From: a virus | Taxonomy: Duplodnaviria > Heunggongvirae > Uroviricota > Caudoviricetes | Length of the DNA: 39,497 nucleotides | Strand: one strand, 5' to 3' | Virus record (IMG/VR): IMGVR_UViG_2778261536_000006 | In this document: positions 1 to 39,497 of the stretch, in pieces | Layout of the letters: the number at the start of each line of letters is the position of its first letter | Numbering within the stretch: position 1 is the first letter of the stretch | Translations under genes and position numbers: made by a program | The notes under the pieces: model-generated | What the model was told of the DNA's origin: nothing | Database searches by the model: none | The model's input: the letters and a program-made list of their open reading frames with translations, nothing else

Positions 1-573
1 ATGTTTTGCGAAGAAAAAGTAGCTCAAATGGCTGCATACCTACTTCTTAAGCGAGGTGGGCGCATGGCATATCTGAAATTGATGAAGTTGCTCTATCTGT
101 CTAACCGCCAGTCGATTTTGAAGCATGGCAGGATGATCGGCGAAGATAGCCTTTACTCTATGAAATTTGGACCAGTCATGTCGAATACGCTGAACTTGAT
201 TCGCGGTAAGGCTGAAGGCATTGGTGACTACTGGTACAACTTGATAGAGACGAACGGGCATAATGTATCGTTGCGTTCAGATCCGAGGGAAATGGATGCA
301 GACGAGGTCTTTGATGAATTGAGTCGTGCAGATATCCGGATTTTAGATGAAATCTATTCTCGGTATGGGCATATGAACCGATTTGATCTCGCAAATATGA
401 CGCATTTAGAAAGCGTTTGTCCAGAGTGGCACGATCCTGGCAATTCTCGTAAGCCTATAGACCTGAAAGAAATGCTGATCAGTGAGGGTAAAAGCGAGGA
501 TGAGGCTAATCGCATAATTGGCAAAATGGAAGAATCTCAGAAACTTAAGGAATTTTCTTTGCAATTATCATGA
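1..573 (+). CDS. Panacea-domain (DUF4065, SocA/GepA-like) phage-associated protein, putative antitoxin
   Basis: 190-aa ORF with LKLMKLLYL and GPV motifs that I recognise as Panacea-like; stop overlaps the next ORF start (ATGA). Confidence 0.5.
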   Translation: MFCEEKVAQMAAYLLLKRGGRMAYLKLMKLLYLSNRQSILKHGRMIGEDSLYSMKFGPVMSNTLNLIRGKAEGIGDYWYNLIETNGHNVSLRSDPREMDADEVFDELSRADIRILDEIYSRYGHMNRFDLANMTHLESVCPEWHDPGNSRKPIDLKEMLISEGKSEDEANRIIGKMEESQKLKEFSLQLS

Positions 574-989
574 CGGATTATCAGCCATACAGGAAAGGAA
601 CTGTGCTTGCCCCAACTGGGCCATGCAATCATCTTCATGTGATTTGTAATGATCCTGTTTATTACCCCGTTAACGATTGTTATTGTGTTTTAGTTGTTAA
701 TATTTCTAGTATCAAGGATGGTGTCCCCCACGATCCGTCTTGCGTCTTGAATTCTGGTGATCATCGCTTTATCAAGCATCCAAGTTATGTTGTTTACGCT
801 GAAGCTATAATTTGGCGAGTGGATAACATGGTTAGAAAGCAGCGATCGGGTGAGATTTCTGTTCATGATGATATGCCAGAAGCTACATTCAATAGAATTC
901 TGGACGGTTTTGATATCTCTGATGAAGTTACGCCAAAGAACCTTAAATTTAAAAATAAATATTGCGTATCATCTATTGATGATGAGTAA
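570..989 (+). CDS. Hypothetical protein, candidate toxin/effector partner of the Panacea-like gene
   Basis: 139-aa ORF whose ATG overlaps the upstream stop by 4 bp, implying translational coupling; no family recognised. Confidence 0.45.
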   Translation: MTDYQPYRKGTVLAPTGPCNHLHVICNDPVYYPVNDCYCVLVVNISSIKDGVPHDPSCVLNSGDHRFIKHPSYVVYAEAIIWRVDNMVRKQRSGEISVHDDMPEATFNRILDGFDISDEVTPKNLKFKNKYCVSSIDDE

Positions 990-1028
990 ACAACAGGAAT
1001 TGTTTCGGTATAACTTCAGGAGTTTTCT

Positions 1029-1202
1029 ATGGAAGATCAAAAAGCAACCAAGCCACAGGTTAAGTTCGACACAATGAAAGCATTCGCAGGTATGGGTGCT
1101 GCTGTTGAAGTTCTGATGAAGGCTGCTCCTAATGCGTTCACTCACGCTACTGTCTCTGGTAAAGAGCAGCAGGGTAAGCTTCGTCGTCGCAAAGCAGCAT
1201 GA
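1029..1202 (+). CDS. Small hypothetical protein (57 aa)
   Basis: ATG at 1029 preceded by AGGAG (1018-1022) with a 6-nt spacer; below the ORF-track length cutoff; followed by a terminator. Confidence 0.35.
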   Translation: MEDQKATKPQVKFDTMKAFAGMGAAVEVLMKAAPNAFTHATVSGKEQQGKLRRRKAA

Positions 1203-1221
1203 TCATAGCTGGTGCTTTTTG

Positions 1222-1248
1222 AAAACCCGCCTTTAGGCGGGTTTTTTA
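1222..1248. terminator. Bidirectional rho-independent terminator
   Basis: AAAACCCGCC-TTTA-GGCGGGTTTTTT: GC stem flanked by an A-run and a T-run, between convergent genes. Confidence 0.7.
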
Positions 1249-1249
1249 T

Positions 1250-1558
1250 TTAGTGATGTTCTTTGCCCTTCTGTTTGCTTGTTCTGACCTGTTCCCACTC
1301 GATACGTCCTTCTTCTCGTCTTTTGTCTATGTATTCCGCAAGATCCTGAATATTGATGCAACGTTTTGCTTTTTGCGATGTGCCGATGCGATATGTTGGA
1401 ACGGGCAACTTACAAGCGTTTGCTTTTGCTTCTGCCGTGGCTGGACTCATGCCAAAGTACTTTTGGCTAACTGCTGAGAGTTCAATGTTAGGGGTATTGA
1501 ATTCAGCCATCAGTAAAAACAAGGTGTTCATAATTTTCTCCATCAAAACCGGCTGCAC
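1250..1558 (-). CDS. PrtN-family (MerR-like HTH) DNA-binding protein, possible excisionase-like regulator
   Basis: 102-aa ORF, last gene of the leftward early operon; N-terminal MNTLFLLMAEF region resembles PrtN-type regulators; start codon uncertain (three in-frame Met). Confidence 0.45.
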   Translation of the reverse strand: MQPVLMEKIMNTLFLLMAEFNTPNIELSAVSQKYFGMSPATAEAKANACKLPVPTYRIGTSQKAKRCINIQDLAEYIDKRREEGRIEWEQVRTSKQKGKEHH

Positions 1559-1567
1559 CCGGGAAAA

Positions 1568-2140
1568 TCATAATTCTGTGCTGGTGGCAGGAATTAATTT
1601 CTGCCAGATAGCGGAAACATATTTTGCCTGATGACGGGCATCGGCCAGGGCGTTGTGCCGTTCGCCATCGAAAGGCATGTCCATTTTGGGGGCGAATCCG
1701 ATGGAACGCCCAAGCGTAACGATCGTGCGTACATCGTGGTCATTCCAGTATGCCCACGGGCAGATTTGTCCTGCTCGCTCATAAGCTCCACGTAAAATTA
1801 CGTTGTCGAAGGTGGCCCCGTTACCCCAGACTTTTAAATATTTTGTATTGTCTGCATGCTGATTAATGAAATGGCTCAGTTCAGAGAGTGCATCGCTGAT
1901 CGACAAAGTATCATCAATACAGATTGCAGCTCGTGCTTCAGGGCTCTGTTTCAACCACCACAGGATGGTATCGCCGTCAGGTGTGGCCCCTTGCTCCATA
2001 GCACTTTCCAGGCTGACAACCGTATAGAATTCTTGTCCGATGTCTCCGGTTTCTGGGGTGAAGAACACCGCGCCAATGGAAACGATTGGTGCATCCTTAT
2101 TTTTCCCCATCGTCTCAAGGTCGATCATTAAGTTGTTCAT
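1568..2140 (-). CDS. DEDD-type 3'-5' exonuclease (DnaQ-like, phage-encoded)
   Basis: 190 aa with N-terminal IDLETMG motif typical of DEDD exonucleases. Confidence 0.6.
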   Translation of the reverse strand: MNNLMIDLETMGKNKDAPIVSIGAVFFTPETGDIGQEFYTVVSLESAMEQGATPDGDTILWWLKQSPEARAAICIDDTLSISDALSELSHFINQHADNTKYLKVWGNGATFDNVILRGAYERAGQICPWAYWNDHDVRTIVTLGRSIGFAPKMDMPFDGERHNALADARHQAKYVSAIWQKLIPATSTEL

Positions 2141-2451
2141 TACTTCACCTCCTGCGTTTCTTTGCTGCTGTGAATTCGCCAGTTACCGACGCCTTCCCAT
2201 TCAAACTGGCGGTTACTAATTCGCGTCCAGCCCCTGCCGAAAAGCAAATCCAGATACCAGTATTTTAAAGTTCTGATAATTGCTCTTACAGTTGGTTTGC
2301 ATCCAGAAGTCTTTGATGCGCAAATAAAGCACCGAGTTATGCTCATGGCCTCTACAAAAGGCCAGATAAACCAAACCCAGATGCAAAGAGCCACGAACAA
2401 CATGAGCGCAATGTTAGCCACTAAGCCAGACCAGTACAGATAATTGCTCAC
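2140..2451 (-). CDS. Small membrane protein, hypothetical
   Basis: 103 aa with a hydrophobic N-terminal segment; overlaps neighbouring genes by 1-4 bp (operon). Confidence 0.4.
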   Translation of the reverse strand: MSNYLYWSGLVANIALMLFVALCIWVWFIWPFVEAMSITRCFICASKTSGCKPTVRAIIRTLKYWYLDLLFGRGWTRISNRQFEWEGVGNWRIHSSKETQEVK

Positions 2452-2687
2452 TGGTTGCCTCCTTTACGGATCTGCGCTGCGATGCGCGAAAAAAAAGACT
2501 CCCGCGTATGACTGTTAAGAGCTGGCGCGAACGCTGCGTTAAGAACGGCAGCATCACAGCCGTCATCGATATAGAGCGCAATTTTTTTCTCCAGGCGCGC
2601 TTTGGCTTCCTGCAACTGCATACCCCGGCACGCACGCGGGATATACTCAGCAATTTGAGCGATAGATTTTTCGTTCTGTTTAAACAT
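2448..2687 (-). CDS. Hypothetical phage protein
   Basis: 79-aa ORF in the operon with overlapping stop/start; no domain recognised. Confidence 0.4.
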   Translation of the reverse strand: MFKQNEKSIAQIAEYIPRACRGMQLQEAKARLEKKIALYIDDGCDAAVLNAAFAPALNSHTRESFFSRIAAQIRKGGNQ

Positions 2688-2883
2688 GCTTCACCTCGAT
2701 AGGCTTGATGCTGTCGATCAGCAGTCGGCGGCGCGTATTTTCTGCAAAGTGGCGGCGTCCGGTTTCTTTGTGGTAAAACTCGTTTTTTCCGACGACCCAC
2801 ATCCGCTTTGTCTGGTGCAGTTTTTTTACCTGCGGACCGTCTCGGGTGATAACAATTCCTGTATGAGTTTTTATCACGCTCAT
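2680..2883 (-). CDS. Hypothetical phage protein
   Basis: 67-aa ORF in the same leftward operon. Confidence 0.35.
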   Translation of the reverse strand: MSVIKTHTGIVITRDGPQVKKLHQTKRMWVVGKNEFYHKETGRRHFAENTRRRLLIDSIKPIEVKHV

Positions 2884-3242
2884 TTCTTATTCTCCGGTGC
2901 TTTTGGCATTACTGCCCAGTGAGTGATATTGACGTTTTCAAGGTCCCCGACCTGAAATGTCCACTGCCATTCTCCGGTTTCTTTTTGTCCCCAGGTGTAC
3001 CAGAGAGAACGCCAGCCAATTAGCCAGCCTTCTCCGTTAGCATCAAATAACAGAACACTTTCATTTGCTGGTGGCAGTTCAGCTGACACTGGTATTATTT
3101 TGTTTTCCAGTGCCGTACATTTAGCTTCAAGCGCATCGAATTTACGTACCAGGTACTCAGCATTTGTTTCGTTCACTTTCAGATCTCGCGGTACACATTT
3201 CCCGCGAAGAAACCCTTCCATTTCGAAAACATTCATGCGCAT
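2880..3242 (-). CDS. DUF551-like phage protein
   Basis: 120 aa with Trp-rich C-terminus ending ITHWAVMPKAPE, resembling the DUF551 signature. Confidence 0.4.
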   Translation of the reverse strand: MRMNVFEMEGFLRGKCVPRDLKVNETNAEYLVRKFDALEAKCTALENKIIPVSAELPPANESVLLFDANGEGWLIGWRSLWYTWGQKETGEWQWTFQVGDLENVNITHWAVMPKAPENKK

Positions 3243-3769
3243 TTGCGTAACTCCGATAACTCGTTAAAACGTTCCATAAACATCCCGTAGGCATGGCCTG
3301 GTGACAGTGGAATAACTTTGAACATCTCTGTCGCCGGGATACCTTCCAGTACAGGCCAGAAAGAGCCATCATCAAGCCCGAGATCGCGGCGTTCGGTTGC
3401 CAGCATAATGAGATCGGCATATTTCACTGGCGTGCTCATAACAGGAGGTAACCCGTATTTCTCACGGATTACGGCGTCTATTTTTTCTTCCATCCGTTTA
3501 TAGTCAGGAAGAAGGCGTTTCAGTGGTGCGGGGATGTCCTGGCAATATGCTTCTGTTGCATCATGCATTAACGCTTCAAAAGCAAATTCCTGCGGTACCA
3601 GCTGGCTGCAAAGCACCGCATGTTGGGCGACGCTGTAGAAGTGTGGAAGATGTCCTGCAAAGCGACAGATATTTGAAAGGGAAACCGCGATATCGTTAAT
3701 AACGATGTCGTCTTTATTTATCCTGTCATAATAAAAATGCTTCCCGGAAAAAGTTTTAATAAATGACAT
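3233..3769 (-). CDS. HD-domain phosphohydrolase (YfdR-like)
   Basis: HD-type motifs; start moved to the internal Met at 3769, which has GGAG 6 nt upstream (track ORF runs to 3796). Confidence 0.6.
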   Translation of the reverse strand: MSFIKTFSGKHFYYDRINKDDIVINDIAVSLSNICRFAGHLPHFYSVAQHAVLCSQLVPQEFAFEALMHDATEAYCQDIPAPLKRLLPDYKRMEEKIDAVIREKYGLPPVMSTPVKYADLIMLATERRDLGLDDGSFWPVLEGIPATEMFKVIPLSPGHAYGMFMERFNELSELRKCA

Positions 3770-3861
3770 TTTGTTCTCCACGTATATGCGCTGCACCGCG
3801 CTGAATTCGGGTAAAAGGAAGCCCTCACCGTCCGGCGATTATTGAGTCAATTACATTTCCA

Positions 3862-4260
3862 TAAATGCCCCCGTAGGGGCGGTTAGTTTCTCCACAAAAC
3901 AGAGAAGAACACCTGCGGTGGCAGCCGCCCGGATGGATTGGGTTATGAGCCCGTCGTCCGGTGATGCTCTTCTCTGTTTTGTAAAAAGGACGGTACCAGC
4001 CGGAAGCAAGGGTACAAGCTGGTACCGCCAAGACTACACACAGCATAAAGTTGTGGTGCCGGGTGCCTCCCGGTGCCTGGCGAAGGTTGCACACCAGGCG
4101 GGTGGGTATCCACAGAAGGTCGACTGTCAGCCTCAACCTTAACCCGCGTGCGCTGAGCCGCATTCACCACAACGCTAAGGATTCTCTCTGGTTGAAAATA
4201 CTTAGCTGTTATGTGCCTGTCTTTTCACCACTTCAGGCTCGGTGGTATCCTTTTAAGCCC
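3862..4260. other. GC-rich, hairpin-dense non-coding island (possible structured RNA)
   Basis: No protein-like ORF on either strand; perfect 15-bp inverted repeat 3894-3908/3968-3982, perfect 10-bp inverted repeat 3991-4000/4018-4027, further stems at 4075-4099 and 4116-4140, GGTGCC x3 at 4055-4077. Confidence 0.4.
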
Positions 4261-4282
4261 GTATACATAAAAGGAAAATCAA

Positions 4283-4528
4283 ATGACTTTTGATGAAAAA
4301 GAACTTGATAATGCAATTAATAAAATCATCGTAACGTCGCTCTTTTCCTGTCTCAGCGACACTCAGCAGAAACAGTTCTACGAATCGGCTTTCAACATGA
4401 TCGAGCGTTGTTGTTTCTGCGATGCCGACGAGTTACCTGAAAAAATCAGGAAACAGTTGGCTGATGCTCTTCGAGTGCGACTTTCTGACCAATTTTCTGA
4501 AATGTACTCTCCGAATTTGGACAAATAG
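4283..4528 (+). CDS. Hypothetical protein (81 aa), antisense to the early-left operon
   Basis: ATG with AAAGGAAAA upstream; overlaps the 3' end of the convergent ORF 4446-4721; coding status uncertain. Confidence 0.3.
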   Translation: MTFDEKELDNAINKIIVTSLFSCLSDTQQKQFYESAFNMIERCCFCDADELPEKIRKQLADALRVRLSDQFSEMYSPNLDK

Positions 4529-4721
4529 AAAAAGGCCATTTCCATTCAGGGTCTGATGGAAAGACTTCAGCCTGTTCCAAAGCACGGCGTAAAGAGAATA
4601 CAACTCCAGCCATAATCTGATGTTTCCCATTGGTCCAGCTATCGCCGCTCTGATCTACAGGAGCGGCTATGTCGTATGACCAAACGACTTCACCACTATT
4701 GTTTAAAATCTGGACTTTCAT
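4446..4721 (-). CDS. Hypothetical early protein (91 aa)
   Basis: ORF in operon orientation with GGAGG 12 nt upstream; overlaps the convergent plus-strand ORF; uncertain. Confidence 0.3.
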   Translation of the reverse strand: MKVQILNNSGEVVWSYDIAAPVDQSGDSWTNGKHQIMAGVVFSLRRALEQAEVFPSDPEWKWPFSICPNSESTFQKIGQKVALEEHQPTVS

Positions 4722-4729
4722 TTTGTTCT

Positions 4730-4951
4730 TTAACCTCCAGATTTCCGCGCATCTAAAGGCGCATTCTCATTTGGTGTGAACTGAATAGTTGTGCTGATAT
4801 TGATTAATGCCCCGACACACAAGACTACGCACTCAGAGCAGATAGCAACTTCATCTTTTCCGCCTTTGGCGATGATTTTTTTTGCCTGCAGCTCGTTTGC
4901 GCCACAAAACGAGCATGTGAAATAACGGTTCATTTGCGCTCTCTTACACAT
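4730..4951 (-). CDS. ClpX-type C4 zinc-finger (ZBD-like) small protein
   Basis: CSFCG...EVAICSECVVLC matches the CxxC...CxxC pattern and spacing of the ClpX N-terminal zinc-binding domain; first gene of the leftward operon. Confidence 0.5.
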   Translation of the reverse strand: MCKRAQMNRYFTCSFCGANELQAKKIIAKGGKDEVAICSECVVLCVGALINISTTIQFTPNENAPLDARKSGG

Positions 4952-5126
4952 AGTATTTAACGAATCATCCGGTCATTCATACGCCACCGGCGGCTACTTC
5001 GTGTTCGTCCTGACTGTTCGTTTTTGACATTTACTGACCGCTTACGACACATGCACCATGCACCGTGTTGCAACTAGATTTTGTTGTAATCCTGTAGTTG
5101 GTCTGGAACAAAAGATAAAATTAAAA

Positions 5127-5163
5127 TGCGATATACGCAAGTAATATTTTGCGAGATGTGCAA
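5127..5163. promoter_or_regulatory. Putative left operator sites (TTGCG/CGCAA half-site motifs)
   Basis: TGCGATATACGCAA (5127-5140) and TTGCGAGATGTGCAA (5149-5163) share half-sites with the cI-cro intergenic sites. Confidence 0.35.
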
Positions 5164-5175
5164 ATTATGGGTGAT

Positions 5176-5196
5176 AAAAAGCCACCTTTCGGTGGC
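5176..5196 (-). terminator. Rho-independent terminator downstream of the repressor gene
   Basis: Minus strand reads GCCACC-GAAA-GGTGGC followed by TTTTT, just 3' of the cI-like stop. Confidence 0.55.
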
Positions 5197-5216
5197 CGAT
5201 GGATGGGATATTGAAG

Positions 5217-5909
5217 TTAATTATGTCTCTTAAGGGTTTGCGACTGACTGATTAAGACCTTTCCAAAGACCATGAATCGGTGTTCGTTTTCGCTAGTAAT
5301 TCCCCATTCACGGTAAATCTGGTTATCAGAAATCACCAGCAGTTTGTCAGGAATCATTTGAAGTCTTTTAACGTATATTTTGTCATCAAAACCAAAGACA
5401 TATATACCATCACCATCAAACTGATTGATGCTGACATCAACGAAGATGAGATCTCCTGGCTCAATGGTTGGACACATACTGTCCCCACGAACGTTGATAA
5501 CTTTGATGTGATTGGCTGGTCGTCCGCCGAACATTGATACAGCATTATCAGTTCTGTATTCGATGGCATGAATCACATCAATGACATCACCGCCCTGGAT
5601 AAGGCCATTTCCCGCACTGGCACTGATATCCAACATTTCAATACGGAACACATCCTTCACCTGCGCAACATCCTCATCATTACTGTTTTTATATACAGTA
5701 TTACTTTTGAGGGCAGAGGTAAAGAGATCAGCAATATCAACACCTAAGCTCTTGGCAATATTACTCAGTGTTTGTTCGGTAAATTGTTTCTGCTTACCCG
5801 TTTCTAAGCGCGAGATGTTCGCCGCATCTACTCCTATTGCTTCAGCGAGATCGGCGATTTTCATGTTCTTCGCTTGGCGAAGTTGTCTGACTCGTTTTCC
5901 TATGTTCAT
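5217..5909 (-). CDS. CI-like phage repressor (HTH-XRE plus S24 LexA-like peptidase domain)
   Basis: 230 aa; N-terminal HTH and C-terminal S24 motifs (GDSM...KRL); divergent from the Cro-like gene. Confidence 0.85.
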   Translation of the reverse strand: MNIGKRVRQLRQAKNMKIADLAEAIGVDAANISRLETGKQKQFTEQTLSNIAKSLGVDIADLFTSALKSNTVYKNSNDEDVAQVKDVFRIEMLDISASAGNGLIQGGDVIDVIHAIEYRTDNAVSMFGGRPANHIKVINVRGDSMCPTIEPGDLIFVDVSINQFDGDGIYVFGFDDKIYVKRLQMIPDKLLVISDNQIYREWGITSENEHRFMVFGKVLISQSQTLKRHN

Positions 5910-5929
5910 GCGTTTATTACATTTCTTTA

Positions 5930-5992
5930 TTGCGTGATAAGCAAATCAACTTGCGCAAAATACTTGCGTGAAATAACATGCATAACGCGCAA
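5930..5992. promoter_or_regulatory. Operator/promoter region between cI-like and cro-like genes
   Basis: TTGCGTGATAAGCAA (5930-5944), perfect palindrome TTGCGCAA (5951-5958) and TTGCG...CGCAA (5964-5992) in the 97-bp divergent intergenic region. Confidence 0.5.
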
Positions 5993-6006
5993 TATTTGGA
6001 GGATAT

Positions 6007-6267
6007 ATGCAATCACCATTACGAAATGTGCGTAAGGCGCATGGTTTCACTTTGCAGCATGTTGCTGCGGGTGTTCAAGTCAATCCAGCGACGTTGAGTC
6101 GTATTGAGAGGCTGGAGCAGATTCCATCTATCGAGCTTGCAGAACGTTTAGCCAATTTTTTTAAGGGTGAAATCAGCGAAATGCAGATTCTTTATCCGGC
6201 ACGTTTTCAATCTAGCCAAAACCAGAATGGGTTTAAACCACAGGAACAGGAGGTGAACCGTGGGTAA
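6007..6267 (+). CDS. Cro-like HTH (XRE family) regulator
   Basis: 86 aa with N-terminal HTH; divergent from repressor; GGAGG 4 nt upstream. Confidence 0.7.
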   Translation: MQSPLRNVRKAHGFTLQHVAAGVQVNPATLSRIERLEQIPSIELAERLANFFKGEISEMQILYPARFQSSQNQNGFKPQEQEVNRG

Positions 6268-6811
6268 GCATCACTGGAAAATAGAAAAACAGCCTGAGTG
6301 GTACGTGAAAGCTGTCAGAAAAACTATCGCGGCGTTGCCGGGTGGTTACGCTGAAGCGGCTGATTGGCTCGATGTAACAGAAAACGCTTTATTCAACCGC
6401 CTTCGTGCAGATGGCGATCAGATTTTCCCGCTGGGATGGGCAATGGTTTTACAGCGTGCTGGTGGCACTCACTTCATTGCTGATGCTGTGGCGCAGTCTG
6501 CAAATGGCGTATTTGTGTCTCTTCCTGACATCGAGGATGTGGACAACGCCGATATCAACCAACGCCTGCTGGAGGTCATTGAACAGATCGGCAGTTATTC
6601 AAAACAGATTCGTTCAGCAATTGAAGACGGTGTAGTGGAACCGCATGAGAAGACAGCAATTAACGATGAGCTGTACCTCTCAATTTCGAAGCTGCAGGAG
6701 CATGCAGCACTGGTCTACAAAATCTTTTGCGTTTCAGAAAGTAGTGACGCCCGCGAGTGTGCAGCTCCGGGCGCCGTGGCGTGTCGTGACTGTGGAGAAA
6801 CTAACGCATGA
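6260..6811 (+). CDS. Putative lysogeny/early regulatory protein (CII-like position)
   Basis: 183 aa, GTG start with AGGAGG 6 nt upstream, immediately after cro; family assignment tentative. Confidence 0.4.
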
Positions 6812-7146
6812 ACAGTTTAACAACACACTACCGTCGCTCGCAACTGATTGCGCTTCCTGTACCGGGTGGAAAAGCGAAGGTGGAGTATTGCTATGCAGTA
6901 AATGTACCAGGTGACAGGGTAATTGTAACCCACAGCTTTGCAGAGTGGGCTGTGGGTGATTTCAACCGGCAAAAGGAGACAGTCCTTTGCGACAAGTTAA
7001 CCGCTGGTTCAAAGATCACTACGGAGTGCCCGTCAGAGTCATTCGTTGGGAGCCGGAAACACAACGGGTTATCTACCTCCGTGAAGGCTATGAGCATGAG
7101 TGCTTCAGCCCGCTCGAACAGTTTCGTCGTAAATTCAGGGAAATAG
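6808..7146 (+). CDS. Hypothetical ORF, uncertain (possible frameshifted gene)
   Basis: 112-aa track ORF with a Ser-rich, low-complexity C-terminal half; an alternative TTG-start ORF 6987-7166 in another frame looks more protein-like. Confidence 0.2.
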
Positions 7147-7155
7147 AGGTCGGTC

Positions 7156-8097
7156 ATGAGCACTAAATTAACCGGCTATGTATGGGATGGTTGCGCAGCG
7201 TCAGGCATGAAATTATCCAGCGTGGCAATTATGGCCCGCCTGGCTGATTTCAGTAATGACGAAGGTGTGTGCTGGCCATCAATTGAAACCATTGCCCGCC
7301 AGATTGGCGCGGGGATGAGTACCGTCAGAACGGCTATCGCACGGCTGGAAGCAGAAGGCTGGTTAACGCGTAAGGCGCGTCGCCAGGGTAACCGCAATGC
7401 GTCGAATGTTTATCAGCTTAACGTTGCGAAGCTTCAGGCAGCGGCATTTTCTCAACTGTCAGATTCTGACCCGTCAAAATCTGACGCATCAAAATCTGAC
7501 CCGTCAAAATTTGATGCGTCGAAATCTGGCAAAAAAGCGGGTTTTCACCCGTCAGAATCTGGCGGGGATCCGTCAGTAAAATCAAAACATGATCCGTCAG
7601 ATAAAAAACCTTCTCGTCCGGACGCTTCGCAACCGGACACGCAGACGGATGAACAGGATTTTTTAACTCGCCATCCTGATGCGGTTGTATTCAGCCCTAA
7701 AAAGCGCCAGTGGGGAACGCAGGATGATTTGACCTGCGCACAGTGGCTCTGGAAAAAAATCATCGCCCTGTACGAGCAGGCTGCCGAATGTGACGGCGAG
7801 GTGGTTCGTCCCAAAGAACCGAACTGGACAGCCTGGGCAAACGAAATTCGCCTGATGTGTGTGCAGGATGGTCGTACTCACAAACAAATCTGCGAGATGT
7901 ACAGCCGCGTCAGCCGCGATCCGTTCTGGTGCCGTAACGTGCTCAGCCCGTCGAAGTTGCGGGAAAAATGGGATGAGCTTTCCCTGCGCTTATCACCGTC
8001 CGTCAGCACGTACACCGAAAAACGCGAAGACCCGTACTTCAAATCCAGTTACGACAACGTGGACTACAGCCAGATCCCGGCAGGATTCAGGGGGTGA
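7156..8097 (+). CDS. Replication initiator (O-like, winged-HTH N-terminus) containing origin iterons
   Basis: 313 aa; HTH-like N-terminal domain; repeat-rich linker encoded by tandem DNA repeats; position after cro/cII as in lambdoid replication modules. Confidence 0.6.
   Translation: MSTKLTGYVWDGCAASGMKLSSVAIMARLADFSNDEGVCWPSIETIARQIGAGMSTVRTAIARLEAEGWLTRKARRQGNRNASNVYQLNVAKLQAAAFSQLSDSDPSKSDASKSDPSKFDASKSGKKAGFHPSESGGDPSVKSKHDPSDKKPSRPDASQPDTQTDEQDFLTRHPDAVVFSPKKRQWGTQDDLTCAQWLWKKIIALYEQAAECDGEVVRPKEPNWTAWANEIRLMCVQDGRTHKQICEMYSRVSRDPFWCRNVLSPSKLREKWDELSLRLSPSVSTYTEKREDPYFKSSYDNVDYSQIPAGFRG
7465..7606 (+). repeat. Iteron array (putative ori) inside the replication initiator gene
   Basis: Four tandem 15-bp units TCTGAC(C/G)C(G/A)TCAAAA at 7465-7524, then a degenerate unit and three spaced CCGTCAG copies to about 7606. 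Confidence 0.55.
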
Positions 8098-8099
8098 TC

Positions 8100-8588
8100 A
8101 TGAGTCTTTTGAATGAAGTTCAGAAATTCATTGAAGCCCATCCGGGGTGTACTTCCGGAGACATTGCGGATGCTTTTGCAGGTTACTCACGGCAGCGCGT
8201 TCTGCAGTCAGCAAGCAAGTTACGTCAGAGTGGGCGTGTGGCTCACCGTTGTGAAGGAGATACACGCAGACATTTCTCGCGCCTGACTGAGAGAGCGCAG
8301 GAGCCGGAACCACAACCAGTTCGTGAAACCAGACCTGTGCGCAATTTCTATGTTGGCACTAACGACCCGCAGGTGATTTTGTGCCTGACTCGCCAGGCGG
8401 AAGAACTGGAGTCCAGGGGCTTATACCGTCGAGCTGCAACGGTGTGGATGGAGGCATTCCGTGAAAGCCACTCCCAGCCAGAACGAAACAATTTTCTGGC
8501 GCATCGTGAGCGGTGCTTACGGAAAAGCAGCAAGCGCGCTGCATCGGGTGAAGAGTGGTATCTGTCAGGGAATTACGTGGGGGCTTAA
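8100..8588 (+). CDS. PerC-family transcriptional regulator-like protein
   Basis: C-terminal AEELESRGLYRRAATVWMEAF resembles the PerC motif; ATG at 8100 with GGGGG 5 nt upstream (track starts at GTG 8094). Confidence 0.45.
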   Translation: MSLLNEVQKFIEAHPGCTSGDIADAFAGYSRQRVLQSASKLRQSGRVAHRCEGDTRRHFSRLTERAQEPEPQPVRETRPVRNFYVGTNDPQVILCLTRQAEELESRGLYRRAATVWMEAFRESHSQPERNNFLAHRERCLRKSSKRAASGEEWYLSGNYVGA

Positions 8589-9241
8589 TGAGTAATAAAT
8601 ATTGCCAGGCGCTGGTGGAACTGCGGAACAAACCAGCCCATGAACTGAAGGAAGTGGGCGATCAGTGGCGCACGCCGGACAACATTTTCTGGGGAATTAA
8701 CACCCTGTTTGGCCCGTTTGTTCTGGATCTGTTCACCGACGGTGATAACGCCAAATGTGCCGCGTATTACACGGCGGAAGACAACGCGCTGGCGCATGAC
8801 TGGTCAGAACGTCTTGCGGAGCTTAAAGGTGCTGCCTTTGGTAATCCCCCATACAGCCGCGCCAGTAAGCATGAGGGGCAATACATCACCGGCATGCGTT
8901 ACATCATGAAACATGCCAGTGCCATGCGTGATAAGGGCGGGCGCTATGTTTTCCTGATCAAAGCTGCCACCAGCGAAGTGTGGTGGCCGGAAGATGCAGA
9001 CCATATTGCTTTTATTCGCGGGCGTATTGGTTTTGAACTGCCTGCCTGGTTTATCCCGAAAGACGAGAAGCAGGTGCCGACAGGCGCTTTCTTCGCTGGT
9101 GCTATTGCTGTTTTCGATAAGACCTGGAAGGGACCGGCAATCAGCTACATCGGGCGCGATGAACTTGAGGCATGTGGTGAGGCGTTTCTGGCGCAGGTTC
9201 GCCAGCAGGCGGAAAAACTGGTCAGGGAGATGGCGGCATGA
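8588..9241 (+). CDS. Phage Dam-like N6-adenine DNA methyltransferase
   Basis: NPPY catalytic motif (FGNPPYS); start taken at ATG 8588, which overlaps the upstream stop. Confidence 0.75.
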   Translation: MSNKYCQALVELRNKPAHELKEVGDQWRTPDNIFWGINTLFGPFVLDLFTDGDNAKCAAYYTAEDNALAHDWSERLAELKGAAFGNPPYSRASKHEGQYITGMRYIMKHASAMRDKGGRYVFLIKAATSEVWWPEDADHIAFIRGRIGFELPAWFIPKDEKQVPTGAFFAGAIAVFDKTWKGPAISYIGRDELEACGEAFLAQVRQQAEKLVREMAA

Positions 9242-9564
9242 CGACGTTAACTCAATGCCAGCAGCAGGTGCTGGATATGCTGATTTCTTATCAGAAAGAA
9301 CGTGGCTTCCCGCCAACCAATCAGGAGGTGGCAACCATGCTGGGATACCGTTCAGTGAATGCAGCGGTGGAGCATCTTCGCGCACTGGAGAAAAAAGGCG
9401 TCATCACGATAAAGCGTGGCGTGGCCCGGGGCATCACGCTTCATACCGCGGTGAAGGACGACGACAGCGAGGCGGTCGGGATTATCCGCGCACTGCTTGC
9501 CGGTGAGGCAAACGCCAGGCTGCGTGCAGCCCACTGGTTACATGAGAGGGGCCTGAAAGTATGA
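9238..9564 (+). CDS. LexA DNA-binding-domain-like protein (no peptidase domain)
   Basis: 108 aa; LTQCQQQVLDML...GFPPTNQEVA...RSVNAAVEHLRALEKKGVI parallels the LexA N-terminal winged helix; ORF ends before any S24 domain. Confidence 0.55.
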   Translation: MTTLTQCQQQVLDMLISYQKERGFPPTNQEVATMLGYRSVNAAVEHLRALEKKGVITIKRGVARGITLHTAVKDDDSEAVGIIRALLAGEANARLRAAHWLHERGLKV

Positions 9565-9950
9565 AGCTAATACTGCCTTTTCCGCCCAGCGTGAACACGT
9601 ACTGGCGACACCCCAACAAAGGGGCGCTTGCAGGTAAGAGCCTGATAAGCGCGGCGGGGCGAAAATTCCAGAGCGCAGCGTGTGCAGCCATCATTGAGCA
9701 GTTACGTCGTCTGCCGAAACCAACGTCGGCACCAGCTTCAGTGGAGATCGTGTTGTTTCCTCCGGATAACCGGCTTCGCGATCTGGACAACTATAACAAG
9801 GCGCTGTTTGACGCCCTGACCCACGCGGGTGTGTGGGTGGACGACAGCCAGGTGAAAAGAATGCTGGTGGAGTGGGGGCCGGTTATCCCGGAAGGGAAGG
9901 TCGAAATCACTATCAGTAAGTACGAGAAAACGGCGGGTGCAGCCGCCTGA
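9561..9950 (+). CDS. rusA: RusA-family Holliday junction resolvase
   Basis: 129 aa with LPFPPSVNTYWRH and DLDNYNKALFDALT motifs characteristic of RusA. Confidence 0.8.
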   Translation: MKLILPFPPSVNTYWRHPNKGALAGKSLISAAGRKFQSAACAAIIEQLRRLPKPTSAPASVEIVLFPPDNRLRDLDNYNKALFDALTHAGVWVDDSQVKRMLVEWGPVIPEGKVEITISKYEKTAGAAA

Positions 9951-9969
9951 TTAAGAGGAGAAACGAAGT

Positions 9970-10779
9970 ATGAATAATCTGATGGTTATTGATGGTATTG
10001 AAGTTCGTCGTGATGCTTATGGGCGTTACAGCCTGAACGATCTGCATCGCGCAGCAGTAGCATCTGGTGCAAATGCCAGAACCAAGGAGCCAGGAAAGTT
10101 TCTTTCCAGCCAACAAACTGTTGAGCTTGTTCATGAATTAACCAACACCCAGAATTTGGGTGTTGACCCGGTGAGTGTGATTCATGGGGGAAATGAACGG
10201 GGAACGTATGTCTGTAAGGAACTGGTGTATGCCTATGCAATGTGGATCAGCCCGTCATTCCATCTGAAGGTGATCCGTACTTTCGATATGGTAACCAGCG
10301 CACCGGAAAAATTATCCGGACAGGCTGCTGACAAGATGCAGGCTGGCGTGATTCTGCTGGACTTTATGCGCCGGGAGTTAAATCTGTCTAACTCATCTGT
10401 GCTTGGGGCCTGTCAGAAACTCCAGGAGGCTGTTGGCTTACCGAATCTGGCACCGCGCTATGCCATTGATGCACCTGCTGACGCGCCTGATGGCTCAAGC
10501 CGCCCGACGCTGTCGCTGAGTGCACTGCTGAAGCAGTATGGTATCCGCCTGACGGCTAATCAGGCATATCACCAGATGGTGAAGCTGGGGATCGTCGAGC
10601 AGCGCGAACGATACAGCCGTACCGGGATTAACAACATCAAAAAATTCTGGTCGCTGACGGCGAAAGGCTGCATGTTCGGCAAGAACATCACCAGTCCCGC
10701 AAATCCGCGTGAGACGCAGCCGCATTTCTTCGAATCCCGATTCCCTGAGCTGTTAAAGCTGCTCGATACCGTTCATTGA
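9970..10779 (+). CDS. KilA-N domain protein (antirepressor-like)
   Basis: 269 aa; N-terminal region (YSLNDLHRA...GTYVCKELVYAYAMWISPSFHLKVIRTF) matches the KilA-N fold signature. Confidence 0.6.
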   Translation: MNNLMVIDGIEVRRDAYGRYSLNDLHRAAVASGANARTKEPGKFLSSQQTVELVHELTNTQNLGVDPVSVIHGGNERGTYVCKELVYAYAMWISPSFHLKVIRTFDMVTSAPEKLSGQAADKMQAGVILLDFMRRELNLSNSSVLGACQKLQEAVGLPNLAPRYAIDAPADAPDGSSRPTLSLSALLKQYGIRLTANQAYHQMVKLGIVEQRERYSRTGINNIKKFWSLTAKGCMFGKNITSPANPRETQPHFFESRFPELLKLLDTVH

Positions 10780-10780
10780 G

Positions 10781-11776
10781 GTGACCGTGAGAGCACTACT
10801 GACCCCTGAAATAGCCCCGCGTATGGGGATTGTATTGTTCAGACCAGGTTCAGAGCTGATGCCCCTGTTTATGCAGGGGCGTGTCCTGCTGGAGCCTGAG
10901 CCGGAACGTTATTCATCTTTCGCCAGTGGTGCCGTTCCGGCGGCATCACAACCGCTGGCGGATGATCCTGCCGTTAGGGCCGTGTTCCGCAATGAGGCAG
11001 TGATCCGTCGTGCTGGTGGCGTGGAATGTCTTGAAAGCTGGTTACTTCGTGAAAAAGGCTGCCAGTGGCCTCATTCCGACTGGCACAGCGAGAACATGAC
11101 CACAATGCGACACGCGCCGGGCGCGATCCGTCTGTGCTGGCACTGCGATAACCAGCTGCGCGATCAGTTCACGGAACGGCTGGAATCAATGGCAACGGAT
11201 AACTGTGCCCGCTGGGTGTTGTCTGTAGTCCGTCTGGATCTCGGTTTTGATGATAACCATGCCGTGACAATGCCGGAACTGTGCTGGTGGCTGATTCGTA
11301 ATGACCTGGCGGATGCCTTACCGGAAAGTGCAGCCCGTAAGGCACTGAGATTACCGAAGCCTGTTGTGCCGTCTGTCACCCGGGAAAGTGACCTTGTGCC
11401 TTCGGTTCCTGCCACCAGCATCATCCAGGATAAGGCGAAAAAGGTGCTGGCGCTGAAAGTGGATCCGGAGTCGCCGGAGTCTTTTATGTTACGCCCAAAA
11501 CGCCGCCGCTGGGTTAATGAAAAGTACACGCGCTGGGTTAAGACACAGCCGTGTGCATGTTGTGGAAAGCCTGCTGATGATCCCCACCACCTGATAGGCC
11601 ACGGTCAGGGTGGAATGGGTACAAAAGCGCATGACCTCTTTGTGTTGCCTTTGTGCAGAAAGCATCACGACGAGCTGCATGCGGATACCGTGGCATTTGA
11701 AGAGAAGTATGGCTCTCAGCTGGAGCTGATATTTCGTTTTATCGATCGTGCGCTGGCAATTGGCGTATTGGCGTAA
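10781..11776 (+). CDS. DUF968 (YdfU-like) protein with C-terminal HNH-like Cys/His motif
   Basis: 331 aa; C-terminal CACCGKPADDPHH...CRKHHDELH; typical position between nin-region genes and Q; GTG start. Confidence 0.6.
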   Translation: MTVRALLTPEIAPRMGIVLFRPGSELMPLFMQGRVLLEPEPERYSSFASGAVPAASQPLADDPAVRAVFRNEAVIRRAGGVECLESWLLREKGCQWPHSDWHSENMTTMRHAPGAIRLCWHCDNQLRDQFTERLESMATDNCARWVLSVVRLDLGFDDNHAVTMPELCWWLIRNDLADALPESAARKALRLPKPVVPSVTRESDLVPSVPATSIIQDKAKKVLALKVDPESPESFMLRPKRRRWVNEKYTRWVKTQPCACCGKPADDPHHLIGHGQGGMGTKAHDLFVLPLCRKHHDELHADTVAFEEKYGSQLELIFRFIDRALAIGVLA

Positions 11777-11789
11777 GTGGAGAACGAGC

Positions 11790-12542
11790 ATGAACCTTGA
11801 AGCCTTACCAAAATATTACTCCCCAAAATCTCCAAAATTGAGCGATGACGCACCGGCGACAGGCTCAGGTGGTTTAACGATTACGGATGTGATGGCTGCG
11901 CAGGGGATGGTGCAGTCGAAAGCACCGCTTGGGTTTGCCTTATTCCTGGCAAAAGTTGGTGTTCAGGATCCTCAATTTGCGATTGAAGGTCTGCTCAATT
12001 ACGCGATGGCACTGGATAACCCGACATTGAACAAATTGAGTGAAGAAACCCGGTTACAGATCATCCCTTACCTTGTGAATTTTGCCTTTGCTGATTATTC
12101 CAGGTCTGCGGCAAGTAAGGCTCGCTGTGAGCATTGTGCTGGTACTGGATTTCATAATGTATTGCGCGAAGTGGTGAAACACTCCAGAAGCGGGGAATCT
12201 GTTATCAAGGAAGAGTGGGTGAAGGAACTATGTCAGCATTGTCATGGTAAGGGAGAAGTCAGCACAGCGTGCAGAGGGTGTAAGGGTAAAGGTATTGTCC
12301 TGGATGAAAAAAGGACCCGGCTTCATGGCACGCCTGTTTATAAGATTTGTGGGCGTTGCAATGGAAACCGGTTTAGCCGTTTACCAACCACACTGGCGCG
12401 GCATCATGTCCAGAAGCTGGTACCAGACCTGACGGATTATCAGTGGTACAAAGGATATGCAGATGTCATTGATAAACTGGTTACAAAGTGCTGGCAGGAA
12501 GAAGCATATGCAGAGATACAATTGAGAAAGGTGACAAGATAA
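11790..12542 (+). CDS. Late-gene antiterminator Q-like protein
   Basis: Four CxxC zinc-finger-like motifs and close resemblance to Qin-prophage QuuQ as I recall it; start at ATG 11790 with GGAG upstream (track ORF starts earlier). Confidence 0.7.
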   Translation: MNLEALPKYYSPKSPKLSDDAPATGSGGLTITDVMAAQGMVQSKAPLGFALFLAKVGVQDPQFAIEGLLNYAMALDNPTLNKLSEETRLQIIPYLVNFAFADYSRSAASKARCEHCAGTGFHNVLREVVKHSRSGESVIKEEWVKELCQHCHGKGEVSTACRGCKGKGIVLDEKRTRLHGTPVYKICGRCNGNRFSRLPTTLARHHVQKLVPDLTDYQWYKGYADVIDKLVTKCWQEEAYAEIQLRKVTR

Positions 12543-12573
12543 ATGGTTTTCGCCGAAGATGACGACATGATGC

Positions 12574-12602
12574 TTGCATTTTTCAAAAAATATGGATAAG
12601 AT
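12574..12602 (+). promoter_or_regulatory. Putative late promoter pR' (Q-dependent)
   Basis: TTGCAT (12574-12579), 17-bp spacer, TAAGAT (12597-12602), just downstream of Q. Confidence 0.45.
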
Positions 12603-12650
12603 TTTCCCAACGATGGGCTTTGTATGTCTACCGTTGATAAGATTTAGGAA

Positions 12651-12672
12651 CCCGCCACTGAGCGGGTTTTTT
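12651..12672 (+). terminator. Rho-independent terminator tR' (short 6S-like late leader)
   Basis: CCCGC-CACTGA-GCGGG followed by TTTTTT, about 50 nt downstream of the putative pR'. Confidence 0.7.
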
Positions 12673-12794
12673 GTACCTGTAAACTTGGTGCAGTACAGTA
12701 AACACGCTGGTGGTCGTGAATACTGACTTTTTATCTTGCTGGATTTTTAGACAAGAGTTATTGGTATGTCATGTTAACCAGAAGGGAAAAAGAC

Positions 12795-12998
12795 ATGCTA
12801 AAACAGCAAGATATGACAGAAACCGCCGCCGCAGTCCTTCATTTCTTACCTGCTGACAAGTGGGTAACGCCACGCATGATGACGAGAACTACCGGAGTAA
12901 GCGAAGCCCGGTGCCAGTTAATACTGACTCAGTTAGTTCTGGCGGGTCTGGCGAAGGATAACGGCGGGTACGGGAATAAATTCAGACGCTGCCAGTAA
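12795..12998 (+). CDS. Small hypothetical protein (possible winged-helix)
   Basis: 67 aa from ATG 12795 with AAGGGA upstream (track ORF from 12771); between tR' and the methyltransferase. Confidence 0.35.
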   Translation: MLKQQDMTETAAAVLHFLPADKWVTPRMMTRTTGVSEARCQLILTQLVLAGLAKDNGGYGNKFRRCQ

Positions 12999-13148
12999 TG
13001 GCGGTTTCCTGCTGTGAAAATGGGCGGCTGGTGGGTGTTGGTAGCACCTGCCAGCCATTCGCTCATGCTTACTGGTCACAAGCGAACCACGGCCCACTGC
13101 TTTAGCGCAAAAGCAGAGTGAGCCTACCAGAGTTACGCTTACTGATCC

Positions 13149-14201
13149 ATGAAAAATACTGTAAAAATAAACAGTGTTGATTTAATCAACGCTGATTGCC
13201 TGCATTTTATTCAGTCCCTGCCTGATGATTCCATTGACCTGATTGTTACCGATCCGCCTTACTTCAAGGTGAAACCTAACGGTTGGGACAATCAGTGGAA
13301 AGGGGATGAAGATTACCTTAAGTGGCTGGACCACTGTCTGGCCCAGTTCTGGCGGGTGTTGAAACCTGCCGGAAGCCTTTACCTGTTCTGTGGGCATCGC
13401 CTAGCATCTGATATTGAGATCATGATGCGTGAACGTTTCAACGTGCTTAACCATATCATCTGGGCGAAGCCGTCCGGACGTTGGAATGGGTGTAATAAAG
13501 AAAGTCTGCGCGCATATTTTCCTGCCACAGAGCGCGTTCTGTTTGCTGAACATTACCAGGGGCCATATCGCGGCAAAAGTGACGGCTATGCGGCAAAAGA
13601 AAGGGAACTCAAACAGCACATAATGGCACCGCTGATATCGTATTTCAGGGATGCTCGTGCCGAACTGGGTATAACGGCAAAACAAATTGCCGAAGCCACA
13701 GGTAAGAAAAATATGGTTTCCCACTGGTTTGGTGCCAGTCAGTGGCAGTTGCCGAATGAGGCTGACTATCGGAAGTTACAGGCACTGTTTTCCCGTATAG
13801 CGGCAGAGAAGTTTCAGGAACAACAACTGGAACAACCACACCACCAGCTGGTGGCATCTTATGATTCACTGAATCGTAAATATTCTGAATTGCTGGATGA
13901 GTTTAAATCTCTCCGGCGCTATTTCTCCGTATCAGTCTCCGTGCCTTATACCGATGTCTGGATGCATAAACCCGTTCAGTTCTACCCGGGGAAACATCCG
14001 TGTGAGAAACCGGCGGATATGCTCAGGCAAATAATCAATGCCAGTAGTCGACCAGGTGATCTGGTTGCTGATTTTTTTATGGGATCCGGTTCCACAATAA
14101 AAGCAGCAATGGCGCTGGGGCGTCGGGCCTTAGGTGTTGAGCTTGAGTCAGAGCGGTTTAATCAGACAGTGAAAGAGATAAACGAGCTGGTGGGGAAATA
14201 A
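13149..14201 (+). CDS. DNA methyltransferase (N6-adenine/N4-cytosine, beta-class)
   Basis: 350 aa with N-terminal DPPY catalytic motif and C-terminal AdoMet-binding FMGSGST. Confidence 0.8.
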   Translation: MKNTVKINSVDLINADCLHFIQSLPDDSIDLIVTDPPYFKVKPNGWDNQWKGDEDYLKWLDHCLAQFWRVLKPAGSLYLFCGHRLASDIEIMMRERFNVLNHIIWAKPSGRWNGCNKESLRAYFPATERVLFAEHYQGPYRGKSDGYAAKERELKQHIMAPLISYFRDARAELGITAKQIAEATGKKNMVSHWFGASQWQLPNEADYRKLQALFSRIAAEKFQEQQLEQPHHQLVASYDSLNRKYSELLDEFKSLRRYFSVSVSVPYTDVWMHKPVQFYPGKHPCEKPADMLRQIINASSRPGDLVADFFMGSGSTIKAAMALGRRALGVELESERFNQTVKEINELVGK

Positions 14202-14207
14202 TCTGGT

Positions 14208-14230
14208 GGCCACGTTGCGTGGCCTTTTTA
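14208..14230 (+). terminator. Rho-independent terminator after the methyltransferase
   Basis: GGCCACG-TTG-CGTGGCC followed by TTTTT. Confidence 0.65.
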
Positions 14231-14276
14231 TTTCCAACACAGCACCCGCAAATATCGCGAGGTGAGAGATGACGAA

Positions 14277-14603
14277 ATGCCTCATAACCCAAATACCTGG
14301 CTGGACTTGGTCCAGAGCTGGTGGCGTGGAGACACACCGCTGGGTGCAGTGATTATGTCGATCGTTATGGCTGGTTTGCGCATCGCCTATTTTGGCGGTG
14401 GTGGTGGCTGGAAGCGAAAAACGCTCGAGATTTTGCTATGTGGCGCTCTGACGCTGACCTTTGCATCCGCTCTTGAATATGTCGGATGGCCTAAATCGCT
14501 TTCTGTTGCCATTGGTGGTGGCGTGGGGCTGATCGGTGTCGATGCTATTCGTGGGGCTGCAATGCGAGTAATCGGTAACAAATTTGGTAGCTCGAAGGAG
14601 TAA
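14277..14603 (+). CDS. Holin (lambda S-like)
   Basis: About 108 aa, three hydrophobic segments and charged C-terminus, immediately upstream of the endolysin; start ambiguous (GTG 14262 or ATG 14277). Confidence 0.65.
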   Translation: MPHNPNTWLDLVQSWWRGDTPLGAVIMSIVMAGLRIAYFGGGGGWKRKTLEILLCGALTLTFASALEYVGWPKSLSVAIGGGVGLIGVDAIRGAAMRVIGNKFGSSKE

Positions 14604-14606
14604 TTT

Positions 14607-15083
14607 ATGCAGGCACTAAATTCCCAGCGTAAAGCTTTCCTGGATATGGTGGCATGGTCAGAAGGAACGGATAACGGGCGACAACCGACACGTAACCACG
14701 GTTATGATGTTATTGTTGGTGGCGAACTGTTCACTGATTACTCCGATCACCCTCGCAAACTTGTCACGCTAAACCCCAAACTCAAATCAACAGCCGCCGG
14801 ACGTTACCAGCTTCTTTCACGCTGGTGGGATGCTTACCGTAAACAGCTTGGCCTGAAAGATTTTTCTCCAGAAAGCCAGGACGCTGTAGCTCTGCAGCAG
14901 ATTAAAGAGCGTGGTGCTTTACCGATGATTGATCGCGGTGATATCCGTCAGGCTATCGATCGTTGCAGCAATCTCTGGGCTTCACTGCCGGGCGCAGGTT
15001 ACGGTCAGTATGAACATAAAATCGGTGACCTGATTGCCCGATTTAAAGAGGCTGGTGGGGTGGTAAATGAAGTTGAGTTATAA
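14607..15083 (+). CDS. Endolysin, lambda R-like lytic transglycosylase
   Basis: 158 aa; near-identical over most of its length to lambda R as I recall it (QRKAFLDMVAWSEGTDNGRQ...); GAAGGAG upstream. Confidence 0.9.
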   Translation: MQALNSQRKAFLDMVAWSEGTDNGRQPTRNHGYDVIVGGELFTDYSDHPRKLVTLNPKLKSTAAGRYQLLSRWWDAYRKQLGLKDFSPESQDAVALQQIKERGALPMIDRGDIRQAIDRCSNLWASLPGAGYGQYEHKIGDLIARFKEAGGVVNEVEL

Positions 15084-15459
15084 GCTGATTATCGCTGCTT
15101 TTTTCGTTACTGCCATTGGTTCTTTCATCTGGTCAGCCAACTACTACTACAGCAAATATCAGTACGAAAAGAAACGTGCTGATGAGGCTGTACAAAATGC
15201 TGAATCAGCAACTGCCATTACCCGTAATGTTCTGCAATCACTGCAAATCATCAATACAGTTATAGAGGCTAACCAGCATGCAAAACAGCAGATCGCACTG
15301 GAGTCACAGAGAACCGAGGAAGATATCAAAGTGGCTGTTGCGGATGATGATTGTGCTTCACGTCATGTGCCTGCTGCCGCTGCTGACCGGTTGCGGAAGT
15401 ACGCGAACAGTTTACGTACCGATTCCGGCGGTACCGTTGCCAGCAAGCCTGACTACTGA
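15067..15459 (+). CDS. Rz-like i-spanin
   Basis: 130 aa with N-terminal transmembrane segment and coiled-coil-like periplasmic part; overlaps endolysin 3' end. Confidence 0.55.
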   Translation: MKLSYKLIIAAFFVTAIGSFIWSANYYYSKYQYEKKRADEAVQNAESATAITRNVLQSLQIINTVIEANQHAKQQIALESQRTEEDIKVAVADDDCASRHVPAAAADRLRKYANSLRTDSGGTVASKPDY

Positions 15460-15616
15460 AACTCCCCAGCCAGTCATTCCCGAGCCGCTGACCTATGGGG
15501 CCAGTCTGGATCTGAATGTGAGCCTGCTTTCGGCGTTGGGACAATGCAATATTGACAAAGCGGGGATTCGAAGTATCGAGATGCGCCGTAACGCTTTGTT
15601 GGCAGCAGGCAAATAG
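15344..15616 (+). CDS. Rz1-like o-spanin lipoprotein
   Basis: +1-frame ORF with lipobox LLTG|C and Pro-rich mature part; begins inside Rz and extends past its stop; start uncertain. Confidence 0.5.
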   Translation: MMIVLHVMCLLPLLTGCGSTRTVYVPIPAVPLPASLTTETPQPVIPEPLTYGASLDLNVSLLSALGQCNIDKAGIRSIEMRRNALLAAGK

Positions 15617-15642
15617 TCCGGACAAAGAACAGGAATATATTT

Positions 15643-15993
15643 ATGCCCCCACGAACCCCAAAAGCCTGCCGCGTTCGCGGCTGCCGCCATACCACCACTG
15701 ACTCGTCAGGCTATTGTGAAAGCCACAAAAGCGAAGGCTGGACGCAATATAAGCCAGGTCAGTCCCGTCACCAGCGCGGTTATGGTTCGAAGTGGGACGT
15801 TATCCGCGCGCGTGTGCTGAAGCGTGACAAAGGCCTGTGCCAGTTGTGCCTGCGTGCCGGTGTGGTACGTGAGGCGAAAACCGTTGACCACATCATCCCT
15901 AAAGCGCATGGCGGCACAGATGCCGACAGCAATCTGCAGAGCCTGTGCTGGCCGTGCCATAAGGCGAAGACGGCCCGTGAACGGCTAAAGTGA
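15643..15993 (+). CDS. HNH endonuclease (packaging-associated)
   Basis: 116 aa with Cys clusters and DHIIPKAHGGTD...N motifs; directly upstream of the terminase genes. Confidence 0.8.
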   Translation: MPPRTPKACRVRGCRHTTTDSSGYCESHKSEGWTQYKPGQSRHQRGYGSKWDVIRARVLKRDKGLCQLCLRAGVVREAKTVDHIIPKAHGGTDADSNLQSLCWPCHKAKTARERLK

Positions 15994-16013
15994 TAATAAT
16001 TCTCAACTGTCTG

Positions 16014-16080
16014 AGGGGAGGGGCGGGTCAAATCCCTGTGACCTGACGTCTTCCGGACTGCCCGCCCCATCGTTTTTTTA
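16014..16080 (+). other. G-rich hairpin plus T-run between HNH and TerS (terminator and/or cos-region candidate)
   Basis: GGGGAGGGGCGGG ... CCCGCCCC potential stem followed by TTTTTTT. Confidence 0.3.
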
Positions 16081-16118
16081 TACCCGCGAAAAATGAAATT
16101 TAACCAGGAGTGCCGCAT

Positions 16119-16613
16119 ATGGCTGGAACGGCGGGGCGTTCCGGGCGTCGCCCCAAGCCAACGGCGCGCAAGGCGCTGGCCGGAAACCCCGGCAAGCGAG
16201 CCCTGAACAAAGATGAACCTGTTTTTACGCCCATCAAAGGTGTTGAGCCACCAGAGTGGTTCGCTGAAGAAGATCTCCCTCTCGCCACGATCATGTGGCA
16301 ACTGACAACCAAAGAACTCTGCGGTCAGGGCCTGTTGTGCGTGACTGACCTCGCGGTGCTTGAGCGGTGGTGCGTGGCCTATGAGTTCTGGCGACGTGCC
16401 GTGAAAAATATTGCCATACAGGGCAACACCATCACCGGTGCAATGGGCGGCAGGGTCAAAAATCCGGAGCTGACCGCCAAAAAAGAACAGGAGTCCGAGA
16501 TGAGCAGCACGGGGGCAATGCTCGGACTCGACCCCAGCAGCCGCCAGCGTCTGATTGGCCTGGCGGGGCAGAAGAAAGCCACTAACCCGTTTCTGAAAAT
16601 CATCGAGTCATGA
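16119..16613 (+). CDS. Terminase small subunit
   Basis: Basic N-terminus (GRSGRRPKP), position upstream of TerL; ATG 16119 with AGGAG upstream (track starts at GTG 16110). Confidence 0.7.
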
Positions 16614-18343
16614 GCCGGAAATCTTACCCCAACGTAAATGCTGCCAATCAGTATGCCCGTGATGTTGTGCGCGGAAAGATTGTGGCCTGCCAGTTTGTGA
16701 TTCAGGCCTGCCAGCGCCATCTTGATGACCTGATGGCGGAAAAAAGTAAGTCGTTTCGTTACCGCTTCGACAAGGACCTGGCTGAACGGGCCGCCAAATT
16801 TATTCAGCTGTTGCCGCACACCAAGGGTGAGTGGGCATTCAAGAGGATGCCCATCACGCTGGAGCCGTGGCAGCTATTTGTGGTCTGCTGTGCGTTTGGC
16901 TGGGTCAATAAAGGGTCCCGGCTGCGCCGCTTCCGGGAGGTGTATACCGAAATCCCCCGTAAGAACGGCAAATCGGCAATCTCTGCCGGTGTTGCCCTGT
17001 ATTGTTTTGCCTGTGATAACGAGTTTGGCGCGGAAGTGTATTCCGGTGCCACGACAGAGAAACAGGCGTGGGAAGTCTTTCGCCCGGCGCGACTGATGTG
17101 TAAACGCACACCCATGCTGACGGAAGCGTTCGGGATTGAGGTTAACGCCTCAAACATGAATCGTCCGGAGGATGGCGCGCGGTTTGAACCGCTGATCGGT
17201 AACCCCGGTGATGGTTCATCACCCCACTGTGCGGTGGTGGATGAATATCACGAGCACGCCACCGATGCGCTTTACACCACGATGCTTACCGGGATGGGGG
17301 CGCGACGTCAGCCACTGATGTGGGCTATCACTACCGCCGGGTACAACATTGAGGGGCCGTGCTACGACAAACGGCGGGAAGTCATCGAGATGCTCAACGG
17401 CTCGGTGCCCAACGATGAACTGTTCGGGATCATCTATACCGTTGATGAAGGTGACGACTGGACCGACCCGCAGGTGCTGGAAAAAGCCAATCCAAATATT
17501 GGCGTGTCGGTTTATCGCGAATTTTTGTTAAGTCAGCAGCAGCGTGCGAAAAATAACGCCCGTCTGGCAAACGTCTTTAAAACAAAACACCTCAATATCT
17601 GGGTGTCGGCGCGTTCGGCGTATTTCAACCTGGTGAGCTGGCAGAGCTGCGAGGATAAATCACTGACCCTTGAGCAGTTTGAGGGGCAGCCGTGCATTCT
17701 GGCCTTTGACCTGGCGCGTAAGCTGGATATGAACAGTATGGCGCGACTTTATACCCGCGAGATTGACGGTAAAACGCATTACTACAGTGTGGCTCCGCGC
17801 TTCTGGGTACCGTATGACACGGTGTACAGCGTCGAGAAAAATGAAGATCGCCGGACAGCCGAGCGCTTTCAGAAATGGGTGGAAATGGGCGTTCTGACCG
17901 TTACCGATGGTGCGGAGGTGGATTATCGCTACATCCTCGAGGAGGCCAAAGCGGCGAACAAAATCAGCCCGGTCAGTGAGTCACCCATCGACCCCTTCGG
18001 GGCGACCGGGCTGTCGCATGACCTTGCGGATGAAGACCTGAACCCCATCACCATCATTCAGAACTACACCAACATGTCCGACCCGATGAAAGAGCTGGAA
18101 GCGGCAATTGAATCGGGGCGTTTTCATCATGACGGCAATCCCATCATGACCTGGTGTATCGGCAACGTGGTCGGCAAAACCATTCCGGGTAACGATGATG
18201 TGGTGAAGCCCGTCAAGGAGCAGGCGGAAAACAAAATTGATGGTGCAGTTGCGCTGATTATGGCGGTTGGCAGAGCCATGCTGTACGAGAAAGAAGACAC
18301 GCTGTCTGATCACATTGAGTCCTACGGGATCCGCTCGCTTTAA
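16610..18343 (+). CDS. Terminase large subunit
   Basis: 577 aa with ATPase and nuclease regions typical of TerL; start overlaps TerS stop. Confidence 0.9.
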
Positions 18344-18354
18344 CTGAGGTAATT

Positions 18355-18537
18355 ATGATCATGCTGATTCTCGCGCCTCTGGTGGGCGTGCTGGGTGCGC
18401 TTTTGCTGGCGTATGGTGCCTGGCTGATTTATCCCCCGGCGGGGTTTGTTGTTGCCGGGGCGCTGTGCCTGTTCTGGTCGTGGCTGGTGGCGCGATATCT
18501 CGACCGTACACAGCCGTCTGTCGGCGGAGGTAAATAG
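18355..18537 (+). CDS. Small membrane protein (60 aa), hypothetical
   Basis: Two predicted transmembrane helices; GAGG upstream; lies between TerL and portal. Confidence 0.35.
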
Positions 18538-19778
18538 TGTTCTTTTCGGGATTATTTCAACGAAAAAGTGACGCACCGGTGACCACGCCAGCAGAGCTGG
18601 CGGAGGCTATCGGGTTGTCCTACGACACCTATACCGGAAAGCAGATCAGCAGCCAGCGGGCCATGCGACTGACGGCGGTTTTTTCCTGTGTCAGGGTGCT
18701 GGCGGAGTCGGTCGGGATGTTGCCCTGCAACCTGTATCACCTGAACGGCAGCCTGAAGCAGAGAGCCACTGGCGAACGTCTGCATAAGCTGATCTCCACG
18801 CATCCCAATGGCTATATGACGCCGCAGGAGTTCTGGGAGCTGGTGGTCACCTGTCTGTGCCTGCGGGGAAACTTTTACGCCTACAAAGTGAAAGCATTTG
18901 GCGAAGTGGCTGAACTGCTGCCCGTCGATCCCGGCTGTGTGGTACCGAAGCTTAACAGTAGCTGGGAGCCGGTCTATCAGGTCACATTCCCGGATGGCTC
19001 CACGGATGTACTGAGCCAGGAGGATATCTGGCATGTGCGCACGCTGACGCTGGACGGACTGGTGGGGCTGAATCCCATCGCCTATGCCCGCGAGGCAATA
19101 TCGCTGGCGGCAGCGACCGAAGAGCACGGGGCCAGACTGTTCAGCAATGGCGCGGTGACGTCGGGTGTGTTGCGTACAGAGCAGACGCTGTCAGATCAGG
19201 CTTATGAGCGCCTGAAGAAAGATTTTGAGGAGCGTCACACCGGGCTTGGCAATGCTCACCGCCCGATGATCCTTGAGATGGGGCTGGACTGGAAGTCGAT
19301 GGCGCTGAACGCCGAGGACAGCCAGTTCCTGGAAACCCGCAAGTTTCAGCTTGAAGAAATCTGTCGTCTGTTCCGGGTGCCATTGCACATGGTGCAGAAC
19401 ACCGATCGCGCCACCTTCAACAATATCGAAGAGCTGGGGCTGGGATTTATCAACTATTCACTGGTGCCGTATCTGACCCGCATTGAGCAGCGGATCAACA
19501 CCGGACTGGTACGAAAAAGTAAGCAGGGCGTTTATTACGCCAAATTTAACGCCGGGGCGTTACTGCGCGGGGATATGAAGTCCCGTTTTGAAGCCTACGC
19601 CACCGGTATCAACTGGGGAATTTACTCTCCCAATGACTGCCGCGACCTGGAAGATATGAATCCGCGTCCCGGTGGGGATGTCTATCTCACACCGATGAAC
19701 ATGACCACGAAACCCTCCGATGGCAGTAAAGCCGGTAAGCAGAAGGATAACGCCAATGCAGACGAAACAACGTCTTGA
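18537..19778 (+). CDS. Portal protein (HK97-like)
   Basis: 413 aa, GTG start overlapping the upstream stop, portal-family features; followed by protease and capsid. Confidence 0.85.
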   Translation: MFFSGLFQRKSDAPVTTPAELAEAIGLSYDTYTGKQISSQRAMRLTAVFSCVRVLAESVGMLPCNLYHLNGSLKQRATGERLHKLISTHPNGYMTPQEFWELVVTCLCLRGNFYAYKVKAFGEVAELLPVDPGCVVPKLNSSWEPVYQVTFPDGSTDVLSQEDIWHVRTLTLDGLVGLNPIAYAREAISLAAATEEHGARLFSNGAVTSGVLRTEQTLSDQAYERLKKDFEERHTGLGNAHRPMILEMGLDWKSMALNAEDSQFLETRKFQLEEICRLFRVPLHMVQNTDRATFNNIEELGLGFINYSLVPYLTRIEQRINTGLVRKSKQGVYYAKFNAGALLRGDMKSRFEAYATGINWGIYSPNDCRDLEDMNPRPGGDVYLTPMNMTTKPSDGSKAGKQKDNANADETTS

Positions 19779-20406
19779 TGTACCGCTGAGTCTGAAATCT
19801 GTCAGTGACTCCGGTGAGTTTGAAGGGTATGGCTCCGTCTTTGGTGTAAAGGACAGCCACGATGATGTGGTGATGTCCGGGGCATTTGCTGCTTCCCTGC
19901 GGGCGTGGAGTGACAGAAAAGCGTTACCTGCGCTGCTCTGGCAGCACCGCATGGATGAGCCCATCGGTGTTTACACCGAAATGAAGGAAGACGATGTCGG
20001 GCTTTACGTCAGGGGGCGATTGCTCATTGATGATGATCCCCTGGCAAAACGCGCACATGCACACATGAAGGCCGGTTCGTTAACCGGCCTTTCTATTGGG
20101 TACGTCCTGAAAGACTGGGAATATGACCGGAGCAAAGAAGCCTTTCTGCTGAAAGAAATCGACCTCTGGGAAGTCAGTCTGGTGACGTTCCCGTCTAACG
20201 ACGAAGCGCGGATCAGCGACGTCAAGAACGCACTGGCCCGCGGGGAAATCCCCGAACAGAAAAAAATCGAAAGAGTCCTGCGTGATGTCGGACTCTCCCG
20301 TTCCCAGGCCAAAGCATTCATGGCCGGGGGCTATGGCGCACTGTCCCTGCGCGACGCTGAGGATGTGGGCTCTGCACTGAATGCACTGAAAAATCTGAAC
20401 TTCTAA
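19756..20406 (+). CDS. Prohead protease (HK97-like)
   Basis: Sits between portal and major capsid; start set at ATG 19756 with AAGGA upstream (track ORF from 19720). Confidence 0.8.
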   Translation: MQTKQRLDVPLSLKSVSDSGEFEGYGSVFGVKDSHDDVVMSGAFAASLRAWSDRKALPALLWQHRMDEPIGVYTEMKEDDVGLYVRGRLLIDDDPLAKRAHAHMKAGSLTGLSIGYVLKDWEYDRSKEAFLLKEIDLWEVSLVTFPSNDEARISDVKNALARGEIPEQKKIERVLRDVGLSRSQAKAFMAGGYGALSLRDAEDVGSALNALKNLNF

Positions 20407-20420
20407 TCAGGAGAAATACG

Positions 20421-21626
20421 ATGGCGGTTGATATTAAAGATGTCGAACAGGTCGCGCAGGAGCTGCAGCAGAAGTTTGACGACTTCAAAGCAAAGAACGA
20501 CAAGCGCGTGGATGCGATTGAGCAGGAAAAAGGCAAGCTTGCCGGGCAGGTGGAAACCCTGAACGGGAAACTCAGCGAGCTGGAAAATCTCAAAAGCGAC
20601 CTTGAAAAAGAGCTGCTTGAGCTGAAACGTCCGGCTGGTGGAGCGCAAAATAAACTGGCCACCGAGCATAAAGAGGCGTTTGTGGGCTTCCTGCGTAAGG
20701 GCCGTGAAGACGGTCTGCGCGATCTGGAGCGTAAGGCATTGCAGGTGGGTACCGATGAAGACGGTGGCTACGCCGTGCCGGAAGCACTGGATCGCAACAT
20801 TCTTAACCTGCTGAAAGATGAAGTGGTGATGCGTCAGGAAGCCACGGTGATCACCGTTGGCGGTTCCGACTACAAAAAACTGGTGAATCTGGGCGGTACG
20901 GCTTCCGGATGGGTGGGGGAAACGGATACGCGATCCCAGACTGCCACCTCCAGACTGGAGCTGATTGAACCTCTCATGGGGGAAATCTACGGCAACCCGC
21001 AGGCTACCCAGAAAATGCTGGACGATGCCTTCTTCAACGTAGAGGCCTGGATCAACAGCGAGCTGGCAACCGAATTTGCCGAACAGGAAGAAATTGCCTT
21101 TACCTCAGGCGATGGCACCAAGAAGCCGAAAGGGTTCCTGGCGTATGAATCCACGGATGAAACCGACAAGGTCCGGGCGTTCGGCAAACTTCAGCATATT
21201 GTATCCGGCGACGCGACTGCGGTGACCGCAGACGCCATTATCAAACTGATTTACACGCTGCGAAAGGCACACCGCACTGGCGCGAAGTTCATGATGAACA
21301 ACAACAGCCTGTTTGCCATCCGTCTGCTGAAAGACACCGAGGGTAACTATCTGTGGCGTCCGGGGCTGGAACTGGGGCAGCCGTCCTCTCTTGCGGGTTA
21401 CGGTATCGCTGAAAACGAACAGATGCCGGATATCGCCGCTGATGCGAAAGCCATTGCATTTGGTAACTTCAAGCGGGGTTACACCATCGTTGACCGTATC
21501 GGCACCCGCATTCTGCGTGACCCGTACACCAATAAACCGTTTGTCGGTTTTTATACCACCAAGCGCACCGGCGGGATGCTGGTCGATTCGCAGGCCATCA
21601 AACTGCTGAAGATTGCAGCGGCGTAA
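20421..21626 (+). CDS. Major capsid protein (HK97 fold)
   Basis: 401 aa with N-terminal coiled-coil delta-domain-like region followed by capsid core; downstream of protease. Confidence 0.85.
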   Translation: MAVDIKDVEQVAQELQQKFDDFKAKNDKRVDAIEQEKGKLAGQVETLNGKLSELENLKSDLEKELLELKRPAGGAQNKLATEHKEAFVGFLRKGREDGLRDLERKALQVGTDEDGGYAVPEALDRNILNLLKDEVVMRQEATVITVGGSDYKKLVNLGGTASGWVGETDTRSQTATSRLELIEPLMGEIYGNPQATQKMLDDAFFNVEAWINSELATEFAEQEEIAFTSGDGTKKPKGFLAYESTDETDKVRAFGKLQHIVSGDATAVTADAIIKLIYTLRKAHRTGAKFMMNNNSLFAIRLLKDTEGNYLWRPGLELGQPSSLAGYGIAENEQMPDIAADAKAIAFGNFKRGYTIVDRIGTRILRDPYTNKPFVGFYTTKRTGGMLVDSQAIKLLKIAAA

Positions 21627-21633
21627 TCATTCA

Positions 21634-21660
21634 GGGGCGCGGAACCGCGCCCCCTGTTCT
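21634..21660 (+). terminator. Hairpin/terminator after the capsid gene
   Basis: GGGGCGCGG-AA-CCGCGCCCC stem followed by a T-containing tract; coordinates +/-1. Confidence 0.45.
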
Positions 21661-21675
21661 GACGGGTGAAGAATC

Positions 21676-21876
21676 ATGATCCTGAAACAAGATCTGAAAT
21701 GGTCACCGGACGGCATGCGTGTTGAGGTCATTCGGGCCGGTGAGTATGACGAGGGGGCGCTTCCTGCCCGGGTGCAGGAGATTGCACTTCAGGCCGGGTT
21801 AGCAGAGCGCGGAACCAGTGCAAAAAGCAGTAAAGCGGCAAAAGAGAAAAAAGCCACGACCAGTAAAGAGGGCTGA
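21676..21876 (+). CDS. Small hypothetical head-module protein (66 aa)
   Basis: ORF between capsid and connector genes with Lys/Ala/Ser-rich C-terminus. Confidence 0.35.
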   Translation: MILKQDLKWSPDGMRVEVIRAGEYDEGALPARVQEIALQAGLAERGTSAKSSKAAKEKKATTSKEG

Positions 21877-21878
21877 GT

Positions 21879-22202
21879 ATGCTTCTGACAATGGAAGAGA
21901 TTAAAGCCCAACTCCGGCTGGATGAGGATTTTGATGCTGATGACCGCCATCTGCAACTGCTGGCCTGTGCGGCACAAAAGCGGACGGAAACGTATCTGAA
22001 CCGGAAGCTCTATGCACCGGATGAAACCATTCCGGACAGCGATCCGGATGGGCTGCACCTGCCGGATGATATTCGTCTGGGGATGCTGATGCTTATCAGC
22101 CATTTTTACGAAAACCGCTCGTCGGTTACGGAAGTGGAGAAACTCGACATGCCGCAGAGTTTTGGCTGGCTTGTCGGCCCGTACAGGTACTTTCCGCAAT
22201 GA
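21879..22202 (+). CDS. Head-tail connector (gp6-like DNA packaging/adaptor) protein
   Basis: 107 aa starting MLLTMEEIKAQLRLDED, typical of gp6-like connector proteins. Confidence 0.6.
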   Translation: MLLTMEEIKAQLRLDEDFDADDRHLQLLACAAQKRTETYLNRKLYAPDETIPDSDPDGLHLPDDIRLGMLMLISHFYENRSSVTEVEKLDMPQSFGWLVGPYRYFPQ

Positions 22203-22609
22203 AAATTCGTCAGGCGCAGACCAGCGCAACCTACATTCTGCCGGACCCCGGCGAACTGAATAAACGCGTCCTGATCCGCCAGCGGGTGGATATGCCCGCG
22301 GATAACTTTGGCGTGGAGCCTCAATACCCGGTTGCGTTCCGGGCATGGGCGAAGGTTATCCAGACCAGTGCCACCACCTGGCAGGAAACCGCGCAGATCG
22401 GAGACGCCATCACCCATTACATCACCATTCGCTACCGCCGGGGGATCACTGCTGATTATGAGGTGGTCTGTGATGACAGTGTGTACCGGGTGAAGCGTCA
22501 GCGTGATCTGAACGGGGCGCGGCGCTTTCTGCTGCTGGAGTGTACGGAACTGGGTGCCGAAGAACAAATGGGAGGACGCAGTGGAGCAGACAGCATTTTT
22601 ACACGTTGA
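22199..22609 (+). CDS. Head closure / head-tail joining protein
   Basis: 136 aa, overlapping stop/start with the connector gene; family resemblance only. Confidence 0.55.
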   Translation: MKIRQAQTSATYILPDPGELNKRVLIRQRVDMPADNFGVEPQYPVAFRAWAKVIQTSATTWQETAQIGDAITHYITIRYRRGITADYEVVCDDSVYRVKRQRDLNGARRFLLLECTELGAEEQMGGRSGADSIFTR

Positions 22610-23105
22610 TTTCAAACAACCGGAGGAGATGGAGTTTAATCGTGCCAGGCTCCGAAGGGCATTTGTTCAAATCGGGCGTGTCTATATGCGTGATGCCCGG
22701 CGGCTGGTGATGCGACGTGGTCGGTCTGCTCCAGGTGAAAACCCCGGCTATCAGACCGGACGACTTGCGCGTTCTATAGGTTATTACGTCCCCCGTAAAA
22801 GCTCCCGTCGTTCTGGCCTGATGGTCAGGATTTCCCCTAACCAGAAAAACGGGCAGGGTAACCGGCGTTTTCCTGAAGGTTCTGCGTATTATCCGGCGTT
22901 TCTGTATTACGGTGTGCGTCATGCCGCATACGGGATGAGCAAAAAGGATAAGCGCCAGAAAAAGCAGCATTCATCCCGCTGGCGGCTGGCACCACGTAAT
23001 AACTTTATGGCTGATGTCATCGACCAGCGTCGTTACTGGACACAAAAGTTACTGTCCCGTGAGTTACAGCGGTCATTACGTCCTGTAAGAAGGAAAAAAA
23101 CATGA
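22581..23105 (+). CDS. HK97 gp10-like neck/tail-attachment protein
   Basis: Basic protein downstream of head-closure gene; GTG 22581 with GGGAGGA upstream chosen as start (track ORF from 22554); start uncertain. Confidence 0.45.
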   Translation: MEQTAFLHVDFKQPEEMEFNRARLRRAFVQIGRVYMRDARRLVMRRGRSAPGENPGYQTGRLARSIGYYVPRKSSRRSGLMVRISPNQKNGQGNRRFPEGSAYYPAFLYYGVRHAAYGMSKKDKRQKKQHSSRWRLAPRNNFMADVIDQRRYWTQKLLSRELQRSLRPVRRKKT

Positions 23106-23662
23106 AACTGACGCCTGTTATTGCTGCGCTGCGTGCCCGCTGCCCGTATTTTGAAAACCGGGTGGCAGGCGCGGCCCAGTTCAAAAATCTGCCGGAGGTC
23201 GGAAAGCTGAGACTCCCGGCGGCGTATGTGGTACCGGGGGATGATTCTCCGGGAGAAAACAAAAGCCAGACCGACTATTGGCAGGAGCTGAAAGAGGGCT
23301 TCTCAGTGGTTGTCATACTGAGTAACGGGCGTGATGAGCGCGGTCAGTTTGCTTCGTATGATGTGGTGGACGATGTCCGGCAGATGCTCTTTAAGGCCCT
23401 GCTGGGCTGGAACCCGGAAGCGTGCGGTAACCCGATTACCTATGACGGCGGCACGCTGCTGGATCTGAATCGTCATGAGCTGATTTATCAGTTCGATTTT
23501 TCGATCATCAGCGAGCTGACTGAAGACGATACCCGCCAGCAGGATGACCTGAACAGTCTGGATGAACTGCGAACGCTGGCGATTGATGTTGATTATCTCG
23601 ATCCCGGTAACGGGCCTGACGGCGATATCGAACATCACACCGAAATAACCCTTCCTTCCTGA
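23102..23662 (+). CDS. Tail-associated protein (Mu gp37-like), hypothetical
   Basis: 186-aa ORF immediately upstream of the sheath gene cluster. Confidence 0.45.
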   Translation: MKLTPVIAALRARCPYFENRVAGAAQFKNLPEVGKLRLPAAYVVPGDDSPGENKSQTDYWQELKEGFSVVVILSNGRDERGQFASYDVVDDVRQMLFKALLGWNPEACGNPITYDGGTLLDLNRHELIYQFDFSIISELTEDDTRQQDDLNSLDELRTLAIDVDYLDPGNGPDGDIEHHTEITLPS

Positions 23663-23670
23663 GAATCTTC

Positions 23671-23841
23671 ATGTTTGTGAAACCTGTTAAAGGGCGGTCA
23701 GTGCCTGACCCCGCCCGCGGTGACCTTTTGCCCGCCGAAGGGCGAAATGTTGACGAGAACAACTACTGGCTGCGCCGTGAAGCAGCGGGTGATATCCGGC
23801 GCGTGAATAAAAAGGTGAACACCGATGACGATAAGCTTTAA
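23671..23841 (+). CDS. Small Mu-like protein (DUF2635-like), 56 aa
   Basis: MFVKPVKGRSVPDPARGDLLPAEGRNV...; overlaps sheath start by 17 nt; below ORF-track cutoff. Confidence 0.35.
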   Translation: MFVKPVKGRSVPDPARGDLLPAEGRNVDENNYWLRREAAGDIRRVNKKVNTDDDKL

Positions 23842-25321
23842 CACCATTCCGTCGAATACGCTGGTTCCGCTGTTTTATGCGGAAATGGATAACTCGGCGG
23901 CGAATACTGCACAGGACAGCGGAGCATCACTGCTGATTGGTCATGCCAATAACGGTGCAGAGATTGTTGCCAACAGTCTGCTGCTGATGCCGTCGGCAGA
24001 CTATGCACGTCAGATTTGTGGTGCGGGAAGTCAGCTGGCGCGTATGGTCGAGGCTTATCGCCAGACCGACCCGTTTGGTGAGCTGTATGTGATTGCCGTT
24101 CCTGAATCCACGGGCGCGGCGGCAACGGTTACGCTGACGGTGACCGGGGCGGCAACCGAAACCGGCACGGTAAATGTTTATGTGGGACGTACCCGCGTGC
24201 AGGCACCGGTGACCAACGGCGATAACGTCACGACGATTGCCAGCAGTATCCAGGATGCCATCAATGCCGTTCCGGCTCTGCCGTTTACGGCCTCATCTTC
24301 GGCAGGCGTGGTCACGCTGACCGCGCGTCATAAGGGGCTTTGCGGGAATGAAATTCCTGTCAGCCTCAATTACTACGGCTTTGGTGGGGGCGAAGTTCTG
24401 CCAGCGGGCGTACAGATTGCCGTGGCGGCGGGGACCGCCGGAACGGGCGCTCCTGTTCTCACCGGCGCGGTGGCTGCAATGGCGGATGAGCCGTTTGATT
24501 ATATCGGTCTGCCGTTCAACGACACTGCCTCCGTTAACACGCTGGTGACCGAGATGAACGATACCAGCGGTCGCTGGAGCTATGCGCGTCAGCTGTATGG
24601 TCATGTGTATACGGCAAAGATCGGCACGCTGTCAGAACTGGTGACCGCAGGTGATCAGTTTAACCAGCAGCACATTACCCTGGCGGGGTACGAAAAAGAG
24701 ACCCAGACGCCTGCCGACGAGCTGGCGGCAAGCCGTACCGCCCGCGCAGCGGTGTTTATTCGCAACGATCCGGCACGTCCCACGCAGACCGGTGAGCTGG
24801 TGGGTATGCTGCCTGCGCCGAAGGGGAAACGGTTCACGATGACCGAACAACAGACCCTGCTGTCTCATGGCGTGGCAACGGCGTATGTCGAAAGCGGGGT
24901 ACTACGCATTCAGCGTGATGTCACCACGTACAGGAAAAACGCTTATGGGGTTGCGGATAACAGCTACCTCGACAGTGAGACGCTGCATACCAGCGCGTAT
25001 GTACTGCGCAAACTGAAATCCGTCATTACCAGTAAGTACGGGCGTCACAAGCTTGCCAGTGACGGTACCCGCTTTGGTCCCGGTCAGGCGATTGTCACCC
25101 CGGCGGTGATCAAAGGGGAACTGCTGGCAACCTACCGTCAGCTTGAGCGTGCGGGGATCGTGGAAAACTACGAACTGTTTAAGCAGTACCTGGTTGTGGA
25201 GCGTGATGCCAGCGATCCGAACCGCCTGAACACGCTGTTCCCGCCTGACTATGTTAACCAGTTGCGTGTCTTTGCCGTGGTTAACCAGTTCCGTCTTCAG
25301 TATTCAGAGGAGTCTGCATAA
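23825..25321 (+). CDS. Contractile tail sheath protein (Mu L-like)
   Basis: 498 aa, followed by tube, chaperone and tape measure in canonical myovirus order. Confidence 0.85.
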   Translation: MTISFNTIPSNTLVPLFYAEMDNSAANTAQDSGASLLIGHANNGAEIVANSLLLMPSADYARQICGAGSQLARMVEAYRQTDPFGELYVIAVPESTGAAATVTLTVTGAATETGTVNVYVGRTRVQAPVTNGDNVTTIASSIQDAINAVPALPFTASSSAGVVTLTARHKGLCGNEIPVSLNYYGFGGGEVLPAGVQIAVAAGTAGTGAPVLTGAVAAMADEPFDYIGLPFNDTASVNTLVTEMNDTSGRWSYARQLYGHVYTAKIGTLSELVTAGDQFNQQHITLAGYEKETQTPADELAASRTARAAVFIRNDPARPTQTGELVGMLPAPKGKRFTMTEQQTLLSHGVATAYVESGVLRIQRDVTTYRKNAYGVADNSYLDSETLHTSAYVLRKLKSVITSKYGRHKLASDGTRFGPGQAIVTPAVIKGELLATYRQLERAGIVENYELFKQYLVVERDASDPNRLNTLFPPDYVNQLRVFAVVNQFRLQYSEESA

Positions 25322-25677
25322 TGGCCCGTATCGGGGGAACCTGTTATTTCAAAATTGACGGTCAGCAGCTATCGCTGACCGGCGGCATTGAGGTGCCCAT
25401 GAACAGGACGGTTAATGATGACATCATCGGCCTGGACGGTTCAGTGGACCGCAAGGAAACTCACCGTGCACCTTATGTCAAAGGGACCTTCAAGGTGCCG
25501 AAGAATTTTCCGGTGAGCAAAATCACCTCGTCTGATGAGATGACCATCACTGCCGAGCTGGCGAACGGTCAGGTCTATGTATTGTCGTCTGCCTGGCTGC
25601 ACGGTGAAGCGAACCATAATGCCGAAGAAGGCACGGTTGATCTTGAGTTCCACGGTGAAGAAGGGGATTACCAGTGA
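25321..25677 (+). CDS. Tail tube protein (Mu M-like)
   Basis: 118-aa ORF immediately after the sheath gene. Confidence 0.7.
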   Translation: MARIGGTCYFKIDGQQLSLTGGIEVPMNRTVNDDIIGLDGSVDRKETHRAPYVKGTFKVPKNFPVSKITSSDEMTITAELANGQVYVLSSAWLHGEANHNAEEGTVDLEFHGEEGDYQ

Positions 25678-35848: not shown

Positions 35849-35875
35849 CTTCTCCTGTTTTTACAACAGGAGAAG
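35849..35875 (+). promoter_or_regulatory. Perfect 11-bp stem hairpin overlapping the invertase Shine-Dalgarno
   Basis: CTTCTCCTGTT (35849-35859), loop TTTAC, AACAGGAGAAG (35865-35875); the AGGAG at 35868-35872 lies in the right arm, 8 nt before the ATG. Confidence 0.35.
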
Positions 35876-35880
35876 CACTC

Positions 35881-36444
35881 ATGATTTACGGGTATGTTCG
35901 TGTATCAACAAATCATCAGGATACAGAGTTGCAACGTCTTGCACTTGAGTCAGCTGGCTGTGAGCGAATTTATGAAGAATATGCCAGTGGCAGAACAGCT
36001 AATCGCCCTGTGTTAAAGGAATTAATTACGGTGATGAAAAGTGGAGATGAGTTGATTGTCTGGAAGTTAGATCGGATAGGGAGAAATGTGCTGCATGCGC
36101 TATTGATGTTTCAAAATCTGCACGAAAAAGGTGTTAATTTTCGGAGTATTACAGATGGCGTAGACCTGAAAACAGCAAGTGGTCGCTATAATTTCCGTAA
36201 TATTCTTTCTGCTGCGCAGTATGAATCTGATTTGAATAGCGAGCGAACTTTAGCTGGTTTGGCTATTGCCAGATCCAAAGGCCGGATTGGTGGGCGTAGA
36301 CCGAAGTTTAGCGACGAGCAGTGGCAACAGATGGGAGCGCTCATAGCGGCAGGGAAATCACGGCGTTATGTTGCACGTATCTATAACGTTGGGCTATCAA
36401 CCCTATATAAACGATTTCCTGTTACTGGCATTCAAACGAAATAA
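35881..36444 (+). CDS. Serine DNA invertase (Gin/Pin/Hin/Cin family)
   Basis: 187 aa; N-terminal YGYVRVST with catalytic Ser, resolvase core, C-terminal HTH; adjacent to the invertible fibre segment. Confidence 0.85.
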   Translation: MIYGYVRVSTNHQDTELQRLALESAGCERIYEEYASGRTANRPVLKELITVMKSGDELIVWKLDRIGRNVLHALLMFQNLHEKGVNFRSITDGVDLKTASGRYNFRNILSAAQYESDLNSERTLAGLAIARSKGRIGGRRPKFSDEQWQQMGALIAAGKSRRYVARIYNVGLSTLYKRFPVTGIQTK

Positions 36445-36587
36445 TTTAAAAGCAATTTAAAGAGTTATTTGTCTAATGTTGGAAGCCGCAGCCACGTCGT
36501 ATGCAAGAACGTGCTGCGGCTGGCTGGCGAACTTTCGATAGTGCGAGTATTGAATGATTTCCAGCCGTTACCGATTTTACGTGTTAA

Positions 36588-36836
36588 TTAGTGAACAAAC
36601 CACTCGTCAGCAGATTCCCAGGTATCTTTCAGAGTCTCCTGAACAAAAGTTTTTGCAGAATCCTTATCTGCGGTGCGTGTAACAGAAAGGCCATCGTTGC
36701 TGGTGGCTTTTACGATCACCTCTACATCGTCATAACGTTTACTGATGCGTCGGGTTAATTCTTCCTTTAACGCATCCACAGCACCGGTTGGCATTTTAGT
36801 CATTTTTTCTTTGGCTATGCAGATTTCAATACGCAT
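36588..36836 (-). CDS. DinI-family protein
   Basis: 82 aa starting [11 protein letters not shown] with C-terminal [16 protein letters not shown], closely resembling DinI; two SOS boxes upstream. Confidence 0.75.
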
Positions 36837-36849
36837 AAAAGTCCCTCTA

Positions 36850-36901
36850 TACTGTGTTTGTATACAGTATTATTTTTAACTGTATAGATAAACAGTGTCA
36901 A
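36850..36901 (-). promoter_or_regulatory. Tandem LexA (SOS) boxes overlapping a promoter for the DinI-like gene
   Basis: TACTGTGTTTGTATACAGTA (36850-36869) and AACTGTATAGATAAACAGTG (36878-36897), both CTGT-N8-ACAG; minus-strand TTGACA at 36896-36901 with an A/T-rich -10 about 17 bp downstream. Confidence 0.7.
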
Positions 36902-37995
36902 GAGGCCTTATTTCTGCTCCTTTGGAGCTCTTCAAAACGATTATGTAAAGATTTCGGATACAGTTCGGTATATACCTGCCATAGCACGTTTAATGAACGA
37001 TGCCCTGTAACCTGGGCGACTTCCTCAATACTAAAACCAGCCTCAAATAAGCGACTTGCCCCTTCTCTACGCAAATCATGGTATCGCAGATCTTTAATAC
37101 CTAATTTGCTTCTTACCCTCTGGAATCCCGCAGTAACAGAAGTGCTGTTATATGGAAAAATGAATTCTGATTTTTTGGGTTGTCGTTGGACGATATCCCA
37201 GGCTTCCCCAAGCAAGGCTACTTTCATATGGTTGCCTTCCTTTTTACGTGGATCTTTCCTGTCTCTTACGAGTATGGATTTTTGTTCCTGATCGAGATCC
37301 TCCCATCGTAATCGGCATACTTCACCGATTCGCATACATGACCACACAGAAAATTTGAGGATATCAACGAACGGAATTTTTGAGCATTTATGTGTAGATC
37401 GTTGTTGAAGACCTTCAATGAGCATGTCCAGTTCATCAGATGCCGGTCTACGATTACGACGATTTGATTTACCAATTAAACCAAGTTTAAGTAGATATGG
37501 ACGAGCGGCTTTTGCTGGGTTTGATGTGTAATTAATTCCATATACAGGTTTGGCAGCATCCAGAACACTGCCAAGATAACTAACATCGTGGCTAACTGTA
37601 GCTGGACCTGCACCAGCGTTGTTTCTTAGCCTGCAATGTTCAATTACGTCATTTTCTGTCAGTTCAGATAGTTTGATCGCGGAGATGTCACTATCCATAA
37701 GCAGTTCCAGCACATATCTTTTAGTACGGCCTGCTTTACCTCCGGCATTTGGGTCATTTAAATATTTGTGTAGTAAGTCACGGACTGTAAGTCCGTCAAC
37801 TGCATTTGATGATGGAATGCCATATAGATCTAATTCCATCACTTTCTGTGTGCCCCATGTTTTGGCATGAGCATGTTTAGGGAATGTTTTACTTTCCCTG
37901 TAAGTGATAACACCTTTTTCTTTGATAATCACATTACAGCGATAGCGTGGTGTGCCATCGGATTTTAGTCGTTTCTCTATGTTATAGTACGCCAT
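36898..37995 (-). CDS. Tyrosine integrase (DusA-associated type)
   Basis: 365 aa with C-terminal tyrosine-recombinase motifs; start is 88 bp from the dusA start codon, transcribed divergently. Confidence 0.85.
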   Translation of the reverse strand: MAYYNIEKRLKSDGTPRYRCNVIIKEKGVITYRESKTFPKHAHAKTWGTQKVMELDLYGIPSSNAVDGLTVRDLLHKYLNDPNAGGKAGRTKRYVLELLMDSDISAIKLSELTENDVIEHCRLRNNAGAGPATVSHDVSYLGSVLDAAKPVYGINYTSNPAKAARPYLLKLGLIGKSNRRNRRPASDELDMLIEGLQQRSTHKCSKIPFVDILKFSVWSCMRIGEVCRLRWEDLDQEQKSILVRDRKDPRKKEGNHMKVALLGEAWDIVQRQPKKSEFIFPYNSTSVTAGFQRVRSKLGIKDLRYHDLRREGASRLFEAGFSIEEVAQVTGHRSLNVLWQVYTELYPKSLHNRFEELQRSRNKAS

Positions 37996-38013
37996 TACAC
38001 GACCTCGTTATTT

Positions 38014-38051
38014 CGGGTTCCCATAAAACGTGGGAACCTGTGCGGGAACCT
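38014..38051. promoter_or_regulatory. GGGAACC repeat cluster between integrase and dusA (possible arm-type/regulatory sites)
   Basis: GGGTTCCC (38016-38022, inverted) plus two direct GGGAACC copies (38032-38038, 38044-38050) in the int 5' region / attR zone. Confidence 0.35.
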
Positions 38052-38083
38052 AACGCGAGAAAAATAGCCTGAAATGTTCAAAA

Positions 38084-39121
38084 ATGCACGATAATCATGA
38101 AACACAAAAAATTAATCAAACCAGCGTGATGCCTGAAAAAACTGGTGTTTACTGGAATTCTCGGTTTAGCATTGCTCCTATGCTCGACTGGACGGACAGA
38201 CATTGCCGCTATTTCTTGCGTCTGCTTTCCCGCAATACGCTGCTGTATACCGAAATGGTGACCACAGGGGCGATTATTCACGGTAAAGGTGATTACCTGG
38301 CGTACAGTGAAGAAGAACATCCGGTAGCGTTGCAACTCGGCGGTAGCGATCCGGCGGCGCTGGCGCAGTGTGCGAAGCTGGCAGAAGCGCGCGGATATGA
38401 TGAGATCAACCTGAATGTCGGCTGCCCGTCTGACCGGGTGCAGAACGGCATGTTTGGTGCGTGTCTGATGGGTAATGCGCAGCTGGTTGCCGACTGCGTG
38501 AAAGCGATGCGCGATGTGGTGTCGATTCCGGTGACGGTGAAAACGCGTATTGGCATCGATGACCAGGACAGCTATGAATTTCTCTGCAATTTCATCAACA
38601 CCGTTTCCGGCAAAGGCGAGTGTGAGATGTTCATCATCCACGCACGTAAAGCCTGGCTTTCGGGGTTAAGTCCGAAAGAAAACCGTGAGATCCCGCCGCT
38701 CGATTATCCGCGTGTGTATCAACTGAAGCGTGACTTTCCGCATCTGACAATGTCGATTAACGGTGGTATCAAGTCGCTGGAAGAGGCCAAAGCACACCTG
38801 CAACATATGGATGGCGTGATGGTCGGGCGCGAGGCGTATCAGAATCCGGGTATTCTGGCGGCGGTAGACCGGGAGATCTTTGGTTCCTCGGATATCGATG
38901 CCGATCCGGTGGCGGTAGTGCGCGCCATGTATCCGTACATTGAGCGTGAACTCAGCCAGGGGACGTATCTCGGTCATATTACCCGGCATATGTTGGGCTT
39001 GTTCCAGGGTATTCCTGGCGCGCGGCAGTGGCGGCGTTATTTAAGTGAAAATGCCCATAAAGCGGGTGCAGACATTAATGTGCTGGAACACGCGCTCAAA
39101 CTGGTGGCGGATAAGCGTTAA
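38084..39121 (+). CDS. dusA: tRNA-dihydrouridine synthase A
   Basis: 345 aa, highly recognisable DusA sequence ([16 protein letters not shown]...[10 protein letters not shown]...), followed by pspG as in E. coli. Confidence 0.9.
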
Positions 39122-39151
39122 CTTTTCACCAAAAAATAGTCAAATTCACCA

Positions 39152-39180
39152 CGCCCTGCGCACCGTCGCGGGGCGTTTTG
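39152..39180 (+). terminator. Putative terminator after dusA
   Basis: CGCCCTGCG ... CGCGGGGCG imperfect stem followed by TTTT. Confidence 0.4.
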
Positions 39181-39203
39181 CTGTTAAATCAATAGATTAT
39201 TTT

Positions 39204-39218
39204 TGGCATGATTCTTGT
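39204..39218 (+). promoter_or_regulatory. Sigma-54-type promoter for pspG
   Basis: TGGCAT-N5-TTGT, matching the -24/-12 GG/GC spacing with one mismatch, about 37 nt upstream of the pspG ATG. Confidence 0.4.
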
Positions 39219-39254
39219 AATGCCAGCAAGAGATTTCATATTTGGGAGTGCATC

Positions 39255-39497
39255 ATGCTGGAACTACTTTTTGTGATTGGCTTTTTTGTCATGCTGATGG
39301 TCACCGGCGTTTCGTTGCTGGGCATTATCGCCGCGCTGGTTGTGGCGACGGCCATTATGTTCCTCGGCGGTATGCTGGCATTGATGATTAAGTTGCTGCC
39401 GTGGTTACTACTGGCGATTGCGGTGGTGTGGGTTATTAAGGCGATTAAAGCACCAAAAGTGCCGAAATATCAGCGTTATGACCGCTGGCGTTACTAA
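39255..39497 (+). CDS. pspG: Phage shock protein G
   Basis: 80 aa, MLELLFVIGFFVMLMVTG...KYQRYDRWRY, matches PspG as I recall it; ATG 39255 with GGGAG upstream (track ORF from 39045 is an upstream extension). Confidence 0.85.
   Translation: MLELLFVIGFFVMLMVTGVSLLGIIAALVVATAIMFLGGMLALMIKLLPWLLLAIAVVWVIKAIKAPKVPKYQRYDRWRY

Follow-up and report, generated by a model that had tools for sequence, protein, structure and literature searches.

Introduction

In the survey of Kurata et al. 2022 (PNAS, PMC8832971), the partners of Panacea antitoxins (PanA) were sorted into toxin clusters (PanT). Cluster T6 is represented by a pair from Pseudomonas moraviensis (WP_083354365.1 / WP_083201923.1) that was validated experimentally: its toxin inhibits 35S-Met incorporation specifically, PanA neutralises the toxicity, and the two proteins co-purify (Kurata et al. 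2022, PMC8832971). The founding Panacea/DUF4065 protein comes from SocAB, a type VI toxin-antitoxin (TA) system of Caulobacter. SocA is a ClpXP adaptor that brings about the degradation of SocB, a protein that blocks the DNA sliding clamp, whereas the PanA proteins studied so far neutralise by direct binding. Toxin/neutraliser units are also carried as variable prophage cargo in CapRel(SJ46) and in prophage TA-type abortive-infection systems, and E. coli P2-like phages have a documented hotspot of anti-phage functions in the cos-proximal region, beside the portal gene.

We analysed a window of 39,497 nucleotides (IMG/VR virus record IMGVR_UViG_2778261536_000006), in which positions 1–989 probably encode a type II toxin-antitoxin system of two genes, of the PanA-PanT class and its T6 subgroup (Table 1). 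In common with the described T6 pairs, it combines a Panacea antitoxin that lacks an N-terminal domain with a toxin of ~130–140 aa that has no Pfam family and a predicted EndoA/PemK/MazF fold, and the order is antitoxin then toxin with an overlap of -4 or -1. The toxin, ORF2, is ~37–48% identical to the T6 members compared. Unlike the described T6 pairs, the window pair resides in an E. coli lambdoid prophage integrated at dusA. With SocAB it shares the Pfam domain of the antitoxin. From MazEF and Kid-Kis (PemIK) it differs in its antitoxin, which is of the Panacea type in place of MazE/AbrB or RHH, in the conserved residues of its toxin (His/His/Asp in the ORF2 family versus Arg29/Thr52 in MazF), and in an added C-terminal helical region of ~45 residues; ORF2 also shows neither a PF02452 match nor significant profile similarity to these toxins. 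Like CapRel(SJ46) it is a toxin/neutraliser unit in a variable cargo position, but it is made of two genes, whereas CapRel(SJ46) is a fused toxSAS protein whose own C-terminal domain senses a capsid protein. Finally, a link to the P2/P4 defence hotspots is given by one PanA/T6 homologue, which lies in a region matching the P2-like cos-proximal hotspot. The locus would be a new member, from an E. coli prophage, of a TA family that is already known, and the kind of system has been described before.

Table 1 Coordinates of the features at the left end of the window
Feature	Position	Strand	Description
panA (ORF1)	1..573	+	190 aa, Panacea-domain antitoxin
panT (ORF2)	570..989	+	139 aa, assigned to the T6 toxin cluster; predicted MazF/PemK/CcdB-like fold
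ATGA stop/start overlap panA-panT	570..573	+	seen in the sequence; same -4 overlap in 16/30 homologous loci
cargo cassette, in-window part	1..1015	+	blastn breakpoints against the alternative allele
ORF3	1029..1202	+	57 aa, basic (pI 10.2), apparent backbone ORF
intrinsic terminator	1221..1246	+	11-bp stem, 6 GC pairs, U-tract; TTTTTTATTT
xis	1250..1558	-	PrtN-family excisionase, PF11112 E 4e-23; phrog_1300 'excisionase'
exo	1568..2140	-	Rv2179c-like 3'-5' exonuclease

Results

ORF1 encodes a Panacea antitoxin that is translationally coupled to ORF2

An earlier note on this DNA, made from the letters of the window, had read ORF1 as a Panacea/DUF4065 antitoxin and the ORF at 570–989 as a partner that begins in an ATGA overlap with it. 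Both of these points were borne out. ORF1 matches the PF13274 (SocA_Panacea) profile with 70.9 bits (cut-off 25.7; E 2.2e-19), and the match covers profile positions 1–109 of 113. The Panacea core corresponds to residues 27–137 of the protein, an N-terminal HTH or other DNA-binding domain is absent, and residues 138–190 form a mildly acidic C-terminal extension (pI 5.0). The same protein is present in RefSeq as WP_000458584.1, where it is titled 'Panacea domain-containing protein'. We also considered ORF1 as an equivalog of SocA and ruled this out, as it scored 14.4 bits against the equivalog model NF047745, which has a cut-off of 190. The ATG of panA is position 1 of the window, and many IMG/VR prophage contigs start at this point too. 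ORF1 is complete and not truncated at the window edge, since the identical 190-aa protein is annotated in RefSeq and in phage SKA5, and in both of these annotations it is preceded by a non-coding stretch of ~250 nt.

The stop codon of panA (TGA, 571–573) and the start codon of ORF2 (ATG, 570–572) together form an ATGA overlap that couples the two genes translationally, and no Shine-Dalgarno sequence was seen at a usable distance upstream of the ORF2 ATG. RefSeq, in which the toxin is shortened, places the start of ORF2 at GTG 603 (128 aa), which would cut strand beta1. In an alignment of 53 homologues, M1, P6, K9, G10 and T11 are common to the ORF2 homologues, and most substitutions in codons 2–12 are synonymous (6 against 1 non-synonymous in the comparison with Serratia, for instance). 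Because the N-terminal residues are conserved and the change in these codons is mostly synonymous, the comparison identifies ATG 570 as the real start and the shorter RefSeq start as an annotation error; this start also makes the ATGA coupling genuine. Over the full length of ORF2, dN is ~0.09 versus Kosakonia and Pluralibacter while the synonymous sites are saturated, which indicates strong purifying selection. Such selection acts on panA as well as on panT. ORF2 is also intact and 99–100% identical across dozens of prophage contigs in IMG/VR.

The pair is conserved across Proteobacteria and belongs to cluster T6

We sampled 31 loci from species-representative genomes that carry ORF2 homologues. 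In 30 of the 31 the ORF2 homologue is immediately preceded by a PanA-like ORF, the single exception being cut by the end of its contig, and all 28 PanA proteins scanned (that of the window and those of 27 homologous loci) match PF13274. Besides the loci with a -4 overlap listed in Table 1, 2 more of the 30 have an overlap of -1. The loci span Enterobacterales, Vibrionales, Methylococcales, Burkholderiales, Sphingomonadales and Rhodobacterales, and the coupled pair is kept across the Gamma-, Alpha- and Betaproteobacteria. Because the pairing is conserved to this extent in homologous loci across Proteobacteria, it is not due to chance.

A relative is also encoded on 120 IMG/VR viral contigs. We found homologous PanA/T6 pairs in Yersinia phage YeP1, where the pair adjoins int, in a Klebsiella phage, and in the P2-like Pseudomonas phage Sirocco, where it is cos-proximal, flanked by the genome end and the portal gene. 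These PanA/T6 pairs occupy accessory positions in unrelated temperate phages.

Several comparisons tie ORF2 to the published cluster. A profile of the ORF2 family retrieves P0176 (WP_002684473.1, from Beggiatoa alba) at E 3e-35, and in BLASTP this protein is 37% identical to ORF2 (E 3e-26); its entry in Dataset S1 of Kurata et al. (PMC8832971) gives it as a T6 toxin with the order A|T and an overlap of -4. In Pantoea septica LMG 5345 (L008) and strain 2016-Iso4 (L007), ORF2 homologues lie downstream of PanA with overlaps of -4 and -1, respectively, and the entries for the two strains in the T6 list of Kurata et al. (PMC8832971) give these same respective overlaps. The link from ORF2 to the validated P. 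moraviensis toxin runs through membership of the T6 cluster and through the pair of phage Sirocco, which serves as a proxy. The Sirocco pair overlaps by -1, its toxin ORF is unannotated and 48% identical to ORF2, and the N-terminus of its PanA reads MIFSEQKVAQ, which is the decapeptide that Kurata et al. restored on the P. moraviensis PanA. Among the best 120 of 270 matches in the ORF2-family profile search, none came from Pseudomonas, and a search with a divergent family member gave 12 matches, none of them named. The E. coli accessions of the pair do not occur in the portion of the Kurata et al. and NetFlax supplement text that the analysis covered. Judged by these sequence relationships, ORF2 is a member of T6 among the PanT clusters of Kurata et al. 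2022.

ORF2 is predicted to adopt a MazF/PemK/CcdB-like fold

The earlier note had been unable to assign ORF2 to a family and suggested that it might represent a new domain. Sequence searches gave little to go on: there was no significant Pfam, NCBIfam, PADLOC or PDB-sequence match for ORF2, and its PHROG assignment, phrog_19071, is of 'unknown function'. Searches of the PDB with the ORF2 sequence and with the family profile returned chance-level matches only. PF02452 (MazF/PemK) matched neither ORF2 nor any of 44 diverse relatives, a Pfam match of any kind was obtained for 0 of 45 diverse family members, and hhalign comparisons of the family with MazF, with Kid and with a 4-sequence MazF alignment gave probabilities below 1%.

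We then turned to an AlphaFold2 model of ORF2 built from 54 sequences (pLDDT 90, pTM 0.83). In a Foldseek search of the PDB with this model the top 50 matches were all MazF, at marginal E-values (best 3e-3) and with target-normalised TM-scores of 0.49–0.63. MazF-type RNases predominate among the structural matches and score above CcdB, and the best matches in BFVD are phage proteins labelled 'PemK-like' or 'endoribonuclease'. The model thus places ORF2 in the MazF/PemK/CcdB group of SH3-like barrels, and this predicted fold, together with the T6 assignment, replaces the new domain that had been suggested. At the sequence level ORF2 falls outside PF02452, and its relation to MazF comes from the modelled structure only.

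The residues conserved in the family differ from those of MazF. Across the wide ORF2 family H21, H65, Y76 and G113 are invariant, and L22, D55, C58, S72 and S117 are at least 90% conserved. No Arg is invariant in the family, so there is no invariant counterpart of the catalytic Arg of MazF (R29); S46 stands opposite MazF T52 in the hhalign alignment, which is itself non-significant. The additional C-terminal helical region of ORF2 includes helices at 84–93, 104–116 and 122–131. The family is large: at E <= 1e-3 it comprises 3,626 representatives of 50%-identity clusters, of which 2,187 remain at E <= 1e-10.

The pair forms swappable prophage cargo next to attL

To define the cassette, we compared the region by blastn with an alternative allele found in O157:H7 prophages and in phage mEp460. 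The swapped unit is ~1.2 kb long and runs from 193 nt before the first base of the window to position 1015 (breakpoints at L001 5807 and 7016, which correspond to window positions -193 and 1016). Shared DNA resumes at 1016, where the mEp460 match starts, 13 nt 5' of ORF3. The alternative cargo in this slot is an unrelated 177-aa protein with no Pfam family. The GC content of panA is 43% and that of panT 39%, compared with 51% for the window. These precise breakpoints, the low GC content and the alternation with the 177-aa gene agree with the earlier description of the module as autonomous accessory cargo. In the upstream part of the cassette there is a promoter-like TTGACC-17-TAAACT (L001 5846–5874), a motif whose count does not exceed that in shuffled sequences. 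A search for operators upstream of panA gave nothing beyond a short, non-significant palindrome that covers the candidate -35.

In the chromosome the gene order is zur, a DUF2713 gene, a 5' fragment of dusA (attL), panA, ORF2, ORF3, xis and exo, continuing towards cI/cro, with the integrase and an intact dusA at the far end of the prophage. In the circular form of the phage, int and attP lie immediately upstream of panA. Escherichia phage SKA5 carries the region at 100% identity and phage Lys8385Vzw at 99.2%. A 1,300-nt query from this region matches 565 of 5,426 complete E. coli genomes, and at least 80% of it is covered in 205 of the 5,426, or about 4%. The ORF3-xis backbone is present in 562 E. 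coli genomes and panAT in only 205, such that about two thirds of the related prophages are without the cassette and have another gene in its place. At the attL end of this lambdoid prophage, which integrates at dusA, the cassette forms a discrete unit of low-GC cargo.

ORF3 and the terminator lie outside the cassette

The earlier note had also counted a 57-aa ORF with a strong ribosome-binding site as part of the module. The binding site stands, as AGGAG lies 7 nt upstream of the ORF3 ATG, and the place in the module does not. ORF3 matches phrog_2741 (E 8e-36) and is present in only 5 phage records, all of this lineage. It stays beside xis where other cargo fills the slot, as in phage mEp460 and the O157:H7 prophages. 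This persistence alongside unrelated cargo led us to reject ORF3 as a third component of the module, and ORF3 and the terminator are assigned to the phage backbone and not to the cassette. ORF3 is probably co-transcribed with the cassette.

The hairpin behind ORF3 had been described as a bidirectional terminator. In the terminator scan it was reported on the plus strand only, where it is strong, and on the minus strand the stem is followed by just 4 U, so that the description holds only weakly in that direction. Transcription of panA-panT-ORF3 ends at this terminator, which keeps it apart from the convergent xis. The xis and exonuclease genes, which belong to the early-left operon, both lie on the minus strand, in line with the earlier view that the module is opposed to the early operon.

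Discussion

The Panacea domain of ORF1, its conserved and coupled partner and the T6 membership of that partner all support the toxin-antitoxin reading first put forward in the earlier note, and we put the probability that the locus is a functional PanA-PanT(T6) toxin-antitoxin cassette at about 75%. The toxicity of PanT, its neutralisation, complex formation and translation inhibition are carried over by analogy from the literature on the homologue. In the lysogen, the pair would be transcribed from its own putative promoter just upstream of the window. panT would be translated by reinitiation at the ATGA, such that toxin would be made only along with antitoxin, and the coupled translation would supply PanA in excess. 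Direct binding of PanA would hold PanT inactive, and free PanT, with its MazF fold, would stop growth through a block of translation. PanT would most likely be an endoribonuclease with an active site of His21 and His65 (with Asp55 and Ser72), and not the Arg/Thr pair of MazF. A superinfecting phage may cut off or titrate PanA and in this way free PanT, and release could also follow loss of the element. We infer both the catalytic residues and the release trigger. RNase chemistry, which is suggested by the predicted fold and by the translation phenotype of the homologue, is the option to which we incline slightly.

The likeliest benefit to the prophage may be an abortive-infection-type protection of the lysogen, with addiction as an alternative or an additional role. 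We regard a phage-defence role tentatively, at somewhat less than even odds. The pair could instead be a genuine PanA-PanT module that acts only in addiction or stabilisation of the prophage, through post-segregational arrest, and has no part against phages. This would be classical behaviour for a type II TA pair. PADLOC-DB v2 gave no match for ORF1, ORF2 or ORF3 at E <= 1, and in a literature search we found no published phage-defence phenotype for a PanA/T6 pair, both of which fit with addiction. The cassette also sits at the extreme end of the prophage beside attL, a position from which imprecise excision or a deletion would remove it. However, addiction would bring little to an integrated prophage, which segregates with the chromosome. 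Furthermore, the presence of a different gene in most related prophages is the pattern of diversifying defence cargo, and the Sirocco pair sits in a region that matches the P2-like defence hotspot. A role in addiction alone thus seems to us somewhat unlikely.

It is less likely again that ORF2 uses the MazF/CcdB scaffold for something other than RNA cleavage, either against a protein target (e.g. gyrase, a translation factor or the ribosome) or through some other His/His/Asp chemistry. The T6 representative inhibits translation specifically, and not replication, and a CcdB-like target is disfavoured because the T6 homologue has this translation phenotype. The dominance of MazF-type RNases over CcdB in the structural matches also speaks against it. 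We had considered a CcdB-like protein target on the grounds of acidic charge, and dropped this argument as a weak one, since the pI in the wider family ranges from 5 to 9.7 and is mostly basic (median 8.5). It is very improbable that the pair is not a functional TA in E. coli, with ORF2 non-toxic or decayed and the genes serving some other phage function: another E. coli phage PanA pair, of cluster T1, was reported as 'not toxic' and RefSeq annotates a shortened ORF2, but the short start is an annotation error, both genes are under strong purifying selection, the coupled pair is conserved across three proteobacterial classes and ORF2 is intact and nearly invariant among prophage contigs.

Returning to a functional PanA-PanT(T6) cassette, the locus provides a natural E. 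coli example that is precisely bounded and swappable in a prophage slot. With a native host and inducible phages (SKA5 and Lys8385Vzw), it would make an easy system for work on the targets of T6 toxins and on lysogen defence. T6 toxins form a very large family, yet one that has no Pfam, NCBIfam or PADLOC model, and the remaining interest lies in the biochemistry of this family and in its possible role in defence. A further idea, which we think doubtful, is that the T6 PanT may combine the MazF/CcdB scaffold with a His21/His65/Asp55 site and a chemistry or target unlike that of MazF, and that the prophage PanA may act as a sensor of superinfection. If true, this would mean that the scaffold has been repurposed in T6 and that, with PanA as the sensor, the cassette would be an uncatalogued abortive-infection system.

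Start codon and upstream region of the panAT pair

The toxin gene panT most probably begins at ATG 570, giving a protein of 139 aa, a start supported by the N-termini of its homologues and by the mostly synonymous change in this stretch. The RefSeq/PGAP annotation (WP_014640052.1) places the start at GTG 603, which yields 128 aa and drops 11 conserved codons, among them the beginning of strand β1. In the P2-like Pseudomonas phage Sirocco (OR683410), a related pair of PanA and a toxin of the T6 cluster adjoins the portal gene, and the record shows a small opposite-strand ORF (1741-1875) in place of the toxin ORF.

Upstream of panA, the -35 element of the promoter-like TTGACC-17-TAAACT falls within an imperfect 14-nt palindrome, TTGACCATGGTTAA. 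Together these elements form a possible, statistically unsupported candidate for the promoter/operator of the cassette.

The left edge of the window coincides exactly with the panA start codon, and many IMG/VR contigs likewise begin at the first codon of panA or panT, an artefact of how prophage boundaries were drawn. At the other end the integrase is followed by an intact host dusA, and the window therefore extends ~1.5 kb beyond attR into the chromosome.

Features of the prophage, its surroundings and related sequences
Feature	Sequence	Position	Strand	Remark
Promoter-like site	L001 (panAT allele plus upstream DNA)	5846-5874		lies outside the window, 127-155 nt before its first base
57-aa backbone ORF, phrog_2741	window	1029-1202		between cargo slot and xis
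Excisionase, PrtN (pyocin activator) family	window	1250-1558	-	
Tail-fibre and fibre-assembly genes, inverted alternative copies, DNA invertase	window	33639-36444		
Inverted alternative fibre/assembly copies	window	34995-35804	-	
DNA invertase ORF	window	35881-36444		
DinI-like gene	window	36588-36836		
Integrase	window	36898-37995		
Intact host dusA	window	38084-39121		
177-aa alternative cargo gene	L035; L037	1784-2317 in each		
PanA/T6 pair	L042 (Sirocco)	929-1884		
T6 toxin ORF, 132 aa	L042 (Sirocco)	1486-1884		absent from the record's annotation

Phage backbone and alternative cargo

The excisionase is annotated at 282 nt in RefSeq (window 1250-1531) versus 309 nt in the mEp460 record (equivalent to window 1250-1558). 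The product of the neighbouring phrog_2741 ORF is strongly basic (pI 10.2), and this ORF is confined to the present phage lineage (5 phage records). The tail-fibre region resembles an invertible host-range switch of the Gin/Cin type, and is annotated as such in phage SKA5.

In phage mEp460 (gp23) and in O157:H7 prophages, the slot to the left of window 1016 holds, instead of panAT, the gene for an unrelated 177-aa protein (WP_000956557.1), which had no match in Pfam and may likewise serve in defence or exclusion.

Follow-up and report, generated by a model that had tools for sequence, protein, structure and literature searches.

Temperate phages of the SfV-like group have been defined as lambdoid Myoviridae (PMC3603311), and electron microscopy of one of them, SfIV, revealed that its head is isometric and its tail contractile (PMC3851460). 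In elements that carry a dusA-specific integrase, the integrase gene lies directly against the dusA 5′ end, which is replaced by sequence of the element itself (Farrugia et al. 2015, PMC4482086). The stretch of DNA analyzed here (the window; 39,497 nucleotides) very probably holds one complete or near-complete temperate SfV-like lambdoid myovirus genome of ~38.4 kb, lodged in the 5′ end of Escherichia coli dusA. It has the three-module architecture of the SfV-like group (SfV, SfI, SfII, SfIV, ST64B and phiP27). An earlier description made from the letters alone (the sequence-only reading) had presented the locus as a three-way mosaic. The three modules are present, and each module that it named was found in the order given, with strong Pfam family matches, but they do not make a fresh recombinant, since the design is the old, stable architecture of a lineage. 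The layout is real but ordinary, and the architecture is not new, the SfV-like group having already been described.

Comparison with SfV-like genomes, as the sequence-only reading had suggested, gave DNA identities of 96–99% to SfV, SfIV and vB_EcoM-720R4 over 21–31 kb. The 720R4 genome (ON470603) is 98–99% identical over 31.4 kb of the window, and has in common with it the head type, the TAC/TMP type, the orf173 moron, the baseplate, and the early-right and lysis genes. The two differ in the immunity region (4743–6737) and in the variable portion of the fibre, and the window's PanA pair, invertase, DinI and integrase are missing from the 720R4 record. Identity to SfV is 96–98% over 21 kb, and extends over 25 kb in SfIV. 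By contrast, SfV carries a different portal/protease/capsid set (25–27% identity) and a different TAC/TMP, and its Int is only 22% identical to the window integrase, which targets dusA. The integration module consists of a dusA-specific integrase and DinI, not the int/gtr cassette of SfV. No gtrA/gtrB/gtr(type) cassette for O-antigen modification lies between the fibre genes and int, where only the invertase and DinI genes are found, and no match to the SfV gtr region was detected. Because this cassette is absent next to int, the prophage falls outside the Shigella serotype-converting subset (SfV, SfIV, SfII and SfI), in place of whose cassette it has the invertase, an invertible fibre segment and DinI. 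Judged by these alignments, recent mosaicism within the family appears in the immunity region, in the types of portal–capsid and of TAC/TMP, in the fibre tips and in the integration module.

A three-way alignment of the window with native dusA of K-12 and with the left junction in the related E. coli strain 1217KP located the prophage's right end. The window is unlike native K-12 dusA up to position 38179, and the same from the core ATGCTCGA onward, which places the att core at 38180–38187, inside dusA. Elements of the dusA-specific kind have a 21-bp attL/attR consensus; here the shared 8-bp core was located. The tyrosine integrase gene (36898–37995, minus strand; all genes below lie on the plus strand unless marked minus; PF00589) is separated by 88 bp from the start of dusA (38084). 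Together, int, the phage-supplied dusA promoter and the initial ~100 nt of dusA, as far as the core, cover 36898–38187 (minus; alignment). Host chromosome follows (38188–39497), with the remainder of dusA, ending at 39121, and pspG (Pfam Dus and PspG; K-12 gene order). Two hallmarks of dusA-specific integrase elements, a tyrosine recombinase adjoining the dusA 5′ end and a replaced 5′ end, are present, and no difference from these elements was noted. An int–dusA junction of the same type, with at least 80% of the query covered, occurs in 634 of 5426 E. coli genomes. The left att site probably lies ~254 bp upstream of position 1, as placed from the 1217KP locus, so that the left end of the prophage is missing from the window. 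The native dusA 5′ remnant at that opposite end was seen in a related genome only, the window stopping short of it. The extent of 1–38083 assigned by the sequence-only reading has to be shifted at both ends. In the proposed life cycle, the integrase would recombine at the ATGCTCGA-containing core in dusA, with the phage providing a replacement dusA 5′ end. The attP would be situated between the PrtN-like putative excisionase gene and int, and not beyond int as in lambda and mEp460; the two genes would therefore come to lie at opposite ends of the prophage.

The prophage is apparently intact, with the position of attL beyond the window. Its structural, lysis, regulatory and integration genes are full length and 95–100% identical to genes of isolated phages (tblastn; comparison set Mu, HK97, lambda, SfV and 720R4). 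No frameshift is apparent, because all compared genes align over their full length to homologues in 720R4 or 1217KP, and the ORF map of the window showed neither IS elements nor pseudogene-like breaks. These properties make it quite unlikely that the element is a cryptic, defective remnant, complete-looking but non-productive, in the manner of e14 and other domesticated prophages of E. coli. Such a state would be in line with the damage found in related copies (1217KP has a frameshifted TerL, a truncated invertase and an IS66 insertion), with the location of attL outside the window, and with the fact that inducibility of this strain is deduced from relatives.

An intact prophage would maintain lysogeny by a cI/cro switch flanked by operator-like repeats. 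The cI repressor (HTH and S24 domains; 5217–5909, minus; Pfam) is divergent from cro (6007–6267), and candidate operators of the form TTGCG-N6-GCAA are found at 5126, 5149, 5930 and 5978. The immunity type is unlike those of SfV and 720R4. Since cI has an S24 autopeptidase domain, SOS and RecA should induce it. The early-left operon (1250–4951, minus; Pfam; 95–100% amino acid identity to SfV and 720R4 genes) includes a PrtN-family, excisionase-like gene (1250–1531, minus), which we guess to be the excisionase, a 3′–5′ exonuclease (1568–2140, minus), small ORFs, DUF551, a YfdR 5′-deoxynucleotidase and a ClpX zinc-finger ORF (4730–4951, minus). The early-right operon (6260–12542; Pfam) encodes CII/CP76 (6260–6811), YmfM, an O-like protein (7156–8097; 31% identical to lambda O) that would start replication, PerC, a Dam methylase, a LexA-DNA-binding-only protein, RusA, KilA-N, DUF968 and antiterminator Q (11748–12542; PF03589, 1e-53; 34% identical to lambda Q). 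Antitermination by Q would switch on one long late transcript spanning the methylase cargo, S/R/Rz/Rz1, the HNH-assisted cos terminase, the HK97-type head and the Mu-type sheath/tube/baseplate genes.

The order cI/cro, CII, O, nin-like region, Q and S/R/Rz is common to lambda and the window, and the lambdoid order expected of SfV-like phages, from divergent cI/cro through CII, O-like protein and Q to holin–endolysin–spanin, is found. The lambdoid siphovirus mEp460 is 96% identical in DNA over much of 1016–14264 and 97% over dinI–int. On the other hand, no N, P, exo/bet/gam or virion genes of lambda were recognized in the window. Early regulation and replication are only loosely lambda-like, because tblastn at 1e-3 gave no match to N of lambda or HK97 among the early-left ORFs (N proteins diverge fast) and no helicase loader, whether of lambda P or DnaC type, was recognized. 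The lysis cassette (14262–15616; Pfam, PDB, tblastn) comprises a holin of the lambda S family (14262–14603), a lambda-R-type endolysin (14607–15083; lambda lysozyme PDB 1AM7, E 5e-96; 88% identical to lambda R) and Rz/Rz1 spanins (15067–15616). The lambda-type immunity/replication/Q/lysis backbone described by the sequence-only reading is confirmed by Pfam and tblastn, except that the spanins resemble the Mu gp23 region (Rz 27% and Rz1 48% identical) rather than lambda Rz.

Downstream, an HNH endonuclease (15643–15993; Pfam; 37% identical to HK97 gp74) and a TerS of the P27 family (16110–16613; Pfam) lead into an HK97-type head and neck module (16610–23662; Pfam, PHROGs). This module contains TerL (16610–18343; 26% identical to HK97), the portal (18537–19778; 32%), the S78 prohead protease (19720–20406; 37%), the major capsid protein (PF05065; 20421–21626; 26%), and a 66-aa ORF, a gp6-like connector, head closure, Neck1 and tail terminator proteins. 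Window and HK97 have the gene order HNH, cos, TerS, TerL, portal, S78 protease, capsid, gp6-like connector and head closure in common. The portal, S78 protease and PF05065 capsid occur with no separate scaffold gene, which is likewise lacking in HK97, and the head is accordingly of the HK97 family, as had been claimed. The relationship to HK97 gp2–gp5 and gp74 is distant, however (26–37% identity), and the window differs in its P27-family TerS and in its contractile, not siphoviral, tail. The closest PDB entry to the major capsid protein by sequence is the HK97-family RcGTA capsid; the capsid cross-link residues align to HK97 without confidence. Head assembly would proceed with the protease and a capsid protein carrying an N-terminal delta-like region. 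A cos site probably lies near 16051/16052, as the end of the linear SfV genome maps to window position 16051.

The first part of the Mu-type tail (23671–27983; Pfam) opens with a DUF2635 gene, 42% identical to Mu gp38, and continues with the sheath (23825–25321; 36% identical to Mu gpL; best PDB match E 1e-80), the tube and tail assembly chaperone (Pfam) and the tape measure (26082–27983); against Mu, tblastn did not detect the last three of these. The Mu-type baseplate genes (28593–33635; Pfam) encode the DNA circulation protein (Mu N; DNA_circ_N, 28593–29966), the GpP hub, Gp45, GP46, Baseplate_J (gp47) and Gp48, and are colinear with Mu gp43–gp48 at 27–45% identity. The set as a whole is colinear with Mu gp38–gp48, as is characteristic of Mu-like contractile tails, and the Mu-type sheath-to-fibre tail with an invertase predicted earlier holds. 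By analogy with relatives (the SfIV tail genes are ~98% identical), this prophage would probably form a contractile-tailed particle. It differs from Mu in the absence of a transposase, Mu ends and a Mu-type head. Juxtaposition of two elements, a lambdoid prophage beside an independent Mu-like prophage or tailocin cluster, could be suggested by the Mu-like tail genes next to a lambdoid remainder but is highly improbable, given that SfV and SfIV package the same continuous head-to-tail arrangement as one cos-ended genome, that there is no second integrase in addition to the missing transposase and Mu ends, that head-closure, neck and tail-terminator genes join the modules gap-free, and that the whole element lies between the two att sites of one pair, at dusA.

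The tail fibre region (33639–35814, both strands; inverted repeat, Pfam) carries an invertible segment. The fibre gene (33639–34430) has a constant N-terminus, from 33639 to ~33935. Crossover sites in the form of inverted arms (33923–33947 and 35790–35814) enclose fibre C-terminus A and the fibre-assembly gene tfa on the plus strand, and the second fibre-assembly gene, tfa′ (34995–35435, minus), and fibre C-terminus B (35457–35804, minus). A serine invertase of the Gin/Cin/Pin type (35881–36444; Resolvase and HTH_7; 51% identical to Mu Gin) adjoins the segment. In E. coli ETEC1703 the interior (~33937–35795) is flipped while both flanks are colinear, showing that the segment is invertible. The adjoining serine recombinase, the inverted sites around fibre C-termini and chaperones, and the occurrence of both orientations identify a switch of the Gin/Cin/Pin/Hin kind. 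As in Mu, the constant part of the fibre lies outside the segment and the alternative tips and chaperones inside it, but the segment is shorter (~1.86 kb versus 3 kb). Its inversion by the Gin-like invertase would exchange the fibre's C-terminal, receptor-binding portion together with its assembly chaperone, and host range would alternate.

The four cargo slots that the sequence-only reading had taken to be occupied are all filled (1–1202, 12771–14201, 18355–18537 and 28015–28536). The left-edge block starts with a PanA antitoxin candidate (1–573; SocA_Panacea domain, Pfam PF13274, E 2e-19), which has no counterpart in SfV, SfIV or 720R4 and is found in E. coli 1217KP. It overlaps by 4 bp with the gene of its partner, a putative toxin (PanT; 570–989) without a Pfam match. 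The AF2 model of the partner (pLDDT 88) suggests a MazF-like fold: all top-50 matches in a PDB fold search are MazF, the best with E 4.5e-3 and TM 0.49/0.61. The pair is kept together in Vibrio, Shewanella and Proteus elements with unrelated neighbours, and shows the PanAT arrangement, in which a Panacea/DUF4065 protein and a partner that varies are encoded by a conserved pair of genes. The modelled fold gives a hint that the partner may be toxic; PanA would then neutralize it. A 57-aa ORF (phrog_2741; PHROGs) and a strong hairpin terminator (1221–1246) follow (1029–1246), and the terminator closes the block.

The Q-to-lysis cargo (12771–14224) consists of a 75-aa ORF, an orphan N6/N4 DNA methyltransferase (13149–14201; PF01555, 2e-42; PADLOC MTase_II, 3e-152) and a terminator (14208–14224), and is kept in SfV as orf47/orf48; no partner nuclease was detected by PADLOC. 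At the TerL/portal junction lies YmfR, a 60-aa small membrane protein (18355–18537). It co-occurs with this portal type in 720R4 and E. coli 1217KP, and the gap there in SfIV is equally 193 bp. Since YmfR travels with the portal type, it may belong permanently to the head module rather than being cargo. The tape-measure/DNA-circulation junction, empty in SfV and SfIV and occupied by a different gene in E. coli 1217KP, holds a moron encoding a secreted ORFan of ~162 aa (28015–28536; probable start 28048) with a signal peptide and a local GC content of ~41%. The ORFan has no match in Pfam, NCBIfam or PADLOC; it matches phrog_5586 (function unknown), and its homologues are confined to Escherichia/Shigella.

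The cargo (PanA and its MazF-fold partner, the orphan methyltransferase, YmfR, the secreted ORFan and DinI) presumably serves accessory lysogen or anti-defence functions. A more specific proposal is tentative and somewhat doubtful: PanA and the unannotated 139-aa MazF-fold protein would constitute an uncharacterized PanAT family, a two-gene cassette that moves between prophages and islands unrelated to one another, in Enterobacterales, Vibrio and Shewanella, and that might provide an abortive-infection defence borne by the prophage, and the secreted ORFan would be a new lysogen-conversion or exclusion factor. The DinI-like gene (36588–36836, minus; PF06183, 1e-19) is a further cargo gene, in addition to those listed by the sequence-only reading.

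The gene map of the window rests on an ORF listing and on 66 candidate genes scanned against Pfam, and consists of a single continuous phage map followed by host DNA. A small cargo block (1–1202, plus strand) precedes a leftward early operon (1250–4951), and cI (5217–5909, minus strand), with HTH and S24 peptidase domains by Pfam, diverges from cro (6007–6267). The rightward early operon encodes, in order, CII/CP76, YmfM, an O-like replication protein, PerC, Dam, a protein with a LexA DNA-binding domain only, RusA, KilA-N, DUF968 and the antiterminator Q (11748–12542). A 75-residue ORF is found directly after Q and before an orphan N6/N4 methyltransferase (13149–14201), which is followed by a terminator (14208–14224); the lysis genes comprise a holin of the lambda S family, an endolysin and Rz/Rz1. 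Packaging and head functions come next, in the order HNH, TerS, TerL, YmfR, portal, S78 protease and capsid, then connector, head closure, neck and tail terminator. The tail module runs through DUF2635, sheath, tube, chaperone, tape measure, a 173-codon ORF, DNA-circulation protein, Mu GpP, Gp45, GP46, Baseplate_J, Gp48 and fibre to two opposed fibre-assembly genes with a second fibre tip. The right-hand end of the phage map is formed by a serine invertase, DinI and a tyrosine integrase (36898–37995, minus strand), beyond which lie the host genes dusA (from 38084) and pspG. No tRNA genes were found in the window. A circularly permuted phage genome was rejected because host DNA with dusA and pspG comes after the integrase.

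A sequence-only reading had described a mosaic of lambdoid control, HK97-like head and Mu-like contractile tail modules. The Pfam map and tblastn searches with every window protein against Mu, HK97, lambda, SfV and vB_EcoM-720R4 confirm these three modules. The tail genes follow the gene order of Mu, with identities of 42% for DUF2635/gp38, 36% for sheath/gpL, 42% for the DNA-circulation protein (N-terminus only), 35% for GpP, 27% for gp45, 45% for gp46, 30% for gp47, 30% for gp48 and 51% for invertase/Gin; the tube, chaperone and tape measure fall below tblastn detection against Mu, although they occupy the expected positions. The head module shares with HK97 the layout HNH, gap, TerS, TerL, portal, protease and capsid, with no scaffold gene, and its proteins are 26% (TerL), 32% (portal), 37% (protease) and 37% (HNH, to gp74) identical to their HK97 counterparts. 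The capsid is 26% identical over 170 residues, a level at which the HK97 cross-link residues gave no reliable alignment, and the nearest solved capsid by sequence is the HK97-family protein of RcGTA.

On the control and lysis side, Q and O are 34% and 31% identical to their lambda equivalents, and the endolysin (14607–15083) is 88% identical to lambda R. The endolysin matches PDB entry 1AM7 in a PDB sequence search (E 5e-96) and has no Pfam or NCBIfam match even at E ≤ 1, so that family scans alone would have missed it. The adjoining Rz/Rz1 genes (15067–15616) are of the LysC family. By tblastn, Rz and Rz1 are 27% and 48% identical to the Mu gp23 region, and do not match lambda Rz. The proposed lambda-type lysis thus holds for the endolysin but not for the spanins, an arrangement that points to a mosaic joint within the lysis cassette, between the lambda-R-type endolysin and the Mu-like spanins.

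Comparison with SfV-like genomes, as suggested in that reading, revealed DNA identities of 98–99% to Escherichia phage vB_EcoM-720R4 over 31.4 kb; SfIV and SfV align at 96–98% across 25 kb and 21 kb, respectively. In the complete E. coli genome collection, 38 genomes contain 80% or more of the window's first 25 kb. The SfV-like phages have been defined as a group of lambdoid Myoviridae (PMC3603311), which includes two head-gene types, both of the HK97 family (PMC3851460), and by DNA similarity the prophage is assigned to this group. Together, the close DNA relatives and the SfV-like literature indicate that the three-part design is the known architecture of an established lineage and not a newly formed chimera. 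The SfIV virion has an isometric 55-nm head and a 101-nm contractile tail (PMC3851460), so the contractile-tailed particles anticipated for this prophage are in effect documented in close relatives; the particle form here is predicted from those relatives. A literature search found no publication on vB_EcoM-720R4. The three-way description is therefore accurate but concerns a known kind of phage, with near-identical genomes already deposited and relatives characterised by electron microscopy; the architecture brings nothing new, and the small cargo genes offer modest novelty at best.

Comparison with SfV, SfIV, 720R4 and the E. coli 1217KP prophage separates recent swaps, which affect the immunity region, head type, tape measure, fibre tips and integration module, from the old three-part design. 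Only 1217KP among these four references carries the PanA block (1–1280), and it also shares the immunity region (~4743–6231), which is absent from SfV, SfIV and 720R4. The window has the SfIV/720R4 type of portal, protease and capsid, that of SfV being just 25–27% identical, and its chaperone and tape measure likewise belong to the type of SfIV and 720R4. A 0.6-kb insert (~27968–28640) is found in 720R4 alone of the four, and the fibre tips vary among the compared genomes. At 22785–23101, the Neck1/tail-completion gene differs in its C-terminal half from all four relatives (~60% amino acid identity), between flanks that are 97–99% identical to theirs, a very local replacement at the head–tail joint. 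By contrast with the window, none of the four has the invertase–DinI–integrase block; the dinI–int region is 97% identical to that of mEp460, a siphoviral lambdoid that also has much of the early region in common with the window. Whole control and integration modules have been exchanged with siphoviral lambdoids such as mEp460, a textbook illustration of modular phage evolution. The closest chromosomal relative, 1217KP, is decayed at 29475–31209 and 48650–49851 of its own locus, with a frameshifted TerL, a truncated invertase and an inserted IS66 that sits where the window has DinI and int.

Beyond the lineage, the result is mainly a clean annotation, with the right boundary fixed inside dusA and the cos site and an invertible fibre switch mapped. 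The int–dusA junction was compared by alignment to both native K-12 dusA and the left 1217KP junction. Non-native, phage-type sequence includes the dusA start codon and extends ~96 nt into the coding region, and identity to native dusA begins at the core ATGCTCGA (38180–38187); the 1217KP left junction is native dusA as far as the same core, with phage DNA beyond. Integrases specific for dusA replace the 5′ end of the gene (PMC4482086). The switch at this core, as for such integrases, sets the right end at ~38187, inside dusA, instead of at 38083 as had been proposed. The left end is predicted to lie ~254 bp before position 1, outside the window, for a total prophage length of roughly 38.4 kb. 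Both the initial ~100 nt of dusA and the region upstream (38084–38187) are phage-supplied, with several differences from native dusA, and consequently DusA in the lysogen has a phage-encoded N-terminus and promoter. The int–dusA junction was found, at a query coverage of at least 80%, in 634 of 5426 E. coli genomes. A PrtN-like gene encodes a putative excisionase; because attP lies between this gene and int, each end of the prophage carries one of the two. The end of the SfV genome corresponds to position 16051, so that cos is placed in the 116 bp that separate HNH from TerS.

The fibre segment is bounded by a 25-nt imperfect inverted repeat (33923–33947 and 35790–35814) that resembles invertase crossover sites in a by-eye comparison with Mu gix. 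The left arm is located ~99 codons into the fibre gene; the right one extends into the beginning of the alternative tip, which is encoded antisense. Both flanks (33001–33937 and 35795–36600) are colinear with the window in E. coli ETEC1703, where the interior aligns in reverse, indicating that the switch has flipped in nature.

Around cI, 15-mers of the form TTGCG-N6-GCAA cluster on both sides of the gene (5126–5163 and 5930–5992); with at most one mismatch, three of the nine matches in the window fall within the 205 bp flanking cI. These repeats are candidates for the OL and OR operators. A 73-residue ORF (4730–4951, minus strand), the gene next to cI on its left, contains only a ClpX C4 zinc finger, and a 108-residue ORF (9238–9564, plus strand) contains the LexA DNA-binding domain and lacks the peptidase. 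Either of these decoy-like proteins could modulate ClpXP or SOS-box regulation.

The small cargo genes are the only items of possible fresh interest. At the left edge, the gene for PanA (PF13274) shares 4 bp with that of a 139-residue partner, which has no Pfam family and has homologues in Enterobacterales, Vibrio and Shewanella. The cassette occupies positions 1–989 of the window and about 2440–3410 of the comparison loci L010–L015, and the same two-gene unit, with partners of 132–139 residues, occurs in three distant cases, in otherwise unrelated prophages or islands of Vibrio, Shewanella and Proteus. In searches with an AF2 model of the partner (pLDDT 88), the top 50 PDB matches are all MazF, albeit weak (best E 4.5e-3, TM 0.49/0.61), and the pair would fit a PanAT toxin–antitoxin system with a putative RNase-fold toxin (PMC8832971). 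PADLOC returned nothing for the PanA pair, a 57-residue ORF of the left-edge block, the 75-residue ORF after Q or the 173-codon ORF, and NCBIfam nothing useful for the cargo genes. The methyltransferase between Q and the lysis genes is an orphan, type II-like enzyme with no nuclease partner according to PADLOC, and its conservation in SfV marks it as a long-standing resident of this slot. YmfR, at the TerL/portal junction, is a 60-residue two-helix membrane protein (phrog_502, labelled moron). It is missing from SfV and present in 720R4 and 1217KP with the alternative portal type, and SfIV has the same 193-bp TerL/portal gap as the window; YmfR may be a fixed part of the alternative-portal module. 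The slot between tape measure and DNA-circulation protein (28015–28536) holds a gene of low GC content whose product, ~162 residues long, carries a signal peptide and has homologues in Escherichia/Shigella only. A scan of its surroundings revealed no promoter or terminator of its own, and the structure model of the secreted ORFan (28048–28536) has a pLDDT of 40. SfV and SfIV have no gene at this position and 1217KP has an unrelated one, which makes it a true swap slot. The sequence-only reading had not listed DinI, which lies beside int and adds to the cargo.

Follow-up and report, generated by a model that had tools for sequence, protein, structure and literature searches.

What is encoded by a GC-rich stretch that separates two genes of an early phage operon and that is labelled as a hypothetical or frameshifted protein in bacterial genomes? 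The window analyzed here, i.e., the whole 39,497-nucleotide stretch of Caudoviricetes DNA (IMG/VR record IMGVR_UViG_2778261536_000006), contains such an island at approximately 3797-4282, where the list of open reading frames (ORFs) includes no credible ORF. The GC content is 0.575-0.585 across 3900-4199 and 0.39-0.46 in the flanks, in agreement with an earlier note on this DNA, in which the core was described as richer in GC than its neighbors. The minus strand of the island carries a composite non-coding RNA locus, and the sequence is not decayed coding DNA. Judged by sequence comparison, it is related to the small RNAs (sRNAs) STnc100 and DicF, scoring below both curated Rfam thresholds, and a block of 16-19 nt is common with RprA. 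New relative to the literature that could be found are a sub-threshold GCGGCU subfamily of STnc100, a pseudoknot, a conserved three-way-junction hairpin, the RprA-identical block, and a re-reading of ymfH and the dicF-dicB spacer of Escherichia coli K-12.

Location of the island in the early-left operon

On the RNA strand, the downstream neighbor of the island is a yfdR-like HD 5'-deoxynucleotidase gene (3233-3796, minus strand), assigned from the ORF list, the RefSeq annotation of an identical locus, and weak Pfam matches to YfbR-like and HD_3. The upstream neighbor is a 91-aa ORF of the early-left operon (4446-4721, minus strand; phrog_3195), supported by the ORF list and an identical RefSeq locus, the 3' end of which overlaps an 81-aa protein-like ORF on the plus strand (4283-4528; phrog_3311). 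The gap of about 650 bp that had been described as free of ORFs is thus real in its left part, while its right third is taken up by this plus-strand ORF. Further upstream, domain annotation identified a cI-type repressor with HTH and S24 peptidase domains (5217-5909, minus strand), and a terminator-like hairpin (5197-5180, minus strand) precedes the leftward ORFs, which follow in the order 73-aa ORF with a ClpX-type zinc finger, 91-aa ORF, island, and yfdR, with further genes beyond yfdR up to the integrase in identical RefSeq loci. The repressor puts pL upstream of the island on this strand, and with this leftward order the island lies within the early-left operon, where its sense strand should be the minus strand; it is probably transcribed as part of a pL-type operon of an SfV/e14-like prophage. 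No N-like protein was recognized among the first ORFs by domain and PHROG annotation, and a tRNA/tmRNA scan of the window returned none. Scanning both strands for promoters gave no convincing promoter for the island RNA and no conserved promoter of its own, and the RNA would thus depend on pL, which is repressed in the lysogen. By eye, a weak TTCACC-N16-TATCCT is seen on the plus strand at 4224-4251, facing the 81-aa ORF and away from the island.

The stretch was found in 2788 of 5426 complete E. coli genomes, and many E. coli carry loci with 97-100% identity to the island, labelled there as 'hypothetical protein' or 'frameshifted'. Phage SfV is 98% identical to the island and reveals a rearrangement at its left end. 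Window positions 3797-3880 resemble SfV upstream of orf30 (yfdR-like), and 3869-4445 resemble SfV downstream of orf32; the two matches share 12 nt inside a small GC hairpin (GCCCCCGUAGGGGC, 3867-3880, not assigned to a strand). SfV has this hairpin in two copies, and the window, which is without yfdP-yfdQ, has it at the junction of the yfdP-yfdQ deletion relative to SfV. The hairpin is terminator-like on the plus strand.

A structured RNA rather than a protein gene

The inverted repeats reported earlier were all recovered. The 15-bp repeat 3894-3908/3968-3982 is perfect and grows to 25 nt at 84% (3894-3918/3958-3982), the repeat 3991-4000/4018-4027 is paired at 10/10 positions, and the stems at 4075-4099 and 4116-4140 are present, the former being hairpin H4 of the core domain described below and the latter a local hairpin. 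The triple GGTGCC repeat was likewise found (4055-4060, 4062-4067, and 4072-4077), yet it arises as a side effect of hairpin H5 (CCGGGUGCCUCCCGG on the plus strand) and its flanks. An additional perfect repeat (9/9, 4050-4058/4165-4173) forms the closing helix of the core domain and brackets most of the GC-rich core. The minus strand of 3860-4290 folds at -183.7 kcal/mol (z = -6.7, with 0/100 shuffles as good) and the plus strand at -166.8 kcal/mol (z = -4.8, no shuffle as good).

Each of the six frames of the island contains at least three stops. Substitutions by codon phase number 11/11/11 against e14 and 18/15/16 against ST64B, i.e., without codon-phase bias, and single-base indels separate the homologues. 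Instead, covariation across homologues supports RNA helices, and the minus strand folds best. Covariation, lack of codon periodicity, and strand-asymmetric G.U pairs all argue for the structured RNA envisaged in the earlier note over degraded coding sequence, and the island includes a terminator and probable processing sites. However, it is not one element but comprises at least three separable modules that recombine independently.

The STnc100-type core

The earlier note reported no match to an RNA family. At the gathering threshold, the window has no Rfam match either, yet a permissive Rfam/Infernal scan identified STnc100 (RF02076) on the minus strand at 4203-3980, covering model positions 1-206 of 206 with 43.4 bits (E 4.7e-8), just short of the gathering score of 47 bits. 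All Rfam matches of the island are on the minus strand. Further sub-threshold matches of 29-42 bits were found in SfV, ST64B, Cronobacter phage phiES15, P1-like phages, the K-12 Qin dicF-dicB spacer, and K-12 e14. In the window, the domain is a 124-nt core (4173-4050, minus strand), assigned by Rfam and covariation to a GCGGCU variant of the STnc100 type. It is preceded by a 5' leader (4174-4251, minus strand) that is conserved with K-12 e14 and partly with phiES15 (match 4207-4251). The minimum free energy (MFE) fold of the leader has one hairpin at 4247-4226 (ACCAC-N10-GUGGU) and another at 4206-4174, just before the core.

The core consists of five nested helices on the minus strand. Closing helix P1 (4173-4165/4058-4050; GUUGUGGUG/CACCACAAC) brackets GGUGAAU and ACC-CCGGGAGGCACCCGG-CACC as in the family, and is followed by hairpin H1 (4161-4146), helix P2 (4145-4142/4103-4100; GGGU/ACCC), hairpin H4 (4099-4075; GCCUGG../..CCAGGC), and hairpin H5 (4073-4059), which is exactly the family hairpin CCGGGAGGCACCCGG. 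Homologues were gathered by a genome scan with the 20-nt motif ACCGGGAGGCACCCGGCACC, giving 120 loci, almost all in Enterobacterales and many with 2-3 tandem copies. In the 120 aligned cores, P1, H1, P2, H4, and H5 are paired in 91.3% of cells, compared with 40-46% for slid partners, and double-change cells in the helices number 418 against 148 ± 12 in shuffles (0/500). One pair of P1 is UA in 80 and CG in 30 members. Across Enterobacterales, the junction strands GGUGAAU and ACC-H5-CACC hardly vary, although H5 itself was fixed by the scan motif used as bait and its apparent invariance is inflated; H5 covaries in the Qin copy (CCUGG/CCAGG).

Hairpin H1, supported by covariation, distinguishes the island from canonical STnc100. 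The RF02076 consensus sequence CCCCC-loop-GGGG is absent, and cmscan flags non-canonical pairs here. Instead, the same stem of 5 bp, with a bulged A, is formed by the variant GCGGC..GC-A-CGC, and its columns are paired in 99.3% of cells (CG 96, GC 19). The variant GCGGCUnAGCGC-A-CGC and the canonical CCCCCunnGCGG-A-GGGG thus retain one stem through compensating bases. Seventeen members of the 120-core sample belong to the GCGGCU subfamily, about 12 chromosomal copies carry this type of H1, and the Qin copy, which was recognized afterwards, belongs to this type as well.

A pseudoknot connects the bases that immediately follow the 5' strand of P2 (AAGGUUG, 4140-4134) with the loop of H4 (CAACCUU, 4089-4083). 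Corresponding pairs are AAGGCUG/CAGCCUU in phiES15, UGGUUAU/AUAACCA in P1, and, e.g., AGCCACAA/UUGUGGCU in canonical copies, with 86 helix types among 111 sequences. Comparing the longest helix with mononucleotide shuffles was too weak a test (7.2 vs 6.3 bp), and partner permutation was used instead, in which the helix score averaged 15.0 (6.3 bp) for matched and 10.6 for permuted partners (z = 17.5, 0/2000). The cmscan consensus line for RF02076 shows nested pairs only, and the pseudoknot therefore appears to lie outside the current Rfam model. Within the core helices, G.U pairs outnumber A.C pairs by 135 to 56; this excess and the strand of the Rfam matches support the minus strand as the sense strand of the core. 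A tRNA-like reading, with acceptor-like and T-like stacking, was rejected, as neither the sizes and sequences of the loops nor the helix count agree with it.

In general, the island resembles STnc100 in its full-length model alignment, operon strand, prophage location, 3' intrinsic terminator, flanking of the closing helix by GGUGAAU and CACC, exact H5 hairpin, helix order P1-H1-P2-H4-H5, and pseudoknot. It differs in its score, its 5' leader, its DicF/RprA-like 3' part, and an H1 of GCGGCU...GCGC-A-CGC in place of CCCCC...GGGG, a variant common to P1-like phages, phiES15, ST64B, and Qin. In addition, the window copy is found in the early-left operon by the repressor, while canonical copies occupy the late region, with Q/stx before them and nanS-p or a holin after them.

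Linker and DicF-like terminator

Downstream of the core on the minus strand, a single-stranded linker (UUUAUGCUGUGUGUAGUCUU, 4049-4030) leads into a Rho-independent terminator (4029-3983). The terminator is DicF-like, with a GC-rich 12-bp stem (GGCGGUACCAGC, 4029-4018, and GCUGGUACCGUCC, 4000-3988) and U5 (3987-3983); a U-tract 3' of the hairpin is found on the minus strand only. Its stem covaries, being replaced by other self-complementary sequences in ST64B, phiES15, and viral contigs, and the linker is kept in ST64B and phiES15 despite their different terminator stems. The DicF model (RF00039) matches 4042-3988 with 19.4 bits (E 0.13) and the e14 copy with 28.5 bits (E 4e-4), both short of the Rfam cut-off of 48 bits, while true DicF scores 76.7 bits.

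RprA is a core-genome sRNA regulated by Rcs and Cpx. Its published sequence (PMC5606850, PMC7311995) contains the 16-mer UGCUGUGUGUAGUCUU of the linker (4045-4030) identically and in the same place, directly 5' of the terminator hairpin. Local alignment of the window extends this to 18/19 identities over 19 nt only, while the phiES15 copy matches the 3' part of RprA through the terminator at 37/47 positions. Nucleotides 1-60 of RprA have no counterpart in the island, RprA is a stand-alone gene and not part of a prophage operon, and the Rfam scan at E<=10 gave no RprA match in the window. The known site of RprA pairing with rpoS, csgD, and hdeD is a hairpin near nt 31 (PMC5861431); by sequence comparison, the RprA-identical stretch is not this known seed. 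The 16-mer is a candidate seed, Hfq site, or RNase E site.

A three-way-junction hairpin and modularity

The 3' module is an 89-nt three-way-junction hairpin (3WJ) at 3982-3894 on the minus strand, recognized in the MFE fold and a viral contig scan. It consists of a lower stem of 21-25 bp, a conserved hairpin A (CACCGGACGACGGGCUCAUAACCCAAUCCAUCCGGG), and a variable hairpin B (GCGG-CUGCCA-CCGC). The apex motif was found at 120 loci in viral contigs, representing 53 variants. Over 21 nt, the lower stem pairs at 18-21 positions in 28/28 real variants, compensatory changes being seen at positions 4, 9, 11, 12, and 15, and hairpin B covaries from GCGG/CCGC to GCUG/CAGC. Here, 41 G.U against 5 A.C pairs identify the minus strand as the sense strand. 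No family was found for the 3WJ in the Rfam scan, and it is a candidate RNase III site. Reading the long inverted repeat as a retron msr/msd was rejected, with no reverse transcriptase nearby and sense-strand G.U pairs within the operon.

The modules are combined differently among phages. The STnc100 core is found upstream of the 3WJ in 27 of 100 viral contigs, while the other 73 carry other upstream modules, of which the commonest keep the same linker and terminator and some are diverged or without it. One of these upstream modules (ACACCGGRUUGUCAGGUUGACCAUACGC...) is the sequence preceding dicF in Qin, and viral contigs thus join the region upstream of Qin dicF to the 3' module of the window.

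Counterparts in K-12 and likeness to the dicBF operon

Two copies of the core are present but unannotated in E. coli K-12. The island is present in its entirety in e14, where L253 5082-5462 corresponds to window 3869-4251 at 90.9% (blastn) and is annotated as the coding sequence ymfH, for which a literature search returned nothing relevant. In Qin, the variant core begins right after the U-tract of dicF, and its end lies ~25 nt before the dicB start codon. RNase III generates the 5' end of a 190-nt DicF precursor, RNase E gives the 53-nt form, and termination sets the 3' end (10.1101/2023.04.14.536235); alternatively, RNase III yields a 72-nt form (PMC5069750). Mapped from this published length, nucleotide 72 from the dicF 5' end would coincide with the first bases of helix P1 of the adjacent core.

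Like the dicBF operon of Qin, the island is a non-coding stretch in a repressor-proximal leftward operon of a lambdoid prophage and ends in an intrinsic terminator. The segment GGCGGUAYCAG...terminator...UUUUU is similar in both (44/62 identities), and an STnc100-type core is adjacent to the sRNA in both. Yet, the order is core then sRNA in the window and sRNA then core in Qin, no dicB follows the window locus, and the single-stranded 5' part differs (UGCUGUGUGUAGUCUU compared with UUUCUGGUGACGUUU in DicF), for which reason the targets probably differ as well. RNAduplex predictions against ftsZ (-80..+45) were no better than for shuffles, DicF itself included.

The e14 copy may also have been detected as RNA. 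In a study of K-12 extracellular RNA, an abundant 35-nt e14 RNA (GAAAAAACUGGUACCGCCAAGACUACACACAGCAU) was reported and marked '+st' (PMC4398507). It maps to L253 5224-5258 (+), i.e., the K-12 plus strand and antisense to the favored strand, and covers the linker-to-loop segment exactly, with ends that fall at the terminator loop and at the UUU|AUGC junction. In that study, the other e14 read is sense to ymfL, suggesting that the '+st' orientation may be real.

Proposed expression and function of the island RNA

Expression, processing enzymes, Hfq dependence, and targets of the island RNA are proposed by analogy with the dicBF operon. The island probably represents a composite sRNA locus within the early-left operon, in which an STnc100-type domain, linker, DicF-like terminator, and 3WJ are combined and the transcript is processed like DicF. 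Transcripts from pL would either stop at the terminator (3983-3987) or read through. RNase III, which is specific for double strands, may then cut the long helices flanking the small RNA, namely P1 stacked on H5 upstream and the 21-25 bp stem of the 3WJ downstream, while RNase E may trim at the AU-rich linker. Such processing would release an Hfq-type sRNA of ~60-65 nt, comprising AUGCUGUGUGUAGUCUU, the terminator hairpin, and a U-tail, and acting in trans, while terminator and processing sites would serve as operon punctuation too and govern the amount of downstream mRNA from yfdR onward. Set against this scheme are the sub-threshold STnc100 and DicF scores, the antisense '+st' mark of the 35-nt K-12 read, and the lack of a convincing own promoter; in addition, a simple seed-pairing sRNA leaves the role of the core unexplained.

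STnc100 includes EcOnc27/sRNA103, encoded downstream of stx2B, and phage HK022 carries put RNAs that act in cis in antitermination. Other family members are expressed as sRNAs: eleven STnc100 copies are found in EDL933, one of them verified by Northern blot (PMC5331693), the Hfq-bound EcOnc27 overlaps STnc100 (PMC12711010), and the STnc100 relative PasD has RIL-seq partners (10.64898/2026.05.13.724894). That family members are Hfq-bound and accumulate as discrete sRNAs speaks against a purely cis role, in which a tL-like stop, an RNase III hairpin, and a folded domain would attenuate, process, or stabilize the early-left mRNA and protect a long untranslated region from Rho, with no trans-acting sRNA. 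The same holds for the linker/terminator unit, which is kept behind different upstream modules and resembles the trans-acting DicF and RprA. Still, the island lies between ORFs inside an operon, terminators were annotated here by the SfV authors, the 3WJ is nearly always placed right after the terminator U-tract and before the next gene, and variant cores lacking a terminator precede dicB, tciA, and other ORFs by 25-60 nt. Punctuation as the sole function thus seems somewhat unlikely, although punctuation as such is compatible with the composite sRNA and does not exclude it. Alternatively, the core may be a ligand- or protein-binding regulatory domain, riboswitch-like or docking a phage or host protein, that controls the next element, i.e., the sRNA in the window and small cell-division inhibitor genes elsewhere. 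Its five-helix junction, pseudoknot, and nearly invariant junction strands would suit such a domain, as would its position before dicB (Qin), kil (phiES15), tciA-C (P1-like phages), and the DicF-like RNA of the window, a pattern resting on few independent contexts. Canonical copies are found before holins and before a KdgM-family porin, which follows 14 chromosomal copies. However, the genes downstream of cores are heterogeneous, a terminator follows roughly half of the copies, as it does ordinary sRNA genes, no alternative pairing of the anti-terminator or anti-SD kind was found, and the scan motif inflates the apparent conservation of H5, making this explanation quite doubtful.

The remaining explanations are less probable still. 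A functional plus-strand transcript would carry AAGACUACACACAGCA, perfectly complementary to 16 nt of RprA, and could act as an antisense RNA or 'anti-sRNA' sponge like AgvB and AsxR. The '+st' 35-nt RNA and the ymfL-sense read agree with this, and AsxR is indeed antisense next to canonical STnc100 in Stx2 phages. Against it, the plus strand offers such a transcript neither terminator nor promoter, turns the G.U pairs of the helices into A.C, folds less well, and has no Rfam match, and cleavage of a minus-strand RNA at UUU|AUGC and within the terminator loop would explain the ends of the 35-nt read just as well; such a transcript is therefore improbable. A put-like RNA modifying RNA polymerase for read-through of early-left terminators would, as in HK022, be a multi-hairpin RNA downstream of an early promoter, here without a recognized N-like protein among the first ORFs. 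Yet, a blastn comparison of 3797-4460 with the complete HK022 genome at word size 7 yielded chance matches only (E>=0.95), the folded domain is followed by its own strong terminator, and the STnc100 family includes tandem stand-alone genes and copies in late regions after stx. As many members stand alone as terminated sRNAs or form short elements of a 5'-UTR, the antitermination-type RNA suggested in the earlier note is a very remote prospect. Least credible of all is a real or recently decayed gene for a ymfH-like hypothetical protein, as implied by K-12 and PGAP annotation. The ymfH coding sequence, the 'frameshifted hypothetical protein' in RefSeq, and PHROG families assigned to ORFs on both strands point that way, but the frames differ between records and strands, the stops, 1-nt indels, and absent codon-phase bias contradict a gene, and covariation follows the RNA helices.

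Implications for prophage sRNAs

A stretch found in around half of complete E. coli genomes is thus a conserved RNA locus annotated as a hypothetical or frameshifted protein, under the name ymfH in K-12. Through this locus, three sRNA families customarily handled apart are linked, i.e., STnc100/PasD, DicF, and RprA. STnc100 is extended to a sub-threshold subfamily in P1-like and SfV/ST64B-like phages, Qin, and e14, and the family gains a testable pseudoknotted architecture. With an STnc100-type helix located where RNase III is reported to generate the 72-nt DicF, prophage sRNA biogenesis and dicB control would become directly testable in K-12.

It could further be speculated, as an unlikely but consequential idea, that the core, as a portable pseudoknotted RNA domain, has a biochemical activity in its own right, such as ligand or protein binding or a role as processing platform for RNase III or RNase E, and that prophages place it beside toxic host-takeover functions (DicF-like sRNAs, dicB, kil, and tciA). 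As a companion to this idea, the RprA-identical stretch might serve the prophage as an RprA mimic or, if read from the opposite strand, as an RprA sponge. The importance of the island would be higher if the core proves to have its own function. Finally, the 35-nt e14 RNA is informative in either orientation. If '+st' is real, then there is an antisense RNA with perfect complementarity to 16 nt of RprA, whereas if it merely denotes the reference strand, the read would be direct evidence for the predicted processed sRNA.

Counterparts of the island in K-12 prophages

The homologue of the GC-rich non-coding island in the E. coli K-12 e14 sequence (L253), with 90.9% identity, is annotated there as a coding sequence, ymfH (b1142; L253 5070-5381). 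In other records, RefSeq labels the ymfH-homologous stretch as a frameshifted hypothetical protein, and K-12 ymfH is probably not a protein gene. An abundant 35-nt small RNA of K-12 also maps to this stretch (L253 5224-5258, plus strand), its reported strand being opposite to that of the predicted sRNA (PMC4398507).

In K-12 Qin (L252), an unannotated STnc100-variant core occupies the dicF-dicB spacer (L252 3436-3585; Rfam 34.4 bits, E 1e-5), starting directly 3' of the dicF terminator and ending about 25 nt 5' of the dicB ATG. The 72-nt DicF published as an RNase III product (PMC5069750) would have its 3' end inside the closing helix of this core.

Genomic settings of STnc100 and other small RNAs

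Elsewhere, 14 STnc100 copies on chromosomes, most of them from Kosakonia, Klebsiella, Raoultella and Enterobacter, are followed within about 200 nt downstream by a KdgM-family porin gene (PF06178). A P21-type holin lies downstream of nine other copies; copies near porin or holin genes include those in L020, L033, L041, L043, L051, L055, L064 and L078. Superficieibacter, Citrobacter and Enterobacter carry STnc100-type cores in tandem, with two or three copies per array at a spacing of about 220-560 nt (L049 6374-6916; L090 3814-4737; L044 3540-3779; L048). A canonical STnc100 (207.7 bits) is located 75 nt after stx2B in Stx2 phage F004 (L009 2501-2760), and directly past it, convergent on the opposite strand, lies the AsxR anti-sRNA (88 bits). 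In the related phages mEp460, Stx2a_WGPS2 and ST64B, isrK and C4 antisense RNA genes are found right of the ymfL-like gene (L003, L004 and L005, about 5650-5920); the window has no match to either RNA at Rfam gathering level.

Borders of the island

Relative to phage SfV (L001), the window lacks yfdP-yfdQ; a GC hairpin (window 3867-3880) marks the junction of this deletion, and the SfV segments concerned are L001 1125-1208 and 2501-2512. Because this hairpin occurs twice in SfV, the sequences suggest that yfdP-yfdQ was lost by recombination between repeated intergenic hairpins.

To the right, a protein-like 81-aa ORF with a good SD (phrog_3311; 4283-4528, plus strand) shares 83 nt with the 91-aa ORF of the minus strand (phrog_3195; 4446-4721), the overlap being at the latter's 3' end. 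A ClpX-type C4 zinc finger (PF06689, E 1.4e-10) is present in the 73-aa product of ORF 4733-4951 (minus strand), the first one downstream of the putative pL; no N-like antiterminator was recognised among the first ORFs. In K-12 e14, ymfI/ymfJ show the same layout as the window's overlapping pair, with unrelated genes. In both, the ORF on the plus strand begins some 30-36 nt beyond the right edge of the island, and a weak plus-strand promoter, TTCACC-N16-TATCCT (window 4224-4251), is conserved in e14.

Follow-up and report, generated by a model that had tools for sequence, protein, structure and literature searches.

What a temperate phage might do with a free ClpX-type zinc-binding domain (ZBD) is the question raised by one small gene in a 39,497-nt stretch of Caudoviricetes DNA (IMG/VR record IMGVR_UViG_2778261536_000006), hereafter referred to as the window. 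ClpXP controls lambda O, the Mu transposase and repressor, sigma-S, UmuD′, several antitoxins, and restriction alleviation, and the original prediction held that a small early protein mimicking the ClpX ZBD could compete for ClpX adaptors or substrates. The window represents a region of an SfII/SfV-like temperate phage from E. coli/Shigella, and its immunity region is 97% identical to that of Shigella phage SfII.

Gene Model and Domain Assignment

The predicted open reading frame (ORF) is present on the minus strand at 4730-4951 and encodes the motifs CSFCG and AICSECVVLC. The gene is real, but its start shifts inward, and the coding sequence occupies 4730-4933 (-), specifying 67 amino acids plus a stop codon instead of 73. 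This assignment as a stand-alone ClpX-type ZBD protein draws on Pfam, PDB, and model/Foldseek comparisons, on homologue starts, and on dN/dS. The second ATG is taken as the true start because all homologues compared begin with MN(R/S/N)Y and because a Shine–Dalgarno-like AAGAGAG (4939-4945, -), read from the sequence, lies 5 nt ahead of the ATG at 4933. Other ZBD subfamilies carry AGGAG or GAGG at the same spacing from the start, and database entries for the protein are 67 aa long. The in-frame 5′ extension of the mechanical ORF, MCKRAQ (4934-4951, -), is not conserved in homologues, has no Shine–Dalgarno sequence before the ATG at 4951, and is probably not translated. In the 67-aa numbering, the codons of the putative zinc ligands on the minus strand are those of Cys7 (4913-4915), Cys10 (4904-4906), Cys32 (4838-4840), and Cys35 (4829-4831). 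Residues 1-45 form the ZBD core; from about residue 50 onward follows a variable tail with predicted disorder.

The match to the ClpX C4 domain that had been proposed from spacing and flanking residues stands up to profile searches. Pfam zf-C4_ClpX (PF06689) recognizes the protein with E 1.4e-10 and a score of 41.3 bits (gathering cut-off, 27), over profile positions 2-34 of 39; relatives score 26-45 bits against the same profile. In a Pfam scan at E up to 1, zf-C4_ClpX was the sole significant family: the Elf1 zinc ribbon (E 0.069, 13.7 bits vs. a cut-off of 29.8) and NOA36 remained far below their cut-offs, and neither the CsfB/Gin-type anti-sigma nor the DksA/TraR C4 zinc finger profile gave a match. 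The 67-, 112-, and 121-aa forms matched no PADLOC-DB defence model at E up to 0.1. Sequence searches of the PDB returned the E. coli ClpX ZBD (2ds5/1ovx) as top matches, with E values of 1.5e-4 to 2.5e-4.

The AlphaFold model of the 67-aa protein has a mean pLDDT of 68, with values of 74-85 in the core and below 50 in the tail. In a Foldseek comparison with the PDB, ClpX ZBDs take the first seven places (TM on target 0.70-0.82, rmsd 1.4-2.0 Å, 36-41% identity), which points to a predicted treble-clef fold of two hairpins and a C-terminal helix similar to the ClpX ZBD. Similarity to ClpX is highest in CSFCG, whose Phe9 is the counterpart of ClpX F16, in the strand KKIIAKG (RKLIAG in ClpX), and in the helix ECVVLC; the four cysteines C7, C10, C32, and C35 are invariant across alignments of relatives. 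The spacer between the two CxxC pairs comprises 21 residues in the phage protein vs. 18 in E. coli ClpX, and GGK aligns as a three-residue insertion between the pairs. In the docking patch, F16 is retained as the invariant Phe9, and the strand beside it is conserved. At the position of I46 the phage protein has Ala, and the family varies there; the positions of ClpX Y34, D41, N44, and I46 correspond to Ala, Val, Val, and Ala/variable, respectively. The C-terminal helix is kept and is more hydrophobic than that of ClpX (ECVVxCV).

The protein thus shares with the E. coli ClpX ZBD a C4 site, a predicted treble-clef beta-beta-alpha arrangement, CSFCG with the docking-patch Phe, a KLIAG-type strand, and a hydrophobic C-terminal helix, whereas it departs from it in having no AAA+ module, in its 36-41% identity, in the three-residue loop insertion, and in the disordered variable tail. 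At the sequence level, its status as a genuine ClpX ZBD homologue is confirmed; zinc binding and dimerisation may be expected by analogy. An ATPase domain had been predicted to be missing, and the NCBIfam ClpX equivalogs NF003745 and TIGR00382 indeed match just the ZBD part of this 67-aa protein, with 25.7 bits (cut-off 359) and 23.2 bits (cut-off 371) and at model positions 5-48 only. Because these equivalogs match only about their first 45 positions, the phage protein contains no ATPase.

Locus Organization and Putative Early Promoter

The placement of the ZBD gene as the first gene of the leftward early operon draws support from synteny, namely from cI and a terminator upstream on the same strand, from operator repeats, and from a promoter in related loci. 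The upstream gene encodes a cI-type repressor (5217-5909, -) with HTH and Peptidase_S24 domains recognized by Pfam, and is annotated as cI in the 97% identical SfII region. An intrinsic terminator 3′ of the repressor gene (5180-5197, -), found by a terminator scan and also annotated in SfII, splits cI transcription from the pL operon. Operator-like repeats TTGCACATCTCGCAA and TTGCGTATATCGCAT (about 5126-5166), common to the cro-side operator region at 5931-5974, are located together with a putative pL at 5112-5166 (-). The hexamers proposed for this promoter (-35 TTGCGT, 5135-5140; -10 TATCTT, 5112-5117; -) are a weak match and were not detected by a consensus promoter scan, and because of their weakness pL of the window is treated as putative. 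The arrangement of operator repeat and pL also occurs in Salmonella-type loci, and in several repressor classes a good sigma-70 promoter (e.g., TTGACA-17-CATAAT) precedes by about 20 nt a conserved leader extending into the ZBD gene. The ZBD gene would be expressed early from pL.

Among 80 IMG/VR loci carrying the ZBD gene, which form our locus sample, the nearest same-strand upstream gene encodes a repressor of 208-244 aa that stops 170-340 nt before the ZBD start. These repressors fall into at least seven classes unrelated to one another, all of which combine HTH and S24 domains, and the slot of the ZBD gene beside the repressor is conserved.

The next gene of the operon (4446-4721, -) encodes a 91-aa protein of PHROG 3195 (E 8e-64), has its own GGAGG within the last ZBD codons, and is found in SfII without the ZBD gene. 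It converges on a plus-strand ORF at 4283-4528 that matches phrog_3311 (3e-55); the two overlap by 83 nt, and SfII annotates the plus-strand one only. Beyond the repressor, the window contains cro (6007-6267, +) and genes for a 186-type CII (Phage_CP76; 6260-6811), an O-like HTH replication protein (7156-8097), and a Q antiterminator (11748-12542).

Several other features were observed outside the early region. A tyrosine integrase gene (36898-37995, -) is divergent from the host dusA (tRNA-dihydrouridine synthase; 38084-39121, +), and the window therefore seems to include the dusA-side prophage end. A PrtN/excisionase-like gene (1250-1558) lies at the end opposite the integrase, and a Hin/Gin-type invertase gene (35881-36444) adjoins the tail-fibre region. 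The window starts with a SocA/Panacea-domain antitoxin-like gene (1-573, +) followed by a 139-aa ORF (570-989, +; phrog_19071), which possibly constitute a toxin–antitoxin pair at the prophage edge.

Conserved Leader RNA

The pL leader contains a conserved structured RNA of 61-64 nt (4958-5021, -), recognized by conservation and covariation. It is 90-100% identical 3′ of at least seven unrelated immunity regions and also in SfII, which lacks the ZBD gene, and is present on more than 120 IMG/VR contigs. The N-less phages bearing it span six enterobacterial genera, and it co-occurs with a 186-type CII (Phage_CP76) gene in most loci. The element lies 80-120 nt past the cI stop and is unannotated in SfII, SfV, SfIV, ST64B, phiNP, YeP1-3, ZF40, AH07, and Kp4866-6.

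The element comprises a hairpin GUC-AGGAC-GA(C), an outer stem CGAA/UUCG (4998-5001 with 4961-4964), and an inner stem CCGGU/ACCGG (4986-4990 with 4969-4973) with an invariant 12-nt loop. The inner 5-bp helix is paired in all 14 sequences compared, with double compensatory changes at four of its five pairs, and the loop and flanks are sequence-invariant. None of 500 shuffles reached the observed covariation score, and slid controls collapsed; covariation supports a structure of three helices. Folding of a single sequence gives an energy that does not stand out (z +0.5). A covariance model of the leader finds a single copy in the window, at 86 bits. A second, putR-like copy was considered and rejected, the next match (11.6 bits) being located within the KilA-N gene, and so was a small ORF, since no start is conserved for the 38-aa arginine-rich frame at 4957-5073, which is interrupted in other variants.

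No Rfam family matches the element, and HK022 and HK639 are absent among its blastn matches. Lambda nutL and HK022 putL occupy the same place (PMC9378689), and SfII, SfV, and SfIV have been reported to lack N, CII, and CIII homologues (PMC3851460). We regard the element as a candidate nut/put-like or other regulatory leader.

Distribution and Prior Annotation

SfII has the same immunity region, leader, and next gene (PHROG 3195) but no ZBD gene. Of 120 leader-bearing contigs, 40 carry the ZBD gene, and in the remainder this position is occupied by over 25 unrelated small ORFs. Because SfII lacks it and 80 of the 120 leader loci hold other cassettes, the ZBD gene is an optional cassette, one of many exchangeable ones in an accessory slot, and is dispensable. 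One locus (L078) has an immunity region 100% identical to that of the window, yet encodes a 121-aa ZBD variant. The slot right after the leader is hypervariable across loci L082-L201, and one locus (L135) encodes a different, longer ZBD-fusion protein (MELIKCAFCGK...; 130 residues match zf-C4_ClpX, E 4.5e-9).

The ZBD gene is present as a single copy in 98 of 5,426 complete E. coli genomes, and in 95 of 100 matching records from complete E. coli genomes the identity to the window gene is at least 99%. At least 1000 contigs encode the exact 67-aa protein. Relatives in sequenced phages are limited to Salmonella 118970_sal3, Salmonella F1055, and one E. coli fragment. The family of the gene, PHROG 5259, is labelled "unknown function," and the protein is named "ClpX C4-type zinc finger protein" in RefSeq and "ClpX-type ZB domain-containing protein" in UniProt. 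The annotation is thus not new, as the domain is already named in public databases, and the description of the gene as under-described is fair for its function but does not extend to its domain. Our literature search turned up no publication on a ClpX-type zinc finger protein that is phage-encoded or stands alone.

No association with a specific replication protein was seen: only about half of the ZBD loci have the O-like protein of the window nearby, and it also occurs next to loci that lack the ZBD gene. In Caulobacter, SocA serves as a ClpXP adaptor, and a link to the SocA/Panacea antitoxin gene at the start of the window was considered and rejected, as that gene was found in only one or two of 40 ZBD-containing loci. 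The optional presence of the ZBD gene and the missing association with a replication module or Panacea gene do not separate the competing functional readings.

Subfamilies, Selection, and Frameshifts

Four ZBD subfamilies, of 67, 61-63, 112, and 121 aa, were distinguished in IMG/VR prophages. Between subfamilies, the 45-residue core shows pN of 0.14-0.23 vs. pS of 0.65-0.95, with saturated synonymous sites, and dN/dS of the core is about 0.1-0.25 where computable. The core is under purifying selection, and this is a real, selected gene. Tails past about residue 50 are unrelated between subfamilies, and two subfamilies have C-terminal extensions of 60-75 residues; the extensions of the 112-, 121-, and 203-aa variants contain no Pfam domain. 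The tail of the window protein derives partly from a cassette boundary, because its last codons overlap the junction where SfII homology resumes (about 4743).

A run of eight A residues within the coding sequence (4876-4883, -; codons Ala17-Lys18-Lys19-Ile20) is a recurrent site of -1 frameshifts. In 5 of the 80 IMG/VR loci, the frameshifted gene encodes the truncated 35-aa product MNRYFTCSFCGANELQAKKSSPKAEKMKLLSALSA, and one lineage of complete E. coli genomes matches over 203 instead of 204 nt, with the gene left unannotated. These frameshifts could represent decay or slippage-based on/off switching.

Relationship to Other Stand-Alone ZBD Proteins

A profile search of 1.84 billion representatives yielded 451 matches at E up to 1e-3. 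Among the best 150 of these 451, almost all are 50-300 aa long and contain one, two, or four ZBDs (36 in one case), and only two are of ClpX length; on this last count, recent capture from a host clpX was rejected. A word-indexed search identified more than 4,300 small stand-alone or tandem ZBD proteins. The idea of a mimic of the host ClpX ZBD did not survive this comparison, since the phage protein, at 36-41% identity to ClpX, is nearer to thousands of small or tandem ZBD proteins than to ClpX. Judged from sequence relationships, the gene is a branch of an old stand-alone ZBD clade and no recent copy of host clpX.

Relatives were found in several genomic contexts. A 56%-identical relative from Enterobacteriaceae occupies the same post-cI slot, a Desulfovibrio-type relative lies directly 3′ of the repressor gene in a Mu-like prophage with MuA and MuB, and another is located within a phage early rightward operon. 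Chromosomal relatives were also sampled; their contexts varied, and some were near ECF sigma genes. In one chromosomal operon (L210), an ECF sigma gene is accompanied by genes for two stand-alone proteins, one Clp_N and one ZBD; this adjacency gives a hint that free Clp N-domains are used elsewhere as proteolysis modulators, and they may be a general regulatory device. Tandem-ZBD-only bacterial proteins were observed with four copies in 226-295 aa and with 36 matched stretches in 2505 aa (P0017, P0024, and P0025). A scan of species-representative genomes returned two weak Clostridia matches only and is little informative.

Possible Function of the ZBD Protein

Given its ClpX homology, predicted fold, lack of an ATPase, purifying selection, and conserved slot beside the repressor, the best-supported reading, which we hold tentatively and rate somewhat short of evenly balanced, is that the protein acts as a free ClpX N-domain decoy competing for N-domain ligands. 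Mu repressor and MuA are classical ClpX clients. A small zinc protein with the ClpX N-domain fold, probably dimeric by analogy with ClpX, would be made early from pL upon infection or induction and would bind the docking signals of adaptors (SspB, RssB, UmuD-type) and also those of substrates (lambda-O-type initiators, MuA, Mu-repressor-type proteins, some antitoxins). ClpXP degradation of N-domain-dependent clients would be lowered and ssrA-type direct degradation left intact, and the payoff would be either the stabilisation of a phage protein or the blocking of a ClpXP-triggered host response. Such decoy activity is, as a whole, putative.

This reading is plausible because the isolated ClpX ZBD inhibits adaptor-dependent degradation in vitro. 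As summarized in PMC7226468, which cites Wojtyra 2003 and Thibault 2006, the isolated ZBD supplied in trans competes for adaptor or substrate docking in vitro, and either purified ClpX ZBD in trans or the SspB XB peptide inhibits RssB-mediated sigma-S degradation by competition (PMC7226468). Degradation of lambda O depends on the ZBD and does not occur in its absence, and the hydrophobic F16/I46 patch of the ClpX ZBD docks lambda O, SspB, RssB, and trigger factor (PMC7804408). Residue-level ligand contacts used in the comparison above were taken from PMC7804408 and PMC7226468. The phage protein resembles the laboratory fragment in being a free ZBD without an ATPase, and the competition exerted by the fragment is the activity proposed here; unlike that fragment of a host protein, the phage gene is natural, diverged, and phage-encoded. 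Ligand specificity may differ from that of ClpX because of the 36-41% identity, the changes of I46 and Y34 to Ala, and the three-residue loop insertion. A role at the lysis–lysogeny decision would fit, because relatives recur beside repressors, including in a Mu-like element with ClpX-client-type proteins.

Phage inhibitors of AAA+ proteases include lambda CIII, acting on FtsH, and T4 PinA and T7 Gp4.5, acting on Lon, and lambda RexB has been reported to shield lambda O from ClpP-type degradation; CIII is encoded in the lambda pL operon, and rexB adjoins cI. The ZBD protein would resemble these small phage proteins, some of them early, that tune host proteolysis, whereas it has no sequence or fold relation to them and none of them copies a protease recognition domain. 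The anti-adaptors IraD, IraM, and IraP are likewise small proteins and block RssB delivery to ClpXP, but they bind RssB via unrelated folds and are host stress regulators, not phage genes. Our literature search found no natural example of a phage-made free ClpX recognition domain.

Several findings weigh against the decoy reading. The closest kin of the protein are stand-alone or tandem ZBD proteins without an assigned function, not ClpX; the gene is optional, being absent from SfII and present in 40 of 120 leader loci, and is frameshifted in some lineages; and the 60-75-residue extensions of two subfamilies are not explained by a pure decoy.

The main rival is that the ZBD fold serves merely as an interaction scaffold for another host or phage target, such as a sigma factor or a component of transcription, replication, or defence, unrelated to ClpXP; we consider this possible but on the unlikely side. 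Changed surface positions for ClpX Y34, D41, N44, and I46, the thousands of small stand-alone or tandem ZBD proteins, whose chromosomal contexts vary and include the neighbourhood of ECF sigma genes, and the many unrelated accessory cassettes of the post-leader slot are all consistent with it. A further precedent is B. subtilis CsfB (Gin; PDB 5N7Y), a dimeric treble-clef zinc anti-sigma factor that is structurally nearest to the ClpX N-domain (PMC5890618). CsfB is about 20% identical to ClpX, and the authors of that study doubt common ancestry (PMC5890618); CsfB, which binds sigma factors, has no Pfam match to the phage protein. Against a scaffold unrelated to ClpXP stand the strong ClpX-profile match, which includes the docking-patch Phe and the edge strand, and the lack of matches to other zinc finger or anti-sigma families in Pfam or to PADLOC models.

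Alternatively, the protein might act on ClpX itself, pairing with or docking on its N-domains and thereby blocking them or serving as an adaptor, in which case the C-terminal extension of the 112-203-aa forms could carry cargo to ClpXP. According to PMC5890618, which cites Donaldson 2003, the ClpX ZBD dimerises via its helix and hairpins, and the phage helix is retained and more hydrophobic; longer variants have additional C-terminal regions, and many relatives contain two or four tandem ZBDs, consistent with a pairing unit. This mode of action would nevertheless need a putative heterodimer with an already dimeric ClpX N-domain, and all that the 67-aa form has beyond the core is a disordered, non-conserved tail with an end made by the cassette junction; we judge this mode unlikely.

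Less probable still is a nucleic-acid-binding zinc ribbon acting on early-operon transcription, e.g., with the leader RNA, either as an N substitute or as a Nun-like exclusion factor. The ZBD gene lies directly 3′ of the conserved structured leader, HK022 nun sits at the analogous first position, and the sub-threshold Elf1 similarity noted above would point in the same direction, as would the absence of an N gene from SfII/SfV/SfIV-type phages (PMC3851460). The protein is, however, near-neutral in charge and has no arginine-rich motif, its Elf1 score is far under the cut-off, and the leader works without the ZBD gene, as SfII and two thirds of leader-bearing loci lack it.

A decaying or neutral passenger cassette without current function would account for the optional presence, the frameshifts at the A8 run, and the junction-derived tails, but strong purifying selection on the core over four old subfamilies with saturated synonymous sites, conserved Shine–Dalgarno sites, and the wide occurrence of the exact protein make this very improbable.

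Implications

Extended beyond the window, the decoy reading suggests, as a doubtful but possible generalization, that several temperate lineages (lambdoid SfV/ST64B-type, Mu-like, and others) place a free ClpX recognition domain beside the repressor and thus re-route ClpXP at the lysis–lysogeny switch. Should another partner be bound, the finding would shrink to a correctly annotated domain in an accessory-gene slot. If the decoy reading is true, these proteins would be the first natural ZBD-based ClpXP modulators and would give phages a simple and specific means of shutting down just the adaptor- or N-domain-dependent branch of ClpXP. A first function would then be available for a very large family of small zinc proteins that have gone unstudied, and the thousands of stand-alone and tandem bacterial ZBD proteins would represent a general, unrecognised class of ClpXP regulators.

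Follow-up and report, generated by a model that had tools for sequence, protein, structure and literature searches.

A putative lambda-style replication origin within the initiator gene of an SfII-type lambdoid prophage

The window analysed here, a stretch of 39,497 nucleotides, carries an SfII-type lambdoid Shigella/E. coli prophage whose early rightward operon runs in the order cro, a cII-like gene, a DUF4222 gene and a 313-residue initiator in the lambdoid O position, followed by PerC-like, Dam, LexA-DBD and RusA genes. The assignment of this gene as a replication initiator, originally made from the DNA letters and open reading frames, agrees with a Pfam HTH_36 winged-helix match at residues 23-70 (E 4e-11) and with full-length identity of 98-99% to genes annotated as 'replication protein O / primosomal protein' in SfII, SfIV, vB_EcoM-689R6, Kati and PhiR29_1, among them isolated phages such as SfII and SfIV. 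The protein comprises a winged-helix N-domain (residues 1-98), a disordered linker (99-163), a helical C-domain (164-278) and a disordered tail (279-313); in the AlphaFold model residues 102-163 are disordered with folded domains on either side, and the C-domain is helical except for one short beta-hairpin, with no second winged helix. A Pfam search of residues 151-313 returned no match even at E 10, and Phg_2220_C was not found. Consistent with the original prediction that no DnaC/DnaB-like or P-like gene follows, helicase, loader and primase domains were absent from all early-region open reading frames, and the window holds no loader or helicase gene.

The tandem 15-bp repeats predicted within the initiator gene were recovered by Tandem Repeats Finder at 7465-7528 (period 15, 4.3 copies, 81% matches, score 86; the period-30 reading of the same array gives 88% matches and score 100). 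Aligned by its dyad symmetry, each repeat consists of a 13-bp palindrome, GTCA(A/G)AATCTGAC, and a 2-bp spacer, and the 106 bp from 7458 to 7563 hold six copies, five in tandem at a 15-bp period and a sixth 33 bp further on; because this sixth copy stands alone, the 13-mer is taken as the repeat unit. Sites with two or fewer mismatches from GTCARAATCTGRC number six within these 106 bp, compared with one (at 35028) in the remaining 39.4 kb on both strands. The extent first proposed, 7465-7606, does contain repeats, but the array starts 7 nt earlier, at 7458. Likewise, the initial description of four tandem repeats, a degenerate fifth and three CCGTCAG copies had located the latter correctly (7549, 7570 and 7594) and is recast here as five tandem palindromes and a complete sixth that includes the 7549 copy, while the other two copies lie in a separate conserved block, GATCCGTCAG(T/A)TAAA, repeated 24 bp apart. 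The repeats are in frame with the initiator gene and encode the peptide SDSDPSKSDASKSDPSKFDASKSG; the six palindromes correspond to residues 102-136, inside the modelled disordered linker, as had been predicted. In nearly all type-A relatives the sixth iteron is kept as CCG TCA GAA TCT GG (GAA 100%, TCT 98%), and the pattern AAAAA...GTTTT(C/G)AC of the spacer preceding it recurs in relatives with TTT 100% fixed. A search of the window gave no further repeat array or candidate initiator, no DnaA box (TTWTNCACA) and no known RNA family; a terminator-like hairpin on the minus strand (7551-7538) lacked conservation in relatives and was treated as chance. The coordinates of all features are collected in Table 1.

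Table 1. Features of the initiator gene and its internal repeat array (window coordinates)
Feature	Position	Strand	Sequence	Basis or proposed role
Replication initiator gene, 313 aa	7156-8097	+		ORF; Pfam HTH_36; AlphaFold layout; phage homologues
Exchangeable 'specificity module' (N-domain coding region and putative origin)	7156-7635	+		Mosaic joint near gene nt 480
Tandem iterons IT1-IT5	7458-7530	.		Same motif, place and period in 66 loci, ~30 genera; fixed codons
IT1	7458-7470		GTCAGATTCTGAC	Perfect 6+1+6 palindrome
IT2	7473-7485		GTCAAAATCTGAC	
IT3	7488-7500		ATCAAAATCTGAC	
IT4	7503-7515		GTCAAAATTTGAT	
IT5	7518-7530		GTCGAAATCTGGC	
Spacer IT5-IT6, 20 bp	7531-7550	.	AAAAAAGCGGGTTTTCACCC	A-tract then T-tract
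IT6, stand-alone iteron	7551-7563	.	GTCAGAATCTGGC	0 mismatches to consensus
Conserved A-rich block	7564-7610	.	GGGGATCCGTCAGTAAAATCAAAACATGATCCGTCAGATAAAAAACC	Candidate unwinding or helicase-entry region
DnaT-like C-terminal tail	7990-8094	+	...NVDYSQIPAGFRG	Proposed docking peptide for a DnaC-type loader, here the host's

An adjacent AT-rich element was sought. Over 30-40 bp, duplex stability along the gene is lowest at 7575-7615, directly to the right of IT6; the effect is modest (z ~2.1, 97.5-98th percentile of the window), and the A-rich block, at ~65% A+T, is far from lambda's AT-rich tract. This block carries two GATC sites (7567 and 7591) together with two half-site-like CCGTCAG copies, and its synonymous sites GAT, CCG, GTA, TCA and GAT show 98-100% conservation across iteron classes A, B and C; the major-codon fraction is 0.92 in the block compared with 0.56 in the N-domain. 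GATC enrichment across the whole window was considered and rejected (155 observed versus 153 expected), and the two sites in the putative origin are of note because they are conserved.

To separate constraint on the DNA from constraint on the peptide, codons for S[KE]SD in 66 distinct relatives from ~30 enterobacterial genera were compared with positions outside the linker. The first serine is encoded by TCA at 124 of 127 repeat positions versus 207 of 1256 (16%) outside the linker, and the second by TCT at 111 of 127 versus 116 of 1256; the lysine or glutamate codon ends in A in all 127 repeats versus 1003 of 1687, and aspartate is GAC at 101 of 127 versus 343 of 723. The Fisher P values for this bias range from 1e-11 to 1e-81, for loci that are linked by descent and horizontal transfer, so that these counts, like those of the helix and tail associations below, are not independent events. 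The spacer codon of the repeat, in turn, is free to vary (P/A/T/G/R/E). Codon choice for serine, lysine/glutamate and aspartate within the repeat is thus fixed, which shows that selection acts on the DNA; the SKSD peptide follows from the repeat in the DNA and is no feature in itself. Iteron copy number ranges from ~3 to 11 among close relatives with the gene intact, and the prediction that the repeats should be retained in functional homologous phages held: the whole array is kept in SfII, SfIV, Kati and PhiR29_1.

Repeat sequence covaries with two elements of the N-domain, the recognition helix and the wing. Among 178 distinct open reading frames, four classes were distinguished: helix STVRTAI with wing RRxGNRNASNVY and repeat [G/A]TCA[A/G]AATCTGAC (~60 ORFs); helix STVKSAI/TTVSAAI with wing RKxGGRNxSNIY and repeat GTCAAATATTGAC (~30 ORFs); helix STVITAI with wing RRxGQRSxTNLY and repeat TTCAGATTCTGAA (~19 ORFs); and helix NTVRSAL with wing RKxKGRNTS and repeat TTCAAATTTTGA(A/G) (5 ORFs). 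Half-sites 7-8 bp apart at a 15-bp period are an unusual arrangement for a winged-helix dimer. Relatives of the initiator amount to 2377 protein clusters at E<=1e-3. The N-domain and the repeats travel together as a module: phages phiNP, LLS, Eeyore and YeP2/3 have only nt 1-480 of the gene in common with it, and in 52 of 66 genome loci only residues 1 to ~161-180 are shared, the C-domain being Phg_2220_C (PF09524, lambda O type), as it also is in phiNP, LLS and YeP2. The C-domain of the present initiator, for its part, occurs with unrelated N-domains, whose own unrelated repeats occupy the same place at 21-24-bp periods that ignore the reading frame.

These observations bear on two explanations in which the array is no origin. 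The repeats might be a flexible, low-complexity linker generated by slippage and devoid of a role as DNA, which would fit a period that is a multiple of three, the predicted disorder of the region and the wide range of copy number in close relatives with no damage to the gene. We give this almost no credence: slippage leaves unexplained why synonymous positions are fixed while the spacer residue drifts, every unit is a palindrome, which is meaningless for a peptide, the repeats of sister lineages change frame, and the repeat sequence follows the recognition helix. The palindromes could instead be operators through which the protein, in the manner of MarR or GntR, regulates its own gene or blocks transcription, with the origin elsewhere or replication started in another way. 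This we regard as improbable, if less so than slippage. The sites are in mid-gene, within coding sequence, and not at a promoter (a search of 5800-8700 gave no promoter-like site), the gene stands where O does in lambdoid early operons, the same N-domain and repeats are fused to replication functions (PF09524, and tails whose partners are lambda P or DnaC loaders), and the window offers no other array or initiator candidate; autoregulation and origin function are in any case compatible, and neither excludes the other.

The repeats are therefore almost certainly iterons, that is, binding sites of the prophage's own initiator, in a lambda-style origin placed inside the initiator gene, as judged from comparative sequence analysis. 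The likeness to ori-lambda in gene O that had been proposed at the outset gains from the sites tracking the N-domain, their movement with it as a module and the constraint at the DNA level. In lambda, gene O carries inverted-repeat iterons and an AT-rich tract at its middle, and the count of iterons differs between phages, with six in the Stx phages 933W and P27 (PMC7466680). The present locus likewise has a mid-gene array of several imperfect inverted-repeat iterons, flanked by a candidate melting region of modest instability, in an initiator gene that follows cII in the rightward early operon; as in lambda O, the N-terminal winged helix would provide specificity and the C-terminal part would serve the helicase (PMC5509034), and as in lambda O and the Stx phages a changing number of iterons lengthens the linker peptide (PMC7466680). 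In contrast, the iterons here are 13 bp long and directly abutting at a 15-bp period, compared with 19 bp at ~20-24 bp in lambda, and they have no sequence relationship to lambda's. The A-rich tract is weak, a C-domain other than Phg_2220_C is present, no P gene is adjacent and the tail is DnaT-like. Relatives of the SfII-type initiator with PF09524 or with lambda P do exist.

The last point bears on how the helicase would be recruited. The initiator ends in SQIPAGFRG, identical at eight of nine residues to the SQIPPGFRG end of E. coli DnaT; the extreme C-terminal motif (S/D)xIPxGFRG, present in the initiator, is invariant in 18 DnaT orthologues, and the two proteins align over the tail only (hhalign; BLASTP). 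The last 76 nt of the gene (nt 867-942) form a separate mosaic unit common to mEp460 and Stx2 phages. Among 116 distinct relatives with a GFRG tail, a DnaC homologue is next in 30, with its start between -3 and +12 nt relative to the stop, no loader is next in 86, and lambda P in none; relatives with W[EG]xT[LI] or DWIYG tails have lambda P next in 40 of 40. Relatives of the type labelled L170 end in VNHISEPDTEIPPGFRG, compared with VNTVSEPDSQIPPGFRG in DnaT, with a DnaC homologue 4 nt past their stop; in L170 itself the downstream product matches E. coli DnaC at E 4.5e-74. It is the type of tail, not that of the C-domain, that predicts the loader gene, and this holds across both C-domain types. 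The early suggestion of a different route to the helicase has thereby gained a concrete candidate, a DnaT-like tail of the kind that pairs with DnaC-type loaders, although contact with DnaC would itself be an inference; the phage probably uses the host DnaC-DnaB, to judge from this association.

[quoted passage not shown] We consider this doubtful, though far from negligible: the tail-loader association speaks against it, the PerC-like gene is missing in many relatives (methylase, ParB-HTH or DUF977 genes stand there instead), and the matches at fold level are weak. Delivery through the tail, the reading we prefer, admits a broader and more tentative extension. The last 10-20 residues may be a swappable address label for the loader, with W-x-x-(L/I) or DWIYG directing to lambda P and IPxGFRG to DnaC; since DnaT shares the tail and its gene lies directly upstream of dnaC (the E. 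coli order being dnaT-dnaC), the GFRG tail could be the contact that lets DnaT pass DnaB-DnaC on to the restart primosome. The dnaT-dnaC pair could then have arisen by domestication of an 'initiator-tail plus loader' cassette, and phages like those of the SfII type would copy the label, use host DnaC and need no loader gene of their own. The two genes lie in one operon, and recruitment of DnaB-DnaC by DnaT is an acknowledged open question (PMC13377028). Two points count against a tail-DnaC route: the DnaT tail takes part in cooperative ssDNA binding (PMC4132743), and DopC, a bearer of the DnaT_C motif, has a lambda-P-like partner (PMC5509034). We hold this extension somewhat less likely than its negation.

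Comparison with other systems delimits the proposal further. The initiator resembles E. coli DnaT in its extreme C-terminus and, in L170-type relatives, in the dnaT-dnaC gene order, and the database label 'primosomal protein I' stems from these likenesses. Unlike DnaT, it shows no similarity to the N-terminal oligomerisation domain or the acidic PriB-binding linker (BLASTP, hhalign) and no detectable similarity to the three-helix ssDNA-binding domain (DnaT residues 84-153; PF17948 not matched); it is predicted to be targeted by sequence-specific DNA binding rather than by PriA-PriB, and its window lacks a dnaC-like gene. Winged-helix Rep proteins of plasmids (pSC101 RepA, F RepE, R6K pi and RK2 TrfA) use directly repeated sites by an unwinding element and recruit host DnaB-DnaC; they have two winged helices (WH1-WH2), 17-22-bp iterons at about two helical turns, an origin outside rep and usually DnaA boxes. 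A winged helix binding a direct-repeat array beside an unwinding element, with host DnaB-DnaC, is likewise proposed here, but with one winged helix and a helical C-domain, an intragenic array and no DnaA box. DopC/DopE of Cellvibrionales, a domesticated lambda O/P pair, similarly combines an HTH_36 N-domain with a DnaT C-terminal motif that replaces the lambda-O C-domain (Brezellec et al. 2017, PMC5509034); DopC has lost the iterons, does not act as an origin and works with a lambda-P-like partner (PMC5509034), whereas the present gene keeps its iterons intact and has no partner gene. Among Stx phages, the Eru types are lambdoid phages in which other replication genes stand in place of O/P; HTH_36 proteins occur in Eru5, 6, 8, 11 and 13, and neither paper describes an origin (Llarena 2021, Fagerlund 2022; PMC8044961, PMC8951638). 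The module was considered as the published Eru6 type and this was rejected: the Eru6 reference Stx2a_WGPS2 has the same PerC-like, Dam, LexA-DBD and RusA genes after its initiator, but the initiators of Stx2a_WGPS2, mEp460 and Stx2c phages match only nt 867-942, the tail.

Taken together, we place a probability of about 0.8 on the reading that an SfII-type lambdoid prophage has its replication origin at 7458-7610, inside the gene of its own initiator, and that this origin is served by host DnaB-DnaC through the DnaT-like tail. Transcription of the rightward early genes (cro, cII-like, DUF4222, initiator) would yield the initiator, whose N-terminal winged-helix domain, probably as dimers, would bind the six palindromes to form an O-some-like complex. 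The duplex would then open at the A-rich block with its two GATC sites, and the helical C-domain and the tail (...SQIPAGFRG) would bring in host DnaB-DnaC directly, so that the origin could fire with no P-like, DnaC-like or DnaB-like gene being encoded.

An intragenic origin in the style of lambda is an ordinary kind of element; the SfII-type family itself has not been described before. Our literature search found no report of binding or origin activity for this initiator family, a search with the iteron sequence returned unrelated primer sequences only, and the publication of the SfIV genome names the replication module and no origin. The locus provides a defined candidate origin for the serotype-converting Shigella phages SfII, SfIV and SfV and for a very large set of enterobacterial prophages. 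Four helix classes matched with four half-site classes amount to a readable specificity code, of use in annotating prophages, in predicting replication incompatibility or cross-activation among co-resident prophages, and for phage-derived replicons. The side result on tails and loaders may matter more, as it would turn the matter of how DnaT recruits DnaB-DnaC into a simple question of peptide binding.

The repeats in the linker-coding part of the initiator gene form a real, non-chance array, which we consider probable (about 0.8, judged from sequence comparison) to be a lambda-type intragenic iteron origin belonging to a previously uncharacterised initiator family. Tandem Repeats Finder reported 4.3 copies with a period of 15 at 7465-7528, and sequence reading together with inverted-repeat output resolved the unit into a 13-bp palindrome plus a 2-bp spacer; the array of the original prediction was thus confirmed, with its unit and left end now better defined. 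Sites with two or fewer mismatches from GTCARAATCTGRC numbered six in the array (IT1-IT6) and one in the remainder of the 39.5-kb window. The three CCGTCAG copies noted earlier in the gene were also recovered, the first within IT6 and the second and third as parts of a duplicated element, GATCCGTCAG(T/A)TAAA. The encoded peptide, SDSDPSKSDASKSDPSKFDASKSG, sits in residues 102-163, disordered in the AlphaFold model; a winged-helix N-domain (1-98) precedes this segment and a helical C-domain (164-278) follows it.

Positions of the iterons and of the surrounding early genes in the window
Feature	Position	Remark
cI-like repressor	5217-5909	minus strand
cro-like	6007-6267	
cII/CP76-like	6260-6811	
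DUF4222	6987-7166	
Initiator	7156-8097	
IT1 GTCAGATTCTGAC	7458-7470	perfect 6+1+6 palindrome
IT2-IT5		15-bp steps after IT1
IT6 GTCAGAATCTGGC	7551-7563	stand-alone
PerC-like (YfdN)	8094-8588	
Dam methylase	8555-9241	
LexA DNA-binding-domain protein	9238-9564	
RusA	9561-9950	

For the whole window, shuffled sequences predict 4.4 copies of the CCGTCAG heptamer, where 20 are present; of those outside the initiator gene, most belong to the minus strand of the late and structural region. A 22-nt stretch in the N-domain coding region (7295-7316) has 77% identity to IT6 plus GGGGAT (7548-7569) and contains a perfect 11-nt inverted match to 7556-7566; this may be fortuitous or may mark a distal site for the initiator. 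Between IT5 and IT6, the minus strand has a hairpin resembling a terminator, CGGGTGAAAACCCG with a T-run after it (7538-7551); the stem is not conserved among relatives.

Repeats that encode a disordered segment might serve purely as a peptide linker, and this explanation was weighed against comparison loci from one-genome-per-species bacterial contigs (80) and viral contigs (160). The 13-mer was found in all 66 loci with the window-type N-domain (type A), in 3-11 copies with identical ORF position and 15-bp period; their source genera include Escherichia, Citrobacter, Kluyvera, Pantoea, Yersinia, Rahnella, Providencia and Tatumella. Units were picked by the peptide S[KE]SD, avoiding ascertainment by DNA similarity, and their codons compared with the gene outside the linker: the first Ser was TCA in 124/127 units (16% outside; Fisher P=1.6e-81), the second Ser TCT in 111/127 (9%; P=7e-81), Lys/Glu A-ending in 127/127 (59%; P=1e-27) and Asp GAC in 101/127 (47%; P=1e-11), P values that are overstated because the loci are phylogenetically non-independent, although the effect itself is nearly absolute. 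By contrast, the spacer codon specifies different residues in different units (P, A, T, G, R or E). Relatives combining unrelated N-domains with the window-type C-domain carry their own repeats at the equivalent position, with periods indifferent to the reading frame (23 bp at loci L016, L067, L076, L079 and L159, 21-24 bp in the L068 group and 22 bp at L075). Because codons are fixed while the spacer residue varies, and because these periods ignore the frame, a pure peptide-linker explanation is excluded. Some chromosomal copies in three protein clusters of relatives have deletions of most or all tandem iterons (P0016; P0020, where aa 83-125 and with them part of the wing are gone; and P0034, which is on 128 Salmonella contigs and retains roughly two units). 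Such copies may represent minimal origins or prophages that are defective.

Across 178 distinct ORFs, the type of consensus unit goes together with the type of predicted recognition helix and wing.

Repeat units associated with each predicted recognition helix and wing
Helix	Wing	Unit	ORFs
STVRTAI	RRxGNRNASNVY	[G/A]TCA[A/G]AATCTGAC	~60, window included
STVKSAI / TTVSAAI	RKxGGRNxSNIY	GTCAAATATTGAC	~30
STVITAI	RRxGQRSxTNLY	TTCAGATTCTGAA	~19
NTVRSAL	RKxKGRNTS	TTCAAATTTTGA(A/G)	5

Helix/repeat covariation is the classical signature by which lambdoid O/ori specificities are recognised, and is the strongest evidence below a binding experiment that the N-domain would read the repeat sites. In 52 of the 66 type-A loci, similarity to the window's initiator is confined to residues 1 to ~161-180, after which comes another C-domain, Pfam Phg_2220_C (PF09524), which is the lambda O C-domain by HHpred (PMC5509034); likewise, phages phiNP, LLS, Eeyore and YeP2/3 share just nt 1-480 of the initiator gene. 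These partial matches indicate that N-domain, repeats and adjoining block are a single exchangeable unit, as in lambda, with a joint near 7635. The repeats are not missing from functional relatives, an absence that the original prediction had said would count against it, because the complete gene is present, gapless and 98-99% identical, in the isolated phages SfII, SfIV, vB_EcoM-689R6, Kati, PhiR29_1, PhiR49_1 and SKA5.

To the right of IT5 the order is AAAAAAGCGGGTTTTCACCC, IT6, GGGGATCCGTCAGTAAAATCAAAACATGATCCGTCAGATAAAAAACC. Third codon positions of GAA TCT GGn GGG GAT CCG TCA GTA ... GAT CCA TCA are conserved among 65 distinct sequences, in iteron specificity classes A, B and C alike; the mean major-codon fraction of this block was 0.92, versus 0.56 at 55 equally conserved N-domain amino-acid positions, none of which reached 0.9. 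Positions 7575-7615 are the least stable 30-40-bp duplex within the gene (z ~2.1), and the block is much poorer in A+T than lambda's tract. It is a candidate for an unwinding or loading element shared by every specificity class. Two GATC sites (7567 and 7591) lie inside the synonymously fixed block, where at each of them all relatives (100%) encode Asp as GAT, and three directly follow the iterons of L075; adenine methyltransferase genes of three families (Dam PF05869, MT-A70 and D12) stand just 3' of the initiator in many relatives. The loci concerned are L022, L036, L063 and L075, with 7564-7600 (GATC sites) and 8555-9241 (Dam gene) in the window. The origin may be under methylation or SeqA control.

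The lambda parallel drawn in the original prediction holds for architecture: ori-lambda lies midway along gene O and has inverted-repeat iterons and an AT-rich tract, and iteron number differs among phages, lengthening the O protein (PMC7466680). The window shares the mid-gene inverted-repeat iterons but differs in their sequence, length and spacing (13 bp, abutting at 15 bp), in its weak AT tract, in its C-domain and in the absence of P. Papers on the non-lambdoid 'Eru' replication regions of Stx phages mention HTH_36 proteins and describe no origin (PMC8044961, PMC8951638), and a literature search, with most subscription journals outside its reach, found no paper on this iteron or origin.

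Shigella phage SfII is 97.7% identical to window 6000-9600 and several E. coli phages 97%, while a Shigella flexneri chromosome (L002) carries a 100% identical initiator gene. The local gene order is lambdoid, continuing beyond RusA with KilA-N, DUF968/HNH and Q, and leftward with an exonuclease and small ORFs. The early regions of the window yielded no domain of a helicase, primase or loader anywhere, bearing out the earlier remark that no DnaC/DnaB-like or P-like gene follows the initiator. The DnaA-box consensus TTWTNCACA is absent from the whole 39.5 kb (3.6 expected), and no Rfam family reached gathering score anywhere in the window. The PerC-like gene and the stop codon of the initiator overlap, and in 22 distinct relatives this gene comes directly after the initiator. 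The 108-aa LexA-type protein, conserved in SfII and related phages, has no S24 protease domain and could be a non-cleavable occupant of SOS boxes; the ORF at the left edge (1-573) encodes a SocA/Panacea antitoxin domain.

The initiator ends in SQIPAGFRG and E. coli DnaT (sequence checked against PDB entry 9zbt) in SQIPPGFRG. Only the last 33 columns align in profile comparisons, and the database label 'primosomal protein I' is, on this evidence, accounted for by the tail alone. Among distinct relatives the tail (window 7990-8094) predicts the next gene: lambda P (PF06992) comes next in 40/40 cases with a W[EG]xT[LI] or DWIYG tail, whereas among 116 cases with a GFRG tail (...IPxGFRG, as at the E. 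coli DnaT C-terminus) a DnaC homologue comes next in 30, no loader in 86 and lambda P in none. Where present, the DnaC homologue begins -3 to +12 nt after the stop codon of the initiator (at L170 its product has E 4.5e-74 against E. coli DnaC), and the association tracks the tail, not the C-domain type. At one locus, L071, an SSB-like DDDFI tail precedes a DnaC-like gene. The last 76 nt of the gene (8022-8097, nt 867-942) are a separate mosaic unit with a sharp joint just before the tail: mEp460, cdtI, Ayreon and Stx2a/Stx2c phages ('Eru6' type) match the initiator gene only there (96-97%) and then in the downstream genes, the mEp460, Stx2 and Eru6 initiators being otherwise different from the window's. 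In E. coli, dnaT-dnaC has the same gene order as a GFRG-tail initiator with its DnaC homologue. From the loader association, the mosaic tail and this gene order, we tentatively infer that the GFRG tail might address a DnaC-type loader and that the loaderless window phage might use host DnaC-DnaB, with the caveat that DopC has a DnaT_C motif yet is paired with a P-like protein (PMC5509034). An origin as such would be unsurprising to a specialist; what deserves attention is the code that connects tail with loader, together with its tie to DnaT.

Follow-up and report, generated by a model that had tools for sequence, protein, structure and literature searches.

A stand-alone LexA-type DNA-binding protein with a helical tail, encoded between Dam and RusA in an SfV/e14-like temperate phage

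The closest characterised analogue of the protein described here is gp6 of GIL01, a tectivirus of Bacillus thuringiensis (Fornelos et al. 2018). This protein of 66 aa is a truncated LexA homologue, which binds the non-SOS palindrome GaCACAnnTGTGaC and activates the late promoter P3 (PMC6182141). In GIL01, an SOS-controlled early promoter makes this LexA-like late regulator. E. coli LexA itself contacts DNA through S39, N41, A42, E44 and E45 (PMC3091678). Its N-terminal domain, when free or cleaved, is still capable of (partial) SOS-box binding and of repression, and removal of the fragment by ClpXP is needed for SOS induction (PMC10584840).

The gene analysed here lies on a window of 39,497 nucleotides from the IMG/VR virus record IMGVR_UViG_2778261536_000006, which represents an SfV/e14-like temperate phage. 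Like gp6, its product (the LexA-like protein) is phage-encoded and is essentially a LexA winged helix without the S24 domain, and the gene likewise belongs to an early operon, in a temperate phage that can be induced by SOS. The gene as such is known from annotations and gene tables. In the searched full-text literature it appears only in such tables, for example as Stx-phage pham 237, and no experimental or functional study of the family was found there. For phage 1720a-02, which has the gene too, a 'bully phage' paper ascribed the interference to Cro.

A LexA-type winged helix, its reading head and its tail

The LexA-like gene, an ORF on the + strand (9238..9564), starts with ATG, has 108 codons and encodes a stand-alone LexA-type DNA-binding protein of 108 aa. 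The original prediction had compared it to the N-terminal winged helix of LexA and had suggested a search against the LexA DNA-binding profile. In this search, residues 1-65 matched all 65 positions of PF01726 (LexA_DNA_bind; E 2.9e-19) with a score of 69 bits, well above the gathering threshold of 23.7. The lexA equivalog model TIGR00498 of NCBIfam was matched at its positions 1-91 of 203, with a score of 70.7 bits that is below the whole-protein cut-off of 110.95. Among sequences with PDB entries, phmmer retrieved E. coli LexA (1lea, 1jhh, 3jso) at about 1e-15, and the winged-helix part is about 50% identical to that protein. An AF2 model built from an alignment of 34 homologues reached a pLDDT of 83.8, and its winged helix superimposed on LexA (1lea/3jso) with 1.0-1.3 Å rmsd. 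In this model, residues 1-70 (9238..9447, + strand) form the helices H6-22 and H28-35, the recognition helix H40-52 and the wing strands 56-58 and 66-68. Given the profile, phmmer and model matches, the domain, which is complete within residues 1-68, is LexA's own and not that of an unrelated winged-helix family; proteins of the BlaI/MecI, PadR and MarR-like type were found among the weak structural matches. No match to Peptidase_S24 was obtained for the 108-aa protein in the Pfam search, and the chain ends at residue 108 with rusA next. Since it has no S24 domain, the LexA-like protein cannot autocleave, as had been proposed.

To the LexA domain a tail of two amphipathic helices is added (residues 75-102; 9460..9543, + strand), H75-87 and H93-102, with the turn A88-G89-E90 between them. 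Both helices were modelled confidently (block pLDDT 87-88), and the tail stands in place of the LexA linker, cleavage site and S24 domain. A structure search returned no counterpart of the tail in LexA or in any PDB entry. Across the 34 homologues, which are 34-98% identical, hydrophobic residues are kept at positions 79, 80, 82, 83, 86, 87, 93, 97, 98, 100 and 101, and A97 is invariant. The protein is thereby not a plain truncation of LexA but carries a conserved module of its own. Its amphipathicity, together with the analogy to small winged-helix repressors, suggests that the tail dimerises, and it may be regarded as a putative dimerisation or partner-binding module.

Residues 39-45 of the protein (LexA numbering) are S39, V40, N41, A42, A43, V44 and E45, so that four of the five LexA contact residues are kept (S39, N41, A42 and E45) and E44 is replaced by V. 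In the family, represented by 34 diverse members, S39 and N41 are invariant and E44 is retained in none, while position 45 is E in 19 members, D in seven and otherwise L, I, G or A. Subfamilies in which E45 is replaced occur in Cronobacter, Atlantibacter, Klebsiella and some Salmonella and Citrobacter. Depending on the subfamily, positions 42-45 read AAVE, AAAE, GAFE, AATD, AAND, AVLL, TVFI or TIAG. As far as is known, the enterobacterial hosts of all these subfamilies use the same SOS box. Because E44 is never kept and E45 varies although the hosts share one box, the family as a whole is not conserved as a mimic of LexA at SOS boxes, for which an unchanged reading head would be expected; to judge from the sequences, the diversification of positions 42-45 looks more like a divergence of phage-specific operators than like LexA mimicry. 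For the E. coli subfamily the situation is different. With the residues S-H-K-T-A-H-R in its reading head, gp6 recognises another operator, which makes the retention of the LexA head in the LexA-like protein informative, and occupancy of SOS boxes by the protein of this subfamily is plausible. As the free N-terminal domain of LexA represses, a stable copy that cannot be cleaved would be expected to do so as well.

Family distribution and genomic context

The LexA-like protein belongs to PHROG 362 ('transcriptional repressor'), with residues 1-108 aligned to positions 1-106 of the 106-position profile (E 4.2e-59), a family that PGAP names 'LexA family transcriptional regulator'. An identical gene (100%) is present in phage vB_EcoM-720R4, where it is annotated as 'LexA-like protein', and genes of 95-100% identity are found at the same nin-region position in the phages SfV (orf42), SfII, SfIV, mEp460, cdtI, Stx2c, Stx2a_1447 and 1720a-02. 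Members of PHROG 362 reside in prophages of E. coli, Shigella, Salmonella, Citrobacter, Cronobacter and Klebsiella. More distant relatives were sought among 1.8 billion representative proteins, all of which were scanned, and by profile search. Full-length relatives of 105-130 aa, 34-66% identical and all composed of PF01726 and the tail, were recovered from Citrobacter, Salmonella, Cronobacter, Klebsiella, Raoultella, Kosakonia and Atlantibacter; for the Klebsiella protein, a match to PHROG 362 was likewise obtained. When the peptide pattern HLRAL[EQ][RK]KG was searched on genome contigs, the matches came mainly from other Proteobacteria and spanned approximately residues 1-90, and these are presumably host lexA genes. 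Only the top locus of this contig scan (L206, from Atlantibacter) matched over the whole protein and was counted as a family member.

Among complete E. coli genomes, 2233 of 5426 contain the gene, in up to four copies per genome. Over 81 distinct alleles, its pN/pS is 0.089, the values being 0.023 for residues 1-70 and 0.19 for the tail. This strong purifying selection shows that it is a working gene and not debris.

In the window, the gene is placed between those for a Dam N6-adenine methyltransferase (8555..9241, + strand; PF05869, E 1e-45) and a RusA resolvase (9561..9950, + strand; PF05866, E 1e-14). The TGA of dam and the ATG of the LexA-like gene share bases (ATGA), and the stop codon of the latter overlaps the ATG of rusA, so that the gene is apparently translationally coupled to both neighbours. 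The wider order begins with the leftward cI gene (5217..5909, - strand), the cro region, a CII-like gene (YmfL homologue), a YmfM homologue, and the genes for a replication protein, a PerC-like protein and Dam. After Dam follow the LexA-like gene, rusA, a KilA-N gene, a DUF968/YdfU gene assigned by Pfam and PHROG (PHROG 96; 10781..11776, + strand), the Q antiterminator gene (11748-12542), an N6_N4 methylase gene, and the lysis and structural genes. In a consensus scan, no promoter-like site was scored directly 5' of the LexA-like gene on its own strand; the only sites on the + strand, at 9951 and 12853, are both downstream of it. Several weak terminator-like sites are present on the + strand between cro and Q, none of them near the gene. 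Its position in the rightward early operon, the overlaps with dam and rusA and the lack of a promoter-like site directly upstream indicate that the LexA-like protein is probably a product of the lytic phase and not a lysogeny repressor. It would be a delayed-early protein, made once CI is inactivated or upon infection but not in the lysogen. The idea, which had also been put forward, that it acts as a dominant regulator of induction is therefore unlikely with regard to the lysogen, as the gene sits between Dam and RusA inside this rightward operon.

Cronobacter prophages have a matching order with PerC, Dam, the LexA-like protein, RusA, ANT, DUF968 and Q. In Klebsiella, the homologue lies 3' of an SOS-boxed dinI gene of the same orientation and of a small ORF; DUF968, a Q-like gene and the lysis genes come after the homologue. 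DUF968, with Q behind it, is the only neighbour that stays constant between E. coli, Cronobacter and Klebsiella.

SOS boxes and possible roles of the protein

The window harbors four perfect SOS boxes (CTGT-N8-ACAG), compared to 0.44 expected, and this count was reached by none of 100 shuffled sequences. When spacings of 0-20 between CTGT and ACAG were scanned in both orientations, N8 was the only spacing of the CTGT...ACAG arrangement that was enriched to this degree. Excesses of ACAG-N8-CTGT and ACAG-N12-CTGT were considered as alternative sites and discarded, as they stem from matches in G+C-rich coding sequence or from the tandem dinI boxes. Two of the boxes (36852-36867 and 36880-36895) are upstream of a dinI-like gene (36591..36836, - strand; PF06183, E 1e-19). 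These two are certainly of the host-LexA type; the record of VT1-Sakai lists the homologous position as a LexA site. The third box, TACTGTTTTTATATACAGTA (5683..5698), is located in the part of cI that codes for the linker, and agrees at 18 of 20 positions with the SOS-box consensus. This cI gene encodes a RecA-cleavable lysogeny repressor with HTH_3 and Peptidase_S24 domains. The fourth box (13159..13174) is downstream of Q, where it covers codons 4-9 of the gene for the N6_N4 DNA methylase, and some relatives have an extra box between rusA and the KilA-N gene. All four boxes of the window are candidate targets of the LexA-like protein.

The original prediction had proposed a layered coupling of the prophage to the host SOS response. 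This part of it stands as far as the four perfect boxes, the S24-type CI and the SOS-boxed dinI homologue are concerned, but the link between the gene and the boxes is inseparable from module linkage. The LexA-like gene was present in all 13 phage records with the SOS-boxed cI allele, in 27 of 28 with the SOS-boxed methylase and in all five with the SOS-boxed region upstream of KilA-N. Among IMG/VR loci with the cI box, 52 of 59 carry the gene, at variable distances. The DUF968 allele 1.2 kb downstream (at least 95% identity), which was used as linkage control, proved to be almost equally tied to the LexA-like gene, and the co-occurrence may therefore be plain linkage of modules. Furthermore, phage phiNP keeps the methylase box without the LexA-like gene, and the dinI module is widespread in phages that lack it. 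In view of this comparable linkage, of phiNP and of the dinI modules, the co-occurrence was rejected as independent evidence. DUF968 alleles also occur without the LexA-like gene. In Cronobacter loci with the matching gene order, no perfect SOS box was found within 6 kb on either side of the gene.

The explanation that we favour, tentatively and at somewhat less than an even chance, is that the LexA-like protein is a RecA-proof surrogate of LexA at CTGT-type operators. As the sequence suggests, it would be a winged-helix DNA binder beyond the reach of RecA inactivation, with the short amphipathic two-helix tail supplying dimerisation. The ...VAA end of the cleaved LexA N-terminal fragment is a ClpX signal that targets it to ClpXP. 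The LexA-like protein has no such C-terminal end and would hence not be targeted in this way. Read with the rightward early (nin-region) operon, it would appear after CI inactivation or upon infection and could bind CTGT-type palindromes, both the SOS-type boxes in host DNA and those of the phage itself (dinI, cI and the late methylase). At a time when the LexA of the host undergoes cleavage, it might act there as a repressor or roadblock, so that SOS-controlled promoters would be silenced again and the phage would be helped to commit to lysis. We infer dimerisation via the tail, the actual operator, the repressive outcome and the timing of expression. Confidence is limited by the diversification of the reading head, the Cronobacter loci without boxes, the linkage of the modules and the indirect argument for dimerisation.

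A bolder version of this explanation is that the prophage surrogate, proof against RecA and evading ClpXP, re-occupies SOS boxes throughout the genome during lytic growth. This would shut down the SOS regulon of the host as well as antirepressors or colicins of competitors that are under LexA control, and the boxes in the cI coding sequence and in the late region of the phage would lock it into lysis. Taken jointly, these steps are speculative, and we would put the chance that they hold at about one in four.

A different role, which is unlikely but deserves serious attention, is that of a phage-specific transcription factor with a LexA-derived fold and an operator of its own, related to the SOS box or not. 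Such a factor may be an activator and might act, for example, on a promoter that serves late functions or the KilA-N, DUF968 and Q genes further downstream. For this role gp6 is a precedent, and the recognition-helix positions 42-45 diversify in the manner of phage immunity specificities, with E44 lost throughout the family. The context is also suggestive, as the place upstream of DUF968 and Q is kept in three genera, and the Klebsiella order of SOS box, dinI, LexA-like gene, DUF968, Q-like gene and lysis genes recalls the GIL01 logic. On the other hand, the reading head of the E. coli subfamily is nearly that of LexA, and late transcription in these phages is already served by the Q antiterminator. 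Scans of the window and of the Cronobacter and Klebsiella loci for an alternative operator yielded no interpretable or other conserved palindrome, which also argues against a private site.

The tight placement between Dam and RusA, with its apparent translational coupling, could alternatively reflect a function in DNA metabolism. The protein would then be a binder or adaptor that works with Dam, RusA and the HNH-like DUF968 protein, and the exposed amphipathic tail, which has no known fold partner, would bind a partner protein; the conserved nearness to DUF968 is in line with this. We consider such a function improbable. The Klebsiella context lacks Dam and RusA, SfIV and Kati have other neighbours, and DUF968 alleles are found independently of the gene. 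Moreover, the invariant S39 and N41 and the strong constraint on the domain are as expected for sequence-specific recognition.

The Ala-Gly pair of the tail (A88-G89) aligns with the scissile A84-G85 of LexA, and the HMMER alignment extends to LexA residue 86, with 'LLAGE' placed over 'VAAGE'. This could point to a cleavable decoy, cut at Ala88-Gly89 in trans by the catalytic domains of LexA or CI, or competing for RecA*. Among the 34 family members, however, position 88 is A in only 20 and position 89 is G in 19, and the pairs AN, VG, ER, TR, AC, AE, AD, NG and NN occur as well. In the AF2 model, A88-G89 is found in a turn between two confident helices and not in a beta-strand loop. A conserved LexA-type cleavage site was rejected on these grounds and, as an S24 domain that could position the pair is also lacking, a decoy is highly improbable. 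That the gene is a decaying, functionless remnant of a captured lexA, as its resemblance to a truncated LexA might suggest, is refuted by the selection on its 81 alleles, by the intact length and tail kept in at least six genera at 34-98% identity and by its abundance in E. coli.

Significance and comparison with known systems

Taken together, the observation behind the original prediction was confirmed and its interpretation was partly supported. Prophage induction, Shiga-toxin release, mutagenesis and persistence are all under the control of SOS induction. Should the LexA-like protein bind SOS boxes, numerous E. coli, Shigella and Stx-phage lysogens would possess a LexA analogue that resists cleavage and comes on just when LexA is destroyed, and models of SOS output, Stx production and prophage competition would change. 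If boxes are re-occupied throughout the genome, the SOS circuit would have a second, phage-owned layer that was overlooked in about four of ten E. coli strains. If the protein has its own operator, it would be the second independent case, after gp6, of the LexA fold as a private phage regulator, and the subfamilies with diverged reading heads would provide a natural series for the evolution of winged-helix specificity. In both cases, this is an abundant and strongly conserved family that is amenable to simple assays.

The LexA-like protein shares its fold, about half of its residues in the winged helix and four of the five contact residues with E. coli LexA. It differs from LexA in lacking the S24 protease and dimerisation domain (Ser119, Lys156) and a conserved cleavage site, and has V at the positions of both P40 and E44. 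Its C-terminus is a helical tail that ends in ...GLKV, whereas the cleaved LexA fragment ends in ...VAA. A similar architecture, in which a winged helix is followed by short C-terminal helices that form the dimer, is known from BlaI/MecI, PadR and MarR-like proteins.

Although gp6 is the nearest characterised counterpart and the LexA-like protein may, by analogy, work like it, the protein is outside the gp6 family. BLASTP did not align the two at E <= 100, and the identity of 35% over 66 aa obtained with MAFFT arises through the shared LexA fold only. In contrast to gp6, which has no tail, the LexA-like protein has a conserved tail of 40 aa. Where gp6 has its deviating reading head, the LexA-like protein keeps N41, A42 and E45, and K38 of gp6 corresponds to N. 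The LexA-like protein is furthermore encoded by lambdoid phages that already possess Q, unlike gp6. The family is thus distinct from the known truncated LexA by its helical tail, by the near-intact LexA reading head of the E. coli subfamily and by its very high prevalence.

SOS boxes within cI and the methylase gene

The cI gene of the window (5217-5909, minus strand) contains, at 5681-5700, the near-consensus SOS box TACTGTTTTTATATACAGTA. The box maps to the linker that joins the HTH domain to the S24 domain and is covered by the codons N-T-V-Y-K-N-S-N. Among the related loci examined, the spacer of this box varied (Y, C or F codon) and its CTGT and ACAG arms were constant, and at least 120 IMG/VR stretches matched a pattern made from the box and its flank. 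The box might be a LexA roadblock within cI; alternatively, it might serve an internal promoter as its operator.

A perfect SOS box was also obtained at 13159-13174, spanning codons 4-9 of the N6_N4 DNA methylase gene (13149-14201), which lies just 3' of Q. Over its initial 32 nt, which take in the box, this gene is identical to its counterpart in Citrobacter phage phiNP, while overall the two methylase genes share only 84% identity. The LexA-like gene is absent from phiNP.

Neighbors of the LexA-like gene

Between rusA and the gene for the KilA-N-domain protein, the SOS box TACTGTATTTATGAACAGTG was found in 14 IMG/VR relatives and five phage records, among them L026 (box at 2006-2021), a related locus carrying the LexA-like gene, as well as SfIV and PhiR49_1. 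This suggests that a LexA-controlled, antirepressor-like gene adjoins the LexA-like gene in these relatives. In the window, the rusA/KilA-N gap is only 19 bp long and holds no SOS box. Across E. coli, Cronobacter and Klebsiella, the sole gene consistently located downstream of the LexA-like gene encodes DUF968/YdfU (PHROG 96, HNH-like; window 10781-11776), and where DUF968 alleles of at least 95% identity occurred, the LexA-like gene was almost always present too.

The Klebsiella subfamily

The Klebsiella subfamily protein has 130 aa and belongs to a 90%-identity cluster with 1017 member sequences. In the Klebsiella loci L002-L004 (5387-6393), a dinI gene that has a near-consensus SOS box is situated 600 bp upstream of the LexA-like gene. 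Both genes share one orientation, and the terminator scan scored no terminator-like site on the plus strand ahead of the LexA-like start. The Klebsiella LexA-like gene may itself be SOS-induced, despite the leucine that its reading head (the DNA-reading residues of the recognition helix) carries at the position of LexA's E45. Separately, four metagenomic proteins (P0131, P0133, P0151 and P0156) contain two tandem LexA_DNA_bind domains per polypeptide and lack an S24 domain.

Early operon and dinI-integrase region

The early operon of the window includes, within 6260-7146 and 8094-8588, a homologue of e14 YmfL, which matches the CII-type Pfam family Phage_CP76, a homologue of YmfM and a gene for a PerC-like regulator. 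According to a 2020 bioRxiv preprint, ymfM is an SOS-inducible filamentation gene.

The dinI-like and integrase genes occupy 36591-37995, with the integrase gene at 36898-37995 on the minus strand and the dinI-like gene directly downstream. As this pair stands at the window end, past the tail-fibre genes, the window appears to be the record of a phage or prophage in circularly permuted form. The same module of dinI and SOS box was found in 92 phage records, many of which are Stx1a and Stx2a phages.

What the first reader, a model, noticed from the sequence alone, without database searches (positions are those of the whole stretch)
12543..12672. Q-dependent late promoter with a short terminated leader (6S-like RNA)
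Immediately after the Q-like gene there is a sigma-70-type promoter candidate (TTGCAT-17-TAAGAT) and, about 50 nt downstream, a strong intrinsic terminator. This is the architecture of lambda pR'/qut/tR'. It implies that all late genes, including the methyltransferase and the lysis, head and tail modules, depend on Q antitermination.
Basis: partly seen in the sequence, partly recalled or inferred. Interest (0 to 1): 0.4.

Follow-up and report, generated by a model that had tools for sequence, protein, structure and literature searches.

The report
Lambda-type late promoter and terminated leader
Just after the phage's Q gene lies an ordinary but well preserved copy of the phage lambda late-gene switch: a promoter, a built-in pause signal and a terminator about 64 bases downstream. 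The same switch occurs in about a fifth of complete E. coli genomes and in some Shiga-toxin phages.

Summary
TTGCAT (12574-12579), a 17-nt spacer and TAAGAT (12597-12602) follow the Q stop codon (12542). Alone this is a weak sigma-70 match (7 of 12), and the scan tool missed it. It is followed, after 6 nt, by AACGATGGG (12609-12617). That 9-mer is identical in sequence and spacing to the sigma-dependent pause element of lambda PR'. Q (11790-12542) belongs to the lambda-Q family (PF03589, 1e-53; lambda Q in the PDB, 1e-37). A GC-rich hairpin (12649-12668) with a T-run (12667-12672) predicts a 62-64 nt RNA.

Of 97 loci found through the Q protein alone, 96 keep the layout. In the -10 hexamer only positions 3-5 vary. 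Among the unique short leaders recovered, terminators with 27 different 5' stem arms end at +51 to +72.

This is a new member of a textbook kind. The same cassette occurs in SfV, in the K-12 Qin prophage, in 1215 of 5426 complete E. coli genomes, and upstream of stx2 in Stx2c and Stx2k phages. No transcript or Q-dependence data could be retrieved.

One less expected result: a 5'-terminal RNA stem-loop that pairs the pause-element sequence recurs across lambda-Q-type leaders, including lambda's own.

The parts
11790..12542 (+). Q antiterminator gene (250 aa), lambda-Q family, with a 39-aa insert that adds CxxCxGxG zinc knuckles
   Evidence: Pfam PF03589 at 9.8e-54. phmmer against the PDB finds lambda Q (7ubm_Q) at 1e-37, in two stretches, query 1-120 and 160-250. 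PHROG 127 at 1e-108. The start at 11790 is as annotated in ON470603 and SfV.
12574..12579 (+). -35 hexamer TTGCAT
   Evidence: Read directly. It sits at the same position as lambda TTGACT. TTGCAT or TTGCAA is kept in nearly all relatives.
12580..12596 (+). 17-nt spacer TTTTCAAAAAATATGGA, the presumed Q-binding element (QBE)
   Evidence: Lambda's QBE lies between -35 and -10 (PMC4914094; PMC9388147). The spacer is 11/17 identical to lambda's without gaps. The core TTCAAAAA..TGG is kept where Q is 64% identical or more and replaced where Q is 36-48% identical. Binding is inferred, not shown.
12597..12602 (+). -10 hexamer TAAGAT
   Evidence: Read directly. In the loci found through Q, positions 1, 2 and 6 (T, A, T) never vary, while positions 3-5 do: TAAGAT, TAGGAT, TAAAAT, TAGAAT, TAGTAT, TAGCAT, TAAATT. 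This is the pattern expected of a working sigma-70 -10 element.
12609..12617 (+). Predicted start site (+1 = 12609) and sigma-dependent pause element AACGAT plus GGG
   Evidence: Identical 9-mer and identical 6-nt distance from the -10 hexamer as in lambda PR'. The lambda numbering was checked against T14-N-Y16-G17 from PMC9191641. Essentially invariant across relatives, down to Q at 34% identity.
12623..12626 (+). Pause-site motif TATG (T+15 N Y+17 G+18); the pause is predicted near +17
   Evidence: The consensus T-3 N-2 Y-1 G+1 for the scrunched sigma-dependent pause comes from PMC9191641. TNYG is found at +14..+17 or +15..+18 in 58 of 84 unique leaders.
12609..12635 (+). Predicted 5'-terminal RNA stem-loop (AACG/CGUU outer stem, UGGGC/GUCUA inner stem)
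   Evidence: RNAfold and the RNAalifold consensus. 98.6% of cells are paired, against 27-64% in slid controls, with one compensatory pair. It recurs in 8 of 11 leader families, against 2-10% of shuffles.
12636..12648 (+). A/U-rich single-stranded linker, the least conserved part of the leader
   Evidence: Alignment A1 shows it replaced between otherwise close relatives.
12649..12672 (+). Intrinsic terminator tR': 7-bp GC-rich stem, 6-nt loop, T6 run
   Evidence: -10.6 kcal/mol. Annotated as a putative rho-independent terminator at the equivalent place in SfV and Ayreon. Among the 84 unique short leaders, the hairpins have 27 different 5' arms at the same place, and the T-run ends at +51 to +72, with a mode of +64/+65.
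12795..14201 (+). First genes downstream of the leader: a 67-aa ORF (12795-12998) and a DNA methyltransferase (13149-14201)
   Evidence: PHROG 331 for the ORF, PF01555 and PHROG 67 for the methylase. Both are co-directional with the leader.
14208..14229 (+). Second clean intrinsic terminator, between the methylase and the holin, which late transcription must also pass
   Evidence: Annotated in SfV and Ayreon.

Best explanation
This is the late-gene regulatory cassette of a lambda-Q-type phage.

**Without Q.** Host sigma-70 RNA polymerase starts at about 12609 from the promoter TTGCAT-17-TAAGAT. Sigma region 2 re-binds the -10-like AACGAT(GGG) in the first transcribed bases and holds the polymerase near +16/+17. 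Polymerase then escapes and terminates at the hairpin and T-run (12649-12672), releasing an RNA of about 62-64 nt.

**With Q.** Q binds the spacer DNA between -35 and -10. It docks on the paused complex and, with NusA, forms a nozzle on the RNA exit channel. The polymerase then ignores this terminator and later ones, and transcribes the methylase, lysis, head and tail genes.

**Shown here:** the sequence elements, their lambda-like geometry, the family of Q, and conservation across many loci.

**Inferred:** the start site, the pause, Q binding to the spacer, termination efficiency and Q dependence.
For: 1. Q is a lambda-Q homologue: PF03589 at 1e-53 and lambda Q in the PDB at 1e-37. By my count on the alignment, the N-terminal 44 residues are 25/44 identical, against 34% overall. 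In lambda this segment forms the exit-channel torus, and G39 is kept.
2. The region aligns to lambda PR' without gaps: -35, 17 nt, -10, 6 nt, then an identical AACGATGGG. The composite motif is unique in the window and absent from 100 shuffles.
3. A TNYG pause motif lies at +15..+18.
4. Of 97 loci found through the Q protein alone, 96 keep the cassette. The -10 hexamer varies only at positions 3-5.
5. The terminator position is held: in 84 unique short leaders the T-run ends at +51..+72, at +64/+65 in 45 of them, although the stems differ (27 different 5' arms).
6. An independent scan of IMG/VR for the motif lands 5-42 nt downstream of lambda-Q-family genes of 207-303 aa, with several distinct spacer types.
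7. A natural hybrid (L061) joins this promoter to lambda's own leader exactly at AACGATGGG.
8. About 22 kb of co-directional late genes follow, with further terminators and no promoter-like site above chance level.
Against: - No transcript, pause or Q-dependence data exist for this element. Attempts to find the equivalent K-12 Qin RNA in supplementary tables of Term-seq and Cappable-seq papers found nothing, and a third paper held no supplements. Those files may be truncated, or may exclude RNAs this short.
- The promoter matches the sigma-70 consensus less well than lambda's, at -35 3/6 against lambda's 5/6.
- Lambda's -35-like TTGACT just upstream of the pause element, where sigma region 4 relocates, is TTTTCC here.
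- Spacer similarity tracks Q similarity no better than the leader does (rho 0.55 against 0.70). The placement of the QBE therefore rests on homology with lambda alone.
Confidence: 0.85

Rival explanations
1. The short terminated RNA is itself a trans-acting regulatory small RNA in lysogens, as StxS is for Stx phages, and not only a by-product. This reading can coexist with the main explanation.
For: The RNA has the standard shape of an Hfq-dependent sRNA: a 5' stem-loop, an A/U-rich single strand, and a terminator hairpin with a U tail. There is precedent in StxS and lambda 6S (PMC7547250). The module is very common: 1215 of 5426 complete E. coli genomes carry it.
Against: The single-stranded linker, the obvious seed region, is the least conserved part and is swapped between close relatives. 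No Rfam family is matched at threshold. The conserved part overlaps DNA-level signals.
Confidence: 0.2
2. The cassette is homologous to lambda's but functionally decayed in this element. The promoter is too weak or Q no longer engages, and late genes depend on something else.
For: The promoter scores only 7/12 against consensus. The -35-like site used by sigma region 4 in lambda is not kept. Near-identical copies sit in cryptic prophages such as K-12 Qin.
Against: The window is 100% identical over 12400-12800 to the deposited phage genome vB_EcoM-720R4, and close to SfV, Ayreon and mEp460. The element is under visible purifying selection: the key -10 positions are invariant and AACGATGGG is kept in essentially all copies.
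Confidence: 0.06
3. The hairpin simply ends the early operon after Q, and the upstream promoter-like hexamers are a chance match.
For: The terminator follows the Q stop by about 105 nt. The hexamers alone are not significant.
Against: The identity with the lambda PR' core and its exact spacing occurs in 0 of 100 shuffles. The hexamers and spacing are conserved across Q down to 34-48% identity. The motif scan finds lambda-Q genes upstream at every representative locus where a full-length upstream ORF could be called.
Confidence: 0.03
4. A small RNA on the minus strand (STnc130-like) uses the hairpin in reverse as its own terminator.
For: A sub-threshold Rfam match to STnc130 on the minus strand, 12776..12640, covering the full model at E = 0.02. 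A promoter-like site lies on the minus strand at 12772..12743.
Against: The score is 27.7 bits against a gathering threshold of 55. No U-run follows the hairpin on the minus strand (UUCCUAAAUC). STnc130 proper lies next to dmsA in Salmonella, not in a prophage, and has almost no reads in EHEC.
Confidence: 0.03

Closest known systems
Phage lambda PR' / QBE / sigma-dependent pause element / tR' (6S RNA) with lambda Q
   Same: Q belongs to the same protein family (PF03589). The cassette sits directly after Q. The geometry is the same: -35, 17 nt, -10, 6 nt. AACGATGGG is identical at +1..+9. A TNYG pause motif and a 5' stem that pairs AACG with CGUU are present, followed by an intrinsic terminator and then the late genes.
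   Different: The leader is about 64 nt, not about 194 nt. The spacer (QBE) is 11/17 identical, and +10..+28 only 4/19 identical. Lambda's TTGACT -35-like site upstream of the pause element is TTTTCC here. The pause motif is shifted by 1 nt. Q is 250 aa, with a 39-aa insert in the zinc-ribbon arm that brings the total to four CxxC knuckles.
Stx-phage PR'-tR' leader, processed to the sRNA StxS (Sp5/Sp15, 933W type)
   Same: A constitutive late promoter terminated just downstream, giving a short RNA in lysogens and controlling stx when present (PMC7547250). This very cassette lies 2.6 kb upstream of stx2AB in an Stx2c phage, and the same cassette precedes stx2AB in an Stx2k phage.
   Different: StxS comes from phages with a 144-aa Q and a 258-nt leader that RNase E cuts to 74 nt. 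No sequence relationship to the present leader was seen, and no Hfq or target evidence exists here.
The same cassette in Shigella phage SfV, E. coli phages Ayreon, mEp460 and vB_EcoM-720R4, and the K-12 Qin prophage (ydfT/quuQ)
   Same: 93-100% nucleotide identity across the region in the phages, and Q 94% identical in Qin. The terminator is already annotated in SfV (2002) and Ayreon.
   Different: None of these records annotates the promoter, the pause element or a short RNA. Ayreon, mEp460 and the Stx2c/Stx2k phages carry a 677-bp insert flanked by two copies of the terminator.
Late cassettes of phages 21 and 82 (Q21 family PF06530, Q82 family PF06323)
   Same: The same logic: a promoter, a sigma-dependent promoter-proximal pause, a terminator, and a short RNA in lysogens.
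   Different: The Q protein families are unrelated, and the QBE architecture and pause position differ (+18, and +25 for 82). Not compared at sequence level here.

Membership tests
Lambda-Q-type Q-dependent late regulatory cassette | A Q gene of the lambda-Q family (Pfam PF03589) immediately upstream | tested here: met
   PF03589 at 9.8e-54. Lambda Q structures 7ubm and 4mo1 at 1e-37 and 7e-25. The Q stop lies 31 nt before the -35 hexamer.
Lambda-Q-type Q-dependent late regulatory cassette | A sigma-70 promoter directly downstream of Q | tested here: met
   The sequence is present with a 17-nt spacer. It is weak by consensus at 7/12. The conservation pattern fits a real promoter, with invariant T-12, A-11 and T-7. 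Activity was not measured.
Lambda-Q-type Q-dependent late regulatory cassette | A sigma-dependent pause element: a -10-like sequence, with a discriminator-like GGG, in the first transcribed bases | tested here: met
   AACGATGGG at 12609-12617, identical to lambda +1..+9 at the same distance from the -10 hexamer. Unique in the window, and in 0 of 100 shuffles.
Lambda-Q-type Q-dependent late regulatory cassette | The pause-site consensus T-3 N-2 Y-1 G+1 about 16-17 nt from the start | tested here: met
   TATG at +15..+18 (12623-12626). Consensus from PMC9191641. Present in 58 of 84 unique leaders.
Lambda-Q-type Q-dependent late regulatory cassette | A Q-binding element between the -35 and -10 hexamers | tested here: inconclusive
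   The spacer is 11/17 identical to lambda's, and the spacer type changes with the Q clade. The correlation is no better than for the leader. Binding cannot be tested here.
Lambda-Q-type Q-dependent late regulatory cassette | A -35-like site for relocated sigma region 4 just upstream of the pause element (lambda TTGACT). This is a feature of lambda itself and is not established as defining for the family. | tested here: inconclusive
   The window has TTTTCC at that place, and most relatives have T/C-rich sequences. Whether sigma region 4 docks there cannot be judged from sequence.
Lambda-Q-type Q-dependent late regulatory cassette | An intrinsic terminator between the pause site and the late genes | tested here: met
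   Hairpin 12649-12668 with T6. Kept in position in 84 unique short leaders with different stems.
Lambda-Q-type Q-dependent late regulatory cassette | Co-directional lysis and morphogenesis genes downstream | tested here: met
   Methylase, holin, endolysin, Rz/Rz1, terminase, head and tail genes lie on the same strand for about 22 kb.
Lambda-Q-type Q-dependent late regulatory cassette | Q-dependent read-through, and a short terminated RNA when Q is absent | not testable with these tools
   Needs RNA end mapping or in vitro transcription. Searches of the supplements of two K-12 transcriptome papers found nothing usable, and a third held no supplements.
Hfq-type trans-acting sRNA from an antiterminated promoter (StxS-like) | A conserved single-stranded seed region | tested here: not met
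   The linker 12636-12648 is the most variable segment.
Hfq-type trans-acting sRNA from an antiterminated promoter (StxS-like) | Chaperone binding and defined mRNA targets | not testable with these tools
   No data could be retrieved. There are no Rfam matches at threshold.

The most novel reading that the evidence does not exclude
The invariant pause-element sequence does double duty. As RNA, it forms the 5' arm of a 5'-terminal stem-loop whose 3' arm (CGUU, usually with a YCY partner for GGG) is maintained at +20 to +25 in lambda-Q-type late leaders with otherwise different sequences, including lambda's own.

This stem-loop would be a functional part of the cassette. For example, it could protect the 5' end of the 20-kb late mRNA, and of the abundant short RNA, from 5'-end-dependent decay. 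The 64-nt RNA would then be a stable, so far unannotated transcript in about a fifth of E. coli genomes, including K-12.
Probability: 0.3. Interest if true: 0.45.

Novelty: new member of a known kind. Interest (0 to 1): 0.22.

Why it matters
For annotation, the result fixes the start of the late operon of SfV-like and Qin-like prophages. It also gives a simple signature, a lambda-Q-family gene followed by TTGCAx-17-TAnnnT-6-AACGATGGG and a terminator ending near +64. That signature would mark the late switch in more than a thousand E. coli genomes where nothing is annotated today.

The same Q and leader sit upstream of stx2AB in an Stx2c phage (2.6 kb) and an Stx2k phage. This variant of the switch therefore probably gates toxin expression in those strains, not the well studied 933W type.

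The comparative set also gives natural variants for anyone studying lambda-Q specificity or sigma-dependent pausing. These include different spacers, a hybrid with lambda's leader, and Q proteins with a doubled zinc arm.

None of this changes the textbook picture of Q antitermination.

Tried and rejected
- **Rfam.** There were no matches at gathering thresholds in the whole window. Permissive searches of 12540-12800 gave only sub-threshold hits. The Trp and Leu leader hits reflect the terminator only. isrK scored 10.6 bits. STnc130 on the minus strand scored 27.7 bits against a threshold of 55, and its true locus is next to dmsA.
- **Leader peptide or attenuator.** The ATG at +5 opens a 37-codon frame here, but one of only 11 codons in a close relative and 2 in lambda. 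I read these frames by eye. The frame is not conserved.
- **Direct repeat GATAAGATTT** (12595-12604 and 12636-12645), considered as a second -10 or pause element. It is absent from relatives that have a different -10 hexamer or linker, so it is probably incidental.
- **Covariation test of the 5' stem-loop.** Pairing is almost perfect, but covariation is statistically weak (35-69 of 500 shuffles reach the observed values). The 5' arm is frozen by its role in DNA.
- **Co-variation of Q and spacer as proof of the QBE.** The correlation exists (rho 0.55) but is weaker than for the leader (0.70). It shows shared descent, not specific co-evolution.
- **Formal pair counting on the terminator.** MAFFT misaligns the different terminator types. 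I used per-sequence folding instead.
- **Expression evidence for the K-12 Qin copy.** Nothing was found in the supplements of PMC7815308 or PMC4782308, and PMC11092163 holds no supplements.
- **Papers that could not be read.** The SfV genome paper, Guo and Roberts 2004 and Vorobiev 2014 are not held.
- **The 'Q21' PCR marker of the STEC literature.** Its primer is absent from the window and from the Stx2c and Stx2k loci, so that marker is a different Q allele.

Full report
**What is in the sequence.** The Q-like ORF runs from 11790 to 12542; the start is as annotated in related records. Downstream lie TTGCAT (12574-12579), a 17-nt spacer and TAAGAT (12597-12602). Forty-six nt further on is a GC-rich hairpin, AACCCGC / CACTGA / GCGGGTT (12649-12668), running into TTTTTT (12667-12672).

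The consensus scan reported neither element. The promoter scores only 7 of 12. The terminator was lost because the tool's stem extension, which allows G-T pairs, consumed the T-run. RNA folding of 12609-12673 gives two hairpins at -21.2 kcal/mol (z = -3.2), with the MFE structure equal to the centroid. My own hairpin-plus-T-run scan places this site among about six clean ones on the + strand of the window.

**Why this is more than chance.** The Q protein belongs to the lambda-Q family: PF03589 at 1e-53, and lambda Q structures at 1e-37. PF03589 is the lambda-Q family as defined in PMC9388147.

Set beside the lambda record, the region aligns without gaps:
- lambda: TTGACT - 17 - TAAATT - TGACTC - AACGATGGG
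- window: TTGCAT - 17 - TAAGAT - TTTCCC - AACGATGGG

In lambda, AACGAT(GGG) at +1 to +9 is the sigma-dependent pause element. I checked the numbering against the published T14-N-Y16-G17 pause motif (PMC9191641). The composite pattern occurs once in the window and in none of 100 shuffles.

By homology, +1 is 12609. A TNYG motif lies at +15 to +18 (12623-12626). The T-run ends at +64.

**Comparative evidence.** Searching only with the Q protein gave 80 viral and 17 genomic loci. Ninety-six of the 97 carry the cassette directly after Q.
- In the -10 hexamer, positions 1, 2 and 6 never change, while positions 3-5 do. This is the pattern expected of a working sigma-70 -10 element.
- AACGATGGG is kept in nearly every copy, with only single-base variants, even where Q is 43-48% identical, and in lambda at 34%.
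- The spacer, where lambda's Q-binding element lies, is 17/17 identical for Q at 98% identity. It is 16-17/17 for Q at 94%, 11-15/17 at 65-72% and 8-9/17 at 43-48%.
- After about +28 the sequence is freely exchanged, yet a terminator is always there.

In 84 unique short leaders from both searches, the T-run ends at +51 to +72. It ends at +64 or +65 in 45 of them. The hairpins have 27 different 5' arms, with energies from -8 to -18 kcal/mol.

A second, independent search of IMG/VR for the bare DNA motif returned 120 loci. In all 18 representative loci where a full-length upstream ORF could be called, a lambda-Q-family gene of 207-303 aa ends 5-42 nt upstream of the motif. Several distinct spacer types appear. 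One natural recombinant (L061) joins the present promoter to lambda's own leader exactly at AACGATGGG.

**Mechanism.** The best-supported account is the lambda one (PMC9388147; PMC4914094).
- Polymerase starts at 12609.
- Sigma region 2 re-binds AACGAT and holds the complex near +16/+17.
- Without Q, polymerase escapes and terminates near +62 to +64.
- With Q bound to the spacer, and with NusA, Q's N-terminal segment forms a nozzle on the RNA exit channel, and terminators are ignored.

That N-terminal segment is the best conserved part of the protein. By my count on the alignment, 25 of 44 residues are identical to lambda, and G39 is kept.

Only the sequence anatomy, the family assignment and the conservation are shown here. 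The start site, the pause, Q binding and Q dependence are inferred.

**Differences from lambda.**
- The leader is about 64 nt, not about 194 nt.
- The -35 hexamer is a weaker match.
- Lambda's -35-like TTGACT just upstream of the pause element is TTTTCC here.
- The pause motif sits 1 nt further downstream.
- Q carries a 39-aa insert inside the zinc-ribbon arm, giving four CxxC knuckles.
- The 250-273 aa form is the common one among the loci recovered (PHROG 127).

**A conserved 5' stem-loop.** The block +10 to +28 stays 13-18/19 identical even where Q has diverged to 43-48%. Part of that is the pause motif. The rest is the 3' arm of a stem-loop that starts at +1 (AACG/CGUU, then UGGGC/GUCUA).
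- On 45 distinct leaders, 98.6% of cells pair, against 27-64% when the partner is slid. There is only one fully compensatory change (G4-C24 to A-U), and the shuffle statistics are weak.
- In 11 leader families that differ at more than 7 of 21 positions, nt 1-4 are fully paired in 8, and three of the four are paired in 2 more. The same holds in 2-10% of shuffles and in 0 of 9 chance-context matches.
- The 3' arm sits anywhere from +20 to +25, which argues for RNA pairing and against a fixed DNA site.
- Lambda's own leader does the same (AACGA/UCGUU).

I found no paper on this in the held library. The families share ancestry, so the count overstates their independence. My guess is protection of the RNA 5' end. 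This is a hypothesis only.

**Dependence of all late genes on Q.** The genes from the leader to the tail fibres are co-directional over about 22 kb. Further clean terminators lie on that strand, including 14208-14224 between the methylase and the holin. Promoter-like sites downstream are no more frequent than in shuffles and reach only 9/12. This fits a single Q-dependent late unit but does not prove it.

**Known or new.** The kind is textbook. Short RNAs from the late promoters of lambda, 21, phi80, 82 and P22 have long been described.

The window is 100% identical over 12400-12800 to phage vB_EcoM-720R4, and 93.5% identical to SfV, where the terminator was annotated in 2002. K-12's Qin prophage has the same cassette after ydfT, whose product is 94% identical to this Q. 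The region is found in 1215 of 5426 complete E. coli genomes, with no annotated feature under any of the listed matches.

In Stx2c phage PV98-693, Q is 100% identical to the window's and the same leader precedes stx2AB by about 2.6 kb. The same cassette also precedes stx2AB in the Stx2k phage phiSTEC1575.

I rate it a new member of a known kind, of low general interest. The 5' stem-loop and the Stx link are the only points worth a follow-up.

Noticed in passing
window 12649-12672; L002 (Ayreon) 1739-2456; L225 5250-5273 and 5927-5950; L224 6250-6273 and 6927-6950: In Ayreon, mEp460 and the Stx2c and Stx2k phages, a 677-bp AT-rich insert with a small lipoprotein-like ORF sits exactly at the terminator. 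The hairpin AACCCGCC(A/G)CTGAGCGGGTTTTTT is present at both ends of the insert. This looks like a cargo gene ('moron') that entered by recombination at the terminator, leaving two tR' copies in tandem.
   Followed up: partly
L225 (Stx2c_PV98-693) 4391-9091; L224 (phiSTEC1575-Stx2k) 5391-9730: The same Q and the same promoter and leader lie upstream of stx2A/stx2B. In the Stx2c phage, Q is 100% identical at protein level and the distance is about 2.6 kb. In the Stx2k phage three tRNA genes lie between. The published 'Q21' PCR primer is absent from these loci, so this is a third Q type in stx2 phages.
   Followed up: partly
L103 (E. coli K-12 MG1655, Qin prophage), minus strand, about 6459-6360 = NC_000913.3 1,642,458-1,642,359: K-12 carries the same cassette after ydfT (quuQ), whose product is 94% identical to this Q. 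The predicted start is 1,642,422 and the T-run is at 1,642,363-1,642,360. No feature is annotated there.
   Followed up: partly
window 12150-12266 (Q residues about 121-159): Relative to lambda Q, this Q has a 39-aa insert inside the zinc-ribbon arm with extra CxxCxGxG motifs. That makes four CxxC knuckles in all, resembling the DnaJ cysteine-rich domain (PF00684 at 3e-7, below its cutoff). Most lambda-Q-family genes recovered here are this long form of 250-303 aa, so lambda's 207 aa is the short exception.
   Followed up: partly
L061 (IMGVR_UViG_2565956633_000004), downstream of Q: A natural hybrid. It has the window-type Q, spacer and -10 hexamer up to AACGATGGG, and then lambda's own leader (TTAATTCGCTCGTTGTGG...). 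The pause element acts as a recombination joint between modules.
   Followed up: no
window 12609-12635, and leaders in L004, L104-L223: A 5'-terminal RNA stem-loop that pairs the pause-element sequence recurs in lambda-Q-type leaders with different loops and arm positions, including lambda's.
   Followed up: yes
window 12595-12604 and 12636-12645: An exact 10-nt direct repeat, GATAAGATTT. One copy covers the -10 hexamer and the other lies in the leader at +28 to +37. It is not kept in relatives.
   Followed up: yes
window 12630..12601 and 12772..12743 (minus strand); 12776..12640 (minus strand): Two promoter-like sites lie on the minus strand; the first has a TG extension. A sub-threshold Rfam match to STnc130 also lies on the minus strand. 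These are probably chance, and STnc130 proper is a dmsA-linked Salmonella locus.
   Followed up: partly
window 14208-14229: A second clean intrinsic terminator lies between the DNA methyltransferase and the holin gene. The methylase and the small ORF are therefore bracketed by two terminators, like a cargo module inside the late operon.
   Followed up: no
L087 (JAGZPX010000007.1, labelled MAG: Veillonella parvula): A 22.9-kb contig binned as Veillonella parvula carries this enterobacterial prophage Q (94% identical) and its leader. It is most likely a mis-binned Escherichia contig.
   Followed up: no
L096 (Mangrovibacter plantisponsor, NZ_QGTS01000029.1): This is the only Q-anchored locus without the promoter and pause motif. 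A different hairpin follows Q directly. It may be a deletion or a different arrangement.
   Followed up: no
window 12564-12573 and L004 745-750: CATGAT lies just upstream of the -35 hexamer. It is conserved in the window-type loci (8-10 of 10 positions at Q identity of 65% or more) and is also present, 2 nt closer to the -35 hexamer, in lambda. Its function is unknown.
   Followed up: no

Follow-up and report, generated by a model that had tools for sequence, protein, structure and literature searches.

A conserved structured RNA and a small predicted winged-helix protein accompany a probable late methyltransferase of the M.EcoGII family in a widespread phage cassette

The DNA analyzed here (the window) is the whole 39,497-nucleotide stretch of the Caudoviricetes record IMGVR_UViG_2778261536_000006. 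In it, the Q gene (PF03589) is followed by a hairpin with a U-run, an ORF of 67 amino acids, a leader RNA of ~140 nt, a methyltransferase gene, a terminator, and a lambda-family holin gene, beyond which lie a lysozyme gene and an Rz gene (Table 1). A first-pass annotation made from the sequence had described the two ORFs, their slot between Q/tR′ and the lysis genes, and the terminator that closes the methyltransferase gene, and each of these is found where it was placed; the location of the methyltransferase in a prophage is likewise confirmed. The cassette is very common phage cargo between the late switch Q and the lysis genes. No nuclease gene adjoins the methyltransferase, whose neighbors are Q, the 67-amino-acid gene, and the holin gene, and an adjoining nuclease gene is also absent in 1720a-02, an Stx2a phage, SfV, and Ayreon. 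The gap of 150 nt between the two genes, which the first-pass annotation passed over, is a conserved structured RNA rather than empty spacer.

Table 1. Cassette features and related genes, with positions in the window
Feature	Position	Strand	Basis or remark
Methyltransferase of the PF05869 Dam family	8555-9241	+	E 1.1e-45; early-right region; start codon approximate
Q gene	ends at 12542	+	PF03589
Candidate late promoter pR′ (TTGCAT, 17 nt, TAAGAT)	12574-12602	+	By position only, just past the Q stop codon
tR′-like intrinsic terminator, hairpin and U-run	12646-12675	+	-13.5 kcal/mol, z -2.3
Small-protein gene, 67 aa, predicted winged helix (phrog_331, function not known in PHROG)	12795-12998	+	ORF, dN/dS, AlphaFold2
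Hairpin with the small-ORF TAA stop in its loop, then UUUCCUG	12985-13008	+	-11.9 kcal/mol, z -2.5
Structured leader RNA of the methyltransferase	13012-13148	+	Covariance model R1 matches 13008-13153
Leader domain I: helix P2 (AUGGGC:GCUCAU) around variable hairpin P3 (13026-13037 with 13045-13056)	13020-13066	+	Covariation
Leader hairpin P5 (GGCCCACUGCUU...AAGCAGAGUGAGCC)	13091-13124	+	Covariation
Leader helix P6: segment 3 GGUCAcAAGCGAAC (13074-13087) with segment 4 GUUaCGCUUacUGAUC (13132-13147)	13074-13147	+	Minimum-free-energy fold
Methyltransferase gene, 350 aa, beta-class N6-adenine, M.EcoGII family (very probable)	13149-14201	+	PF01555, DPPY, FxGxG
Intrinsic terminator ending the cassette	14208-14233	+	-12.5 kcal/mol, z -3.0; terminator annotated in SfV and Ayreon
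Holin gene, lambda family	14262-14603		

The candidate pR′ agrees with the consensus at 7 of 12 positions and is absent from the list returned by our promoter scan. The site equivalent to the tR′-like hairpin was annotated as a terminator by the depositors of SfV and Ayreon; sub-threshold Rfam matches around 12600-12780 (STnc130, Trp-leader, and similar families) reflect this hairpin. At the other end of the cassette, the terminator consists of a stem of seven pairs, six of them G-C (14208-14224), followed by the U-run TTTTTATTT. The hairpin that holds the small-ORF stop codon makes a weak terminator in the window; its stem varies in sequence among loci while complementarity is kept, as judged by eye from alignments, and a long U-run follows it in the type-B and Stx2a-phage copies, making these terminator-like. 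Our consensus scan for sigma-70-like promoters, which a weak or non-sigma-70 promoter can escape, returned three sites against 2.9 expected by chance, none of them upstream of either gene on the + strand. In loci that lack an adjacent small ORF there is no room for a promoter, since the leader begins ~20 nt past a strong terminator. Since the methyltransferase gene lies behind Q and the tR′-like hairpin and has no promoter-like site above chance, late expression, as the first-pass annotation proposed, is the natural reading; the same position suggests that the gene would be expressed only late and would be silent in the lysogen.

Is the cassette a moron, as it had been called? In lambda, Q, pR′, and tR′ directly precede S, and the cassette is extra DNA between genes that are otherwise adjacent, its flanks being drawn from three Q families and two holin families; Ayreon and mEp460 carry further inserts in the same slot. 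Its base composition is not foreign, with a GC content of 0.46-0.50 compared with 0.42-0.53 in the end of Q and the lysis genes. The term thus holds in the loose sense of cargo with its own terminator, but a promoter of its own was not found by the scan and the characterized homologues of the enzyme are silent in lysogens (PMC5778455).

On the evidence of its sequence, the 67-amino-acid ORF encodes a real protein. Its dN/dS of 0.02-0.32 across 35 pairwise comparisons indicates purifying selection, and in an E. coli region 99% identical to this one PGAP annotates the ORF with the identical frame and start codon (WP_000917724.1, hypothetical). AlphaFold2 predicts a winged helix (pLDDT 87.5, pTM 0.75) of topology H-H-H-beta-beta, with helices at residues 4-17, 26-33, and 37-49 and strands at 53-55 and 63-65. 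The winged-helix-like character suggested in the first-pass annotation is borne out by this model and by sub-threshold matches to TrmB, MarR (MarR_2), and DprA_WH in 13-16 of the 21 members of the small-protein family, and no Pfam or NCBIfam family matches at threshold. PHROG assigns the protein to phrog_331. PADLOC, which recognizes only the methyltransferase in the cassette, has no defense-system model that matches this ORF. Helix 3, RCQLILTQL, is invariant.

The top Foldseek matches of the predicted structure are all winged helices and are generic. The best is the Zalpha domain 1qbj_A (TM 0.85, rmsd 1.1 A over 64 columns, E 3e-3, 16% identity), IclR, MarR, and TrmB winged helices score nearly as high, and poxvirus E3-type proteins are among the matches in a viral library search. 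Like the Zalpha domains of ADAR1, poxvirus E3, and PKZ, which are ~65 amino acids long and bind Z-DNA or Z-RNA, the protein would be a minimal winged helix. We nonetheless reject a Zalpha identity, as the residues that contact the Z form are not kept. In a MAFFT alignment, Asn173 corresponds to Gln41, Tyr177 to an invariant Thr45, Pro192-Pro193 of the wing to Gly-Asn, and Trp195 to Phe or Tyr, a comparison that is provisional in that it uses what we take to be the ADAR1 Zalpha sequence.

Of 5426 complete E. coli genomes, 1918 (about a third) contain the cassette region, which is also present in phages SfV, mEp460, and cdtI and in Stx2 phages. Stx2a phages carry it between Q and stx2AB, with the leader on the late transcript upstream of stx2AB. 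In the closest phage homologues of M.EcoGII (93%), the order is Q, small ORF, leader, methyltransferase, then tRNAs and stx2AB. The leader always adjoins the start of the methyltransferase gene, except in a group of loci in which a 41-amino-acid ORF is inserted. The first-pass annotation also passed over the fixed pairing of the small ORF with the methyltransferase across many enterobacterial genera.

It is possible that each of the two genes is a moron in its own right and that they happen to travel as neighbors; the winged-helix protein would then be a lysogen-expressed transcription factor or anti-defense protein with its own terminator and no functional relation to the methyltransferase. 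The terminator-like form of the small-ORF hairpin in many copies would fit such independence, as would the exchange of small-ORF alleles: two very different alleles (types A and B) stand on identical leader and methyltransferase sequence, and the allele does not co-vary with the leader. In addition, 48 of the 143 viral loci with enough upstream sequence have the leader and methyltransferase and no detectable adjacent small ORF, and some loci carry more distant winged-helix ORFs upstream of the terminator that precedes the leader. However, the two genes occur together in 23 of 24 loci from different genera, at a spacing of 142-152 nt, while the Q and holin families around them change; no promoter-like site lies ahead of the small ORF; and among the loci examined the small ORF was never found apart from the leader. 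We therefore regard independent travel as unlikely, although it is an alternative to be taken seriously. The role of the winged-helix protein is uncertain, and that it acts on the cassette module is a tentative suggestion.

The product of the larger gene matches PF01555 (N6_N4_Mtase) over its full length (E 2e-42; 145.9 bits, where the cut-off is 26.7; profile positions 1-220 of 221). Both DPPY (residues 35-38, nt 13251-13262) and FxGxG, here FMGSG (residues 310-314, nt 14076-14090), are intact, so the description of the gene as encoding a DPPY-type methyltransferase stands and alignment gives no sign of a catalytically dead enzyme. The order of the motifs, with DPPY followed by the target-recognition region and the SAM-binding FxGxG at the C terminus, is that of the beta class. 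End to end, over 349 residues and with no domain changes, the enzyme shares about 81% identity with M.EcoGII, and the target-recognition region (M.EcoGII residues 160-237) shares 77%; the reconstructed M.EcoGII ancestor Anc291 is closer, at 89%. These identities are approximate, as both reference sequences were machine-read, with visible errors, from a supplementary PDF table (PMC11551740). Compared with M.EcoGII/M.EcoGI (E. coli O104:H4 C227-11; GenBank EGT69837.1), which are also prophage-borne, it has 350 rather than 349 amino acids and the same motif order, and it is ~19% divergent overall. We consider it very probable that the gene encodes a late methyltransferase of the M.EcoGII family. 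The family is well known and the enzyme is not new. The earlier label "orphan enzyme" is right in that no nuclease gene adjoins, but it understates what is known, because the close relative M.EcoGII is a characterized non-specific adenine methyltransferase. Our search found no close relative with a solved structure, the best PDB sequence matches covering only the conserved N- and C-terminal motifs; for the M.EcoGII family, models and gel filtration indicate a dimer with a four-helix-bundle recognition domain inserted in the Rossmann fold (PMC11551740).

M.EcoGII and M.EcoGI methylate up to 99% of adenines (PMC5778455). From its similarity to these enzymes, the allele in the window probably also methylates adenine without sequence specificity, although non-specificity has been shown only for M.EcoGII, M.EcoGI, and reconstructed ancestors (PMC5778455; PMC11551740). 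Alternatively, the orphan enzyme could be sequence-specific (Dam-like, motif-specific, or relaxed like M.HaeV/M.CsaII) and would then confer narrower protection or act in epigenetic regulation. In the region matching the target-recognition domain of M.EcoGII, 23% of residues differ, and most PF01555 enzymes with solved structures are specific (RsrI, MboIIA, CcrM, DpnA); the public name is also "site-specific DNA-methyltransferase", but this name is automatic. The end-to-end identity with M.EcoGII argues against specificity, as does the finding that M.EcoGI, identical to M.EcoGII at 333 of 349 residues, is non-specific too (PMC5778455). Further, Anc291, when expressed, is highly active on bulk DNA and RNA, with an initial DNA methylation rate of 27.9 compared with 11.1 for M.EcoGII (PMC11551740), and REBASE-based annotation in a study of O111 strains predicts "nonspecific" for homologues ~93% similar to M.EcoGI/II (PMC6602927). 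A sequence-specific enzyme therefore seems improbable.

Upstream of the methyltransferase, model R1 scores 143.3 bits at the present locus and 61-147 bits in 96 of 100 loci. Leaders are 57-91% identical where four-fold degenerate sites are 26-42% identical in most pairs. Covariation shows this RNA to be structured: 86.4% of cells are paired, compared with 78.1% after shuffling; changes on both sides occur in 23 of 36 pairs; and the covariation score is 0.302, compared with at most 0.108 when slid. The leader folds better on the + strand than on the - strand (z -2.8 compared with -1.5), and, since the compensatory changes include G-U pairs, an RNA read on the + strand is favored. Within domain I, P3 shows changes on both sides in 10 of its 12 pairs, where as many as five pair types occur at one position, and the region 13012-13092 folds with a z of -3.55. 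P5 is similarly variable (8 of 12 pairs changed on both sides; 86-87% of cells paired).

The 3′ part of the leader can adopt two folds. P6 hides UGAUC, which lies at -6 to -2 from the methyltransferase AUG, and a competing helix, P4, joins 13058-13063 to 13081-13086. The minimum-free-energy fold (-56.9 kcal/mol) pairs UGAUC, whereas the fold with P4 (-55.4 kcal/mol) frees UGAUCCAUG. P6 covaries at three pairs (AU/GC/GU) and P4 covaries as well; in neither helix do pairs with changes on both sides exceed those in shuffles (196/500 for P6 and 126/500 for P4), and alignment A5 is fitted to the structure of the covariance model. As the covariation of P1, P4, and P6 lies largely in differences between two or three major clades, it could be inherited rather than repeatedly selected. 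Measured without an alignment, the P6 duplex has a stability of -10.8 kcal/mol compared with -5.2 kcal/mol for shuffled sequences (mean z -2.8 over 62 distinct leaders), and the GGUCAC segment is missing wherever a leader lacks UGAUC.

This RNA matches no described family. None of the 4227 families of Rfam 15 matches 13000-13148 at E up to 10, nor do four divergent leader copies give a match at E up to 1. In the literature that we searched, the conserved leader strings were not found, and in accounts of M.EcoGII we saw neither an upstream winged-helix gene nor a leader RNA described, nor a location behind Q; studies of the Q-to-stx region (PMC6266700; PMC4587872) contain nothing on regulation of the cassette methyltransferase. 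Two candidates for the spacer were rejected. A small peptide could begin at the invariant AUG in AAAUGGGCG, from which ORFs of 33-58 codons extend, but the frame is not kept from locus to locus, and the indels do not come in multiples of three. AgvB/AsxR anti-sRNAs and the Pas sRNA are 51-84 nt long with terminators (PMC4104026; Pas sRNA preprint), and the AgvB/AsxR type sits downstream of the moron coding sequence (PMC4104026); neither report mentions a methyltransferase.

More broadly, the spacer might not act in cis but might be a trans-acting sRNA or sponge cut from the late transcript, or a DNA element such as a protein-binding site or a recombination linker. Many Hfq-bound sRNAs lie downstream of pR′ in lambdoid prophages (PMC4104026; Pas sRNA preprint), the leader persists at one locus (L033) that has lost the methyltransferase, and mosaic junctions fall at the edges of the variable core of the small ORF. 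A DNA element is disfavored by the compensatory changes with G-U pairs noted above. Moreover, the 3′ part of the leader pairs with the bases directly upstream of the AUG, and this pairing is kept while the sequence changes; the leader abuts the methyltransferase start, apart from the insertions of the 41-amino-acid ORF; and it has no terminator or U-tail of its own. A spacer that does not act in cis accordingly has a low probability in our judgment, and we lean toward the leader being a cis-regulatory RNA.

How might these parts work together? We think it likely that the cassette supplies a gene whose late expression depends on Q and whose product hypermethylates progeny DNA, and that translation of this toxic enzyme is held back by a brake. 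Transcription would require read-through from pR′ by Q-modified RNA polymerase, as indicated by the lack of a detectable promoter of the cassette's own and its place behind the tR′-like terminator, and would thus be confined to late lytic growth rather than the lysogen. The enzyme would then methylate the N6 of adenine with little or no sequence specificity, as its identity to a characterized enzyme suggests; replicating and packaged progeny DNA would therefore be refractory to many restriction enzymes of the next host that are blocked by m6A. In the leader, a segment resembling the 3′ end of 16S rRNA (GGUCAC/GAUCAC) can pair with UGAUC and flanking bases upstream of the AUG. UGAUC may stand in for a normal Shine-Dalgarno sequence, and the nearly isoenergetic alternative fold, by freeing it, could provide a brake or switch on translation of an enzyme that is toxic when overexpressed. 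The weakest step concerns the winged-helix protein, which may be a nucleic-acid-binding accessory, for example a regulator of the leader or of cassette DNA that binds through helix 3.

M.EcoGII and M.EcoGI are borne on prophages, are unexpressed in the lysogen, and slow growth when expressed constitutively (PMC5778455). That the cassette instead serves the lysogen, with low methyltransferase expression altering host genes or protecting the chromosome as in the M.EcoGIII system of an Stx phage, is very improbable: phage methyltransferases can reshape host transcription, according to the M.EcoGIII work cited in PMC6602927, and the cassette is very common among E. coli genomes, but constitutive expression of M.EcoGI and M.EcoGII is deleterious, the gene is preceded by a terminator and by a leader in which the ribosome-binding region is hidden, and SMRT sequencing of two O111 STEC strains with M.EcoGI/GII homologues detected no methylation attributable to these and no additional methylated motifs (PMC6602927).

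The proposed late cassette resembles known systems in several respects. Like riboswitches, ribosomal-protein leaders, and attenuators with their 1:2, 2:3, and 3:4 helices, the leader has an aptamer-like P1-P2-P3 region followed by a segment with two possible partners, one upstream (P4) and the other the ribosome-binding region (P6), and its two folds are nearly isoenergetic as in riboswitch-type leaders. Unlike translational riboswitches, it has no Rfam match and sequesters UGAUC rather than GGAGG. It is conceivable, though we would put it no higher, that the leader belongs to an undescribed class of cis-regulatory RNA, a riboswitch or one responsive to a protein or to ribosomes, that gates translation through the non-canonical UGAUC. 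In that case the 67-amino-acid protein, Zalpha-like in its predicted fold, may be the trans partner, or ribosomes terminating on the small ORF 14 nt upstream may flip the switch. Another possibility is feedback of the enzyme on its leader, since members of its family methylate RNA as well. By analogy, the arrangement recalls the C proteins of type II restriction-modification systems, as a gene for a putative small DNA-binding protein directly precedes, in the same orientation, a modification gene that needs timing. The C proteins, which belong to systems with a nuclease, are dimers of the Xre helix-turn-helix type and bind C-boxes in the promoter of their own gene; in contrast, the cassette protein is a predicted winged helix with no Pfam match at threshold, and no nuclease is present.

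Although M.EcoGII is a widely used laboratory tool, the literature that we consulted says little of its natural biology beyond its being a silent prophage gene that is probably switched on at induction. The present analysis shows a native setting of the family, a slot common to SfV, mEp460, cdtI, and Stx2 phages that by its position would be Q-dependent and late, and the leader and winged-helix protein could explain how a phage handles a toxic and indiscriminate enzyme. Should the leader prove a genuine switch, it would be a new regulatory RNA that in Stx2a phages shares a transcript with the Shiga toxin genes. Otherwise, the finding is that of an ordinary cargo gene, correctly read.

Finally, the second orphan methyltransferase that had been claimed for this prophage is present. 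Members of the Dam family are GATC-specific. Like the cassette enzyme, this one is a phage orphan adenine methyltransferase, of a type thought to protect phage DNA from restriction. Unlike the cassette gene, the Dam-type gene has no leader RNA or winged-helix partner that we could see; it belongs to another family and lies in the early-right region, whereas the cassette enzyme is encoded in the late operon.

The first-pass annotation placed two ORFs and a closing terminator between Q and the holin in this lambdoid prophage, described the methyltransferase as an orphan and noted a second methyltransferase elsewhere in the prophage. Its account of the region is correct: the features lie where it put them, no nuclease gene occurs among the cassette neighbors and the second enzyme belongs to the PF05869 Dam family. 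As it stood, the finding is ordinary, a well-characterized enzyme family in its usual genomic setting. Our analysis adds that the small ORF goes with the methyltransferase as a conserved unit and that the apparent spacer between them is a structured leader RNA. This leader is the part of the cassette that merits experiment.

Features of the prophage and of the slot between Q and the holin
Feature	Position	Strand	Remarks
SocA/Panacea antitoxin-domain ORF	1-573	+	from left edge
CI-like repressor, CII-like protein, HTH-domain replication-region protein			early-right/late regions
PF05869 Dam-type methyltransferase	8555-9241	+	early-right region
KilA-N and DUF968 genes, then Q (PF03589)	Q end 12542		
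Candidate promoter (TTGCAT, 17 nt, TAAGAT)	12574-12602		3′ of Q stop; weak, 7/12 consensus positions
Hairpin and U-run	12646-12675	+	-13.5 kcal/mol
67-aa ORF	12795-12998	+	
Variable small-ORF stretches	12828-12908, 12951-12995	+	residues 12-38, 53-67
Hairpin with small-ORF TAA stop in loop	12985-13008	+	
Conserved structured leader RNA	13008-13153	+	covariance model, 143 bits
350-aa methyltransferase ORF	13149-14201	+	
G+C-rich hairpin and T-run	14208-14233	+	3′ of methyltransferase
Lambda-family holin, lysozyme, Rz, HNH endonuclease, P27-type terminase			after cassette
Tyrosine integrase	36898-37995	-	near right end

By sequence, the methyltransferase is a member of the known M.EcoGII family. 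On alignment it is not catalytically dead, the outcome that the first-pass annotation named as refuting its reading: it matches PF01555 over its full length and carries DPPY (residues 35–38) and FMGSG (310–314) in the motif order of the beta class; solved structures align with it at the conserved ends only. The E. coli O104:H4 enzyme M.EcoGII (GenBank EGT69837.1, 349 aa) methylates adenine non-specifically (PMC11551740). In BLASTP against a machine-read M.EcoGII sequence that has a few evident errors (Supplementary Table S1, PMC11551740), 281 of 349 positions are identical (about 81%), end to end; identity is 89% over the catalytic part at the N-terminus and 77% in the recognition-domain region as assigned in PMC11551740. 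Identity is also 89% to the machine-read sequence of Anc291, an ancestral reconstruction whose DNA activity, when expressed, exceeds that of M.EcoGII (Table S3, PMC11551740). M.EcoGII methylates up to 99% of adenines in vitro, and its constitutive expression slows growth; both it and its near-twin M.EcoGI are prophage-borne and unexpressed in normal growth, and Murray et al. suggested that their genes are turned on at induction (PMC5778455). From this homology, the window enzyme would be expected to methylate adenines non-specifically.

The methyltransferase is conserved as a unit with the small ORF. When the small-ORF alignment was searched against one genome per species, 24 loci were recovered (Mangrovibacter, Plesiomonas, Providencia, Proteus, Kluyvera, Citrobacter, Salmonella, Klebsiella, Buttiauxella, Scandinavium and others); an M.EcoGII-like gene (58–93% identical) lies 3′ of the small ORF in 23 of them, and 142–152 nt separate the small-ORF stop from the methyltransferase start. 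Of 5426 complete E. coli genomes, 1918 have matches to the 1.8-kb region, with at least 80% of it present in 1013 of them; it also matches 42 phage records, such as SfV (orf47/orf48), mEp460, cdtI, Ayreon and Stx2c phages. Because of this wide occurrence and because the flanking families vary (Q is PF03589, PF06530 or PF06323; the holin is of family 3_1 or 2_1), the cassette is a mobile unit in the slot 3′ of pR′. The phage proteins nearest M.EcoGII (93%) are those of phage 1720a-02 and many Stx2a phages, where Q is followed by the small ORF, a gap of 151 nt, the methylase, three tRNAs and stx2AB.

Several arrangements of the slot were also seen. In Stx2a-converting phages (Stx2_EH2201, 3152–6182 of locus L264), the cassette is part of the late transcript from pR′, directly 5′ of stx2AB and the tRNA genes. 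Some relatives (Ayreon, 1673–2356 of locus L002; mEp460; E. coli matches H6, H7 and H11) have an insert of ~650 bp between tR′ and the small ORF; in Ayreon this insert has a terminator of its own and holds two small ORFs of 38 and 141 aa, so the slot takes further cargo. In one gut Enterobacteriaceae genome (3148–3547 of locus L033), the methyltransferase is absent, and an unrelated 62-aa ORF comes after a truncated small ORF and a retained leader (100 bits).

The small ORF is a real gene: PGAP gives it the same start, 63–67 aa homologues occur in many Enterobacterales (part of them automatically named "TrmB family") and dN/dS inside allele types is 0.02–0.32, with 28–84% difference at synonymous sites. 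A GAAGGGA stretch lies 5′ of its ATG. It falls in PHROG 331 (function unknown), and no match was found in Pfam or NCBIfam at threshold. The encoded protein is predicted to be a winged helix: AlphaFold2, using a 21-sequence alignment, gives a helix-helix-helix-hairpin topology (pLDDT 87.5), and Foldseek matches to this model are winged helices only, with the ADAR1 Zα domain at the top (TM 0.85, E 3e-3) and IclR, TrmBL2, MarR and the SelB mRNA-binding domain close behind. A Zα identity was provisionally rejected, as the contact residues are unconserved and the equivalent of Tyr177 is an invariant Thr. Invariant in the family are the nine N-terminal residues MLKQQDMTE and helix 3, RCQLILTQL; residues 12–38 and the C-terminal wing (53–67) are wholly different between allele types, of which at least three replace one another while the flanking DNA is otherwise identical. 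An exact-prefix count over 80 viral contigs with methyltransferases at least 99% identical gave 61 of type A and 7 of type B; of seven contigs left unclassified, most have variants of these types in the start region, and three are 5′-truncated. The family's unusual conservation pattern suggests a protein in which one surface is fixed and another diversifies.

Conservation of the spacer exceeds that of both coding regions: methyltransferase four-fold degenerate sites are 26–42% identical in all pairs but the closest, near saturation, and the spacer is 57–91% identical. RNAalifold and single-sequence folding favor the + strand (z -2.8 versus -1.5 for the - strand). After 149 further divergent viral loci had been added, 49 non-redundant copies were used for a covariance model, which detects the leader in 96 of 100 loci, at 61–147 bits. 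In the model alignment, whose fitting to the covariance model biases it in favor of structure, 86.4% of cells are paired (shuffles, 78.1%), both partners vary in 23 of 36 pairs, covariation scores 0.302 (at most 0.108 with slid partners) and as many as five pair types occur at a position of the P3 hairpin. We consider the signal real because of the slide control and because the sequence variety of P3 was already seen before fitting. P2 and P3, which with P1 make up domain I, and P5 (13091–13124) are RNA helices. A conserved peptide encoded by the leader was ruled out, since reading frames differ between loci. No Rfam family matches the window leader or four of its divergent copies, its conserved strings were not found in the literature searched, and we could not find a description of such a structured leader with covariation support.

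Such methyltransferases are also preceded by the leader in loci that lack a detectable small ORF, 48 of the 143 viral loci whose upstream sequence was long enough; there a strong terminator is followed directly by the leader. Nine loci with both genes gave no leader match in a sequence-profile search, and related loci have a shortened leader. The shortened form (loci L248, L253 and relatives, viral contigs) keeps domain I and lacks P5, and relatives with both genes give no or weak matches to full-length models. In one clade (viral contigs L157, L159, L161 and L177; about 1225–1500), a 41-aa, zinc-ribbon-like ORF with two CxxC pairs lies between the leader and the methyltransferase start.

How might the leader act? 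GGAGG is absent upstream of the methyltransferase AUG, and CUGAUCYAUG is conserved at the start. In this stretch UGAUC, at -6 to -2, is complementary to GAUCA in the 3′ end of 16S rRNA (GAUCACCUCCUUA) and may be placed so as to pair with it. Helix P6, which is part of the minimum-free-energy fold, can form between segment 3 (13074–13087; GGUCAC plus AAGCGAAC, with GAUCAC for GGUCAC in Providencia-type copies) and segment 4 (13132–13147; GUUACGCUU..UGAUC). P6 is kept despite sequence change (AAGCG:CGCUU, CAGGC:GCCUG, CGGGC:GCCCUG, GGA.AACC:GGUU.UCC), three of its pairs switch among A-U, G-C and G-U, and over 62 distinct leaders it scores -10.8 versus -5.2 kcal/mol for shuffled partners (mean z -2.8). 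Alternatively, segment 3 pairs with segment 2, which overlaps P2, to form P4 (13058–13063 with 13081–13086; UUCGCU:AGCGAA), which covaries too. In the window, the fold with UGAUC paired has -56.9 kcal/mol and the P4 fold, which frees UGAUCCAUG, -55.4 kcal/mol. Alternative folds so arranged are those of a translational attenuator or of the expression platform of a riboswitch. Because variation in P1, P4 and P6 largely reflects the separation of a few clades, and counts of covarying pairs in P6 and P4 are not above those in shuffles, we regard a translational switch as likely rather than demonstrated.

This switch might be triggered by a metabolite, by the winged-helix protein, by ribosomes that complete the small ORF or by the RNA-methylating enzyme itself. 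The small-ORF stop, 14 nt 5′ of the leader, falls within a hairpin loop. The stem of this hairpin varies between loci with complementarity kept, as judged by eye; a long, terminator-like U-run follows it in type-B and Stx2a-phage copies, and UUU only in the window. Enzymes of the M.EcoGII type also methylate RNA (PMC5778455).

Gene order, motifs, family membership, conservation and helices P2, P3 and P5 are established by the analysis; the function of the cassette can be envisioned as follows. Promoter-like sites above chance were not found in the cassette region, terminators lie upstream, and loci where the leader abuts a terminator leave no room for a promoter, all of which, with its position, argue that the cassette would be transcribed late only, in a Q-dependent manner. 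Non-specific adenine methylation would then shield progeny DNA broadly from m6A-sensitive restriction. The leader could serve as a brake that limits how much of a toxic enzyme is translated, and the small winged-helix protein may act on the small ORF/leader/methyltransferase module.

The site equivalent to the hairpin at 12646–12675 is a terminator in the depositors' annotation of SfV and Ayreon. The tR′ hairpin is symmetric enough for termination in both directions, and a minus-strand promoter-like site (12772 to 12743, 9/12) is directed at it. An STnc130 match below threshold (27.7 bits, E 0.16) covers 12640–12776 on the minus strand, which may encode an antisense small RNA. The Dam-type gene overlaps the 3′ end of a PerC-like ORF (8094–8588), and a reference region within NZ_CM173849, 99% identical, has a LexA-family gene in its place.

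Follow-up and report, generated by a model that had tools for sequence, protein, structure and literature searches.

The ribosome-binding site of the serine DNA invertase gene in the 39,497-nt stretch of viral DNA analyzed here (the window) is covered by a hairpin that is real, lies far beyond chance expectation and is strongly conserved. We consider it likely that this hairpin throttles translation constitutively from within the invertase mRNA leader, lowering both invertase synthesis and the inversion rate and silencing read-through. Most likely the stem is part of the transcript, reduces translation and thereby sets the inversion frequency. The features of the locus are compiled in Table 1.

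Table 1. Features of the invertase leader and the invertible locus (window coordinates)
Feature	Position	Strand	Basis
Hairpin left arm (anti-SD strand), CTTCTCCTGTT	35849–35859	+	Direct sequence reading and repeat finder
Hairpin loop, TTTAC	35860–35864	+	5 nt between the arms
Hairpin right arm, AACAGGAGAAG, holding Shine-Dalgarno AGGAG (35868–35872)	35865–35875	+	
Small upstream hairpin, AGGTGA-TATT-TCGCCT, abutting the main stem	35833–35848	+	Predicted by folding
Serine DNA invertase gene (Gin/Cin/Pin/Hin type), 187 aa	35881–36444	+	
Right crossover site (cixR-like), TTCTCCCAAACC AA CCTTTCAAATAT	35796–35821		Inverted repeat with 33923–33947
Left crossover site (cixL-like), CTCTCGAAAACC TT CGTTTGGGAGCA, inside tail-fibre gene	33916–33941		
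Invertible tail-fibre segment, ~1.88 kb	33929–35808		ORFs and domain matches
Putative recombinational enhancer, homologous to that of P1 cin	35899–35970		Inferred from alignment

A preliminary description of this DNA had claimed a perfect 11-bp stem with a 5-nt loop just before the invertase ATG and had placed the Shine-Dalgarno (SD) sequence AGGAG in its right arm: the arms proved to be 100% complementary, the coordinates were exact and the SD lies within the right arm. The ATG at 35881 follows the end of the stem by 5 nt and the SD core by 8 nt. Perfect hairpins of at least 11 bp with a loop of 3–8 nt occur twice in the 39.5-kb window versus 0.06 ± 0.31 expected from 100 dinucleotide shuffles of the window, and the pattern TTCTCCTGTT-N5-AACAGGAGAA, allowing up to three mismatches, is found once in the window and in none of 100 shuffles. 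As RNA the 27-mer folds with a calculated free energy of −14.9 kcal/mol (z = −6.5); for the 99-nt context of the hairpin the folding z-score is −5.1. The second hairpin in this count, AAAAAACCGCG-TTTA-CGCGGTTTTTT at 28552–28577, is a textbook bidirectional intrinsic terminator located between the + strand ORFs 28015–28536 and 28593–29966.

The gene behind the hairpin fits the Gin/Cin/Pin/Hin class of invertases: its product carries the Pfam domains Resolvase (3e-36) and HTH_7 (7e-12), residues 1–181 match the solved Gin structures 3uj3 and 4m6f (E about 1e-56), and the gene lies beside a segment bounded by inverted 26-bp sites. The central dinucleotide of the cixL-like site (TT) is the complement of the AA in the cixR-like site. 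On its + strand the invertible segment encodes a variable fibre C-terminus and an assembly protein, on its − strand an alternative pair, with Caudo_TAP domains in 34430–35023 (+) and 34995–35435 (−) and Gp53-like_C in 35457–35804 (−). The right crossover site is separated from the invertase ATG by 59 nt, a gap that contains the main hairpin; relative to the invertase it is positioned like the boundary of the Mu G-segment and the crossover-site-like sequences preceding P2-like invertases. Window positions 35890–36017 align with P1 31669–31796 (128 nt, 71% identical), spanning the enhancer annotated at 31678–31749. Downstream of the invertase follow a dinI-like gene (36588–36836, −), a tyrosine integrase (36898–37995, −) and dusA (38084–39121, +), an arrangement that identifies a prophage end. 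The integrase abuts dusA, as in dusA-associated integration, and the product at the window end is presumably pspG. Between the invertase stop and the dinI end we observed a long, G+C-rich imperfect stem without a U-tract (36484–36523, AGCCGCAGCCACGT...ACGTGCTGCGGCT), which overlaps a sub-threshold Rfam CssrB match (22 bits versus a gathering score of 76). Apart from a sub-threshold chance match at 36463–36518, Rfam covariance models gave no match over 35000–37000.

In order to quantify how strongly the SD is occluded, we calculated the opening energy, defined as the free energy required to make positions −16 to −4 single-stranded in a context from −70 to +40. At the invertase start this amounts to 15.3 kcal/mol, which ranks first among the 50 gene starts of the window; the runner-up needs 10.7 kcal/mol, and the mean is 5.7 with an sd of 2.6 kcal/mol. 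A control set of 179 distinct gene starts from related loci yielded a mean of 5.7 and a 95th percentile of 9.3 kcal/mol, and only three of these reach 14 kcal/mol; the invertase start ranks in the top ~1% of the set. The highest of the three, at 15.9 kcal/mol, is the start of an IS21-family (istA-like) transposase gene whose SD lies under a CTCCTGA/TCAGGAG hairpin of its own (L174, minus strand, ORF start 2125); the remaining two belong to ORFs whose starts are doubtful. When the left arm was destroyed in silico, the opening cost at the invertase start fell from 15.3 to 1.2 kcal/mol, and a 3-nt change in the stem lowered it to 8.0 kcal/mol.

Related loci were gathered from phage records, IMG/VR, GTDB genomes and metagenomes. 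The hairpin was present in every relative with an invertase at least 79% identical, including phi80 pinL, HK225 and prophages of Kluyvera, Trabulsiella, Pseudocitrobacter, Shimwellia and Apirhabdus. A metagenome scan anchored on the N-terminal codons returned mostly recombinases of 25–35% identity and only three informative variants; one match (H56) was not e14 and proved to be CPS-53. Across 17 diverged loci, nucleotide diversity was 0.021 in the left arm and 0.011 in the right arm, 0.168 in the loop and 0.285 in the 20 nt further upstream, beyond the small hairpin; the coding sequence showed 0.166 overall, with 0.037 at second and 0.364 at third codon positions. Both arms are thus less diverse than the second codon positions of the invertase, while loop and upstream spacer vary freely. 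Within the coding sequence, just 1.4% of 11-nt windows reach the conservation of the non-coding left arm, and none of the 27-nt windows equals the hairpin. On the evidence of these alignments, purifying selection acts more strongly on both arms than on the coding sequence next to them, with loop and flanks drifting. The loop keeps its length and varies in sequence among the relatives (TTTAC, TTCAT, TTCAC, TTTAT).

In 19 distinct leader sequences, standard pairs fill 98.5% of the cells of the stem alignment, and 8 of 12 stem pairs are invariant within the clade. The basal (12th) pair is U-A in 16 leaders, C-G in two and U·G in one recombinant; the same flanking pair in 85 viral contigs is T/A in 55 and C/G in 30, never mixed. 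The two states follow two leader types, so the covariation probably reflects a single event and counts as weak evidence; with 8 of 12 pairs invariant and one pair covarying, the structural evidence is conservation and not covariation. The small upstream hairpin is likewise conserved across the clade, paired in 97.9% of cells, and its middle pair is C-G (13 leaders), U·G (5) or U-A (1). G·U pairing, seen at the 12th (basal) position as well as in the small hairpin, fits an RNA of + strand sense. The small hairpin may belong to a structured leader or coincide in part with a promoter. Three further observations concern individual leaders: the leader of phi80 pinL equals that of the window and the invertases are only 79% identical, which indicates leader mosaicism; a metagenome contig (L325) arose by recombination within the hairpin, which left it with the U·G basal pair; and a second one (L297) combines a truncated 121-aa invertase with an A·C mismatch in the main stem (CTTCTCCTATT), where the stem may be decaying together with the gene.

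The palindrome is tied to its gene. In all 87 IMG/VR contigs fetched with it, it sits 5–6 nt before an invertase start, and the leader was found in 94 of 5,426 complete E. coli genomes (about 1.7%). In E. coli SOI121 the DNA matches window positions 35700–36100 with 100% identity. A mobile palindromic or REP-like element or a general operator is ruled out by this complete linkage.

Conserved arms around a variable centre at constant spacing are also the pattern of a site for a dimeric protein, and a perfect palindrome kept in both arms is equally expected of such a DNA-binding site. The preliminary description had offered a protein-binding operator as its alternative; we weighed a DNA-level function in which the invertase or another dimeric protein binds the palindrome and blocks invertase transcription (autoregulation); the palindrome could also help to shape a short DNA loop between cixR and the enhancer-homologous region, between which it lies. 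Hin represses its own transcription at hixL, and the TTCTCC of the arms also occurs in the inner half-site of cixR, TTCTCCCAAACC. However, four of these six bases (CTCC) are already forced by complementarity to AGGAG, which makes the resemblance statistically weak. In TTCTCC-N13-GGAGAA the outer hexamers are 13 bp apart and not 14, the total being 25 bp and not 26, and the inner positions TGTTTT match 0 of 6 bases of CAAACC. The palindrome thus fails as a crossover site of the cix/gix/hix type (26 bp, 12-bp half-sites, 2-bp core). Furthermore, the SD-occluding arms of other leaders are unrelated to their own crossover sites (ATCATCCCC/GGGGATGAT, CTCCCCCCTT/AAGGGGGGA), and the U·G variants L325 and L192 retain RNA pairing and break DNA symmetry. 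An operator is less well supported than the translational throttle because of the half-site spacing and the inner mismatches, and we regard a DNA-level role as improbable.

If the hairpin acts as a translational throttle, the anti-SD arm would be transcribed before the SD, so that the −14.9 kcal/mol stem would close as soon as the SD emerges. 30S subunits would then bind only in rare openings of the stem, and invertase synthesis would be strongly and constitutively cut, resulting in a low inversion rate of the tail-fibre (host-range) segment. The stem would also silence invertase translation from late tail-operon transcripts reading through the segment, which could reach the invertase because no intrinsic terminator intervenes: a terminator scan found none between the + strand tail-fibre genes and the invertase. 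A low supply of invertase would fit the slow inversion typical of these enzymes and the damage that recombination at quasi-sites causes. The preliminary suggestion that the stem sequesters the SD and would thereby lower invertase translation, which could keep inversions rare, gains support from the calculated opening energy, the selection on both arms and the pairing; it also agrees with the occurrence of the palindrome only before invertase starts and with unrelated SD stems in other invertase lineages.

Candidate sources of transcription are a weak promoter overlapping cixR, the −10-like element GATATT at 35837–35842, or read-through. A search of the + strand from cixR to the ATG for sigma-70 promoters with at least 9 of 12 matches found none. 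GATATT, the nearest candidate −10, predicts a start at about 35849 and retention of the full stem. The minus strand carries a promoter-like sequence (TTGATA-16-AATCAT, 35908 to 35881) that falls within the first codons of the invertase and is directed towards the leader. Were this sequence active, its transcript would be antisense to the 5′ UTR of the invertase; as it consists of conserved codons in reverse complement, it is probably fortuitous.

The position of the mRNA 5′ end bears on a narrower role, in which the invertase promoter starts transcription inside or after the left arm and the stem is present only in late-operon transcripts, insulating the gene from read-through as in IS10 or IS200. 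In silico, SD occlusion is complete with a 5′ end at or upstream of 35849 and lost with a 5′ end at or beyond 35855. The lack of a + strand intrinsic terminator ahead of the invertase would suit such an insulator, and in Gin and P2-like leaders a conserved TGGCATnnT element, whose conservation resembles that of an extended −10, would place the start near the left arm of the SD stem. However, the window has no −10-like hexamer positioned to start transcription inside the stem, the 7–12 nt upstream of 35855–35865 reading TTCGCCTCTTCT, and a start from GATATT keeps the stem complete. RNA-type pair changes in the small upstream hairpin give a hint that the region upstream of the stem is transcribed. 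In addition, read-through transcripts carry about 850 nt of untranslated antisense RNA ahead of the leader, and Rho would probably terminate such RNA. A stem acting on read-through alone thus appears unlikely to us.

Very improbable is a role of the stem in the fate of the RNA, be it as a 5′-terminal stabilizer (start at about 35848–35849), terminator, processing site or thermometer. With the candidate −10 GATATT the mRNA would begin directly with the stem, and 5′ stems protect against RNase E; however, a stabilizer need not cover the SD in every relative, 11 bp are too short for RNase III, and no Rfam family matches. An intrinsic terminator was rejected as the stem is followed by CACTCATG (+) or AGGCGAAA (−) with no U-tract on either strand, and the terminator scan is empty here. 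Opening the SD takes 16.9 kcal/mol at 30°C, 15.3 at 37°C and 14.1 at 42°C; a cost of 14–17 kcal/mol over this range, with a stem stable from 20 to 60°C, excludes an RNA thermometer. Leader-peptide control or translational coupling was discarded as well: the sole upstream ORF (GTG at 35835, 37 aa) differs in frame between leader types, the distance from GTG to ATG being 46 nt in window-type and 45 nt in HK225-type leaders.

Outside this clade the SD is accessible to very different degrees. Relatives at 65–72% identity (Morganella, Erwinia, Citrobacter, Kluyvera) are without the stem and have opening energies of 4–9 kcal/mol. We clustered 105 distinct invertase contexts into 11 leader clusters with median opening energies of 15.1, 14.2, 9.1, 8.7, 8.1, 7.4, 6.0, 6.0, 5.7, 3.4 and 2.9 kcal/mol; strong SD occlusion is thus not universal in the invertase family, and the leaders of Mu gin are open (2–4 kcal/mol). 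Stems over the SD do occur in other lineages and are unrelated in sequence to that of the window. In P2-like leaders (GGC)AUCAUCCCC pairs with GGGGAUGAU(C)AUGCU over SD and AUG, reaching up to 15.9 kcal/mol; the right arm varies and the pairing strength ranges from 6.6 to 15.9, so selection on this analogue is not evident. The P1-like cin leader L196 has a stem in which CUCCCCCCUU pairs with AAGGGGGGA at 17.3 kcal/mol, and its relative L192 keeps the pairing via a U·G. P1 cin itself has a weaker pairing of GCUUGCUAU with AUAGUGAGC over the annotated SD (9.1 kcal/mol, two G·U pairs).

RNAalifold on 25 TGGCAT-type leaders found no common SD stem and only an invariant GGCAU/AUGCU helix without covariation, and a homologous SD hairpin across the family was accordingly not demonstrated. 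The TGGCATnnT motif is conserved ~35 nt before the start codon in Mu gin, P2-like and pin-like leaders (L101–L260; about 35055–35065 in Mu AF083977), and through GGCAU it is able to base-pair to the AUGCU or GUGCU found at the start codon. The pattern of conservation also fits an extended −10 promoter element; the Mu record holds no gin promoter feature. Drawing on the phi80/HK225/window clade, P2-like phages, P1-like plasmids and the weaker P1 cin, one may tentatively propose that SD occlusion by leader RNA is a recurrent form of invertase control that arose independently several times, with stem strength as a tunable 'rate dial'. Such stems would, on this tentative proposal, set the rate of host-range switching and insulate the gene from late-operon read-through, in the way that IS200 and IS10 shield their transposases.

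Serine invertases decide the tail fibre, and hence the host range, of a temperate phage, and the output depends on the amount of enzyme. Work on this family has centred on recombination chemistry, the enhancer and Fis; how the enzyme supply is limited is less clear. An SD-masking stem would account, simply and in a testable way, for invertase levels that stay low and steady in one widespread clade, which includes phi80 pinL, HK-type lambdoid phages and the prophages of the E. coli genomes counted above. It could also serve engineered circuits as a compact, naturally occurring part that curbs leaky recombinase activity. No general principle is changed by this finding: SD-masking leader hairpins are a well-known device, of which the stem in the window is a clear, strongly selected example. 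In full-text literature searches, no description of an SD hairpin for Gin/Pin-type invertases came up.

The principle of an SD held in a helix is shared with the MS2 coat gene series of de Smit and van Duin, in which translation reportedly falls steeply with the stability of the SD-containing helix; the MS2 cases are engineered or viral RNA test cases. The Hin/hixL system and the invertase leader have in common that an element between crossover site and gene limits, or here would limit, the supply of invertase. In contrast, control in Hin is transcriptional, mediated by protein and exerted at a real crossover site, whereas the crossover site of the window is separate from the palindrome, which fails the geometry. 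Synthesis of a phase-variation recombinase is controlled at the level of leader and translation, as proposed here, in the case of fimB, which is under post-transcriptional control by the sRNA MicA (PMC3911127). However, FimB is a tyrosine recombinase and the sRNA acts in trans, whereas the hairpin described here is intrinsic.

A direct counterpart is found in phi80 (GenBank JX871397), where a repeat named 'IR3' has the same sequence and position: arms of 11 nt, 5 nt apart, end 5 nt before pinL, and the leader equals that of the window base for base from the crossover site to the ATG. The record, annotated in 2012, lists only 'repeat_region IR3' and gives no function. The two loci differ in that pinL is 79% identical in protein and the invertible segment of phi80 is degenerate. 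Among documented systems the nearest precedent is the leader of IS200 tnpA, which contains a stem-loop that sequesters a near-consensus SD and inhibits 30S binding, and mutations in the lower stem raise expression (PMC4513863). By analogy, both leaders appear to place a cis-encoded anti-SD/SD hairpin ahead of the gene for a DNA-rearranging enzyme and to keep the enzyme level low, and both contain a second, upstream inverted repeat. IS200 has in addition a true terminator and the antisense sRNA art200, whereas the upstream hairpin of the invertase leader has no U-tract; IS200 furthermore combines a transposase with a long imperfect stem, while here a serine invertase is preceded by a short, perfect 11-bp hairpin. 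Fold-back inhibition in IS10 and IS50 belongs to the same group of leader control as IS200.
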